Source: Ophelia neglecta (taxonomy: Eukaryota). From it: 64,000 nt of DNA. The stretch spans positions 139,252,001 to 139,316,000 of the forward strand of contig OZ260661.1 in the NCBI GenBank assembly GCA_965285935.1, in the 5' to 3' direction. The notes beneath the pieces are model-generated. The model saw only the letters and a list, made by a program, of their open reading frames with translations, did not search any database and had not been told where the DNA came from. Within the stretch, counting starts at the first letter, position 1, and each line of letters opens with the position of its first letter. The position numbers were made by a program, and so were the translations under genes. This document shows, one piece after another, positions 1 to 64,000 of the stretch.

Positions 1-1140
1 AGGTATCGATACCATAGGCAATCCTACAAGTGGCTGCCAAAAATATCTATCATGGTGACCTATTTTTTTATTTCATTTTCTGCTAGATCTGGTCATAACA
101 TACCATTATAGAAAAATTTATGAAGAAAATTAATGTGCTGTTCTTAACAAATAAACTTACAAAATCAGTGTTTGACCACCAAGGATAGTCAATAGTAAAC
201 AGGGGTTAACTATGAATGGATCCAGAAAAAAATCTAGCATGCCGATATATGTTAGTATGTATTTTATTTCATTTAACTGTTGGAAACAATTTTTTTTGGG
301 CACAACTAAGATGTTTCACTTTGAGAGTAAACATCTTGGATAACTCATTATAGGCTACTTTGTTACACTCGGCTTTCAAGTGTTACACATCGGCAGAGAG
401 AGAGAGAGCAAAGCCCCCGCTTATACTACAGTAGTTATAGTTCACTGTGTGAACGACAACTCACCTAGCTCCCCATACGAGAAACAGCAATAAGTCATGA
501 TGCAAAAAATGACTGTCCATAATGCTAAAAATGATGACAGCCTGGGAAAATGTTAAATTTTTATAGTGATCCCGGCCTAGTGGCTAAGGCAGGCTGCAGG
601 CTGAGACAGTGGGCGGGATTGTTCATTATTTGATAGCAAGAACTACTTACGGATGTCTCAGGGATTACTTTACCACTTGACTGATGTCAGTGTAGAATAC
701 CGTGGAGACCGTGCCGACAGAGAGTCATGACCGCTGCTCATGTGGCGTTGACAGACCGTCCCTCGTGATTGGACATATGTAGGACTCATTGGACCGGGTA
801 TTAACATTTAATGGATATTTATTTTGTAAGTAGTGCGGTTAAACTCACCTCGGTGTCATCTAAATCATCCAGCGGTCCCGGACGAGGCCGAAAGACGCGT
901 TCTCGGCGGAAACGTCGCCTATAGGCTGGACTATTCAGAAGGATTGCTGCCATAGTCGAAAGATCACACGCAAAGGACGCGGCAATCTGCACAAAATTCG
1001 CAAAGTTACGGGACCTAAATAGGTGTCGTAAGTTTACGACGTTTTTGAGGCGGTTTTACGAAGAATTCGCATCGCAAATATTTCGAGAATAGCACTTGCG
1101 AAAAATCGCCGATTTACGAATTTTTCTTAGAATACGGGCC
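1..1140 (-). mobile_element. PIF/Harbinger DNA transposon, one end (element runs off the window start)
   Basis: Terminal motif ...cttagaatacgggcc followed by ctg (GGCCCGTATTCT-type TIR, CWG target), with a HARBI1-like coding start ~190 bp inside. Confidence 0.7.
849..953 (-). CDS. First exon of a Harbinger (HARBI1-like) transposase
   Basis: Translates as MAAILLNSPAYRRRFRRERVFRPRPGPLDDLDDTE then a gtgagt donor. RRERVFR.R..PL..LDD.E is the typical Harbinger transposase N-terminus. No further exon recognised in the window. Confidence 0.6.
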
Positions 1141-4095
1141 CTGGGCTATCTCTGCTATAATTAAGGTTGAACCAAATTATTTGGTGATTTAAACAAGTAA
1201 GTCATTTCCAAATCAAACAAGAAATTGCCAGCTACCGCGATAGTAAAACGCACCCCGATAGATAAAGCTAGCGTTGGGTAGGAATAGAAGTATTCATCGG
1301 AAGTTTGTTATCTACTCTAAACTTTCCGCCATTTATATTCATCATATATTCCCAGGCTGTGCTTTCTTTACATAAAAAGGAATTCCAAATTATTTATCAT
1401 GAAAGACTTGTTTACATGGAAACCATTAACCACTTGATATCAGATTACTAGGGCCCGCTTCCTTCAGTGGAAAACAGTATGTGTCTGCCTACGCCGTTGC
1501 TCCATCATCAAAACATTTGTGTATTAAACTTGTGAAGGCTAGTTTCCGTCTTCGGGGCTTCGTTGAATGGCCATTCGCAGGTTAAAATGTTCGGCGCATT
1601 TGGCGTAGGCAGTGGGGCACGGCATTATCACAAGAAATAGTCAAGGTCAATTTTGAACGGCTTGCTGGAGACCCTCAGACGGCCGAAAAAAGAAGCACTC
1701 CGTTTCATATGAAATGTTCTCAACGTATTTGGACTTTCTACCCAATGGAAATACACAATTCAAAATCAAGTTAGATATAATGAACAAGGACAACCACACA
1801 CCAAAATACAAAACTTCCGAATGCCTGTAATTTATGGGTGTAATCTAAGTACTCACTGTAAATTGCGTAAGAGCTTAGGCGCTTATGCGATATAGACAGC
1901 AAAGGACTATCAAGCAGAACCTGTAAATCAACGTTGTATTGTTGAATACCATGCAGATAAGCAAAATTGTTAATGAAAATCGATCCGAAATCATCAGGAA
2001 CCATAAGTTGCAGACCGACATCAAAATATATGCAAACATGTCGAATAATTTTCCAAAATAAATGCTCAAGATTTCCTTTGCGAATTCGCTTGTTTTCAAC
2101 AAGAATTGTCTTAAATATGATAAATATGATAGATATTTTGCCGAAAAAGTAGTTTATCCTGATAAAACGCCTCTCACCTGGACCCTTTCCGCGCTCCTAC
2201 TCTCTATCAACCTTATCCATCCCTACCCCCTTCCACTAACCTCAATCGCAATTTAGTGTTTTTGTGTCCTGCTACAAGCCAATTAACTGATATAACTGCA
2301 TGGGCATAAACTATGTTTGTTGTGTATATTGGCATGGATCATGCCATAGTATTAGCCTCTATACTTGACAACTTCTATATTCTGTATTTATTCGCTTGTT
2401 TCCAATTTGTATTTATTGTATTGAGATAATCCAAATGAAAACTATAAGCCCAATGTGAATAAATTATTGTGCGCTATGTAAAATCCCATATTATTGAGTA
2501 TCTCCAAGTACATTATTCTTTCTTGGCATATATCTCTGGCTTTGTCCCATGTAATGATAGCAACTATTTAACTACCACCCTGTATAAGGGGTAAACATGT
2601 GATACTGTGCTATTTCACAGAGTAGCACCATGGTTTGTGTTGATCTGTATTGTGACCAGTACAGAAGTGTGTGTTATTGGCTGTATGTTAACCAGTTGGT
2701 CCTGCTTGTAGATTTGTATTAGCTACCCATGTCCCAGAGCGTCTCATGATTCAGGGAACATCCAATTCAGGGTATGACGTCCTTTGTAATATCAATTGAG
2801 TTAATGTATAATGTGTGTTCTGAATACATTGAATATAGGGATATAACGGGATAATAGATTTATTGATTAATGTATAAATTCAATGTGAAATTTAGATGAC
2901 CACACAAAATTATGTTATGTGTTTTAAGTGGGTATTAATATAAATCGCGTATAAACGAGTGTGAATAAAAATATCGTTCATCCTTGAATTGATTTTTGAG
3001 TTTAAGGTGTATTTTGTTTGATTCCAGGTGTCCACAAGAATTACTCAGTTGGTCAAAAAATTCTTGGTAATTAAAATTATTCAAATAAGTTAAAAAAATC
3101 AATGAAGTTACATCGACATCGGATTTTAAAGTATACATATTATAAATTTTAAGCATGGTTTTAAGAATCTTTTTAATCAGGAAGCCTAACCAAATAGTAT
3201 TATATACGTTTCCAGCGCAATCATGGCCGCTTATAGCTCCTATGTAGCTGTCCGTTCAACAAGACCTCTAGTAGTTTTGAGAACTGTCCTTGAATGTGAC
3301 TAAGTCTAGGAAAGAATGTTAGCCCAACATACATTCACGTATATTGTAAGGTCATGCGTAGTATATGATCAATTACATGTATGCACACGAAGGTGCTGTG
3401 TGCCCAATACCATCATCTACTGTGTAGTTTACCATGTTATTACAAGTATTGACTTGATGGATTAGACCCCCCCCCCCTCCCTCTCTCTCCCCATTGTCTT
3501 TTGAAGTTCTGCTCAAGAGGACCATCCAGACTATACTAGTCTATTATTACCGTATGACTATTTCCGAATCACTGATGTTGTTGAACAAAACTTTGATTAA
3601 ACTTTGTACCGTAAAACGAGTGTTCCGTACATTTATAAGAACTTAGGTTGTTCTCCCTGCTATGAAGCATAGCACAGTAAATAAAGTACATCGTATTATT
3701 CAATGTACTATCTTACCACTGTTGACATAGACTTAAATTTTTAAAGTGTGTGGATCAGCTCTTCGTGTACTCGTGTATAGATTGTTTGCTTAATACACAT
3801 ATTGATATTACATTCGTCGACAGCTCAAACTTGGGACAGATTACATTAAGGAACAAGGCGAGGGTTGCTTTGCAGCGGAGGGAGGGGGGGGGGGGGGTGG
3901 CTAACACGACTCACACTATTTGTTGCTTTCTTCAATATTTACAAAGGGTGCCTCACACTCACATGGGATAGTTTCTTAAGACACGGCTTTTTCAGACGTG
4001 ATTCCCTTTGTAAATGTTACAGAAACATATCGACTGTGTGATTGATGATCCCCCCCCCCCACCACCACCACCATTGCAAACCTCACCTAGCTCGT

Positions 4096-4303
4096 NNNNN
4101 NNNNNNNNNNNNNNNNNNNNNNNNNNNNNNNNNNNNNNNNNNNNNNNNNNNNNNNNNNNNNNNNNNNNNNNNNNNNNNNNNNNNNNNNNNNNNNNNNNNN
4201 NNNNNNNNNNNNNNNNNNNNNNNNNNNNNNNNNNNNNNNNNNNNNNNNNNNNNNNNNNNNNNNNNNNNNNNNNNNNNNNNNNNNNNNNNNNNNNNNNNNN
4301 NNN
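4096..4303. other. Assembly gap (208 N)
   Basis: Run of N. The paralogous position (~47474-47592) holds a (CT)n(AT)n microsatellite and a splice donor. Confidence 0.99.
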
Positions 4304-6080
4304 TCATGCTATACAGTGGAATTCCAAGAGACTAAAATGTGGGTACGGTACTAAGGAAAACATGTTTGAGGGGCGTCCTGCTTTTCCGACATGTTTGGAG
4401 TCAATGTTTCTTGTGCTGATCATCTCTCATAACTTGACCCGACCTGTACCAGATGTCAAAGCGACTGGCCTATCATAGCCGATAAACCTAGATAACCAAT
4501 CCGTATCGAGCTTGGGCTGATGTCGGGAATTCCCCTTCATTTCGCAATCACTACAATATGTATCGTAATATCACATGACCTTTAATACACATTGCCTCAC
4601 ACGTTTGGTGTTCGATTTATTGCGCGCTTGATTATCGATTCGTTGGACGCGAATTACTTGTCTGTGCTCACATGCGTACGTGTATCCTGATTTCCCATAA
4701 CCGAAATCATGAATGCTTTCTGGAAATTCACATGCCTCCGACACAACTGGTTTTTATTTGTTATTTTTCCGAGATATTTCCCAAGGGAAATTTCCAATCC
4801 TTACTCCATGGTTGGAGAATGTAGAAGACACTTTTTTTATATACGTCTTTAGACTGAAAACCCGTCAATAGTTCAAGTTTCGCTATTGTTCGTGATGAAA
4901 TAGAGTCTGGCTTACCAACCTCAAATATAAATGATTTCTCTACCTACATAAATCAATCTCACATGAATAGCATGTTTCTCACAGAAACTAATCATTTGAT
5001 CCTCAAAGTAGTTTGTAATATGCGGACCACCGGAGGAATGAGGATGTGCGTCTGAAAACGGATCAGAAGGCTTTGAGAAGTTGGCGGTGGATAAAACAGG
5101 GTGGACTGTGGGTTTGGGTGTGGGTCAAGGTGGAGGAGACTCCAAATGAGATGGGATGATTAATAACAGTGAACTATATGAACCGCGTGCATACTGTTTA
5201 TTGGGTTCAGACACAGCTTTAAGAGAATGTTTTTTAATTCGCCACTATGCTGCAGAATGTTTGATAAACAGATAACCATATGCTGATGTAAAACTTAATC
5301 ATAATATTCAGTGCTTGCCTTAACTTCATCTTGAACATAGTTACACAATATGATATACAGATGATAAAATTACATTTTTTAACACAGATAAAATGATAAC
5401 ATACTGCTTGTGACAATTGCTAGATTATTCTAAAAGCTTTCATGCAGTTTAAGTTGATCACACGTTGACATAATAGAGTACTTTATTCCTTGGTAAGAAT
5501 TTCATATCAATATAATTGTAAGGGAATTTGATAGGCTTTTCATGTTATTGTTATAGTCAAATTGGTCGAAAACAAAAATATAAGAATGCATTTCCTTATT
5601 TATATAATCAAATTCATGCGAACAAGGTTTAAAGCATAAGTGGAAAGTACGTCAATTTGAAAACATGTAGCCTGTTCTAAGATAACTATGACTGATGACG
5701 ATTTATAACAAACACTTGGTGACTATGCAGTGTTACAAATCAACTAGACTGTCTACTATAAGGTGACAAATCTATACAAAGTACCAATAAATAGAAGTAT
5801 CTAGGATGCATAACCAACAAAATTAGGGTATTAACAGGTGATATATGTAAGCCAGATTGCTCATAACTATGTGAAAAAGGTCGTAAAAGTATGTTTCCAA
5901 TCAATAAGCACGTAAGCCAGTTTGGAAAGTTGCCAGTTGATATGTTTACATGTTTTTGACAGGTACATTATATTAGGCTCGTAGTGGTGTATTTATTGTT
6001 TTGGAGATTTTTATCTTTCACAATGGTTTGTTTACTATTAGCCTGCTATCCGTGTGCCCGCAAGAGCCTGTCGTTCGTAA

Positions 6081-7048
6081 AGCCCCTGTCACACTGTGAC
6101 GAGTTTGGCCCACGAGTTACGACGAGTCCTGGCGAGTTATAATTCGCCGAAAATTCGACGAGTTGACCATGATTTCGAGTGTTGGAGACATCAGTTCGAC
6201 TCCTGCTCGAGTTGTGCTCGAGTTCTCTTCAACATTGACACGAGATTAGTACGATAACATTCTATTTAACACGAGTTTAATCGACATCTGTACGACCTGT
6301 GTACGACATCTTCTCGACAGCTGAAGACTTTTCTACGAGAATGTACGAGTTTAGGCGAGACTACACGAGTTTTGGCGACATGTGTACAGGTTAATGACGA
6401 GTTATGACGAGTGAGCTGCGAGAAATGTACGAGTGAGGCCAACATATAGTAATTTGGGTATAAATTCTGGTGGTCCAGCACTTTTTGGATCAATCTCCAG
6501 TTGGTTCTTGTAGGAAAAAACATCACAGCCATGGCTCAGAGGTTCAGAAACATTGAACTTCTGGCCCAGATGGAAGAGGATGCTGCTTTTTATAGAATCG
6601 CCACAACTCGCAGCAATGTAGAGGACATGTTGAACAGAACTCGCAGAAACTCGTACAGATGTTGAAGGGAAGTCGTACAATCTCGCTGTATGTCGAGCAG
6701 AGATCGCGTTCATGTCGCCCAAACTCGCAGATAAACTCGTAGCCCATCGAACGACTTTACAACAGGGCGAGAAGTGACGACAACTGAAGACATTTCTACC
6801 ACATGTGTTCGAGTTTTGGCGACACCTCTACGACAAGTCTTCAACATGTGTACGAGACGAAAACTCGCACGACAATTTTAAACCGTTTAAAATTCTCGCC
6901 ACCGCTTGACGAGTAAAGGCGACATAAAGAGACATCTCTACGATATGCAAAGACATTGTTTCGAGTCCTACACGACACCTGAAGAGTTGTGGCGAGTTGT
7001 AACTCGTGGTAACTCGTGGGCCAAACTCGTCAGAGTGTGACAGGGGCT
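6081..7048. mobile_element. Non-autonomous PIF/Harbinger element (968 bp)
   Basis: TIRs agcccctgtcacactgtgacgagtttggcccacgagttac / gtaactcgtgggccaaactcgtcagagtgtgacaggggct, TAA TSD (6078-6080 and 7049-7051), empty site in the paralog at ~49205-49220 (gttcg-caa-gtgagg). Confidence 0.9.
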
Positions 7049-7051
7049 TAA

Positions 7052-7663
7052 GTGAGGTATCTAGCTAATTTATTGCCGTCTGCTGGTATTAGACTTATTG
7101 CCGTCAGACGTCGTCTTACTCGCCGTTCTGGTTAGGCCTAACGTAGGCCTCATTCTGTGAGTGGTACATTTATGTAGAGTATAGCTATCACTTGGTTCGT
7201 CTGACTTCACTGCTGCCCTCAGCCGAATAATCTTGACACTAATATGGACTACTAACAGTTGGTACTTGGATCTAAGTTATGTCCCCGCTATTTATTTACC
7301 TGCCGTCGAGTGTATTATCCAATCCACTTGTGTTTCTAACTTTTATTAAATACAATCCGTAATACAGACCTACCTAAAGCTCATGGCTTGGAATCAGCTG
7401 TGTGTGCGTGTGTGTGTATGTGATCGTTCTCAAACGTAATGTTGATGTCTATCTAGTGTTTGTCATTTCTGTTTCTGTCTCTTGTGTTCCGAATATCTTT
7501 ACTTTTAGGTTATATGAAACGTGTATTTTGTGCTATAAAACCGCTCTTTTAATATATATCCACGTCAGCTTAATCTGGGTCGAATTTTGGTAGGTTAAGT
7601 TTTAATGTTTTATTCCTTATTCTATAAATTCGATAATTTCCTATTTTGGTTTTTCTGGTTACA
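7052..7663 (-). repeat. Possible degenerate LTR-like repeat (also ~14170-14761 and ~49215-49826)
   Basis: On the minus strand it starts TGTAAC after a purine-rich gggtcgggagtggcgg tract and contains AATAAA. Present in all three tandem units. No gag/pol motif recognised. Confidence 0.3.
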
Positions 7664-10600
7664 CCTGCAGCCGCCACTCCCGACCCGCCGAGCGCCCCAG
7701 ACTCACCAGGGGGATACAGGCTGTGAACGAAAGCAAATCTGACGAGTGGGACTAATAATTCTACGGTCTTGTCCACTGGTCGAATAATCTATAATGTTTT
7801 CTAAATTTATGTCGCAGTCATCTACCAATCCTAAGTTTCCTTCGTTTTTGTATTTTTCCATTTTCATTTCGGTGGTTGACCTTTAAATTTCTGGCAAGGC
7901 CGACGTCAAAATTTTTCTTGTAGCTCTAACTATTCAATTTATTTTTCGGTCAATTAACTGTTAAATCATAATCATGTCTTTTTAATATATTTAAGCATGT
8001 ATGTGTGTTTTGCATGTGCATATCGTAAGACGATTAACACGTTTGTTGGGCTAAATTGTGTTTACGCATATTAAACATTAATTACGAATTATTCAATCTT
8101 AAAATCGTGAAATTAGTTCGGGTCATTTTCCTGAACTCAATCCTTTTTACCAAGCAGCCTTATCCTATAATTTGAGCCTTTATTACATTGATTATAATTG
8201 CTCAATACACTCCCTCAAGTTTTTCACTAAAATGCTATTGTTAAACCTTTTATTAATGTAATCATTTTAACTTTGTATCCAGCAGGCAATTTGTGTTACT
8301 ATTTTTACTGCACCTGCACCATTGCACCAGCACTCCAACACTTTTTTTTCTTGTATCTTCCTTTCTTATTCGGGCCCATATCAGTGAATATCTTTAACTC
8401 AATTTTTCATTTATGTTTAATCTCTCGTGAATCAATTTACTTTTTGACATAACGTCCAAGACAAATAAGCCCTGGGCTTCCTGTTATTTGTTATATTTAA
8501 CAAGTACTTTTCTGTTAGCTGCTGTAATATATCACAATATGTTAGGCTTAAACATACTTATATTAAGTTTGACCTTTATTCAATAATATTCTTTAATGTG
8601 ATTTGGTTATATAATCAGCATAGTACATGTTTGCTTCTTTGCAACCTATAGATCTTAATTTTGTATATTGTATATGTTTAATTTATTGCTCTAGAAATGT
8701 ACATTTGCTATATGTTATATGATAATAATAAAAACAAACTATTAACTGTTAAGTTTAGCTATCTTGCCCAATAACTCATTTAGCAGAGTCGACCCGCTCC
8801 TATTTAGCAGCCGGATCAAGCCAGTCCGCTGTCCACCTTGCTGATTGGATCCACCACCGTAATTGACCTGTATGCTCTATTTGCAATCTACAGCTGACTT
8901 ATAGTCTGACCTTATGCCGTGTGTAAGCCATCAACTCGTTCACTCCAGATAAGTCTATGTAGCTCATCCATTGGCAGGTTATGTAGCTGTATAGTTTTTT
9001 GATCGCTCGGATGAAAGTCGTGTCATTACTGGCCAGTTTTTCCTGACACTTGCTAACATTCTAATCACTCCCTTATTCCGAGCCAATTTCGTATCATGGT
9101 ATCATTCCCATACTTATAGTCTTAAATGTTGTGTACCTACCAATTGTTCCTATGCTTTTGAACATTTTCGATTATGTTGCCCACAAACATGATACAATAC
9201 ATTGTTTGGCTTCCCTCCTTCGTGTAGAATTCTTTTTTGAAAGTTCCCTCAAACCCTGTTTCATTCTTTTGTACCGAATTAAAAACCATGCCTCACCACT
9301 CCCAGCAAATCGAAATAAAATTAAGAAGAAATAAAATAAAAAACCTGCCTCGCCACCTTTTTCGAAATCAAAATAAAGCCATGATAATCAGTTTATCATG
9401 TTTATATGGCCTAACATTTAATTATTATCCGGTTAAGGTCCTGATAAATTGATCATCTTATACCCACAATAGTATACAATCAACGTTTATCGCATGAATG
9501 GCGATGTAAAAATCGTATATTGCGAAAAGCTTTCTTATTAAGTGCAAAAATAATTTAACTGATGACCAAACCAGATTCACAACGCAAAAACTCGGTACAA
9601 TCATGTCTGCCATAAAAAATGTGGCAGCGCATTTTTCTTGAATAACAGGGGTCATTAAAACTGCGAACAGTGTTCTACAGCGTTTGACCATATGTATTAT
9701 TGTCGATTTCCCCTCCTCAATGATAAGTGTGTTTCCATTTTCCCCCGATCTTTTTGCATATTTACCCAGCTAACTTGTGAACCGCGGCCGGGCAGAGTAC
9801 GCATCTAATTTCATGTAAAAGTCACGTATCTCAGCCACCCCAGTGCCAATTGCATTGTTCAAAATGTCATTTTATTATGCTGCTGAAAAGGTTTGTGACT
9901 GTTTCAGATCAGCGACATTACGTAAGCTGATATACGTTGTGAGCAGCGTTCACCTGTTGTATAACACAATAACTACTTTGCGAGTTTTATTTTGGGACCG
10001 ATAAGCCCAGCATTAATTTCTCTATCCCTGCCCGACTAAATTCCATGTTTGTTTTACATGGTCCTTTTAGTTATTAACAATAACCAAATTGTACTAATTT
10101 CAATATTTACTTGGTAGATTAATTGTTTTGAAAGTTTATCATAGTTTCAGAAGTGCTTTATTTTAGGAAGAAAAAGGTCTTCACACTTAAATTCTTTTTC
10201 GTAAGGATATTTTGTTGTTTATTATCCTATAGGTTATTAAATGGTTATACTTTACTAAATGGAAATGTTTGAAAAAGATTGTTTGTCAAACACATACTTT
10301 TGCATCATTGTTATCAGCTTTTGCAGGAAACCCTTACGTTTTCGTCAATGTTAAAATTATTAATATTTTTAACTAATCATATAACAAATAATCCTGTGTA
10401 AATATGACTTGTCAATTTAATCACTATTTTGAAAACATGTATAAGTGAAATGTTTTGTTTCTTTGGTTAAAGTTAATCTAATGCATATGCAATGAATTAT
10501 CTTTCCTTAATGCAATTCTTCTTTGATTCTCGAATTCAATTGCATCCTGCTCATCATAGATGTGAACGAGCAGTTACCGAGACAAAGAATCCGAACACCG

Positions 10601-11648
10601 TGGGGGTCAAAATGTGTTTTGAGGGCTGTTCAAATAATTCCTAGGGAGAATATGGCCTTTTATTTATGTGTCCAATAAAATCGAGTGAAATAACGACAGG
10701 CGTTTTCATTTAACACGAATGCCAAAAGCCGGACACGGCTCAATAAAAAATCATATGGCCCATAAAAGGTACAACTGACACAATTTCAGCATATATTATT
10801 ATTGAGTTCACTGGGATAAATGCTACCCCCATAAGGAGAAAAAACAAGTTGGTTGAATTTTCAATAAAATCTTTAATTCAACAAAGCAAAATGAAGAGGT
10901 AACATAAAAATTAATGCATTTTATCCATTCTTTTGCACATTCCTTTACACAAAATGTAATGACAAGCATTAAGCCAAATTAATAAAGTTCATCTGCGTTA
11001 CTTTCTATCGGTGTACATATAAGCGACAGTTGTTCCCAATATAATACATTCACGTGGTTTGCCTATATTTTAGTTTGTATATATATTAATGTGCACATTC
11101 ACGTGGTTTGCATATATTTTAGTTTGTGTATATATTGATATGCCTGTTGGTAGACCTTCCATATCTGTTAACAGGAAAATAAAAATGGTATTGGACGGCA
11201 TGACAGTTTGTTTGAGAACCCCTCGATTGTTTGAAGCTTGAAACAAGGGATTAAAGCCCGAGCTTGCGAGGACATCAAACTCATTGAAAGCTACAAGCAT
11301 AAAAAGGAGTTGCTCAATCAAATCATCATGCAAGACCAAAACCATATTGTTTTATTTTATAAGTGTGAATTCAACATAGAAATAATGATGGACATCGTTG
11401 TGTATAAAAATAGCAGTTATGTAAAGTATAGCATGATCATGCCTCTCTAGTCTTATAAACATTTTCATGCCGTAAGGAGTGTAAATTATATTGCCTCAAG
11501 TCAGGCCTATACTATACAATAAAATAGTGACCTTGACCTCTGAAGGATAGGTGGGCCGGAGTTCCAAATCGCACTGCCGACAAGCAGCTTTTATAGGTAG
11601 ATAGGCAATTAACCAAGAATCTGAGTAGAATATGAGTATGCATATGGC

Positions 11649-13699
<2,051 letters not shown>

Positions 13700-14064
13700 C
13701 AAATTACACTCCCAATATAGTTTGAAGACCAAAAGGGTCAACTAGAAAGATACATAATTCATGAGATATCGATCCTTTTTGTTTGGTGTTGCTATGTATA
13801 TATTCAGATTTACAGCAAAAGATAATCCGTTCATGGCAATAGTAACGCTTCTTCGGTGTCAATTTCAGTCTTTCTGCAGTACGTTTCAATTCATACAAAT
13901 TTGTCCCACAAATTAATTTGTCCAAAAGAAGTAGTAATAATAGTTTGCCATCCCTCATACCTTATTCTGTGAAAAATGGTTTTTATGCCCCAAGCCGTTC
14001 CCAAGCTTGCAGCCTTTGAAATGGCGCCTAGCAATGAGGCACGTCGCTATCAAGCTGAACAGTT

Positions 14065-17000
14065 TAGCCCGTAGTGCTGTATTTATAGTCTGGGGATGTT
14101 TATTTATCACTATGTTTTGTTTACTATCAGCGTACTATCCGGGTGCCTACGTGCCCATTAAGTTCATAGCCGTCAGCTGGTATTAGACTTATTGCCGTCA
14201 GAGGTCGTCTTACTCGCCGTTCTGGTTAGGCCTAACGTAGGCCTTATTCTGTGAGTGGTACATGTACATTTATGTAAAATCTAGCTATCACTTGGTTCGC
14301 CTGACTTCACTGCTGCCCTCAGCCGAATAATCTTGAAACTAATATGGACTACTAACGGTTAGATTTTGGATCTAAGTTATGTCCCCGCTATTTATTTACC
14401 TGTCGTCGAGTGTATTATCCAATGCACTTGTGTTTCTAACTTTTATTTAATACATCCGTAATACAGACCTACCTAAAGCTCATGGCTTGGAATCATCTGT
14501 GTGTGCGTGTGTGTATGTGATCGTTCTCAAACGTAATCCTGATGTTTATCTAGTGTTTGTCATTTCTGTTTCTGTCTTTTGTGTTCCGAATATTTTTACT
14601 TTTAGGTTATATGAAACGTGTATTTTGTGCTATAAAACCGTTCTTCTTATATATATCCACGTCAGCTTAATCTGGGTCGAATTTTGGTAGGTTAAGTTTT
14701 AATGTTTTATTCCTTATTCTATAAATTCGATACTCTCCTATTTTGGTTTATATTGGTTACCCCTGTAGTCGCCACTCCCGACCCGCCGCGCGCCCCAGAC
14801 TCACCAGGGGGATACAGGCTGTGAACGAAAGCAAATCTGAAGAGTGGGACAAATAATTCTACGGTCTTGTCCACTGGTCGAATAATCTATAATGTTTTCT
14901 AAATTTTTGTCGCAGTCATCTACCAATCCTACGTTTCCTTCGTTTTTGTATTTTTCTATTATATTTGCAATTTCCATATTCATTTCGGTGGGTGACCTTT
15001 AGATTTCTGGCAAGGCCGACGTCAAAATTTTTCTTGTAGCTCCAACTATTTAATTTATTTTTCGGTCAATTAACTGTTAAATCATAATCATGTCTTTTTA
15101 ATATCTTTAAGCATGTTTGTGTGTTTTGCATGTGCACATCGTAAGACGATTAACACGTTTGTTGGGCTAAATTGTGTTTACGCATATTAAACATTAATTA
15201 CGAATTTCCAATCTAAAAGTCGTTAAATTAGTTCGGGTCATTTTCCTGAACGCAATCCTCTTTACCAAGCAGCCTTGTCCTACAATTTAAGCCTTGATTA
15301 CAATTTTTCTCGTATCTTTCTTTCTTTTTCGGGCCCATATCTGTGAATATCTTTAACTCAATTTTTCATTTATGTTTAATCTCTCGCGAATCAATTTACT
15401 TTTTGACATAACGTCCAAGACAAATAAGCCCTGGGCTTCCTGTCTTTTGTTATATTTAACAAGTACTTTTCTGTTAGCTGCTGTAATATATCACAATGTG
15501 TTAGGCTTAAACATACTTATATTTCTTTTGACCTTTATTCAATAAAATTCTTTAACGTGATTTGGTTATATAGTCAGCATATTACATGTTTGCTTCTTTG
15601 CTACCTATAGATCTTAATTTTGTATATTGTATATGTTTAATTTATTGCTCTAGAAATGTACATTTGCTATATGTTAAATGATAATAATAAAAAAAATTCT
15701 ATTACTTGTTAATTTTAGCTATCTTGCTAAATAACTCATTTAGCAGAGTCGACCCGCTCCTATTTAACAGCCGGATCAAGCTAGTCCGCTGTCCACCTTG
15801 ATGATTGGATCCACCACCGTAATTGAGCTGTATGCTCTATTTGCAATCTACAGCTGACTTATAGTCTAACCTTATGCCGTGTGTGAGCCATCAACTCGTT
15901 CACTCCAGATAAGTCTATGTAGCTCATCCATTGGCAGGTTATGTAGCTGTATAGTTTTTTGATCGCTCGGATGAAAGTCTTGTCATTGCTGGCCAGTTTT
16001 TCCTGACACTTGCTAACATTCTAATCACTCCCTTATTCCGAGCCAATGTCGTATTATGGTATCATTCCCATACTTATAGTCTTAAATGTTGTGTACCTAC
16101 CAATTGTTCCTATGGTTTTGAACATTTTCTATTATGTTGCCCACCAACATGATACAATACATTGTTTGGCTTCTCTCCTTCGTGTAGAATTCTTTTTTGA
16201 AAGTTCCCTCAAACCCTTTTCATTCTTTTGTACCGAATTAAAAACCATGCCTCACCACGCCCAGCAAATCGAAATAAAATTAAGAAGAAATAAGATAAAA
16301 AACCTGCCTCGCCACCTTTTATTCAAAATCAAAAATAAAACCATGATAATCAGTTTATCATGATTATGTGGCCTAACATTTAATTATTATCCGGTTAAGG
16401 TCCTGACAAATTAATCATCTTAAACCCTTAATAGTCTACAATCAACGTTAATCGCATGAATGGCGATGTACAAATCGTATATTGCGAAAAGCTTTCTTAT
16501 TTAGTGCAAAAATAATTTTTCTGATGACCATACCAGATTCACAACGCAAAAACTCGGTACAATCATGTCTGCCATAAAAAATGTGGCAGCGCATTTTTCT
16601 TGAATAACAGGGGTCATTAAAACTGCGATCAGTGTTCTACAGCGTTTGTCCATATGTATTAATGTCGATTTCCCCTCCTCAATGATAAGTGTGTTTCCAT
16701 TTTCCCCCGATCTTTTTGCATATTTACCCAGCTAACCTTTGAACCGCGGCCGGGCAGAGTACGCATCTAATTTCATGTAAAATGCACTTATCTCAGCCAC
16801 CCCAGTGACAATTGCATTGTTCAAAATGTCATTTTATTATGCTCCTGAAAAGGTTTGTGACTGTTTCAGATCAGCGACATTACGTAAGCTGACATACGTT
16901 GTGAGCAGCGTTCACCTGTTGTATAACACAATAACTACTTTGCGAGTTTTATTTTGGGACCGATAAGCCCAGCATTAATTTCTCTATCCCTGCCCGACTA

Positions 17001-18799
17001 AATTCCATGTTTGTTTTACATGGTCCTTTTAGTCCTAAAATATTAACAATAACCAAATTGTACTAATTTCAATATTTACTTGGTAGATAAATTGTTTTGA
17101 AAGTTTATCATAGTTTCAGAAGTGCTTTATTTTAGGAAGAAAAAGGTCTTCACACTTAAATTCTTTTTCGTAAGGATATTTTGTATTATCCTATAGGTTA
17201 TTAAATGGTTATACTTTACTAAATGGATATGTTTGAAAAAGATTGTTTGTCAAACACATACTTTTTGCATCATTGTTATCAGCTTTTGCAGGAAACCTTT
17301 ACGTTTTCGTCAATGTTAAAATTATTAATATTTTTAACTAATCATATAACAAATAATCCTGTGTAAATATGACTTGTCAATTTAATCACTATTTTGAAAA
17401 CATGTATAAGTGAAATGTTGTGTTTCTTTGGCTGCTGAAGTTAATCTAATGCATATGAAATGAATTGTGGTTTTCTTAATGCAAATCTTCTTTGATTCTC
17501 GAAGTCAATTGCATCCTGCTCATCATAGATGTGCACGAGCAGTTAGTGAGACAAGGAATCCAAATACCGTGGGCGTCAAAATGTGTTTTGAGGGCTGTTC
17601 AAATAATTCCTAGGGAGAATAGGGCCTATTATTTATGTGTCCAATAAAATCGAGTGAAATAACGACAGGCGTTTTCACTTTAACACGAATGCCAAAAGCC
17701 GGACACGGCTCAATAATAAATCATATGGCCCATAAAAGGTACAACTGACACAATTTCAGCATATATTATTATTGAGTTCACTGGGATAAATGCTACCCCC
17801 ATAAAGAGAAAAAATAAGTTGGTTGAATTTTAAATAAAATCTTTAATTCAACAATTCAAAATGAAGAAGTAACATAAAAATTAATGCATTTAATCCATTC
17901 TTTTGCACATTCCTTTACACAAGATGTAATGACAAGCATTAAGCCAAATTAATAATGTTCATCTGCGTTACTTTCCATCGGTGTACATATAAGCGACAGT
18001 TGTTCCCAATATAATACATTCCCGTGGTTTGCATATATTTTAGTTTGTGTATATATTGATATGCCTGTTGGTAGACCTTCCATATCTGTTAACAGGAAAA
18101 TAAAAATGGTATTGGACGGCATGAGAGTTGGTTTGAGAACCCCTCGGTTGTTTGAAGCCTGAAACAAGGGATTAAAGCCCGAGCTTGCGAGGACATCAAA
18201 CTCATTGAAAGCTACAAGCATAAAAAGGAGTTGCTCAATCAAATCATCATACAAGACCAAAATCATATTGTTATATTTTATAATGGTGATACTACATAGA
18301 ATAATGATGGACATCATTTTGTATAAAAATAGCAGAAAAAATAGCATGTAAACTACATGTTCATGCCTCTTCAGTCATATTAACATTTTTCATGCCGTAA
18401 GGATTGTCAATTATATTGCCTTAAGTCAGGTCTATACTCTACAATCATATAGTGACCCTGACCTATGAAGGATGCAGTGAGCTTTTTATTAAAAATTGTG
18501 TTCAAGTCCTTCTATGTGATCAACATCATTTATGACCGCCAAACTCGTTTAAATGTTTTTTGCGGTCCCGAGTTCATAATCGCACACACGAATTTTCTGA
18601 AAATATAGCCCTTATAAGTCGAATGAGCCTGTAGGTAAAATCTTGCTTTATATTATTACTAATCATTATGCAACCACGCCGAGCTCCGTGTCCAGGATTA
18701 TTTGTTGGGTGTTAACTAATCTATGACCCTCGGTTCAAGGTTACATGGAAAGTAGTTAAATAGGCACATAATCTATAATCTGAGTATATTGTCTATGGC
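14065..18799. repeat. Tandem-duplicated spacer/3' flank (paralogous to ~5980-11500 and ~49110-54014)
   Basis: Collinear high identity, e.g. ORFs 14487/7402/49551, 14801/49866 and 17949/11070/53165. Confidence 0.9.
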
Positions 18800-22318
<3,519 letters not shown>

Positions 22319-22889
22319 CTGTGAATCGAAAAAATATTGACGGTTGTTAGTGTTGGGAGAAATAAACGCAAGAGGGGTATAGTAACTTTTTATCATAACG
22401 CGGTGAATTACAAGGTTTTAGTGAAACAAAAGACGCGAACAGTTATATTTGATTGTTGCAGGCAGATGCCATCAGAATCGCAATGTGTCAGTTCCTTTAC
22501 ACTCCCAATATAGTTTGAAGACCAAAAGGGTCAACTAGAAAGATACATAATTCATGAGAAATCGATCCTTTTTGTTTGGTGTTGCTATGTATATATTCAG
22601 ATTTACAGCAAAAGATAATCCGTTCATGGCAATAGTAACGCTTCTTCGGTGTCAATTTCAGTCTTTCTGCAGTACGTTTCAATTCATACAAATTTGTCCC
22701 ACAAATTAATTTGTCCAAAAGAAGTAGTAATAATAGTTTGCCATCCCTCATACCTTATTCTGTGACAAATGGTTTTTATGCCCCAAGCCGTTCCCAAGCT
22801 TGCAGCCTTTGAAATGGCGCCTAGCTCGGTACCCCACCGTGACAGAAGTCAATCCATATTCCAATATATTTACTACGAAAAATTCTTAC

Positions 22890-25800
22890 ATTTTCACAAC
22901 AATGTGTGTACTGCTTCAGGGATTCACCTAGGCCATTTCTTAACTGTCTGATGACGTCATCTTGATGAGAAATCTGTAAAAACGTTAACACTCATAAAGC
23001 AAGGCATTTCAGTCAATTTTGAAAGGTTGTTACATAAATGTAGATATAAAAACATATCTGGAAATTTCTTACTGGAAAAAATTGATGTCATACACATGCA
23101 AAATGACATCACAGACCTGATGCCACATACTCGTCATTTGACATCACGTACCTGGTGTCACATACCTATATAAGGCTATATATCCAGCAGGTCTTTTTCT
23201 ACTTATAAAAAAGGTGCCAAATCTCCCTGCCTTTCTTATATGATGTTTATTATGATAGGAACATCGATCCCAGAATAGTGCTATGACACTTATCCATCTC
23301 ATCTGACAAGTTTTTCGCCCAAAGCCTGACTCTTCCCATTTGACTTCTCTCTGAGTAACATCATTATGAATATACGCGATGTCGCTCTATCCTGAACTAT
23401 ATCGCCCCCTTTCGTCGGGAAGATATGTGAATGTTTAGACTAAAAGACGCGAGGCCAGTTGTGTCCTTTTTGTGAAGCTCATTCTGATTGGACAGCATAT
23501 TTGCATGTCGAGTCGCATCTACCTGTCTCCTCTTTCTATTAATCACTACGTCCGCATGTTCTCCCCAACTATTGTACATTTATTCAAGGTTTTGAAAAAG
23601 AAATTGAAAGCTAAATATGCGTTGGTTTTTAGCTGCATAAATCATTGCAATGTGTGTACATCAATAAATTGGCCCATATTGACTTATATACCAATTATAT
23701 ATAGATCTATTTGACAAGTAGCGTTTATAACAGCTGGCGGGTTGTATTGGTTGGTTCAATAAATGACTAATGAATAAGACTGTGCCTAACAAGAATATTA
23801 AAATACACAGCCCAACCAGAGACTGTACACCTCACACACATAAAATTCACGAGCTAGCACATGTTTTTCATTGTCATGATAAACATATGTGCAAACTATG
23901 CAGTTAGGTTGTAGTTTTTTTTAAATGAGCTGTGTTTATTTTATCAATTCCATTGGATTATGACAAGGCAGGAAAAGACATTCTCTCAGCAAAATACATG
24001 TACATCTATTGAAAAAATGCTTTACAACGTTTAGATATTAAAGAACATCGCATAAACCTCGGTTGGAGAAAATATTACAATGCAAAGTAGTACAAGTGCT
24101 AGTGTTTCCCGTAAACCAACCAATAAAAGGACATACACTAAATCATATTTAAAAGTTTCTTCAAAAAGTTAATTGTCAGTGTGGGGAGGTATATAATATA
24201 TATGTAAAACACAGGATTAGATAATCAAAGATAGATAATGATTTAAGCTGTATTAGTCAACCTTATATTTTGGATTTGTTATTGCTTACAACTAAGTTAA
24301 AGAGATCGGTGACATAAAGTAGCCCCTTGATTAGTCAACTCTGACTTTGTTGACCTGTCTTTCCCCAGCATTAAGATCGCGTTCCAGCTCTTGCTTTAGC
24401 TCATACACTTTAGTTTCACGTCCATCTAGCTAGTTGTCAGGAAAAAATGTATTTCTCAGAACTTTGCAAGTGTAAATCGAGATCAAACATACAATTTTAC
24501 AAAAAGGATAATAAAAAGAAGTAATCAATATTCCTAATGGGAAAGCTCCCCACACGTAGGTATTACCTCATTACGACATGATTTGCTATGACGTGTTTTG
24601 TCTGGCTGTATCATTTCACTCTAGACACATCTAATAAACATGATATTATTTCTATTACACCACCATAGCAGCAGGTTTAGGAATCAGACAAAAAACCTGT
24701 CTAAAATCTGTTTCAAAAGCTGTGTACTCTAAACAACACTAAGTAACATATGAAGGATAGTCTCATGACTAATAGAGACATAATCAGTTAATTCACCGCT
24801 GTGTCATGCTCAGTGTGTACATTTATTATGCAACTGCCTAACGTCTTGTTTAGCACATTTTCTTGTACAATAACACATATCGTAGATAAAAGTAATGTCA
24901 TAAGCTGAATTCATGAAATCATGCAACAGGTTTCCATTTACACTGATACTAACTTGAATCCCATACACATGTGTTAACAGTATGTTACCAACCTCATCTC
25001 GCAACTGGTGCTTTTCCTCTTGACGCTGCCTTAAGTCATCTTCTAACTGTCTGATTTTCTTCTCATACTGTTTAAGCAATCAACAGGTTGAATACATTAG
25101 TTAATTCATTTGATAATGAATATATCTAAATTAAATATTTTGATGCTGCAACCTTAGGTTGGCCAGGTGGTAAAGTGGTAAAACTGGTATTGTAAAAGAC
25201 ATTTAATCAATTAATAAAATCAGATCCCTAGTTCATTACATTAAGTAGGTATAGATACGGGAACTAATCATTTAACCAATTTTAGTATATCCCGTTATCC
25301 AACCATGAAAAGGACAGTCACTAAATCATAATCAAAAGATGCTTCAAAAAGACAGTTGTCTGTGTGGAGAGTATATAATATACATGTTAAACACATGATG
25401 TGATAATCAAAATAAATATAGCACTCATTGCACAGACTTTGAGGACGTAGTCGTGGAACTCACCTCTGACTTTGAGTCATCGAACTTACTCTCCAGTTCC
25501 TTGGTTTGTTCATCTCTTTTTTGCAACTAAAAATGCACCAAAATAGCAGTGATATAAGTTATTATTTAATTTTACATTAGTCATGTTTTACTTTGAGATT
25601 CGATATTACTGAAAACAAAGTAACCGAGATCAGTGACATCAATGTAGCCCCTTGATAGGTCAACATTGACTATGTTGACCTCTCGACTCTTGGCGAAGGG
25701 TACTAAACTCATCCTCCCAGCTTTCCCAGCATTAAGATCGCGTTCCAGCTCTTGATTTACCTCATACAGAATAGTTTCACGTCCATCTAGCTAGTTGTCA

Positions 25801-28800
25801 GAAAAAAATGTATTTCTTAGAACGTTGCAAATGTAAATTTTGATCAAATTCGGAATGAAATACTGTCTCTGACATCATGACGGCAAAAGCATGACTTCGC
25901 ACAAACACACAATTTTACAAAAAAAGGATAATAATGAAGAAGTAATCAATAAATAACCATCTGAAAAGCTTTATCAGGATCGAAAGATAAAGGGTGTAGC
26001 TTCGTAATGGAAAAGCTCCCCCATACGCCCTGCATGATTTGCTATGACGTGTTTTGTCTGGCTGTATAAATACACTCTCGACACATCTAATTAACTGATT
26101 TTAATTCTATTACTCTGCCATATTACTAGGTACAGGCTTCAGACAAAGCCTGTCTAATAAACCGTGTAATATAAACAATTTGTTTTGAACTACAAATGTA
26201 AAAGATTAATTATTCCCCATAAACACTTCGTAGTTAAGTTCATATAACTGTTCATCACATTTTATGACCCTGAATCAGCCACAGCTTTTTATCATAGTAT
26301 AGGAGTTACTAACCCGGAGCTGGACATCCCTCTGCTCCTCCCTCAGCTGTTTAACCACTTCCTCTTCACGGTTGACAGTGGCCAGCGCTTGTCTGTGCTT
26401 CTCTTCCATCTTTTTGACAGCTGACTTCAGTTTAACTATGGCATCTTCACGCTCCGCTACCTTAGTGGTCAGGGCGTCCCGATTCTCATCGGAGGCGGTC
26501 TGCAATTTCTGGTAACTTGATGACAGCTTTTGTACCTGTGCATTGTATATAGATAAACGTGTGATGTTCTTTTGATACATCTATAGCCAATAGGATTTTT
26601 AGTAAGGCATTTGAACAATCAGAATAAAACATAAAACATTTAATAATGAGTCAATTCTTTATTTGTAAAAATTACTAAATTATTTTTGAACTACCAGTTT
26701 TCTGTGCCTACATCTCCGTCTTACTCATGCAGTTACCTGTGTCACAGAGTCGGCATGCTGAGCACGCACTGTCTTAAGTTCATTCTCCATGTCGGCATTC
26801 CGGGTACGCAGATCTTGCAGCTGTTAGAAGGAGACGATTAATCGAGGTGCTAACCAAAAGAAATGCCTGTGCAAAACAGGCCGCGTACAGTCACTGGTTA
26901 ATTCAATAATTGATTAATGAACAAAAATATGCCTGACAAGTACATTAAATTACGCATCCCAACCAGAGACTGTTCACCGCACACACACAAAATGCCCGAG
27001 CTAGCCCATGTATTTCTTGACATAAAAAATATGTATGCAAGCAGTGTAGTTAGGTCGTAGTGTTATAATGTGCTGCGTTAAGTATATCGCTCCCATCGGA
27101 TTTTATTAAGGCAGGAAAAGACATGATCTCAGAAAAATACATGTAAATGTTATGAGAAAATGCATTACAAAGTTGGGATTCTAAAGAACATTTTAGAAAC
27201 CTTGGTTGGGGGAGAACATTACGATGCAATATAGTACAAGTGCTAGTATTTCCCGTATGTAAACCATAAAAAGGACATGCACTATATCATATTCGAAAGT
27301 TGCTTCCACAAGATGATATAATCAAAGAAACATAGCACTCATTGCACAGACTTAAAAGAAATATTCGTGGGACTCACCTCTGACTTTGTGGCATCGAATT
27401 TGCTTACGGCATCATTCAGTTCTCTCTCTAGTTCCCTGGATCGGGCATCTCTTTTTTGCAACTAACAATGCACCAATAGCAGTGGTAAAAGTAATTATTT
27501 AGGTTTACATTAGTCATGTTTACATTGGGAGTCGATATTACTTAAAACAAAGTAAACGAGATTAGTGACATCAATGTAGTCCTTTCATTGGTCAACATTG
27601 ACTATGTTGACCTCTCGCCTCTTGGCGAAGGGTACTGAACTCATCCTCCCGCCTTTCCCCAGCATTAAGATCGCGTTCCAGCTCTTGATTTACCTCATAC
27701 AGAATAGTTTCACTTCCATCTAGCTAGTTGTCAGAACAAAATGTATTTCTCGGAAAGTTGCAAGTGTAAATTTTGATTAAATCCAGATTGAAATACTGTC
27801 GCTGACATCATTATGGCAAAAGCATGACTTTGCACAAACACCCAATTTTACAAAAAGGATTATAATAAAGAAGTTAACAATAAAAAACACCTGAAAAGTT
27901 TAAACAGAATGGTAAAATAAGGGGTGTATCTTCTTAATGGAAAAGCTCCCCCATACGCACCTCATTACGGCATAATTTGCTATGACGTGTTTTGTCTGGC
28001 TGTATCATTGCACTCTTGACACATCTAATTAACATAATTTTATTTCTAATACTCCGCCATATTACTAGGTTCAGGCATCAGATAGAACCTGTCTAATAAA
28101 CCGTGTAATATAAACAATTTGTCTTAAATTACAAATGTAAAAGATTAATTATTCTCCCATAAACACTTCGTAGTTAAGTTCATATAACTGTTCATCACAT
28201 TTTATGACCCTGAATCAGCCTTAGGAGTAACTAACCCGGAGCTGGACATCCCCCTGCTCCTCCCTCAGTTGTTTGACCACTTCCTCTTCACGCTCGACAG
28301 TGGCCAGAGCTTGTCTGTGTTTGTCTTTCAGCTCTTTGACAGCTGACTTCAGTTTAACTATGGCATCTTCACGCTCTGCTACCTTAGTGGTTAGGGCGTC
28401 CCGTTTCTCATCGGAGGCGGTCTGCAATTTCTGGTAACTTGATGACAGCTTTTGTACCTGTGCATTGTATATAGATAAAAGTATGATGTTCTTTTGATAC
28501 ATCTATAGCCAATAGCATGTTTAGCAAGGCATTTGAAAAATCAGAATAAAACATAAAACATTTAATAATGAGTCAATTCTTTATTTGTAAAACTTTCTAA
28601 ATTATTCTTCAACTACCGGTTGTCTGTGCCTACAGCTCCTTCTTACTCATGCAGTTACCTGTGTCACAGAGTCGGCATGCTGAACACGCACTGTCTTAAG
28701 TTCATTCTCCATGTCGGCACTCCGGCTACGCAGATCTTGCAGCTGTTAGAAGGAGACGATTAATCGAGGTGCTAACCAAAAGAAAAGCCATGTGCAAACC

Positions 28801-30970
28801 AATCTGCGTACAGTCATTGGTTAATTCAATAATTGACTGATGAACAAAACTGTGCCTGACAAGTACATTAAATAACCCAGCCCAACCAGAGACTGTACAC
28901 CTCACACACACAAAATGCCCGAGCATTCTTGTCATAAATAAATATGTATACAAGAAGTGTAGTTAGGTGTAGTGCTGTGTTTAGTTTATCACTCCCATCG
29001 GTTTATGACAAGGCAGGAACAGACATGCTCTCAGAAAAATACATGTACATGCTATGAGGAAATGCATTACAACGTGGGGATTTTAAAGAACCTTGTATAA
29101 ACCTTGGGTGGAGGAGAACATTACGATGCAATATAGTACAAGTGCTAGTATTTCCCATTTCCAACCATGAAAAGGACATGCACTAAGCCATATTCAAAAG
29201 GTTGCTTCAAAAAGTTAACTGTCAGGGTGGGGAGGTGTACTATATATATGTAAAACACAGGTATAGATGATCAAAGAAAATATAGCACTCTTTGCACAGA
29301 CTTTGAGGACATAGTTCTGGGACTCACCTCTGACTTTGAGTCATCGAACTTTCTCTCGGCTTCTTTTAGTTTACTCTCCAGTTCCCTGGATCGTTCATCT
29401 CTTTTTTGCAACTAAAAATGCACCAAAATAGCAGTGGTATAAGTAATTATTTAGGTTTGCATTAGTCAAGCCTAACTTTAGGATTGGATATTGCTAAGTT
29501 AAAGAGATCAGTGACATAAATGTAGCCCCTTGATTGGTCAACACTGATTTTGTTGACCTCTCGCTTCTTGGCGAACGGTATTGAACTTATCCTCCCAGCT
29601 TTCCACCAAATTACGATCGTGTTCCAGCTCTTTAGTTCCTACAATATAGTGTCCTCTCCATTCAGCAAGTTGTCAGGGAAAAATTGTTTCTAAGAAGGTT
29701 ACATGTGTAAATTTTGAAAAAATACAGATTGACATACAGTCGCTCACGACATCTTGATTACAAAAGGTACATTAATGAACCCAGGAGTTTCAGTTAATTA
29801 TGTATGGTTGTTATAAACAAAGTACATAATAATAAGCCATCTGTCAGAATGGAAATCTTCTTACCCGACAAACTAGAGGTCATTCACCAGTAAATTGACA
29901 TCACAAACCAGATATCACATACTTATACTGTTTTATAAAGCAGGACTTTTTCTACCTGTAAAAAGTGACAAATCCATCTGCTTTTTATAATAATAATAGG
30001 AAATTTGTATCCCAGAACATATCATAGTTCCACATATAATATTCCTATCATGCTTATCCATCTCATCTGACAATTTGTGAAGCCAAAACTTGACTTTTCC
30101 TACTTAGTGCTTCCCTGAGAAACAGCGTTATGAGTATAGGCGATGTTGTTCTATTCTTTCTCACCCTGCATTGAATATTTTGAGTGATTGGCAGATGGCC
30201 AGTTGTGTCCCTTTTGTGAGGCTTATTCTAACTGAACAGCTGATTTCCATGTCGAATCGTGTCTCGCTCTCTTCTGTTTTTGAACATCACTATGTTCGCA
30301 TGATCTCAACTATGGTCCTTTTATCTTATGATTTGCGAGGAATAAAAAGGGCTCAAGTTGACTTATATACCATTTATACAGTGATATATTTGATATGTGG
30401 TTTTTGTAACAGCTGCTTACATTTTTTTTACTAAAGAGTGTGCTATGTAGAGGCAAAGTATAATGTCAAGAGGCCGGAGCATGCTAGTGTGGGTACAATG
30501 TATGGCTGCTACTCTGGGCAACCTGGCGTCAAGCCATAGTAATTTCCTTGGACGATCAGCACTGGTAGTTAACGTATATTTAACATCTCTCTGAATGCAA
30601 TCACATGGCAACATATTAAAGAAAAATGTCTTGTCCCTCATCAAGACCCCTTTCCAGGTGAACTTATTTAATGGAAGAACAATCGTCCATGATTTATTAA
30701 TATGCTGCCAATTGCATGGCTTTGTGAAATGCAACATTCTTCTAGAAAATGTGATATAATACTGTGTACACCACTACTTACATCCTCATTAGCTGTCTTC
30801 TTGACGCTGTTCAGTTCAATCTGGGACTGGGCGAGATCTTCTTGAATACGCTTGATTGTCTCTGACTGACGTTGTAACCTCACAAGCGTCGCCTGACCGG
30901 GTTGGCTTGCTTGACGCAGCATGTCAATTTCAGCCTTCTGTCTCTGGATGGTGTCATTACGCTCGGCAAT
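22890..30970 (-). CDS. Coiled-coil exon array, proximal part; exons 30970-30782, 29411-29328, 28742-28659, 28457-28236, 27461-27378, 26820-26737, 26535-26314, 25526-25464, 25067-24993, 22973-22890
   Basis: Each block has AG/GT boundaries, phase 0-0, no stops, and E/K/Q/L-rich heptad sequence (e.g. LQKRDERSRELESKLKEAERKFDDSKSE; VQKLSSSYQKLQ...EEQRDVQLR). Confidence 0.75.
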
Positions 30971-31188
30971 CTGGAGGAATCACGTTTACACGTCAACACA
31001 GTTATTTATTAGGGCATTCCTATTTTATTCAAAATTAAGAAACGTCCTGATAATCTAATAAATATGTATGTGGTATAAGAGTTTGGAAAAGAAGTGGTTG
31101 GCCATTTTGGTAAGGATGTGGGTTAGATGACTCCTCATTCACTTCTACGGGACACATCAATAAATACTCCAGTGACACCTTCATACAT

Positions 31189-31552
31189 AGTAGAGACTGC
31201 TAATACAGCAGTTTCACCTACAGACAGGGCGGGCACCTCGTCCGAGATGCCGAGTACATCAAACCAACTAAGTCAAACAATTAAAACAAAACTACAACCG
31301 CTAAGAAACCAAACACCAACAACAACAAAACCAAAAAGTAAACCAAAGACACCACGCACAAACAGATCACAAAAGGGGGATGACAAAGTCTCCCTTTATA
31401 ACCGCTATGGTGCACTGTCTGGGAGTGAGGAGGAGATGGAGTGTAATGATCCCCCGTCTCGACCTCACCCCCCTGACACAGACCAAACAACACCAAAAAT
31501 TAATATAAAAATTAATCGAAACACTCCCTCTAACAAAGAAAATGGCAAATAA
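31189..31552 (+). CDS. C-terminal fragment of LINE ORF1
   Basis: S/T/P/K-rich tail with the SLYNRYGAL (NRF..L-type) motif, overlapping the ORF2 start. Confidence 0.65.
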
Positions 31553-34500
31553 ATCAATTCTCCAATGGAACATAAATAGTTTCGAATCAAATAGGCCTGA
31601 GCTAGAAACTCTAATGGACAGGAACCCCACAATCATATGTCTCCAAAAGACCAAAGCTAAAAATAATATTAAACTAAAATATTACACAAGCTACAACACT
31701 TTTTCTAAAGCTGTTGATGGCAGAGCTTGTGGTGGGGTTTCTGTCTTGGTACATAACCGAACAGCTCAGAGCAAAGTAACCCTGAACACAAACATGCAGG
31801 CGGTTGCAGTCAGGGTTACACTACATAAAACAATCACTATTTGTTCCATTTATTGCCCCCCTTCAAAACCATTAAACATAGACGATCTACAGTCTCTCCT
31901 GGACCAACTCCCAAGTCCTGTCGTTCTCCTCGGCGACTTTAATGCTCACAACCCTCTGTGGGGAGGAGACACGACAGACGACAAGGGAAGACGTCTAGAG
32001 GACTTCATACACACAAATAACTTGTGTACTTTAAACTCAGGTGCTCCTACCTTCCTGCACCCGGGAAACGGGGCACAGACATCAATAGATTTATCTCTCT
32101 GTGACCCCTCCCTCTTCCTGGACTTCAATTGGACCGTTCAGCCTGACCTCTGTGGCAGTGACCATTTCCCGGTGTGGTTGACCACAAACCACCCAGGGCC
32201 AAAAGAAGGGGTCCCGCAATGGAAACTGCGCAGAGCGGATTGGACTAAATTCACGACCCTCTGTGAAGAAAAAATTGTTCCAGAGACGTTCCAACGGGCT
32301 GAGGATCCGATGGATGCATTCACCACCATTGTCCATGACATTGCTGCTGAGTGCGTCCCGCGGTCCAGTGGTACACCAAAAAAACGATCCAAACCATGGT
32401 TTAACGAAGAATGCAGAGCAGCTATAAAAGAGAGACAAAAGGCCCTAAGACGTTTTAGACGTCATCCCATCCAGGCAAATTTGGACTCTTTTAAAATCCT
32501 TCGAGCCAAAGCTCGTAAGGTGGTGAGACAGGCAAAGAAGAGCAGCTGTCACAACTACGTGTCCCAGCTGAACCATCACTCTTCTTTGAAAAAGACCTGG
32601 GACGTAGTTCGGAAAATCAGTGGCAAAGGAGTGAGTCAAACAATAATCCACCTCACACACAATAACTCAACAATCACCGACACTATAGACATAGCAAACT
32701 GCCTCGGAGAGAGTTTCGCCCGAAACTCCTCTTCCCAAAATTATACCCACTCCTTTCAACAACATAAAAGAATACAAGAAAAAATCCCACTCAACTTCCA
32801 CACCAAACAAGACATGCCTTACAATAGATCAATAACAGTCCGTGAACTTCAGAGCTCCTTATCTAAAACCCACGATTCGGCCCCTGGTCCGGATCAAATC
32901 CACTACCAATTCCTCAAACATCTCCCCCCTAGTTCCCTCCAAATCCTCACGGACATATTCAACTTTATCTGGGAAACCGAAACATTCCCACCTTCGTGGA
33001 AAAAAGCAATAGTTATACCTATACCAAAACCAGGAAAAGATGCCACTGAAAGTACCAACTACCGTCCCATAGCTCTCACCAGCTGTCTCTGCAAGACCAT
33101 GGAGAGGATCATCAACGACAGACTTGTCTGGTTCCTCGAAACCAACAAGCTGTTAACGGTGTACCAATCTGGGTTCAGGAGGGGCAGGAGCACCATAGAT
33201 CATCTAGTTCGTCTCGAAACCTCTATAAGACAAGCCTTTGTAAGGGGCGAGCACTACGTTGCCATTTTCTTCGATATGGAGAAGGCATATGACACCACAT
33301 GGAAACATGGGATCATGAAAGATCTCAATGATTTCGGTCTCCGAGGCCTTCTCCCAAATTTTATCAAATATTTCTTAGACGACCGGTCATTCCAGGTTAG
33401 AATGGGGGCTACTCTATCTAACCCTTTTATCCAAGAAGCTGGCGTCCCACAGGGAGCCATACTGTCTGTCACTCTATTTACCATTAAAATAAACAGTATT
33501 GTTAAATGCGTGACAAGAAATACTGATCCCTCTTTATATGTGGATGACTTCCAGACAGGCTACAGATCACAGTGCATGCGCACGATAGAACGGCAACTGC
33601 AACTCTGTCTCAACAAATTACAAAAATGGTCGAACGAAAATGGTTTCAAGTTTTCCCCGTCAAAGACAGTCTGCGTTCACTTCTGCAGGAAGAAGAAACT
33701 CCATCCAGATCCAGAGTTAACCCTCAATGGATCTCCTGTTCCTGTAGTTGAAACATTTAAATTCCTTGGACTGCTCTATGACAAAAAACTCAACTTTCTC
33801 CCCCATATCAAATACTTGAGACAGAGTTGCCAAAAGGCGTTGAACCTCCTTCGTGTCGTGTCTAGCATGGACTGGGGTGCTGATCGCAAGGTTCTGTTAC
33901 ATCTATACCAGAGCCTTGTTAGATCAAAGCTTGATTATGGCTGTTTTATTTATGGATCTTCACCAAAGAGCTACATAAAGATGCTAAATCCTGTACAGAA
34001 CCAGGCCCTCCGTATATGCACTGGCGCATATCGAACATCTCCAAAGGACAGCCTGGAGGTGGAGGCATGCGTGCCTCCTCTTCACCTAAGAAGAGAGAGA
34101 CAAGGACTGCAATATGCAGTCAAGCTACACGCTGACCCTGCCAACCCTGCCTTCTCGAGTGTCTTTGACCCTCCGGACAGTGAACTATTTGCTACCAAAA
34201 ACACAATTCCTCCATTTGGTATCCGCATCAAGCAGTCCCTAGATAATCTGGGCGTTGAACTCAGATGGATTGCTGATGCCACACTGCCGAAGACACCACC
34301 ATGGACATATAAGCCACTGGTGGTGGACTGGTTTTTGGTCACTGGTAATAAAAACTACACTTCACCACTGATATATTGTACACGGCTCAATCAAATCCGG
34401 TCAGAAGTGTACCATGACCATACCTTTATCTTCACGGATGGGTCGAAGCTCGAGGAGAAAGTGGCGGCCATGCCTTCACCTCCAGGATGCGCCTCCCCGA

Positions 34501-35209
34501 TCACAGCTCCATTTTCACTGCCGAAATAACAGCCATAGATCTTGCTCTAGACCATATCATCCAGTCTAGAGACAGAAAATTTGTTATCGCGTCAGACTCA
34601 ATGTCGTCCCTCCAGGCACTAGAAAGGTTTAGCTGGTCTAACCCTTTGGTTCTCTCCCGGCGAGAAACCTTAAATAAAATCCTCAAAAGAGGAAAAACTG
34701 TTGTACTCCTGTGGGTGCCCAGCCACGTGGGCATCAAAGGCAATGAGGCTGCCGACAAATATGCAAAAGAGGCACTGGAAGATCCCATCTTTCCAATCAA
34801 AATCCCATCTTCTGACTTCAAGAGCCCAATAAACCAGTATGGCTGGAAACAATGGCAAACCGCCTGGGATCAGGCCATAGAAAACAAACTGCACTCTATC
34901 TGCCCCACCATACCGAAATCATTTCGACAGCCTCTTGCCTCCCGGAGGGACGACTTGATCATATCTCGACTGCGCATCGGCCACTCACATTATACACATA
35001 CTCACTTACTGAGAAAAGAAGACCCACCTTTTTGTGAGGGCTGCCAATGCCAGATAACCATCCAACACATTCTGTTGGAATGCAGCGATTTCGCCGAGGC
35101 CAGATACCATTTTTATAACGTTAACAACCTCAAAACCTTATTTGACAAGGTCTGCCCACGGCAGATTCTTGGTTTCTTGAGGTCTATAGATCTCTACTAC
35201 AAAATGTAG
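31542..35209 (+). pseudogene. LINE ORF2 (AP endonuclease, reverse transcriptase, RNase H, zinc knuckle), frameshifted at ~34470
   Basis: QWNI, GDFNAH and SDHFP (APE); YRPIALTS, DMEKAYD, GVPQG and YVDD (RT); FTDGSK then, in another frame, SIFTAE, SDSMS, WVPSHVGIKGNEAAD (RNase H); C..C...TIQHILLEC. Confidence 0.92.
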
Positions 35210-35521
35210 TAGATCTTAAACGTGAAAACCATTTTTAAAATGCGAAAGTTTATGGAACTTTCTTTTATCTATTTATTGAACAACTAACCTTTTATGTTCC
35301 TTTACTAACACATTTTAGTCAGAAAAACAGCTGACCCAACACCACCTAGAAAATTTTTATGAAATAGAGCTCAATAACCTCTTACTTCTTACGAATATCC
35401 CCATGTAAATAAAAATAGACAGTACAATGAACAATAAACACCAAACTTAAGACACTAAATGACCCACATGGTGTCTATGTGTCGTTAAGCCCCAAAAATC
35501 CAAACCAAATCCTTCATACAT

Positions 35522-35790
35522 CCTCTGGTAGGATATACCAATAGCCACCGTGTTAGGAGGAAACACCCATAGGTCCCTACCTGGGAGGATACAGAGGCCC
35601 CTTTTGAGAGAAGATATTCAGAGAAACTTCTCCCCCCTCCCCCCCAAGTGATGTGGGCGATGACCCTGGGTCCCCCTCCAGACTCCCAGTGATATGGGAG
35701 CTGACCCCGTGTCCGCCTTCTTCATCCCCAGTGATATAGATGCTGCCCCGTCACCCCCTAAAACCCTCAGTGTCATGACTTCTATAATCA
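35522..35790. repeat. Degenerate minisatellite (gggaggagacac- and ccccagtgatatggg-type units)
   Basis: Imperfect tandem units. The same family occurs at 40310-41050; both lie just upstream (minus strand) of a 189-nt exon once the LINE is removed. Confidence 0.6.
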
Positions 35791-36406
35791 GGATGGTCAA
35801 CAGATCACCTTGTTTGACTTATCATTTATTATATCCTTTGATGAAATTATAATTTATATCGAAGCACATATAATTCTAGTTCAACAAACTAATATAACGT
35901 ACTGTATTAGATTTGAAATCTTAAAAAGAAATAGTAATGCCTTAGTTAAGTAATAACAGTATGGTATTGAGGCCACAAGGACACTGCGTATTTCAGGCCA
36001 TAAAGCCTCAATACTTTACTACTATTGCTTATAGACAACACTCGACCAACTAATGACAGGGAAATACTAGTGCATTCTGCTAGATAATCATGACTCAAAC
36101 CTGGCTAAATATATAACGCTCACTCGCTGACAAGCTAGGGTTAGTTTTAACTTAAGCGCGTCGAATGGTTTGAGTACCCTTCGTATCTGCGATTGAGAAA
36201 GTGTCACTATAATGTCGCAAGGTCTTGCAAAACAATATACAAACATGTTTCCTGACTTCAAGTTTTTTTTTCTTCAAGTTCATTTGTGCATCTATACTGT
36301 CTTTGCGAGTGTCCTTGTGGCCAGGTTTAAGTTTAACCTTTGCAACTGCCATCCAGTAAATTAAAAATTAAAAAGTAAACGTAAAAGACATATTCGTGGG
36401 ACTCAC

Positions 36407-39400
36407 CTCTGACTTTGAATCATCGAACTTTTTCTCGGCTTCATTCAGTTTACCCTCCAGTTCCCTGGATCGTTTATCTCTTTTTTGCAACTAAGAAAGC
36501 ACCAATAGCAGTGGCAAAAATAATTATTCAGGTTTACATTAGTCATGTTTACATCGGGAGTCGATGCCCATGCTCATGTTTACAATGGGAGTCGATATTA
36601 CTAACAACAAAGTAAACGAGATCAGTGACATAAATGTAGCCCCTTGATAGGTCAACACTGACTTTGTTGACCTCTCGCCTATTGGCAAATGGTATTAAAC
36701 TCATTCTCCAAGCTTTCCCCAGCATTAAGATCGCGTTCCAGATCTTGCTTTAGTTCATACACTATAGTTTCACGTCCATCTAGCTAGCTGTCAGGAAAAA
36801 GTACCTTTCTCAGAACGTTGCTAGTGTAAATTTTGATCAAAATTTGATTGAAATACTGTCGATGACATCATGATGGCAAATGCATGACACAAAAACCCCA
36901 TTTTATAAAAAGGATAATAATAAAGAAGTTATCAATAAAAAAAACCACCTGAAAGATTTAAACAGAATGGTAAAATAAAGGTTTAGCTTCTTAATGGGAA
37001 AGCACCCCCACACGCAGGTATTACCTCATTGCGGCATGGTTTGCTATGAAGTGTTTTGTCTGGCTGTATCATTTCACTCTTGACACATCTAATAAACATG
37101 ATATTATTTCTATTACACCACCATAGCAGCAGGTTTAGGGATCAGACAAAAAACCCGTCTCAAATCTGTCTCAAAACTTATGAACTCTTAACAACTCTAG
37201 ATAACATATGAATGATAGTCTCATGATTAATAGAGACATACTCAGTTAATTCACCGCTCTGTCATGCTCAGTGTTTATATCTATTAAGCAACTGTCTAAC
37301 TACTTGCTTAGCACATTTTTTGGTACAATAATTCATATCGTGTTTAAAAAGTAATGTCATAAACTTAATTCATTAAATCATGCAAGAAGTCTCCATTTAC
37401 ACTGATACTAACTTGAATCCCATACACATGTGTTAACAGTATGTTACCAACCTCATCTCGCAACTGGTGCTTTTCCTCTTGATGGTGCCCTAAGTCATCT
37501 TCTAACTGTCTGATTTTCTTCTCAAACTGATTAAGCAATTAACAGGTGGAATGAATAAGTTAATTCCTTTGATAATGAATATATATCTAAATTAAATATG
37601 TTGATCAAGATGGCAAAAGCATGACTTTGCAGAAACACACAATTTTTCCAAACGGATAATAATGAAGAAGTAATTAATAAAAAAAACCACCTGAAAAGCT
37701 TTAACAGGATCAAAAGATAAAGGGTGTAGCTTCTTAATGGAAAAACTCCGCCATACGCAGGTATTAACTTATTACCTCATTACGGTTTGATTTGCTATGA
37801 CATGTTTTGTCTGGCTGTATCAATGCACTATTGACACATCTAATTAACATAATTTTATTTCTAATACTCCGCCATATCACTAGGTTTAGGCATCAGACAA
37901 AAGCTGTCTAATAAATCGTGTAATATAAACAATGTGTCTTAAATTACATATGTAAAAGATTAATTTTTCTCCCTTAATCACTTCGTAGTTAAGTTCATAT
38001 AACTGTTCATCACATCTTATTTCCCAGAATCAGCCTCAACTTTTATCATAGTATAGGAGTTACTAACCCGGAGCTGGACATCCTTCTGCTCCTCCCTCAG
38101 CTGTTTGACTACTTCTTCTCGACGGTTGAAAGTAGCCAGAGCCTGTCCTTGTTTCTCTTCCAGGTCTATGACGGTAGACTTCAGTTTAAATATGGTATGT
38201 TCACGCTCCGCTACCTTCGTGGTCTGGGCTTCCCGATTCTCCTCGGAGGAGGTCTGCAGTTTTTGGAAACTTGATGACAACTTTTGTACCTGTGCATCGT
38301 ATATAGATAAACGTATGTTATTTTTATACATCTATGTTCAATAACATATTCAGCAAGGACATTTGTACACTTATAATAATGAGTCAATCCTTTATTTGTA
38401 AAACTGTCTAAAGTATTTTTGAACTACCGGTTGTCTGTACAGTCATTGGTTGATTCAATAAGTGACAAGTGAACAGATCTGTGGCTAACAAGAACATTAA
38501 AATACACAGCCCAACCAGAGACTGTACAGCTCACACACACAAAATTTCCGAGCTAGCACATTTATTTCCTTGTCATAAATAAACATATCTGCAAACAGTG
38601 TAGTTAAGTTGTAGTGTTATAATATACTGTGTTTGTTTTTATCAACTCCATCGGATTATGACAAGGGAAGAAAAGACATGCTCTCAGCAAAATACATGTA
38701 CATCTGATGAGAAAATGATTTACAACGTTGTGATGTTAAAGAATATCGTAGAAACCTCAGTTGGGGAGGATATTATGATGCAAAGGAGTACAAGAGCTAG
38801 TGTTTCCCGTAAACCGACCATTCAAAGGATATGCACTAAATCATAATCAAAGTTGCTTCAAAAAATTATTGTCAGTTTGGGGAGGTATACTATATATGTG
38901 TAAAACACAGGATTAGATAATCAACAAAATATAACACTTATTGCACAGACTTTGAAGACATAGTCGTGGGACTCACCTCTGACTTTGAGTCATTGAACTT
39001 TCTCTCAGCTTCATTCACTTTACTCTCCAGTTCCTTGGATCGTTCATCTCTTTCTCGCAACTAAAATAGCATCAAATAGCACTGATATATATAATTATTT
39101 AAGCTTGCATTAGTCAAGCTTAACGTTTGTATTTGATATTACTAACAACAAAGTGAAAGAGATCAGTGATCAGTCCCTTGATTGGTCAACACTGAATTTG
39201 TTGACCTCTCGCCTCTTGGCGAACGGTATTGTTCCTATCCTCCCAGCTTTCTACCAAATTACGATCGCGATTTTGCTATTGCTTTATTTCCTATGATATG
39301 GTCTCAATCATCCAGTTATTTGTCAGGAAAATATTTATTTCTTAGAAGTTTACATGTGTAAATATTGTTCAAATACAGATTGAAAACAGTCGCTCACGTT

Positions 39401-40193
39401 ATCTTGATGAGAAATCTGCAAACAAAGGTTTATCATGGGATTTGCGAGAAAGTAGTTTTGACCTCAATACATCATTGCAAAGTGTGTAGATCAATATAGA
39501 ATGGGCTCAAATTGAATATACCAATTATACAGTAATATTTGATATGTGGTTTTTGTAACCGCTGCTTTCATATTTTAATTGGCCCATGAAGCCGCAAAGT
39601 ATATCATGAGGCCGGGGCAAGCTAGTGGGGGACAAATTAGGGCTGCCACTCAGGGTAACGTGGCGTCAACTCATAGTAACTTCCTTGGACGATCAGAACT
39701 TAGAGAGTTAACGTATATTTAACAACTCTCTGAATGCAAACATAAAAAAAACACCTTGTCTTATCGCCCGACAGGTGAACTTGGTGTTGCAGACTTACTT
39801 AATGGAAAAACAATCGTCAATGATTAATTTACATGCAGCCAATTGCATGGTTTTGTGAAAAACCAAACATACTTTAAGAACTTTTCATGCATCACTTTTG
39901 AGATATCAATTGCTTGTCTTCAAATGTTCTTACCAAAATGTAATTGTTTGCTAATTATAATTTACTGGATTCATATGCCAAGTAAATATATGGCCACTAC
40001 TCACATCCTCATTAGCTTTCCTCCGGACGCTGATCAGTTCAATCTTGGACTGAGCGAGACCTTCTTGAAGACACTTGATTGTCTCTGACTGAAGTTGTAC
40101 CTCCACAAGCGTAGCCTGATGGGGCTGACTTGCTTGACGCAGAATGTCTACTTCAGTATCCTGTCTCTGGATTGTGTCATTACGTTCTGCAAT
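36407..40193 (-). CDS. Coiled-coil exon array, distal part; exons 40193-40005, 39060-38977, 38289-38068, 37526-37452, 36490-36407
   Basis: Paralogs of the proximal exon types. All are open, phase 0-0, with canonical splice sites. Confidence 0.72.
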
Positions 40194-40309
40194 CTGGAGC
40201 AATCACGTTTAAACGTTACCACAGTTATTTATAAGGGCATTCCTATTTCATTCAAAACTAAGAAACTGACAATCTTATAAATATATATCTGGTAAGTATA
40301 ATAGTGCTT

Positions 40310-41050
40310 GAGAGGAAACACTCTGAGACACTTCTCTGGGAGGAGACACTCAGAGATCATTCTCTGAGAGGAGACACACAAAGCCATCCTTTTTGGAAAA
40401 GACACCCATATATTCCCATCTGGGAGGAGAAACCCACAGACGCCTGCCCGGGAAAAGACACCAAGAGAGAACCGTCTCTGGGAGGAGACATCAATTGCAC
40501 CCCCCCCCCTCAGGAAGACACAATGAGCCATTTTTATGGGGGGCGGAGACATCCTAAGATTCCCCTCTGGGAGAAAACACCCATAGACCCCTCTCTGGAG
40601 GCACCAATGGACTCCATTCTAGGCGGAGACACTTACAGATCCTCCTCTGGTAAGAAACATCAGTAGCCATCCTTTTGGGAGGAGACACCCAAGACCCCTT
40701 TCTTGGAAGAGACTACTGAATGAGAGGAGACATTCGGAGGCTCTGTCTAGGAGCAGATACCGATCAACACTCGTATAGGAGATGACTACCAAATACCCCC
40801 CTCTGCGAGGAGAAACCATTATGACCCCGAACCCCCCTTTTATCCCCCCATCCCCAGTGACATGCATGCCGACCCCGTATTCCCCTTTAGACCCCCGCTA
40901 ATATTGGTGTTGACCCACTTGCCAGCTTGAGCCCCCAGACATATGGGTACTAAGCCCGTGTCCCCTTACAGACGCCCAGTGAATTGGGTGATGACCTCGT
41001 GTCCCCCTTTGCCACCCCCCCCCCCCTCCCCCCTCCCCGCCCCGTGATTT
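40310..41050. repeat. Degenerate minisatellite
   Basis: Repeated cctctgggaggagacac-like ~25-bp units followed by ~37-bp ccccagtga..gaccccgtgtcccc units. Confidence 0.7.
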
Positions 41051-41297
41051 CATGACTTCCAGTTGTTTTTTAAGTTCAATTGAACACTTTTACTGTCTCT
41101 GCGGGCGTCTGAAGGGTACATTTCAGGAAGTATACGTCCAATTGACACTAGGTTTGGCACAAAATAACCCATCAGGCACTCGACGATGTGGCAACATTGA
41201 AACCAAATTGAATATCGACGTTGAAGCAGCGTTGGATTTGAGTAAAACGATTTCACGAATAAATTAATAACGGTTAGATGGTGACTTTTACAGTTAC

Positions 41298-44200
41298 CCG
41301 CTGGAGTGGTTTCTTGGTGTAGAAAAGGATATAAGATTCTGACGAAGTCATTCTTAAAAAATCCGCGTCCATGATCTGTGTTTTCTACGTAAAAAAAGGG
41401 GGAGTTTTACAAACGAACGGTGTAATTTTGGTTTCAAAAATTGAGAAGAAAACATTATTACATTTGTGTCATTATCGATTCAGTAATTACATGACCCACG
41501 GTTTACGATATTCGCCAATAAATAGTATTATAATTACTGTGATGGATAGAATTCCAGTTCATTAATAAATTACTAACCATCGAGTCATTGTATTTGACCC
41601 ATCCTTCTTCAACAGCGATAAAGCTCATGTAGTGGCCTTCCTCGAGCGTATCACCAGTGTGAGTTATCACCGCAGATATGTTGTAATCTGAACTATCACT
41701 CTTAAAATCAAGTATACAAAGACCATGAGAGACACTAATAAACAATATCGTCCACATACAAAGAAGGCAGACTGTGAAAATTATGTCTAATTATATATAT
41801 ATAAACGAATGATACTTACAGTCGAGAAATCGTGGGAAACTACATTATCTGGTATTGATAATTGATAGGGAAATGCATAGTCTTTGGAGTTTTTCTCCAA
41901 GTTCCCATTAAACCTAAAAAAAGTGTCTCCAACGTTGGGTTAACAAATACTTGGCACGTCACACAAATAATAATGCTGCTTCTTATTAATTTGGATAGAA
42001 AGGCACAATAATATTTATGCGAGGCGTTTTTTTCTGAAAATAATTCAAATAGAAAAAGTTTCTCGCTACGAAGACTCTCAAAGCAAATAAACAAACAATT
42101 AAATGTTATATAAATGTTATGCAATAAAGGTTAACCAATCAACCTATCACTCCGAAGCAGATGCCCTGTTGTTTGACGTGACTAAAAATTTGAACACGAG
42201 TTGCCGATAAATGCGTCATACATAACGTGGCGTGAAATGGTTCATTCCTACCTATTGAGCGACAGACAGAGTATTTCTGGCACATGGGTAAAAAACACTG
42301 ATCTTTCAGCTTGTCCACTCTCATTACAGCTACAATATAACAAAACAAATGTAAGGGTTTGATTAATTTTTACGAAGGAACAACTTCGAGAGCATTGCTT
42401 TGCCGTGCTGATTTTAAGAATTACCTCTCACAACGGTACGAGATTAATTCAGCTTCGCAATTGTTCTTTAATGATTCTTCTAGGTTTCCACAGTTCTGAA
42501 AGTTAAATCCAGATAATCAATAGGTATTTTGATATATCACATCATTTCACAGGGAAATAACTACAGAGAAGTTGGATCTGGGGAAATTTTACCTCAATTC
42601 CAATTGGCAATATCAAAAATGGTTGTGGAGAGTGTGAATCTGTGTTGCAACGAGAACACTTCACTGCAATGGCAAAGGTTACGCAACATACAACATAGAA
42701 GAATAGAAGAATTTCCACAAATTCGAAATATTCAATATTTGAAGAATCGTGTTATGTTTGACATCTTTGATTACAATGACGATGAAATTAAATTCAATAC
42801 GCTCTAGGGAAGCGTGAGTCAAATTATGGAAATTAATTACCACAATACGTCATTGATCCGGCGAATAGTTCTTTTAGTCTATTTGCAGAATGACTGAAAA
42901 AAGATTGTGCTGTATTTTACAAATACGTTGTTGACTGACGGGAAGTTTTGACAGCGGCTCTAATAAAATAATATTCCATTGCGATACTCTTGCGGAGAGA
43001 TAATCCTTGCCACAGTCAACAATTCCCGTATAGAAAAGAATAACTTTTACAAACGTTACTGTCGCTGACTTTGGTGGTTCCCACTTTTTTATATATTGGT
43101 TGTATTATAACAAGCCCCTATCATGCGCAAAATAAAGCAGATCTAATGCACAGACTATAGTGTAGGAATATAGTATAATAATATATAAACAAATATAATA
43201 TCAGCGCAATATAAAAATGTGACACAATGGTATATGTATATATTGAACACTACCACAGCTGAAATTCTGTCACAAGAAGCATCACAAATTAAGCCAATTT
43301 TAAGTTAACGAGATATATAACGCCTTTTGTGTTGACAAGTATGGGGCGAAACACTGAAGTAGTGAACTTGTAATATAAAATATGTATTTACTTAGACAAA
43401 TTTGAAAACATAAAGAATGTAGTGTAAATGGTTTTACTTTATTTATCCTATATCGCATTGATGAAGCAAACTCATAAGACGTAAAGAAAACGCGAATTAT
43501 GCAGATTTCAATGCACAAGGATAATTATTTTAGGATTTTTTTTTTATTAATCGCACATGTACATTAGACAGCTCGCACGAAATAAGATTGCACGAATATT
43601 CATATCGATATATTGGTCTAGCGCAGTGCGTAGTTCTTACTCTAACGCAATGACAATAAGTTAATGAGCTTTCTTGGACCATTTCTCAAGTGCACTGCTC
43701 AAATGGGAAATTTTACAAGGATTCTGAGTAGGTTCTTGATACTAATTCGTAGGACACATTGTGGAGATTTATTGAGGATAGTTGTTTAGTATTATTTAAC
43801 TCTTATCTTTCTTTGATCACACTGGTTGTCTCTGGCTGAGATAGCCGCAGAGCGATGGCAATCAAGACGGGGTTAAAACAGATAAATCTTGGCCATCTCG
43901 TTCAGAATCGCAAATACCTCGCTATCGGCTTGGTATTTTCTTTTTCCGAATGGTTCGAAGCCATGAGTTCTGTATATAAATTGCATCACCGCGAAGCAGT
44001 ATCAGCTATGGCTTACACATAGCTTTAGAAAGTGTAAATTATGGCGAAGACTTGATGGTTTTGGGCGTATTTTTGGCTTTCTTCTAAACTATAGATTATG
44101 CATAAGTTACATGAAGGGAGAATGCGTTTCAACTTTATGATATTAGTCATAATCTTAGCACACTCAAGAGGACCCAACTGAAGACTGTGCCAACAATGTT

Positions 44201-45004
44201 GTTACATTAATACAGTATACAGCATCAAATTGCCAGTATATGGCAACCCCCCCCCCCCCCCCCGTCCCTTGCGATACCCTAGGCCTTGTGGCCTCATCTT
44301 TTATATTTATTCTTAAATGTATCAGATAAATAAACTAACTTGGTAACAACACTGCAGCTACTGCGTGTGGTTGCCTCTATTTTTTATTACTTATTGCTAC
44401 CACCATGAGCATGAAGTAATGCAATTCCATCGATATCACACTTGCATACTAATCACCCAATTCAAATGACTTATTGTAAAAACTTATGTAAAAGACGACG
44501 AAATGCAACTCGAAATGAAGCAGAAAGGATGGGGTAGTAGTTTGGAAAAAGGGTCAAACGATGTTTGGTCAATGCGTTTAATTATAGCAAAAAGAAATAT
44601 TATACAGATATTGCTAAAGAAGCAACGTGCAATTATATTGACCAGAATCGAGTCGTAGTCTGCGAGAGCTTTATCTTGAGGAAACTATCATTTACTGAAA
44701 TGCACTGAAGGCACAGGTGAAAAACAATCGCCAGTTTCTTTTTTCCTTTTAATTAGTATTTCGTCTTTAGATATTTTATTGCCTTTCCTTTATTAAAATT
44801 AGTGTCCTCGAAATAGAAATTCGTAGCTTGGTAATAATAATTCATTCCTTTGAAAAATTATTCCGTATCTTCGAAATAATAATGCACTCCTTTGTGTTAT
44901 GCTATGTCATAAATTGAATACTTCTAATGGCCTGCCTTCTGAGTTGGTTGGTGTGTTAACATGTGCAGCACACAGAGAGGTAACCATATTAACATAGTAA
45001 CATA

Positions 45005-45070
<66 letters not shown>

Positions 45071-47497
45071 GCGTATCTGCGTATACAACTTACCATTCAG
45101 TAGGAAGAGACTGCAATAGAAGAAGGGCATATTCAGCTGCATCCTGCTGGGAGCCAATCTCGAAATTACCAGCCAGCTCTGAAGAAAAAAAATTTAAGGC
45201 CTTACTGACAATCTCCCTTTGACAGCGCTCAAGCAGTATTCACATTGCAGCAAGATCATTGTGCATTCAAATGAAATGTCCCAAGCAAAGTGCGGTTTTG
45301 AACCTTTCAGAGAAAATGTCATCATATAATCAGTATTTTATAACGAAACGAGTATCATTCATTGGTTGACTACTTTGTGGTAGTGTAAACCAAATGATAT
45401 TAATAAAACAAAAGCTGCATGGGGTACACCGATAAAATATTCCAGGTATGGATGAATCATTTATATCTTATCAGATCTTTGCGATCAAAATAATACAATA
45501 CTAAAACTTTAACCGTTTAGAGACTCTGTTAGTTCTGTTGGCGTTATAGGAGATCCCACACGTTCTTGAAAAAACCGTCTGGCCACAAGTGCCAACTTGC
45601 CACAAAACAGACATTCTGTGTTGAAGCCTACCATTAATAAAACAACAAAATGATTTCATGAAGTTATACTCGTTCTCAGTATGCCATGCATTATAAAAGG
45701 AGCAATGGAAATGTTACTAAGTTATAGATAACTATTATACAACTCAATTATAGATTTTATGCTATATATAATTACAATAAATGCTTATATCATAAAAGTA
45801 ATGTTTCATACATGGATCCCTGGACGTCAAGAAATGCTCTTTTGCCGGCTGCGTGTTCAGAAAACACTGGGCAACCGCGTTCAAATAACAAGTATTCCCG
45901 ACATTCTTGAGACCAGTACTAACTATGAAAAAAAGGATTCCATTGAGAATTGACACTTAAGCAAACAACATATGTTTTTCTTTATTTCCTATTTTTGTTT
46001 TCTATTACATGTCCTTGCAAAATTGACATTTGATAGGCCTGGTGATAAAGCGTATGACTACTGACGGAGCATGTGCATGTTATCATGTGGTTAAGAAAAA
46101 ACGCCTGAAAATGGTACATTGTACCTCAGATTTTCCCAGCATACATTAATGTTTAAAGTCAATGTGAAATTTAGATGACCACACAAAATTATGTTATGTG
46201 TTTTAAGTGGGTATTAATATAAATCGTGTATAAACGAGTGTGAATAAAAATATCGTTCATCCTTGGATTGATTTTTGAGTTTAAGGTGTATTTTGTTTGA
46301 TTCCAGATGTCCACAAGAATAACTCAGTTGGTCAAAAAAAGACAACACAAATCTTGGTATTTAAAATTATTCAAATTAGTAAAAAAAAATCAATGAAGTT
46401 ACATCGACATCGGATTTTAAACTATACATATTATAAATTTAAGCATGGTTTTAAGTATCTTTTTAATCAGGAAGCCTAACCAAATAGTATTATATACGTT
46501 TCCGGCGCAATCATGGCCGCTTATAGCCCATATGTAGCTCTCGGTTCAACAATCACTCTAACACTTTAGAGAACTGTCCTTGCACTTGACTAAGTCTAGG
46601 AAAGAATGTCAGCCCATCATACATTCACGCATATTCTAAGGTCATGCATATCATATGATCAATTACATGTATGCACACGAAGGTGGTGAGTGCCCAATAC
46701 CATCATCTACTGTGTAGTTTACCATGTTATTACAAGTATTGACTTGATGGATTAAAGACCCCCCCCCCTCTCTCTCTCTCTCTCCCAATTGTCTTTTGAA
46801 GTTTTGCTCAAGAGGACCATCCAGACTATACTAGTCTATTATTACCGTATGACTATTTCCGAAGCACTGATGTTGTTGAACAAAACTTTGATAAAACGAG
46901 TGTTCCGTGCAATTATAAGATCTTAGGTCGTTCTCCCTGCTATAAAGCATAGCACAGTAAATAAGGTACATCGTATTATTCAATGTACTATCTTACCGCT
47001 GTTGACATAGATTTAAATTGTTTAAACTGTGTGGATCGGCTGTTCGTGTACTCGTGCATTGATTGTTTGCTTAATACACATATTGATATTACATTCGTCG
47101 ATAGCTCAAACTTGTGACAGAGTTAATTAAGGAACAAGGCGCGGGTTGCTTTGCAGCGGAGGGAGGGTTGGGTGGGGCGGGGGGAGTTGTGGTGGTGGGT
47201 GGCAAACAAGACTCACACTATTTGTTGCTTTCTTCGATATAATAAAGGGTGCCATGTCTAAATAAACTTTGTCGTAGGAATCAATTCCATGTGTGTAACG
47301 TTTGCCTCTGCTTCATACTGAGAAGTTCACACTCACATGGTATATTTTCTTACGACAAGGTTTTTTCAGACATGGTACCCTTTGTTAATGTTAAAGAAAC
47401 ATACCGACTGTGTGATTGATGTCCCCCCCCACACCACCACCACCACCAAAATTGCAAACCTCGCCTAGTTCGTTAATTTATTGTGTCCTAAATATTT

Positions 47498-47568
<71 letters not shown>

Positions 47569-47595
47569 CTCTCTCGGTTACTTACCTGCGATCAT
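41298..47595 (-). CDS. Ubiquitin-specific protease (peptidase C19) catalytic domain; exons 47595-47586 (tentative), 45922-45812, 45627-45514, 45178-45094, 42878-42841, 42663-42593, 42495-42425, 42329-42252, 41913-41820, 41700-41578, 41384-41298
   Basis: Motifs in canonical order: GLKNVGNTCYLNAVAQC (Cys box), C...ECLFC, FEIGSQQDAAEY, LFAG...VKCSRC, NLEESL...YRCESC, VPEILCLSLNRF, YAFP, SAVITHTG....GHY and WVKYND (His/Asp box), SYILFY. Splice phases match throughout. The 45094/42878 junction forms TGA. Confidence 0.85.
45007..45068. repeat. (AT)n microsatellite
   Basis: Perfect TA dinucleotide run. Confidence 0.97.
47499..47565. repeat. Compound (CT)n(AT)n microsatellite
   Basis: Seen directly. 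Confidence 0.95.
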
Positions 47596-50500
47596 GCTAT
47601 ACAGTTGAATTCCAAGAGACTAAAATGTGGCTTGGTTACTAAGGAAAAAATATGTTTGAGGGGCGTCCTGCTTTTGCGACAGGTTTGGAGTCAATGTTTG
47701 TTGTGCTGATTATCTCTAATAACTTGCCCTGACCCGTACCAGATGTCAAAGCGGCTGGCCTATCATAGCCGATAAACCTAGATAACCAATCCGTATCGAG
47801 CTTGGGCTGATGTCGGGAATTCCCCTTTTTTTCGCAAACACTACAATATGTATCGGAATATCACATGACCTTTAGGGTTAGGGACAGGTTTGATAGGTCT
47901 AGTGATCTGTTCTAATTTCAGGATTTACCTCCGCAAGGCTCCGCGCCTCCGCTTTTAATCAAAAGCCCCGACACAACTGGTTTTTCTTTGTTATTTTTCC
48001 GAGATATTTCCCAAGGGAAATTTCCAATCCTTACTCCATGGTTGGAGATGTAGAAGACACTTTTTTATATACGTCTTTAGACTTAAAACCCGTCAATAGT
48101 TCAATTTTCGCTATTGTTGGTGATGAAATAACGTCTGGCTTACCAATCTCAAATATAAATGATTTCTCTACCTACATAAATCAACCTTACCTGAATAGCA
48201 GTTTCTCACAGAAACTAAACATTTTGATCCTCAAAGTAGTTTGTAATATGCAGACCACAGGAGGAATGGGGATGTGCGTCTGAAAACGGATCAGACGGCT
48301 TTGAGAAGTTGGTGGTGGATAAAACAGGGTGGACTGTGGGTTTGGGTGTGGGTCAAGGTGGAGGAGACTCCAAAATGAGATGGGATGATTAATAACAGTG
48401 AACTATATGAGCCGCGTGCACACTGCTTATTGGGTTCAGACACAGCTTTAAGAGAATGCTTTTTAATTCGCCACTATGCCGCAGACTGTTTGATAAACAG
48501 ATAACCATATGCTGATGTAAAACTTAATCATAATATTCAGTGCTTGCCTTAACTTCATCTTGAACATAGTTACACAATATGATATAAAGATGATAAAATT
48601 ACATTTTTTAACACAGATAAAATGATAACATACTGCTTGTGACAATTGCTAGATTATTCTAAAAGCTTTCATGCAGTTTAAGTTGATCACACGTTGACAT
48701 AATAGAGTACTTTATTCCTTGGTAAGAATTTCATATCAATATAATTGTAAGGGAATTTGATAGGCTTTTCATGTTATTGTTATAGTCAAATTGGTCGAAA
48801 ACAAAAATATAAGAATGCATTTCCTTACTTATATAATCAAATTCATGCGAACAAGGTTTTAAGCATAAGTGGAAAGTACGTCAATTTGAAAACATGTAGC
48901 CCGTTCTAAGATAATTATGACTGATGACGATTTATATCAAACACTTGGTGACTATGCAGTGTTACAAAACAACTAGACTGTCTACTATAAGGGGACATCT
49001 AATTATGACTTATGATGATTTATGTGCAGTGTTACAATCAACTAGACTCACTATAAAGTGACAAATCTATACAACGTACAAATAAATATGTTTTTGACAG
49101 GTACATTATACATCGTAGTGGTGTATTTATCGTTTTCGAGATGTTTATCTATCACAATGGTTTGTTTACTATTAGCCTGCTATCCGTGTGCCCGCAAGAG
49201 CCTGTCGTTCGCAAGTGAGGTATCTAGCTAATTTATTGCCGTCTGCTGGTATTAGACTTATTGCCGTCAGATGTCGTCTTACTCGCCGTTCTAGTTAGGC
49301 CAAACGTAGGCCTCATTCTGTGAGTGGTACATTTATGTAGAGTCTAGCTATCACTTGGTTCGTCTGACTACACTGCTGCCCTCAGCCGAATAATCTGGAC
49401 ACTAATATGGACTACTAAAAGTTGGTACTTGGATCTAAGTTATGTCCCCGCTATTTATTTACCTGCCGTCGAGTGTATTATCCAATCCACTTGTGTTTCT
49501 AACTTTTATTTAATACAATCCGTAATACAGACCTACCTAAACCTCACGACTTGGAATCAGCTGTGCGTGCGTGTGTGTATGTGAACGTTCTCAAACGTAA
49601 TCCTGATGTTTATCTAGTGTTTTTTATTTCTGTTTCTGTCTCTTGTGTTCCGAATATCTTTACTTTTAGGTTATATCAAACGTGTATTTTGTGCTATAAA
49701 ACCGTTCTTCTTATATATATCCACGTCAGCTTAATTTGGGTCGAATTTTGGTAGGTTAAGTTCTAATGTTTTATTCCTTATTCTATAAATTCGATACTCT
49801 CCTATTTTGGTTTATTCTGGTTACTCCTGCAGCCCGCCACTCCCGACCCGCCGCGCGCCCCAGACTCACCAGGGGGATACAGGCTGTGAACGAAAGCAAA
49901 TCTGACGAGTGGGACTAATAATTCTACGGTCTTGTCCACTGGTCGAATAATCTAAAATGTCTTCTAAATTTTTGTCGCAGTCATCTTCCAGTGCTAAGTT
50001 TCCTTCGTTTTTGTATTTTTCTATTATATTAGCAATTTCCATATTCATTTCGGTGGGTGACCTTTAAATTTCTGGCAAGGCCGACGTCAAAGTTTTTCTT
50101 GTAGCTCTCACTATTCAATTTATTTTTCGGTCAATTAACTGTTAAATCATAATCATGTCTTTTTAATATCTTTAAGCATGTATTTGTGTTTTGCATGTGC
50201 ATATCGTAAGACGATTAACACGTTTGTTGGGCTAAATTGTATATACGCATATTAAACATTAATTACGAATTATCCAATCTAAAAGTCGTGAAATAAGTTT
50301 GGATCATTTTCCTGAACGCAATCCTTTTTACCAAGCAGCCTTGTCCTACAATTTGAGCCTTTATTACAATGATTATAATTGCTCCATACACTCCCTCAAG
50401 TTATTCACTAAAATGCTATTATTAAACCTTTTATTAATGTAATCATTTTAACTTTGTATCCAGCAGGCAATTTGTGTTACTATTATTACTGCACCATTGC

Positions 50501-53500
50501 ACCAGCACTCTAACACTTTCTTTTTTTTTCTTGTATCTTTCTTTCTTATTCGGGCCCATATCAGTGAGTATCTCAATTTTTCATTTATGTTTAATCTCTC
50601 GCGAATCAATTTACTTTTTGACATAACGTCCAAGACAAATAAGCCCTGGGCTTCCTGTTATTTGATATATTTAACAATACTTTTCTGTTAGCTGCTGTAA
50701 TATATCACAAAATGTTAGGCTTAAACATACTAATATTACTTTTGACCTTTATTCAATCCAATTCTTTAACCTGATTTGGTTATATAATCAGCATATAACA
50801 TCTTTGCTTCTTTGCTACCTATAGATCTTAATTTTGTATATTGTATATGTTTTATTTATTGCTCTATAAATGTAAATTTGCTATATGTTATAAGATAATA
50901 ATAAAAACAAACTATTAACTGTTAAGTTTAGCTATCTTGCCCAATAACTCATTTAGCAGAGTCGACCCGCTCCTATTTAGCAGCCGGATCAAGCCAGTCC
51001 GCTGTCCACCTTGATAATTATATCCACCACCGTAATTGAGCTGTATGCTCTATTTGCAATCTACAGCTGACTTATAGTCTGACCTTATGCCGTGTGTGAG
51101 CCATCCACTCGTTCACTCCAAATAAATCTATGTAGCTCATTCAGGTTATGTAGCTGTATAGTTCTTTGATCGCTCGGATGAAAGTCTTGTTATTGCTCTC
51201 CAGTTTTCCCTGACACTTGCGGACATTCTAATCACTCCCTTATTCCGAGCCAATGTCGTATTATGGTATAATTCCCATACGTATAGTCTTAAATGTTGTG
51301 GAACTACCAATTGTTCCTATGCTTTTGAACATGTTTTGAACACCTTTTGAATGTTGCCCACAAACATGATACAATACATTGTTTGGCTTCTCCCCTTCGT
51401 GTAGAATTTTTTTTTTTTAAGTTCCCTCAAACCCTGCTTCATTCTTTTGAACCGAATTAAAAACCGTGCCTCACCATTCCCAGCAAATCGAAATGAAATT
51501 AAGAAGAAATAAAATAAAAAACCTGCCTCGCCACCTTATTCGAAATCAAAAATAAAGCCATGATAATCAGTTTATCGTGTTTATGTGGCCTAACATTTAA
51601 TTATTATCCGGTTGAGGTCCTGATAAATTGATCATCTTATACCCACAACAGTCTACAATCAACGTTTATCGCATGAATGGCGATGTAAAAATCGTATATT
51701 GCGAAAAGTTTTCTTATTAAGTGCAAAAATTTTTTTCTAATGACCACACCAGATTCTCAGCGCAAAAACTTGGTACAATCTTGTCTGCCATAAAAAACGT
51801 GGCAGCGCACATTTCTTGAATAACAGGGGTCATTAAAACTGCGAACAGTGTTCTACAGCGTTTGTCCATATGTATTATTGTCGATTTCCCCTCCTCAATG
51901 ATAAGGGTGTTTCCATTTTCCCCGATCGTTTTTGCATATTCACCCAGCTAACTTGTGAACCGCGGCCGGGCAGAGTACGCATATAATTTCTTGTAAAAGT
52001 CACGTATCTTAGCCACCCCAGTGACAATTGCATTGTTCAAAATGTCATTTTATTATGCTGCTGAAAAGGTTTGTGACTGTTTCAGATCAGCGACATTACG
52101 TAAGCTGATATACGTTGTGAGCAGCGTTCACCTGTTGTATAACACAATAACTATTTTGCGAGTTTTATTTTGGGACCAATAAGCCCACCATTAATTTCTC
52201 TATCCCTGCCCGACTAAATTCCATGTTTGTTTTACATGGTCCTTTTAGTCCTAAAATATTAACAATAACCAAATTGTACTAATTTCAATATTTACTTGGT
52301 AGATTAATTGACTTGAAAGTTTATCATAATTTCAGAAGTGCTTTATTTTAGGAAGAAAAATGTCTTCACACTTAAATTCTTTTTCGTAAGGATATTTTGT
52401 TGTTTATAATCCTATAGGTTATAAAATGGTTATACTTTACTAAATGGAAATGTTTGAAAGAGATTGTTTGTCAAACACATACTTTTTGCATCATTGTTAT
52501 CAGCTTTTGCAGGAAACCCTTATGTTTTCGTCAATGTTAAAATTATTAATATGTTTAACTAATCATATAACAAATGATCCTGTGTAAATATGACTTGTCA
52601 ATTTAATCACTAGTTTGAAAACATGTATAAGTGAAATGTTGTGTTTCTTTTGTTAAAGTTAATCTAATGCATATGCAATGAATTATCTTTCCTTAATGCA
52701 ATTCTTCTTTGATTCCCGAAGTCAATTGCATCCTGCTCATCATAGATGTGCACGAGCAGTTAGCGAGACAAGGAATCCGAATACCGTGGGGGTCAAAATG
52801 TGTTTTGAGGGCTGTTCAAATAATTCCTAGGGAGAATATGGCCTATTATTATGTGTCCAATAATATCGAGTGAAATAACGACAGGCGTTTTCACATTAAC
52901 ACGAATGCCAAAAGCCGGACACGGCTCAATAAAAAATCATATGGCCCATAAAAGGTACAACTGACACAATTTCAGCATATATTATTATTGAGTTTACTGG
53001 GATAAATGCTACCCCCATAGGGAGAAAAAACAAGTTGGTTGAATTTTCAATAAAATCTTTAATTCAACAAAGCAAAATGAAGAAGTAACATAAAATTTAA
53101 TGCATTTTATCCATTCTTTTGCACATTCCTTTACACAAGATGTAATGACAAACATTAAGCCAAATTAATAATGTTCATCTGCGTTACTTTCTATCGGTGT
53201 ACATATAAGCGACAGTTGTTCCCAATATAATACATTCACGTGGTTTGCATATATTTTAGTTTGTGTATATATTGATATGCCTGTTGGTAGACCTTCCATA
53301 TCTGTTAACTGGAAAATAAAATTGGTATTGGACGGCATGAGAGTTTGTTTGAGAACCCTTCGGTTGTTTGAAGCTTGAAACAAGGGATTAAAGCTCGAGC
53401 TTGCGAGGACATCAAACTCATTGAAAGCCACAAGCATAAAAAGAGTTGCTCAATTAAATCTTCATGCAAGACCAAAATCACATTGTTATATTTTATAATG

Positions 53501-54014
53501 GTGAATTCTACATAGAAATAATGATGGACATCGTTTTGTATAAAAATAGCAGAAAAAATAGCATGTAAACTACATGTTCATGCCTCTTCAGTCATATTAA
53601 CATTTTTCATGCCGTAAGGATTGTCAATTATATTGCCTTAAGTCAGGTCTATACTCTACAATAACATAGTGACCCTGACCAATGAAGGATGCAGTGAGCT
53701 TTTTATTGAAAGCTGCTTTCATGCCCTATATGTGATCAACATCATTTATGACCGCCAAACTCGTTTAAATGTTTTTGCGGTCCAGAGTTCCTAATCGCAC
53801 GCTCGAATTTTCTAAAAATATAGCCCTTATAGGTCGAAAAAGCCTTTAGGTAAAATATTGCTTTATATTATTACTAATCATTATCCAAACACGCCGAGCT
53901 CCGTCTCCATGATTATTTGTTGGGTGTTAACTAATCTATGACCCTCGGTTCAAGGTTACATGGAAAGTAGTTAAATAGGCACATAATCTATAATCTGAGT
54001 ATATTGTCTATGGT

Positions 54015-57094
<3,080 letters not shown>

Positions 57095-57881
57095 CTGTGA
57101 ATCGAGAAAATATTGATTGTTGTTAGTGTTGGGAGACATAAAAGGCGAGATGTCAATAGTAACATTTTATTATTACACGGTGATTTACAAAGTTTTAGTG
57201 AAACAAAAGACCTCTTCAATTATATTTGATAGATGCAGAACAAAATAACACCTAATTCAATCTTAACTATTGTTAGTGCGAAAACCCTTTTTATCTGGCA
57301 AAAAGTAATGCCAGCAGAAGATTATCCAAATGAAGATATTTTGAAAAAAAGATCTACTGGCCGTGATTATTTTTTGAAATAATAGCAAGCTTATCAACAT
57401 AAGGGCTTAAATAATGATAATATTCCGACCTTGAAAATGCAAACCGAGTTCATATCTGAGAACTCGATCGGATGCAAAAGTTTGGTTTTCTATAGGTTCC
57501 CATTTCAGTCTAGGATCAAGCAGCTTAAAATAACGGCTGTTTACATCATTTTGATAATGTGCTCATGAAAATAGACACCAAGGTCAAATGTCAGCAATCG
57601 ATCTTATGCGAAAAAAGTAGTTCTGGGCCCTGGCTGCCAAAAAAGGTGGAATTCATCGATTTAGGATTTTGACAAAAAAATCGACGTCAAATATGAAAAC
57701 TCGAAAAAATGATTCCCAAAGAGAAGGTAATATTATTATTAATGTATAACATATTTGTTGTACATTAATGATTTGGCTGATATCGGCGGGAAACATGTGT
57801 TCTTTTTGCGGATGAGGTCGCTACCCCACCGTTATGGAAGTAAACCCATATTCCATTATATTTACTCCGAAAAATTCTTAC

Positions 57882-60800
57882 ATTTTCACAACAATGTGTG
57901 TATTGCTTCAGGGATTCACCTTGGTCGTTTCTTAACTGTCTGATCACGTCATCTTGCTGAGCAATCTGCCAAGAAAGTTTACAATAAAAAAGCGAGGTAT
58001 TTCAGTCAATTTTTGTAAGGTTGTTACAAAAAATGTAGATATAACAAGTCATCTGGAAGTTTTCAAAATTGATGTCATACACATTTAAAATAACATCACA
58101 CACCTGATGTCACATACTCGTCAATTGACATCACGTACCTGGTGTCAGATACTTATATAAGGCTATGTATCAAGCAGGGCTTTTTCTACTTATGAAAAAG
58201 TTGCCTAATCTCCCTGCCTTTCTTATGTGTTATTTTATAATGTAAGGAACATCGATGTGAAACACAGGATTAGATAATCAAAGAAAATACATCACTCATT
58301 GCAGACTTTTAGGATATTGTCGTGCGACTCACCTCTGACTTTGAGTCATCGAACTTTCTCTCGGCTTCCTCCAGTTTACTCTCTAGTTCCCCGGATCGTT
58401 CATCTCTTTTTTGCAACTAGAAATGCAACAAAATAGCAGTGGTAAAAGTAATTGTCAGCACGTACTGTCTCCGTTTAAGCAGAACTTGCAGTTGTGAGAA
58501 GGAGACGATTTAGTTAGGTGCTACCCAAAAGAAAAGCCACGTGCAAATCAGTCTGCGTACAGTCACTGGTTGATTCAATAATTAAAGCAGATATACACAG
58601 ACGCAGCCTAACCAGAGACTGTACACCTCATACACACACAATTCCCGAGCTTGCGCATGTTTATCCTTGTCATAAAGGAACTTATCTGCAAACACGGTAG
58701 TTAGGTTGTAGATTTATAATGTACTGTGTTGATATTTTTATTAACTCCATCGGATTAAGGCAGGAACAGACATGCTCTCAGCAAAATACATGTACATGTT
58801 ATGAGGAAATGCTTAACAACGTTGGATGGTAAAGAACATCGTAGAAATCTCGGTTGGGGGAGAATATAAAGATGGAATGTAGTACAAGTGCTAAAGTTTA
58901 CCGTAAACCAACCATGTAAAGGACATGCACTAAATCATATTCAAAAGTTGCTTCAAAAAGGTTATTGTGCGTGTGGGGAGATATACTATATATGTGTAAA
59001 ACATAGGATTAGATAAAAAAAAAATATAACACTCATTGCACAAACTTAAGACATATTCGTGGGACTCACCTCTGACTTTGAGCCATCGAATTTTCTCTCG
59101 GCTTCTCTCAGTTCTCTCTCCAATTCCCTGGATCGTTTATCTCTTTTTTGCAACTAAAAATCACCAAAATATCAGTGGTAAAAAGTAAATATTTTAGCTT
59201 ACATTAGTCAAGCTTCACTTTGGAAGTCATGTTTTACTTTGGGAGTCGATATTATTGAAAACAAAGTAAACAAGATCAGTGACATCAATGTAGTCCTTTC
59301 AGTGGTCAACACAGACTTTGTTCACCTCTCGCCTCTTGACGAAGGGTATTAAACTCATCATCCCATCCTTCCCCAGCATTAAGATCGTGTTCCTTCCCTT
59401 GCTTTAGCTCATACACTATAGTTTCAATTCCATCTAGCCACTTGTCAGGAAAAAATTCTCTCAGAACGTTGCAAGTGTCAATCTTGATCAAATTCATATT
59501 GAAATACTGTCAGGATGGCAAAAAAATGACTATACACAAACACCCAATTTTACAAAAAGGATAATAATGAAGAAGTTATCAATAAAAAAAACATCCGAAA
59601 AGTTTTAACAGAATGGTAAAATAAAGGGTATAGCTTCTGAATGGGAAAGCTCCCCCATACGCAGTTATTACCTCATTACTGCATGACTTGCTATGACGTG
59701 TTTTGTCTGGCTGTATCATTTCACTCTTGGCTCATCTAATAAGAGGCCAAACAAAAAAACTGTCTAAAAGCTGTCTCAAAACCCATGAACTATAAACAAT
59801 TTGTTCTACATAACTTATGAAGGATAGTGTCATGATTAATAGAGACATTATCAGTTAATTCACCGCTGTGGCATGCTCACTGTTTATATCTATTAAGCAA
59901 CTGTCTAACAACTTGCTTAGCACATTTTTTGGTACAATAATTCATATCGTGCATAAAAAGTAATGTCATAAACTGAATTCATTAAATCATGCAACAAGTC
60001 CCCATTTACACTGATACTAACTTGAATCCCATATACGTGTGTTAACAGTATGTTACCAACCTCATCTCGCAACTGGTGCTTTTCCTCTTGATGGTGCCCT
60101 AAGTCATATTCTAACTGTCTGATTTTCTTCTCAAACTGATTGAGCAATCAACAGGTTGAATACATTAGTTAATTCATTTGATAATGAATATATCTACATT
60201 AAATATTTTATGCTGCAACCTTAGGTTGGCACTGGTGGTTAAAATGGTAAAACTGGCATTGTAAAGTACATTTAATCAAATAATATTATCAGATCCCTAG
60301 TTCATTACATTAAGTAGGTATGGAAATAATATTATCAGATCCCTAGTACATTACATTAAGTAGGTATGGATACGTGAACTAATCATTTAACAAGTTTTAG
60401 GATTTCCAGTTAACCAACATTGAAAAGGACAGTCACAAAATCATATTCAAAAGTTGCTTCAAAAAGACAATTGTTTGTGAGGGGAGGTATACAATATATA
60501 TGTAAAACACAGGAATTAGATAATCAAAGAAAATACAGCACTCATTGCACATACTTTGAATACATTGACGTGGGACTCACCTCTGACTTTGAGTCATCGA
60601 ACTTTTTCTCGGCTTCATTCAGTTTACTCTCCAGTTCCTTGGTTTGTTCATCTCTTTTTTGGAACTGAAAAATGCACCAAAATAGCAGTGATATAAGTTA
60701 TTATTTACGTCTGCTTTAGTCATCCTTAACTTTGGGACCCTTGATTGGTAAACACTGACTTATTTGACCTCTCGCTTCTTGGCGAACGGTATTGAACTTA

Positions 60801-63800
60801 AACTCCCAGTTTTCCACCAAATTACGATTGTGTTCCAGCTTTTGCTTCAGTTCCTACAATATAGTTTTCCCTCTATCCAGCAAGTTGCCAGGGAAAAAAT
60901 TGTTTCTAAGAAGGTTGCATATGTAAATACAGATTGACATACAGTCGGTCCCGACATCTTTATGAAAAATCTGTAAACCAAGGGTACATTAATGAAGCCA
61001 GGTGTTTCAGTTAATTTTGAATGGTTGTAGAATAAATAGATAACAATAAGCCATCTGGAAGAATGGTAATAGTCTTTCCCGGCAAACCTGAGGTCGTACA
61101 ACTGTAGAGTGACATTACACACCTGATATCACATACTTGTACTGTGAAGCTATTTATCTAGCAGGGATTTTCTACTTGTAAAAAGTGACAAATTCCTCTG
61201 CTTTGGCTTTGTGTTAACGGCGAAAGCGAACGCTTCGGCTAAAGCGGCATGGCCTCTTAAATTGAACTAATATGAACACAATAATAACCCTACCCTTTCC
61301 CATTTATATCAAAAACAAAATTGAGATGTCTGGGTTAGGGTTGGGTTATAAAATAACTGATATTTTAGATTATTGTGTCACCAATGCTGCTTTCGTCGAA
61401 GCTTTCGCTTTTGCCGTTAACACAAAGCCATCTACTTTATATAATAATAAGAGGAATATTGTATCCCATCATAGTTCCACATAATATAGTGCTATCATGC
61501 TTATCCATCTCATCTGACAATTTTTGAACCAAGAACTTGACTTTTCCCACTTAGTGCTTCCCCAAGAATACGCGATGTTGCTATATCCTTTCTCATGCTG
61601 CAATATATTGCCAGCATTAGTCGGGAAGATGATTGAATGTTTTGACTTATTGGCAGGTGGCCAGTTGTGTCCCGTTTGCGAATCTTATTCTAACTGAACT
61701 GCAGATTTCCATGTCGAATCGCGTCTCCCTCTCTCTCTTTCTGAACATCACTACGTTTGCATGATCTCAACTATTGTCTTTTTATCCTGGGATTTTGCGA
61801 TGAAGTAGTTTAGAACTCAATAGATAATTACAATGTATGTAGATCAATAGTAGAATGGGCTCAAGTTGACTTTTATACCAATTAACCATGAGACGCCAAG
61901 GGTTTAGATGCTTTGAATATTAACTAGCGATTCGCCACCCAATAATTGCTTACGGTTTTTCTAGTAATATTTTTCATTAGTTTTCTGACACATTAACAAC
62001 GTTGCCCTAGAGTGGTGTTTTGTATCACCCAGGGGCTGACCCTGCCACAGCTTTTTATCATAGTGTAGGAGTTACTAACCCGGAGCTGGACATCCTTCTG
62101 CTCCTCCCATAGCTGTTTGACTACTTCTTGTCGATGGTTGATAGTGGCCTGAGCCTGCCCGTGTTTCTCTTCCAGCTCTTTGACAGTAGACTCCAGTTTA
62201 ACTATGGTATCTTCACGCCGTGCTACCTTAGTGGTCAGGGCCTCCCGATTCTCCTCGGAGGAGGTGTGCAGTTTCTGGAAACTTGATGACAGCTTTTGTA
62301 CCTATGCATCGTATATAGATAAACGTATGATGTTCTATTTATACATCTATAGCCAATAACATATTCAGCAAGAACATTTGTACACTAGAATAAAAAATAA
62401 GGCATATAATAATGAGTCAATTCTTTTTTTGTAAAACTGTCTAAAGTAATTTTGAACTACCGGTTGTCTGTACAGTCACTGGTTCATTCAATAAATGACT
62501 AATGAGAAGAACTGTGCCTAAAAAGAACAATATACAGAGACTGTACACCTCACACACACAAAATTCCAGAGTTAGCAAATGTATTTCCTTGTCATAAATA
62601 AGCATATCTGCTAACAGTGTAGTTATGTTGTAGTGTAATAATGTGCTGTGTTTGTTTTATCAACTCCCATCGAATTATGACAAGGCAGGAACAGACATGC
62701 TCTCAGCAAAATACATGTACATCTTATGAGAAAATGATTTACAACGTTGCAATGTTAAAGAAAATCGTAAAAACTTCGGTTGGGGAGAATATTACGATGC
62801 AAAGTAGTACAAGAGCTAGTGTTTCCCGTAAACCAACCATGTAAAGGACATGCACTAAATCCTATTCAAAGTTTTTTCAAAAAGTTAATTGTCAGTGTAG
62901 GGAGGTATACTATATATATGTGAAACGCAGGATTAGATAATCAAACAAAATATAACACTCATTGCACAGACTTAAGACATATTCGTGGGACTCACCTCTG
63001 ACTTTGAGTCCTCGAATTTTCTCTCGGCTTCTCTCAGTTCTCTCTCCAGTTCCCTGGATCGTTCATCTCTTTTTTGCAACTAAAAAGCACCAATAGCAGT
63101 GGTAAAAGTAATTATTTAAGCTTGCATTAGTCAAGCTTAACTTTTGGATTTGATTATTTACAACAAAGTAAAAGAGATCAGTGAAATAAATGAAGCTCAA
63201 TTCAAAAAATCATTACAATGAGAGTAGATCAATAAGAGAATGGGCTCAAGTTGACGAATATACCAATTATACAGTAATATTTGGTATGTGGTTTTTATAA
63301 CCGGTGCTTTCATTTTATACTAAAGCTTGTGCCATGAAGCGGCAAAGTATGTCATGAGGCCGGGAAGCTGTTAGAAGGAGACGATTAATCAAGGTGCTAA
63401 CCAAAAGAAGAGCGATGTGCAGAACAGTCTGCGTACAGTCACAAATACATTAAATAACTCAGCCCAACCAGACACTGTACACCTCACACACACAAAATTG
63501 TGTAAATTTGTGTAAATTATGTAAATGTTATAAGGAAATGCATTACAATGTTGGGATGTTAAAGAATATTGTAGAAACCTTGGGTGGGGGAGAACATTAC
63601 GATGCAATATAGTACAAGTGCTAGTATTTCCCCTATTACAACCACGAAAAGGACATGCAGCAAATCATATTCAAATTTGCTTCTAAAATGTAATTGTCAG
63701 TGTTGGGAAGTATACTATGTATATGTAAAACACAAGATAAGATGACATAATCAAAGAAAATATAGCACTTATTGCAAAGACTTAAAAGACATAGTCGTGG

Positions 63801-63891
63801 GACTCACCTCTGACTTTGAGTCATCGAACTTTTTCTCGGCTTCATTCAGTTTACCCTCCAGTTCCCTGGATAGGTCACCTCTTTTTTGCAA
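57882..63891 (-). CDS. Coiled-coil exon array upstream of copy 3 (continues beyond the window); exons 63891-63808, 63079-62996, 62301-62080, 60664-60581, 60135-60061, 59153-59070, 58416-58333, 57965-57882
   Basis: Same exon types as the copy-2 array but in different order and number. All are open and phase 0-0. Confidence 0.72.
61205..61429. mobile_element. MITE, Mutator-like (225 bp)
   Basis: TIRs ggctttgtgttaacggcgaaagcgaacgcttcg / cgaagctttcgcttttgccgttaacacaaagcc. Imperfect 9-bp TSD ctctgcttt / atctacttt; the paralogous empty site near 29976 has a single atctgcttt. Confidence 0.8.
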
Positions 63892-64000
63892 CTAAAAAGC
63901 ACCAATAGCAGTGGTAAAAGTAATTATTTAGGTTTACATTAGTCATGTTTACATCGGGAGTCGATATTACTAACAACAAAGTAAACGAGATCAGTGACAT

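Follow-up and report, generated by a model that had tools for sequence, protein, structure and literature searches.

A PMFBP1-like coiled-coil segment captured by one clade of DTX3L-like genes in Ophelia neglecta and likely spliced in frame as a helical rod of variable length

The coiled-coil exons in the window, by which we mean the whole 64,000-nucleotide stretch of Ophelia neglecta DNA analysed here, are best explained as copies of a PMFBP1-like segment that was inserted into one DTX3L-like gene clade, duplicated there, and is likely spliced in frame as a helical rod of variable length (probability roughly 0.65). The donor gene, its multiplied copies and a dead exon that serves as a neutral control are all present in the same genome, so that the building of a gene by exon capture can be followed here with unusual completeness.

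Exon arrays and their donor

On the minus strand, between positions 22890 and 63891, the window carries 23 coiled-coil exons of six types (A-F). The recurring types, lengths and counts given in the preliminary description were borne out (A, ten copies including one of 63 nt; B, C and D, two each; E, four; F, three), as were the differing order in the two loci and the indel-rich surroundings, the flanks containing many non-triplet deletions. The statement that all exons are open with intact AG/GT holds for the A-F exons, 23 of 23 being free of stops, but not for a seventh captured exon, the 105-nt type G, which had been overlooked. When G is scored at the boundaries of the donor gene, none of its seven window copies is intact; "all intact" is therefore true only of the six chosen types.

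The order of the left locus is DAEFgADgABEgABEgAFgC (lower case, not intact). All exons are on the minus strand, starting with D (189 nt, 40005..40193), A (84 nt, 38977..39060), E (222 nt, 38068..38289), F (75 nt, 37452..37526), a pseudo-exon G with a GC donor and a stop (36679..36783) and A (84 nt, 36407..36490). The intron preceding the second D (189 nt, 30782..30970) accommodates, in antisense orientation, a LINE-type retrotransposon with endonuclease and RT and an RNase H-like ORF in another frame (31127..35512, plus strand, ends approximate). The array continues with a 101-nt pseudo-exon G that has lost its acceptor and contains a stop (29565..29665), A (84 nt, 29328..29411), B (84 nt, 28659..28742), E (222 nt, 28236..28457), an open AG/GC pseudo-exon G that could be spliced weakly (27619..27723), A (84 nt, 27378..27461), B (84 nt, 26737..26820), E (222 nt, 26314..26535), a 104-nt pseudo-exon G with TC as donor (25687..25790), the 63-nt variant of A, in which one heptad is deleted (25464..25526), F (75 nt, 24993..25067), a copy of G from which the original donor has been deleted and which has a 75-nt open stretch up to a weak GT (24355..24429), and C (84 nt, 22890..22973). 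The right locus, (gABF outside the window)AAEgAFgAAC, extends past the window edge with A, B and F up to 66126. Within the window it consists, again on the minus strand, of A (84 nt, 63808..63891), A (84 nt, 62996..63079), E (222 nt, 62080..62301), a pseudo-exon G with a lost acceptor and a stop (60776..60880), A (84 nt, 60581..60664), F (75 nt, 60061..60135), a second pseudo-exon G without acceptor (59333..59437), A (84 nt, 59070..59153), A (84 nt, 58333..58416) and C (84 nt, 57882..57965). C was described as always the last exon before the macro exon; this is so in both window loci, but F takes the last place in five of the six other loci.

Eight array loci were found in the genome, with 8-28 intact exons each and rods of 261-979 aa. 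The proposal that rod length varies through exon copy number thus stands in the sense that loci differ by exon gain and loss. Of 171 derived copies, 115 of the 129 belonging to A-F are intact (A 54/61, B 9/12, C 2/2, D 7/7, E 14/15, F 29/32; 92/106 beyond the window), in comparison with 0/42 for G. Two F copies of 53 nt are in the kinase-bearing locus left of the window. Three public DNA-like runs from one sample also have window DNA in their contigs; they yielded no isoforms and may be what the assembly was built from.

A genome search with exons E and D as queries located the donor, a PMFBP1-like coiled-coil gene on a contig other than that of the window (G000 contig C5, about 41.543-41.558 Mb). 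It is single-copy (one match among 50 candidates) and carries F, G, A, B, E, D and C in that order, one each, with alignable introns. Compared one exon and one intron at a time, the array copies show about 68-82% DNA identity to the donor, and the window exons are 56-82% identical to the donor exons at the protein level. Donor-derived cover spans D53375-67850 (~14.5 kb). Among eight matches compared, in a search in one direction, the donor is collinear with shark PMFBP1 XP_072452086.1 (25.5% identity over 1477 aa, E 1e-87; best off-diagonal match 3e-23); the family is presumably PMFBP1/CCDC18-like. Capture of the segment from such a donor is close to certain. An independent origin of the six modules was ruled out by the finding of the donor, and retrotransposition was rejected because introns travelled with the segment.

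All 23 modelled donor exons are phase 0, 16 of them encoding 7n and seven 7n+4 residues. Exon symmetry is therefore inherited, and any subset of these exons preserves frame and heptad register. The hydrophobic fraction in the donor is 0.78, 0.87 and 0.78 at exon positions 1, 8 and 11, and donor and window exons alike have hydrophobic peaks at these positions and at matching positions counted from the end. All exons begin near heptad position "a", and heptad/hendecad periodicity, judged from position counts, runs on across exon junctions. These features agree with the suggested compatibility of the exons in frame and register; the frame also carries on into the macro-RING-DTC exons. The notion of a purpose-built kit has to be given up: phase 0 and the 7n or 7n+4 lengths were already there in the donor, and the exon order consists largely of donor-order blocks. 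Donor-order adjacencies account for 82 of 163 in the arrays versus 28 in shuffles (maximum 43 in 2000 shuffles); the arrays grew mostly through block duplication. Five donor exons within the captured segment are absent from the arrays. G lacks a GT donor in all 42 copies and its decay is neutral; it was rejected as a regular exon, although a weak GC donor remains conceivable for the open copies.

Selection on frame and sequence

In a distinct-variant test, 2-3 stops were seen in A-F where about 20.5 were expected (P 2.6e-7 for 2 against 20.6), whereas the dead exon G had 5-6 versus 4.8 expected; because of shared ancestry and gene conversion among the copies, the variants do not count as fully independent, and the initial choice of A-F for openness in the window bears on these stop counts. 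When singletons were treated apart, the numbers were 2 versus 10.7 expected (singletons, P 0.0016) and 1 versus 9.7 (rest), and in the window alone 0 versus 7.8. Because stops are purged from A-F yet not from G, selection acts on the frame, and the rod exons are likely translated. The signal for a helix is weak, since across the cluster hydrophobic residues are not lost significantly less often than expected (13 losses versus 19.0 expected, P 0.10; window only, 2 versus 7.5, P 0.02) and G is proline-poor as well (1 proline versus 3.9 expected; A-F, 5 versus 15.8).

The dN/dS of live exons is about 0.9. Maximum likelihood values, which cover A, B, D, E and G and leave out F and the two-copy C, are 0.96 (A), 1.28 (B), 0.69 (D), 0.86 (E) and 0.75 (G), and within the cluster they are indistinguishable from 1 (likelihood-ratio 0.25-2.2); for the DTC exon dN/dS is 0.32. 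A value near 1, named in the preliminary description as evidence against its proposal, was thus obtained, but comparison of stops with the dead G exon reveals selection on frame. Frame and length are kept and sequence hardly, amino-acid changes piling up almost freely. It appears that selection maintains an open helical spacer rather than a particular sequence. More generally, dN/dS near 1 can mask selection on a spacer whose frame is kept while its sequence drifts.

Deltex part and gene starts

Downstream of the left array follow, on the minus strand, a large open exon with a phase-0 acceptor that encodes a putative KH-like region and a PARP14-type macrodomain (20191..22318), an exon with the macro end, RING and DTC start (19378..20042), a DTC exon (18997..19214) and the last DTC exon with the stop (18800..18869). 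Their counterparts in the right locus, also on the minus strand, are at 55489..57094 (open), 54594..55336, 54212..54429 and 54015..54084. In both window loci a putatively spliced model reads without interruption from its first rod exon through to the stop in DTC (1641 and 1226 aa). The C-terminal RING is followed by DTC (Pfam zf-RING_2 E 3e-10, DTC E 3e-33), the best PDB match of RING-DTC is human DTX3L (3pg6, E 1.2e-27), and by pairwise scores, rather than a metazoan tree, DTC is nearer DTX3L than DTX1/2 (98 versus 70 bits). If, as we assume, the 159-aa 3pg6 chain ends at residue 740, the catalytic His and Glu are aligned and kept, and Tyr is replaced by Phe. A recent preprint numbers the DTC catalytic residues H707, Y719 and E733 (bioRxiv 10.64898/2026.04.23.720386). 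The macrodomain is closest to PARP14, and KH-like matches were below threshold (KH_PARP14_6 E 0.085 in the window; KH_DTX3L E 9e-5 and 0.007 in paralogues).

The rod-bearing Deltex copies form a single clade (9 of 18 rows, support 90/95), and coiled-coil arrays were found ahead of this one Deltex clade only. The order kinase-RRM-macro-RING-DTC was seen in 4/4 other loci examined, and RRM_PARP14_3 was above cut-off in six of eight upstream pieces from four rod-less kinase paralogues; no N-terminal RRM was seen in the modelled rod loci. The macro, RING and DTC exons are all open in just four of the eight rod loci, the others having apparent 1-nt or frame-breaking homopolymer indels (three) or a rearrangement (one). 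In-frame translation of the rod with the Deltex part seems quite likely for at least some loci.

A complete ten-exon in-frame USP (peptidase C19) domain precedes the rod in four loci, and its completeness rules out a USP fragment. In the left window locus it occupies 41298..45922 (minus strand; exons 45922-45812, 45627-45514, 45178-45094, 42893-42841, 42663-42593, 42495-42425, 42329-42252, 41913-41820, 41700-41578 and 41384-41298). The 295-aa exon model has AG/GT and a single open frame in 4/4 copies, with GNTCY, QQDA, GHY and YNDS, which we take to be the Cys box, QQD box, His box and Asp motif; Pfam UCH matches both boxes. About 1.1 kb before D the USP ends in a phase-0 donor, and in three of the four loci the stretch between them contains no AATAAA/ATTAAA. 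This in-frame donor is 8 codons ahead of a stop in the last USP exon; the USP may therefore be a separate gene, and its joining to the rod is only slightly favoured.

Kinase exons lie upstream of the USP in one locus, left of the window, where kinase and USP together make up a 644-aa open frame that begins with an ATG. In this locus, the one place where kinase and ATG occur together, the macro exon shows an apparent 1-nt insertion; the contigs lacking the insertion come from paralogues. In the left window locus the kinase exons are deleted (junction near 46145), and a scan of phase-0 donors found no start codon for it, its USP exon needing phase 1. A candidate first exon of 11 codons (phase 0, window+69135) lies upstream of the right locus; it matches one in a rod-less paralogue and is separated from the rod by a broken large exon. 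No long first exon proved to be conserved when upstream ORFs were compared with one another.

Origin, alternative explanations and related systems

Exon shuffling puts symmetric phase-0 modules into a phase-0 intron, where they are then duplicated in tandem. By such a route the segment entered one macro-RING-DTC gene clade, where G was deprived of its GT donor and the other exons spread by tandem block duplication into eight arrays. Sister genes have a kinase and PARP14-type RRMs before the putative KH-macro-RING-DTC part; in the rod clade the RRM block appears to be replaced by USP plus rod, so that the rod would dimerise the ligase and space its ends. Paired macrodomains might then read ADP-ribose avidly, and the N-terminal kinase/USP would be kept apart from the C-terminal reader-ligase. 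We give this dimerising spacer role even odds. Human DTX3L is reported to require oligomerisation for reading ADP-ribose efficiently (PMC10955461). A complex prediction with two copies of exon E scored 0.21 against a mark of 0.32 and is no evidence for or against. Rod length may change by unequal crossing-over, and its variation is probably tolerated more than tuned. That the whole is a young ubiquitin-editing chain of kinase, USP, a 40-145 nm rod, macrodomain and Deltex RING-DTC, in which exon copy number or skipping sets the reach between eraser and writer, is a doubtful extension of this model.

An early-selected chimera could now be largely decaying, with later segmental duplicates, the left window locus included, promoterless or broken and length variation a matter of neutral slippage. 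The damage to the C-terminal part in half of the loci, the 14/106 broken copies outside the window, LINE and Helitron insertions in the introns and dN/dS near 1 would fit such a history, as would the three of four USP copies that are about 99.5% identical and without kinase exons; stop depletion among singletons and in the window alone, and the open rod-to-stop frame of both window loci, argue against it, and we consider it unlikely. The interpretation as a diversifying ruler or ligand-binding stalk, with balancing or positive selection on both length and sequence and with many isoforms produced by exon skipping, draws on the range of rod lengths, on the 61 kinase matches and at least 49 DTC matches counted in the genome, and on the possibility that dN/dS near 1 blends purifying and positive sites; the preprint also describes positive selection on mammalian DTX3L (bioRxiv 10.64898/2026.04.23.720386). 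However, no exon type has dN/dS significantly above 1, donor-order block duplication accounts for the arrays without selection on order, and frame compatibility came from the donor, which makes this interpretation improbable. Least credible, and very improbable, is a separate coiled-coil transcript (truncated PMFBP1-like or USP-rod) interleaved with the Deltex genes and unjoined to them. The joining of rod and Deltex part is deduced from phases, and a closer relative of the USP exons was found nowhere else in the genome (four matches among 14 candidates), but no stop-bearing terminal exon was seen between the arrays and the phase-0 macro exon, five loci have gained a phase-0 acceptor at the edge of a deletion that removed part of the large exon, in one locus exon A is joined straight and in frame to the RING exon, and the arrays are restricted to the front of one Deltex clade.

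The capture of a PMFBP1-like segment, as we prefer to read these data, has partial parallels. TRIM ligases have variable ends and a coiled coil that dimerises the RING ligase, and A20 combines deubiquitinase and ligase activity in the same chain; here there is no B-box, the C-terminal RING belongs to the Deltex type, the rod varies and is made of repeats, and the DUB is a USP rather than an OTU. In contrast to exon shuffling in general, the modules all derive from a single continuous coiled coil, with the heptad register kept, and one genome still shows the donor, the dead control exon and every copy. PMFBP1 itself resembles the arrays through the collinear donor (see above), but seven of its about 25 exons were retained, multiplied and reordered in a ligase gene. 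A close known relative is the macrodomain-bearing, non-tetrapod form of DTX3L, with C-terminal RING-DTC and a PARP14-like macrodomain; here, however, the N-terminal RRMs are replaced by a rod of 260-980 aa from another gene, USP and once kinase are upstream, and the genes form a tandem cluster. The DTX3L macrodomain is described in the preprint as lost upon the origin of PARP9 (bioRxiv 10.64898/2026.04.23.720386).

Protein-search matches for longer relatives (1, 2 and 1, weak evidence) included no rod-Deltex or kinase-USP fusion. This architecture was not described in the literature searched, which comprised titles and abstract starts, few of them from subscription papers, and passages of the preprint, whose invertebrate DTX3L architectures are given in its Figure 1d and supplements. 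If USP and kinase are joined to the rod, the product would be an ADP-ribose-reading ubiquitin ligase with its own deubiquitinase at variable distance, and what linker length and oligomerisation do in ligases of the DTX3L type could then be tested directly on natural variants. The rod-bearing ligases may share the ability of the DTX3L clade to attach ubiquitin to ADP-ribose or nucleic acids. The kinase-RRM-macro-Deltex expansion around the arrays suggests a lineage-specific defence family, by analogy with the immune role of mammalian DTX3L. The combination of macro, RING and DTC is also present in oyster LOC133171516.

Rod exons and their junctions in the Deltex cluster

The window was examined together with 200 kb on either side of it in the 762 Mb genome (positions outside the window are counted from its start). 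Genes with a macrodomain, a RING domain and a Deltex C-terminal domain (DTC) at their ends form a tandem cluster on the minus strand; the closest match of the DTC was human DTX3L, that of the macrodomain PARP14. Genome-wide, 49 of 54 candidates matched the DTC, the majority on the same contig (C1) at 136-143 Mb, and 61 kinase matches were obtained.

The preliminary description had listed 23 exons of six recurrent phase-0 coiled-coil types (rod exons A-F) in the window. All 23 were found in their places, of the kinds described and open with AG/GT, and the feature is real. Of a seventh type, G (105 nt), the cluster has 42 copies, 7 of them within the window. Eight arrays over 464 kb hold 129 A-F copies, 115 of them intact. 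The 8-28 intact rod exons per locus encode 261-979 aa, presumably a rod of about 39-145 nm (assuming 0.148 nm per residue). Unequal crossing-over would account for this length variation, the array being register-tolerant; rod length may also be actively tuned.

With all splice joins, here and in the rest of the cluster, deduced from sequence, no stop interrupts the spliced models of the window's two loci (1641 and 1226 aa) between the initial rod exon and the stop of the DTC. Five other loci have lost C together with the beginning of the large exon by deletion, which created a new phase-0 acceptor; one more copy of this junction, the sixth, sits away from its array. At window -59755 a deletion fuses exon A directly and in frame with the central part of the RING exon, for which a macro-less rod-RING-DTC form is predicted. 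C-terminal parts are broken or rearranged in four of the eight loci, in two of them through changes of one base in short homopolymers. Behind the left locus there is a second macro-RING-DTC copy (window 11594-14032), near-identical to 18753-20855 and lacking the initial 1.5 kb and the acceptor of the large exon, possibly a truncated duplicate or an alternative 3' end.

Origin of the rod exons

Genome searches with exons E and D gave 15 and 8 matches, respectively, of which one each lay outside the cluster, on contig C5. There, a single-copy long coiled-coil gene (the donor, about 41.543-41.558 Mb) contains F, G, A, B, E, D and C, one each, in this order. Donor-order blocks account for 82 of the 163 exon adjacencies in the arrays (shuffled mean 28), GA, AF and FG being the commonest. 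Because the introns next to the captured exons can also be aligned between donor and cluster, DNA and not mRNA was copied. The copied sequence spans about 14.5 kb of the donor; none of five donor exons inside this span and two tested outside it left a trace in the cluster (0/7). A search with one donor exon produced 78 matches, and among the ten checked the named long ones were shark or ray PMFBP1-like or uncharacterised proteins; the donor model (1454 aa) was collinear with shark PMFBP1.

All 23 modelled donor exons, whose boundaries were hand-picked among AG/GT candidates and which exclude three weaker candidates, were in phase 0, with lengths of 7n (16 exons) or 7n+4 residues (7 exons), and donor exons begin on a hydrophobic core position. 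The symmetry of frame and register was therefore inherited. Rod-bearing Deltex copies formed one clade (9 of 18 tree rows, support 90/95), which is consistent with entry of the rod by a single capture.

A 62-nt minisatellite with about 24 repeats of the end of exon E and its donor region was noticed in the donor gene (C5 41549880-41551400). The adjoining gene (C5 41504600-41512800) has a KH-rich and RS-rich N-terminus and probably resembles PRP4 kinase.

Selection on rod exons and on exon G

Exon G has a GT donor site in the donor gene and in none of the 42 cluster copies (GC in 38, TC in one, deleted in three); its acceptor was lost in 8 copies, and 17 of 39 scored copies contain stops. When distinct variants were counted against a neutral spectrum, 2 stops were observed in A-F vs 20.6 expected, and 5 vs 4.8 in G (Fisher P 0.006), for copies that are related to one another, a donor alignment noisy in the flanks, and six types initially picked because they were open in the window. 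A repeat count gave 3 vs 20.4 and 6 vs 4.7, with depletion also among singletons. Pooled missense change in A-F was 0.87 of neutral, and maximum likelihood dN/dS of the rod exons ranged from 0.69 to 1.28, none significantly off 1, compared to 0.32 for the DTC exon. Proline gain was low in A-F (5 vs 15.8 expected), but it was low in G too (1 vs 3.9). Hydrophobic-to-polar changes were fewer than expected in the window (P 0.02), a depletion that was not significant over the whole cluster (P 0.10). We take these values to mean that selection acts on the reading frame of the rod exons and barely on their sequence.

Owing to a deletion, one G copy (window 24355-24429) has a weak GT in phase 0 after 75 nt (25 aa, 7n+4); this copy is possibly a re-activated exon.

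Upstream domains and proposed role

A complete 10-exon USP, open in all copies, lies upstream of D in four of the eight loci. Its last exon has a phase-0 donor, yet a stop 8 codons further on offers an alternative end. A 644-aa frame in the locus to the left of the window combines an ATG exon, a kinase (HRD, DFG), a linker and the USP, whereas a deletion of ~6.8 kb removed the kinase from the other three USP copies, the window's included. This sole locus with kinase and ATG has a broken C-terminal part and two frameshifted F copies. In the left locus of the window a scan for ATGs with phase-0 donors found no start codon; the USP exon needs phase 1. The 5' end of the right locus resembles that of a rod-less paralogue, with a candidate phase-0 first exon of 11 codons at window+69135; a broken large exon intervenes and would have to be skipped in the predicted transcript.

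The likeliest role of the rod is that of a dimerising helical spacer ahead of an ADP-ribose-reading ligase, to which we give about an even chance (0.5). PMC10955461 states that efficient reading by human DTX3L requires oligomerisation, and bioRxiv 10.64898/2026.04.23.720386 describes DTX3L with a macrodomain as the older form. Macro, RING and DTC also occur together in an oyster protein. PMC13224862 presents PARP14's domains as mirrored by PARP9 plus DTX3L; the searched terms led to no passage there on invertebrate fusions. The macro-Deltex combination and exon shuffling are already known, and the literature searched held no case in which PMFBP1-like rod exons were captured and amplified, with USP and kinase in frame.

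Four further C1 loci (139.52-139.64 Mb and 136.34-136.37 Mb) all showed the order kinase, several PARP14-type RRMs, large macro exon, RING and DTC, thus Deltex genes led by a kinase are usual in this region. From gene order we infer that USP and rod would stand in for the RRMs in the rod-bearing clade. The expanded kinase-led Deltex family deserves separate study. Between window -166400 and -149400 there is, on the minus strand, a kinase with RRM-like, KH-like and DTC-start sequence after it; on the plus strand a degenerate kinase precedes a PARP14-like stretch, a WWE and what may be a PARP domain. Within an intron of the USP in the 104k locus (window about 112800-121300) sits a Helitron whose ORF of 1353 aa contains Rep and PIF1 helicase.

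Follow-up and report, generated by a model that had tools for sequence, protein, structure and literature searches.

Does the minus strand of the window (the whole 64-kb stretch of DNA analysed here) encode a working ubiquitin-specific protease (USP), and, if so, from which USP does it descend and what is it doing among genes for Deltex-type ubiquitin ligases? Considering exon structure, catalytic residues, intron positions and neighbourhood together, we think it fairly probable that the locus is an intact gene of 11 exons encoding a bare USP domain, apparently an old tail-less duplicate of USP36/42, which lies in four tandem copies within a Deltex array.

Gene structure

Splicing within the window joins ten short domain exons and a start exon encoding MIA through GT-AG introns in fitting phases, as originally predicted, and yields a coding sequence of 921 nt (306 aa and a TAA stop). 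The exons, with the support for each (UCH being the Pfam profile), are:

47586..47595, minus strand, exon 1, tentative start (MIA, 10 coding nt, phase-1 donor); donor 10.4 bits
45812..45922, minus strand, exon 2, Cys box with oxyanion Asn10 and catalytic Cys15 (45890-45888); UCH E 3e-8
45514..45627, minus strand, exon 3, Cys-rich segment (C41, C46, C49); splice model and alignment
45094..45178, minus strand, exon 4, QQDAAE box (D91, E94); UCH E 0.17
42841..42893, minus strand, exon 5, 53 nt; acceptor 42893
42593..42663, minus strand, exon 6, first finger CxxC (C127, C130); splice model
42425..42495, minus strand, exon 7, up to C170; splice model
42252..42329, minus strand, exon 8, C173 to the NR|F motif; splice model
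41820..41913, minus strand, exon 9; splice model
41578..41700, minus strand, exon 10, His box with His252 (41634-41632), Asn267 and Asp268; UCH E 9.5e-9
41274..41384, minus strand, exon 11, YILFY box and stop; splice model

When USP36/42 or USP12/46 was its sole query, a spliced aligner recovered the same ten regions as exons; some exon ends differed, and spurious additional mini-exons were called. One exon had been predicted at 38 nt, which we assume to be exon 5 begun at acceptor 42878. That acceptor scores 1.2 bits (against 5.7 bits for 42893) and joins TG to A to make a TGA stop, and a search of intron 4 for a mini-exon that would rescue the frame of this form found none; since the 38-nt form reads TGA, exon 5 must be 53 nt. 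Micro-exons are those of about 50 nt or less. The exons here measure 53–123 nt (87 or 111 nt for the last), internal exons in 19 other USP models of the same genome (125 exons) have a median of 102 nt (quartiles 67–140), and the exons are those of USP36/42, so that calling this a cryptic micro-exon gene overstated the case. Exon 8 (78 nt) has the same size in USP36/42 and in the transposon USPs described below.

The predicted ends held in part. The donor of the MIA exon is strong, but its acceptors are weak (2.2–2.5 bits) and the exon varies among the copies of the gene (it reads MNA in copy A and is absent from copy D), while exon 11 may finish either at the stop at 41274 or at a splice at 41298 (donor 7.1 bits), after which no further exon was identified. 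A GC-rich candidate first exon at about 47930–47960 was ruled out, as it lies inside a high-copy repeat present only in the window's copy. As judged from the sequence, the USP gene is real and intact and its exons are of ordinary size.

Catalytic domain

Every motif foreseen for a compact USP was located on the minus strand where it had been placed: GNTCY (G at 45899), QQDA (45149), GHY (41637), YND (41592), and both finger CxxC pairs, the first at 42658 (C127/C130) and the second (C170/C173) divided by an intron. The suggested UCH profile search proved significant, in that two exons individually passed the Pfam UCH (PF00443) cut-off of 23.9 bits (34 bits for the Cys box, 35.7 bits for the His box); exon 3 alone had no Pfam match. 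The 306-aa product scored 204 bits against a profile of our own, built from 31 other USP domains rather than taken from Pfam, over residues 6–294 and profile positions 1–294 of 295, and the best of 200 shuffles reached 6.7. As regards membership of peptidase family C19, the Cys box carries oxyanion N10 and catalytic C15, the His box H252 together with critical residues three and four, N267 and D268, and all boxes stand in order across the full domain, both finger CxxC pairs included. An Asn-Asp pair is a common active arrangement among USPs, according to the accessible part of PMC10867860.

The 306-aa protein is likely to be an active deubiquitinase. By USP chemistry, His252, oriented by Asn267/Asp268, would activate Cys15, which would attack the bond after Gly76 of ubiquitin, with Asn10 forming the oxyanion hole and the zinc-ribbon fingers gripping ubiquitin (residue roles after PMC10867860, as far as that text was available). 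The enzyme type is an ordinary one, a bare USP catalytic domain with predicted cleavage of ubiquitin from proteins.

Copies and constraint

The gene is present in four recent tandem copies (A–D), the only ones found in this genome; the ten domain exons are whole in all of them, and the splice sites of exons 2–11 are kept in 4/4. Our selection test rests on the single pair of copies B and C and its 26 changes, of which 11 are silent and 15 are replacements (pS 0.056, pN 0.021, p 0.015). The exons of this pair differ by no indel, the introns by 27 within 3.6 kb; A, C and D are too similar to carry a selection signal.

That similarity, the variable start exon, two orphan first exons and the disruption of copy D (which, besides losing its start exon, has a Helitron in intron 4) would suit a passenger, silent or in decay, that worked at one time, is no longer expressed and was copied only as the array duplicated. 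The excess of pS over pN and the lack of exon indels between B and C argue against this, as does the absence of any exon frameshift among the contig differences listed for three runs of one sample. Moreover, since the gene is very divergent, occurs in the genome only as these copies and keeps every catalytic residue, it appears to have been constrained until recently, and we consider a mere passenger improbable. Contigs from the same three runs span introns and contain no exon–exon joints, which is neutral as to expression of the USP gene. We retain the reading of an intact gene, of which the extra copies are probably passengers of duplications in the Deltex array.

Descent from USP36/42

The USP36/42 gene of this genome lies on another contig (locus L037; its best PDB match is USP36, E 2.5e-11, the next 1.4e-5), and the window USP is accordingly ruled out as the orthologue. 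In length of the catalytic domain, the Cys-rich segment after the Cys box and the Asn-Asp after the His box the window USP resembles USP36 and USP42. It differs in having one extra intron (that at the 3' end of exon 6, absent from the host USP36/42 gene), four tandem copies, no N- or C-terminal tails that we could find, and an acidic pI of 5.0, against 9.3 for the host USP36/42 domain. USP36 matures Fubi-S30 in the nucleolus, according to the part of PMC10611586 consulted.

Intron positions are the most telling evidence. With L037, the one member of the USP36/42 group compared, the window USP shares 6/9 introns at precisely the same column and phase, and 8/9 under a loose match of place and phase, and all eight of L037's own introns lie within 7 columns of introns of the window USP. 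Among 22 other USP loci, 2/146 introns match exactly and 23/146 loosely (at most three per gene), these controls being noisy machine-made models and the scoring profile having included both the window USP and L037. Pairwise scores point the same way, the five best non-self matches all being USP36/42/17 (94–106 bits versus 78 or less for the rest). At 26% identity to USP36/42 and with a bare catalytic domain, the protein is as divergent and minimal as had been supposed.

Other measures discriminate less. Group profiles score nearly equally (144.7 versus 138–142 bits), and single-exon queries against the PDB failed to tell subfamilies apart. A careful protein tree (17/33 rows, leaving out four transposon, two fish and ten host rows, the longest branches among them) did not join the window USP, on a branch of 3.0 changes per column, to USP36/42/17 (supports 52–59). 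In AU tests, a sister position to the USP36/42/17 group was not rejected (p 0.246), nor was grouping with USP8/4/32 (p 0.08), and a sister position to host USP36/42 alone was rejected (p 0.02). A segment with a His and three Cys after the Cys box is what we take to be a USP36/42/17 family feature; in the aligned rows the window USP keeps the three Cys and has Asp in place of the His before the first. A comparable C..C-x2-C segment occurs in the USP22-like gene of this genome, and the USP36/42 His is absent here, so that the segment is not diagnostic. The kinship with USP17/36/42 that had been read from it is supported mainly by shared introns and pairwise scores, the proposed phylogeny neither rejecting that placement nor recovering it.

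Equal profile scores, the lack of resolution in the tree and the Cys-rich segment of the USP22-like gene would also be expected if an active USP had come from another parent (USP22, USP12/46 or USP2/8) and its likeness to USP36/42 were long-branch noise. Considering that the USP22-like and USP8-like genes each share 0/7 introns exactly and that the USP12/46-like gene is intronless within the domain, we regard this as very improbable. Intron positions in these gene models show the parent where the protein tree cannot, and the window USP is likely an old, fast-evolving offshoot of USP36/42 that lost its tails.

The mammalian DUB/USP17 genes offer a parallel, being likewise related to USP36/42, short and tandemly repeated (29% identity between the window USP and a rodent USP17-like protein). 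They are cytokine-inducible and consist of a single ORF thought to derive from an inserted mRNA, as the accessible text of PMC2874809 has it. In contrast, the window USP has ten introns; since these were kept, it would have arisen by DNA duplication, independently of the mammalian retrocopy that gave USP17.

Queried with the His exon, a word-based protein search came back empty, and was uninformative since a conserved USP36/42 control exon gave the same blank. HMMER with the same exon against 1.84 billion representatives gave 23 generic matches (33–51% identity), led by tandem USP17/36/42-like proteins that owe their scores to repeats, and no close relative, a 41-aa query being weak. Exon 3 in the ESM Atlas gave unrelated bacterial matches (under 0.9). 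By title and abstract start, in a coverage that mostly excludes subscription literature, no invertebrate USP36-derived family or USP in a Deltex array is described.

Transposon-borne USPs

Dispersed near-identical segments of this genome carry shorter USPs (about 250 aa, 24% identity to the window USP, one intron fewer) with a matching intron set. They have 8/9 domain introns in common with the window USP, among them a phase-0 intron at column 161–162 that host USP36/42 lacks, and at least one family lies behind an integrase between inverted repeats (in a 17-kb Ginger1-like element that has integrase exons as well as terminal inverted repeats and a CCGG duplication). Vertebrate USP42 probably has an intron at column 162; should USP36/42 of other phyla share it, the window USP would have split off before the host USP36/42 gene lost that intron. 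In published Ginger1 elements the protease is OTU or Ulp1 and not USP, according to the available portion of PMC2836005. The shared introns would fit a window USP domesticated from the protease of a Ginger-like DNA transposon inserted into the array. Against such an origin, the window USP has retained, behind its QQDA exon, a phase-2 intron missing from the transposon USPs, scores 15–41 bits to them (94–106 bits to USP36/42/17) and was not grouped with them in a quick tree; nor did the Ginger-like element of this genome give any blastn or tblastx match in the 255 kb around the array. We think this origin improbable. No integrase was seen among the inspected ORFs of at least 150 aa, a set that intron-split integrases of other families could escape, and an inverted-repeat scan was swamped by TA runs. 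From the features of this region, the window USP gene is not inside a transposon, and descent from USP36/42 remains the reading we prefer.

Deltex neighbourhood and regulation

Around the gene the window contains:

53968..57166, minus strand, upstream neighbour, macrodomain-RING-DTC gene (DTX3L-type), 3' exons; own stop
48016..48025, strand not assigned, NF-kB-like palindrome, 420 nt upstream of the ATG; in 6/6 duplicated upstream segments
47815-47824, second NF-kB-like site; in 2/6 duplicated upstream segments
18753..22417, minus strand, second macro-RING-DTC copy; domain matches
11594..13699, minus strand, third macro-RING-DTC copy, likely a 5'-truncated duplicate; homology to the second stops at 13699
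2866..5768, minus strand, neighbouring USP copy B, upstream region and first intron; coding exons just outside the window

The USP copies sit among about 44 DTX3L-type DTC loci (C1:136.27-139.67 Mb), of which the nearby ones carry a macrodomain. A Deltex–USP fusion is ruled out by the stop of the DTC exon itself, about 6 kb upstream of the USP. The original prediction had missed both the four-copy array and this Deltex setting.

Every USP copy is placed 6–13 kb downstream of a same-strand macro-RING-DTC gene, as if the USP were a dedicated eraser of what these neighbouring ligases make, stripping ubiquitin from their ADP-ribose esters or their auto-ubiquitin, with adjacency kept by selection. 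In accordance with this, the neighbouring DTC is most like DTX3L (E 5e-27) and keeps the His of IHHKT; human USP2 cleaves ubiquitin off Deltex-made Ub-ADP-ribose (PMC10810221, accessible part); dtx3l, parp9 and usp18 are given as ancestral interferon-stimulated genes in the part of 10.1101/693333 available; and the chance that one of about 50 USP loci falls within the array's dense 0.65-Mb part is some 4% by hand estimate. That chance rises to about 20% over the whole span, of which the USP copies occupy only 0.2 Mb, and same-strand co-duplication accounts for the pattern without selection. We therefore hold a selected eraser to be rather unlikely, and offer regulation of Deltex ligases by the USP as a hypothesis. 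For the neighbourhood, PARP9:DTX3L with USP28/USP2 is the nearest known system, macrodomain and RING-DTC chemistry standing there, too, beside a deubiquitinase; here, in contrast, macrodomain and RING-DTC form one gene, DTC loci number in the dozens, and the USP, which belongs to a type other than USP25/28, is linked to the ligases by gene position.

The NF-kB-like pattern was picked after the site had been seen and is weak evidence; upstream ISRE motifs showed no enrichment. Lacking a targeting domain, the enzyme may be of broad specificity and controlled through its expression (the NF-kB-like site) or through a partner, which would make it an invertebrate counterpart of the USP17/DUB array with its induction by cytokines. 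Damping of ubiquitin signalling in immune or stress responses is the likeliest single role, which we propose tentatively.

Significance

We suggest that this USP is divergent and restricted to its lineage (the searches run turned up no close relative), and that USP36/42 may have given rise more than once to paralogues that lack tails and are amplified in tandem. At 34 kDa and naturally free of insertions, the enzyme would be a convenient model. Quite unlikely is a reading as an immune locus of an invertebrate, under which ADP-ribose would be read and ubiquitylated by single-chain macrodomain-Deltex ligases, a minimal USP amplified with them and driven by NF-kB would be their dedicated eraser, and Ginger transposons would also have captured this USP36/42 offshoot, as a third kind of protease cargo next to OTU and Ulp1. 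Removal of Deltex-made Ub-ADP-ribose is described in vitro only, by USP2 and a viral protease (PMC10810221, in the part available); were the USP to reverse these marks in vivo, a physiological eraser would have been named.

Structure and identity of the gene

In this animal DNA (assembly size 762 Mb), all motifs named in the original prediction were found on the minus strand of the window, where 11 exons splice into an intact frame of 306 residues plus stop.

Exons of the USP gene (GT–AG introns in matching phases throughout)
47595–47586, minus, exon 1
45922–45812, minus, exon 2
45627–45514, minus, exon 3
45178–45094, minus, exon 4
42893–42841, minus, exon 5
42663–42593, minus, exon 6
42495–42425, minus, exon 7
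42329–42252, minus, exon 8
41913–41820, minus, exon 9
41700–41578, minus, exon 10
41384–41274, minus, exon 11, ends in stop

Tested exon by exon against Pfam UCH, the Cys-box and His-box exons each score above the cut-off, the QQDA exon falls below it, and six other exons tried singly gave no match. Against a profile made from 31 other USP domains, the spliced product reaches 204 bits and covers almost the full profile length (best of 200 shuffles, 6.7 bits), and a purpose-written spliced aligner queried only with the genome's USP36/42 or USP12/46 protein recovered the same ten exon regions, in models that differ at some exon ends and add spurious mini-exons. Exon 5 measures 53 nt and not the 38 nt first proposed; the 38-nt form yields TGA, its acceptor scores 1.2 bits versus 5.7 (matrix from 142 modelled introns), and no rescuing mini-exon was found in intron 4 at the thresholds used. 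The 5′ and 3′ ends of the model are tentative. Exon sizes are ordinary (comparison median 102 nt; 125 internal exons, 19 other USP models). The gene is no micro-exon curiosity; it is a genuine, divergent addition to the USP family.

Aligned with USP36, USP42, USP17, USP7-like and USP8-like rows, Asn10, Cys15, His252, Asn267 and Asp268 each pair with their counterparts, as do Asp91/Glu94 (QQD box), Cys127/130, Cys170/173, Arg198-Phe199 and the final YILFY box. Host-locus labels, except that of the USP36/42 gene L037, are presumed from their sequences.

Relation to USP36/42

We retrieved 40 stretches around the genome's USP matches (about 50 loci by our count) and modelled 31. L037 is the genome's USP36/42 gene; six of its eight domain introns are identical in profile column and phase to introns among the nine of the USP gene, and the other two match in phase within ≤7 columns, in gap-rich regions. 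At 22 other USP loci exact matches numbered 2/146 and loose ones 23/146, with noisy control models and an intron-column profile that included the USP gene product and L037; eight transposon-type loci were tallied separately. The proposed USP17/36/42 affinity is favoured by introns and by pairwise scores, whose top five rows are all USP36/42/17, whereas group profiles do not discriminate between USP groups and a 17-row tree leaves the product an unplaced branch of length 3.0. Topology tests did not reject a sister position to the whole USP36/42/17 group (p 0.246), rejected one to L037 alone (p 0.02) and gave p 0.08 for grouping with USP8/4/32. Chiefly because of the introns, we consider the gene likely to be an old duplicate of USP36/42.

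Other local USP expansions lie at C1:99.20–99.30 Mb (about five tandem copies of a gene that we take to be USP4/15-like) and C9:68–75.5 Mb (several His-box matches).

USPs in a Ginger-like transposon and in dispersed segments

Three families of ~250-aa USPs, sharing eight of the gene's nine introns, lie in dispersed near-identical segments. One segment (G000:C9:38245396–38262441; L027 and flanks) is a ~17-kb Ginger1-like DNA transposon with ~65-bp inverted repeats, a CCGG duplication at its flanks and intron-split integrase exons (Integrase_H2C2, E 6e-15) upstream of the USP domain; C5:115.786–115.801 Mb (L026) holds a partial twin. The element agrees with the published description of Ginger1 (PMC2836005), but is far longer than the published 2.6–7 kb and carries a USP, whereas the cited part of that paper lists OTU and Ulp1 as cargo. 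We see the USP gene best as a host relative of such cargo rather than cargo itself, because no match to this 17-kb element was found in the 255 kb around it, it retains an intron that the transposon USPs lack and it scores far nearer to USP36/42 than to them.

The two further short-USP families have the same introns (L025, L029–L033; C5:3.40, C1:31.53, C1:146.30, C9:33.54, C2:83.15 Mb). Some copies appear decayed, L031 adjoins one end of a Ginger-like element, and L025:3352 has a GC–AG intron where USP36/42 and the USP gene have a conserved GT–AG.

Four copies and signs of constraint

Genome-wide, exactly four loci closely match the His and Cys exons, all in C1:139.20–139.38 Mb, and exons 2–11 are open with intact splice sites in all four copies. 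Copies A, C (the window's) and D are ~99% alike. Silent changes between copies B and C number 11 and replacement changes 15 (pS 0.056, pN 0.021, p 0.015), a sign of constraint; their introns differ by 4.0% plus 27 indels, and their exons show no indels. Copy D lacks the start exon; two extra duplicates comprise the first exon only.

A ~14-kb Helitron (Helitron_like_N, PIF1, weak OTU match; L015–L016, C1:139.361–139.375 Mb) lies in intron 4 of copy D, and an ORF for a protein kinase of 292 aa (Pkinase, E 4e-34; L009:7520–8395, minus strand) in the first intron of copy B only.

The Deltex array

The USP copies alternate with genes joining macrodomain, RING and Deltex C-terminal (DTC) domains in one spliced chain (macrodomain checked in seven DTC loci, those in the retrieved 255 kb).

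DTX3L-type macro-RING-DTC loci in the window
11594–22417
53968–57166

Their DTC matches DTX3L best and keeps the His equivalent to H707 (our numbering on the PDB chain). At least ~44 of ~53 genomic DTC loci (our count, a lower bound) fall in C1:136.27–139.67 Mb; the USP copies span 0.2 Mb of this range, which fits passive co-duplication, and we estimate by hand a chance of roughly 4–20% that one of 50 USP loci would land in the array. All eight kB-like sites in the 255 kb lie within USP upstream duplicates, one being retained in 6/6, by a pattern of our own picked after the site was seen and in non-independent copies.

In this supercluster of DTX3L-type loci, those close to the window unite macrodomain and RING-DTC in a single gene, resembling PARP9 and DTX3L in a single chain; the supercluster may outrank the USP gene in notability. 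A short, very high-copy repeat (window 47874–47968; contig depths summing to tens of thousands) lies upstream of copy C only. Elsewhere in the window are a LINE-type element that encodes an endonuclease, a reverse transcriptase and an RNase H (31127–35209, plus strand) and intergenic patchworks of 0.1–2.5 kb repeats, 75–90% mutually alike (23300–30700, 36400–39600, 58200–64000).

Proposed activity

We infer that the product would perform ordinary USP catalysis on ubiquitin conjugates, probably with broad specificity because it carries no targeting domains, and that the gene may be controlled through induction, by analogy with USP17/DUB, for which the cited passages describe such control (PMC2874809). 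More speculatively, it might act on Deltex-made ubiquitin-ADP-ribose, which USP2 is described as cleaving in vitro (PMC10810221), conceivably in an immune setting, given that vertebrate dtx3l and parp9 are described as old interferon-stimulated genes (10.1101/693333). The appeal of the USP gene lies in its place in the Deltex array and in its transposon relatives, to both of which its links are putative.
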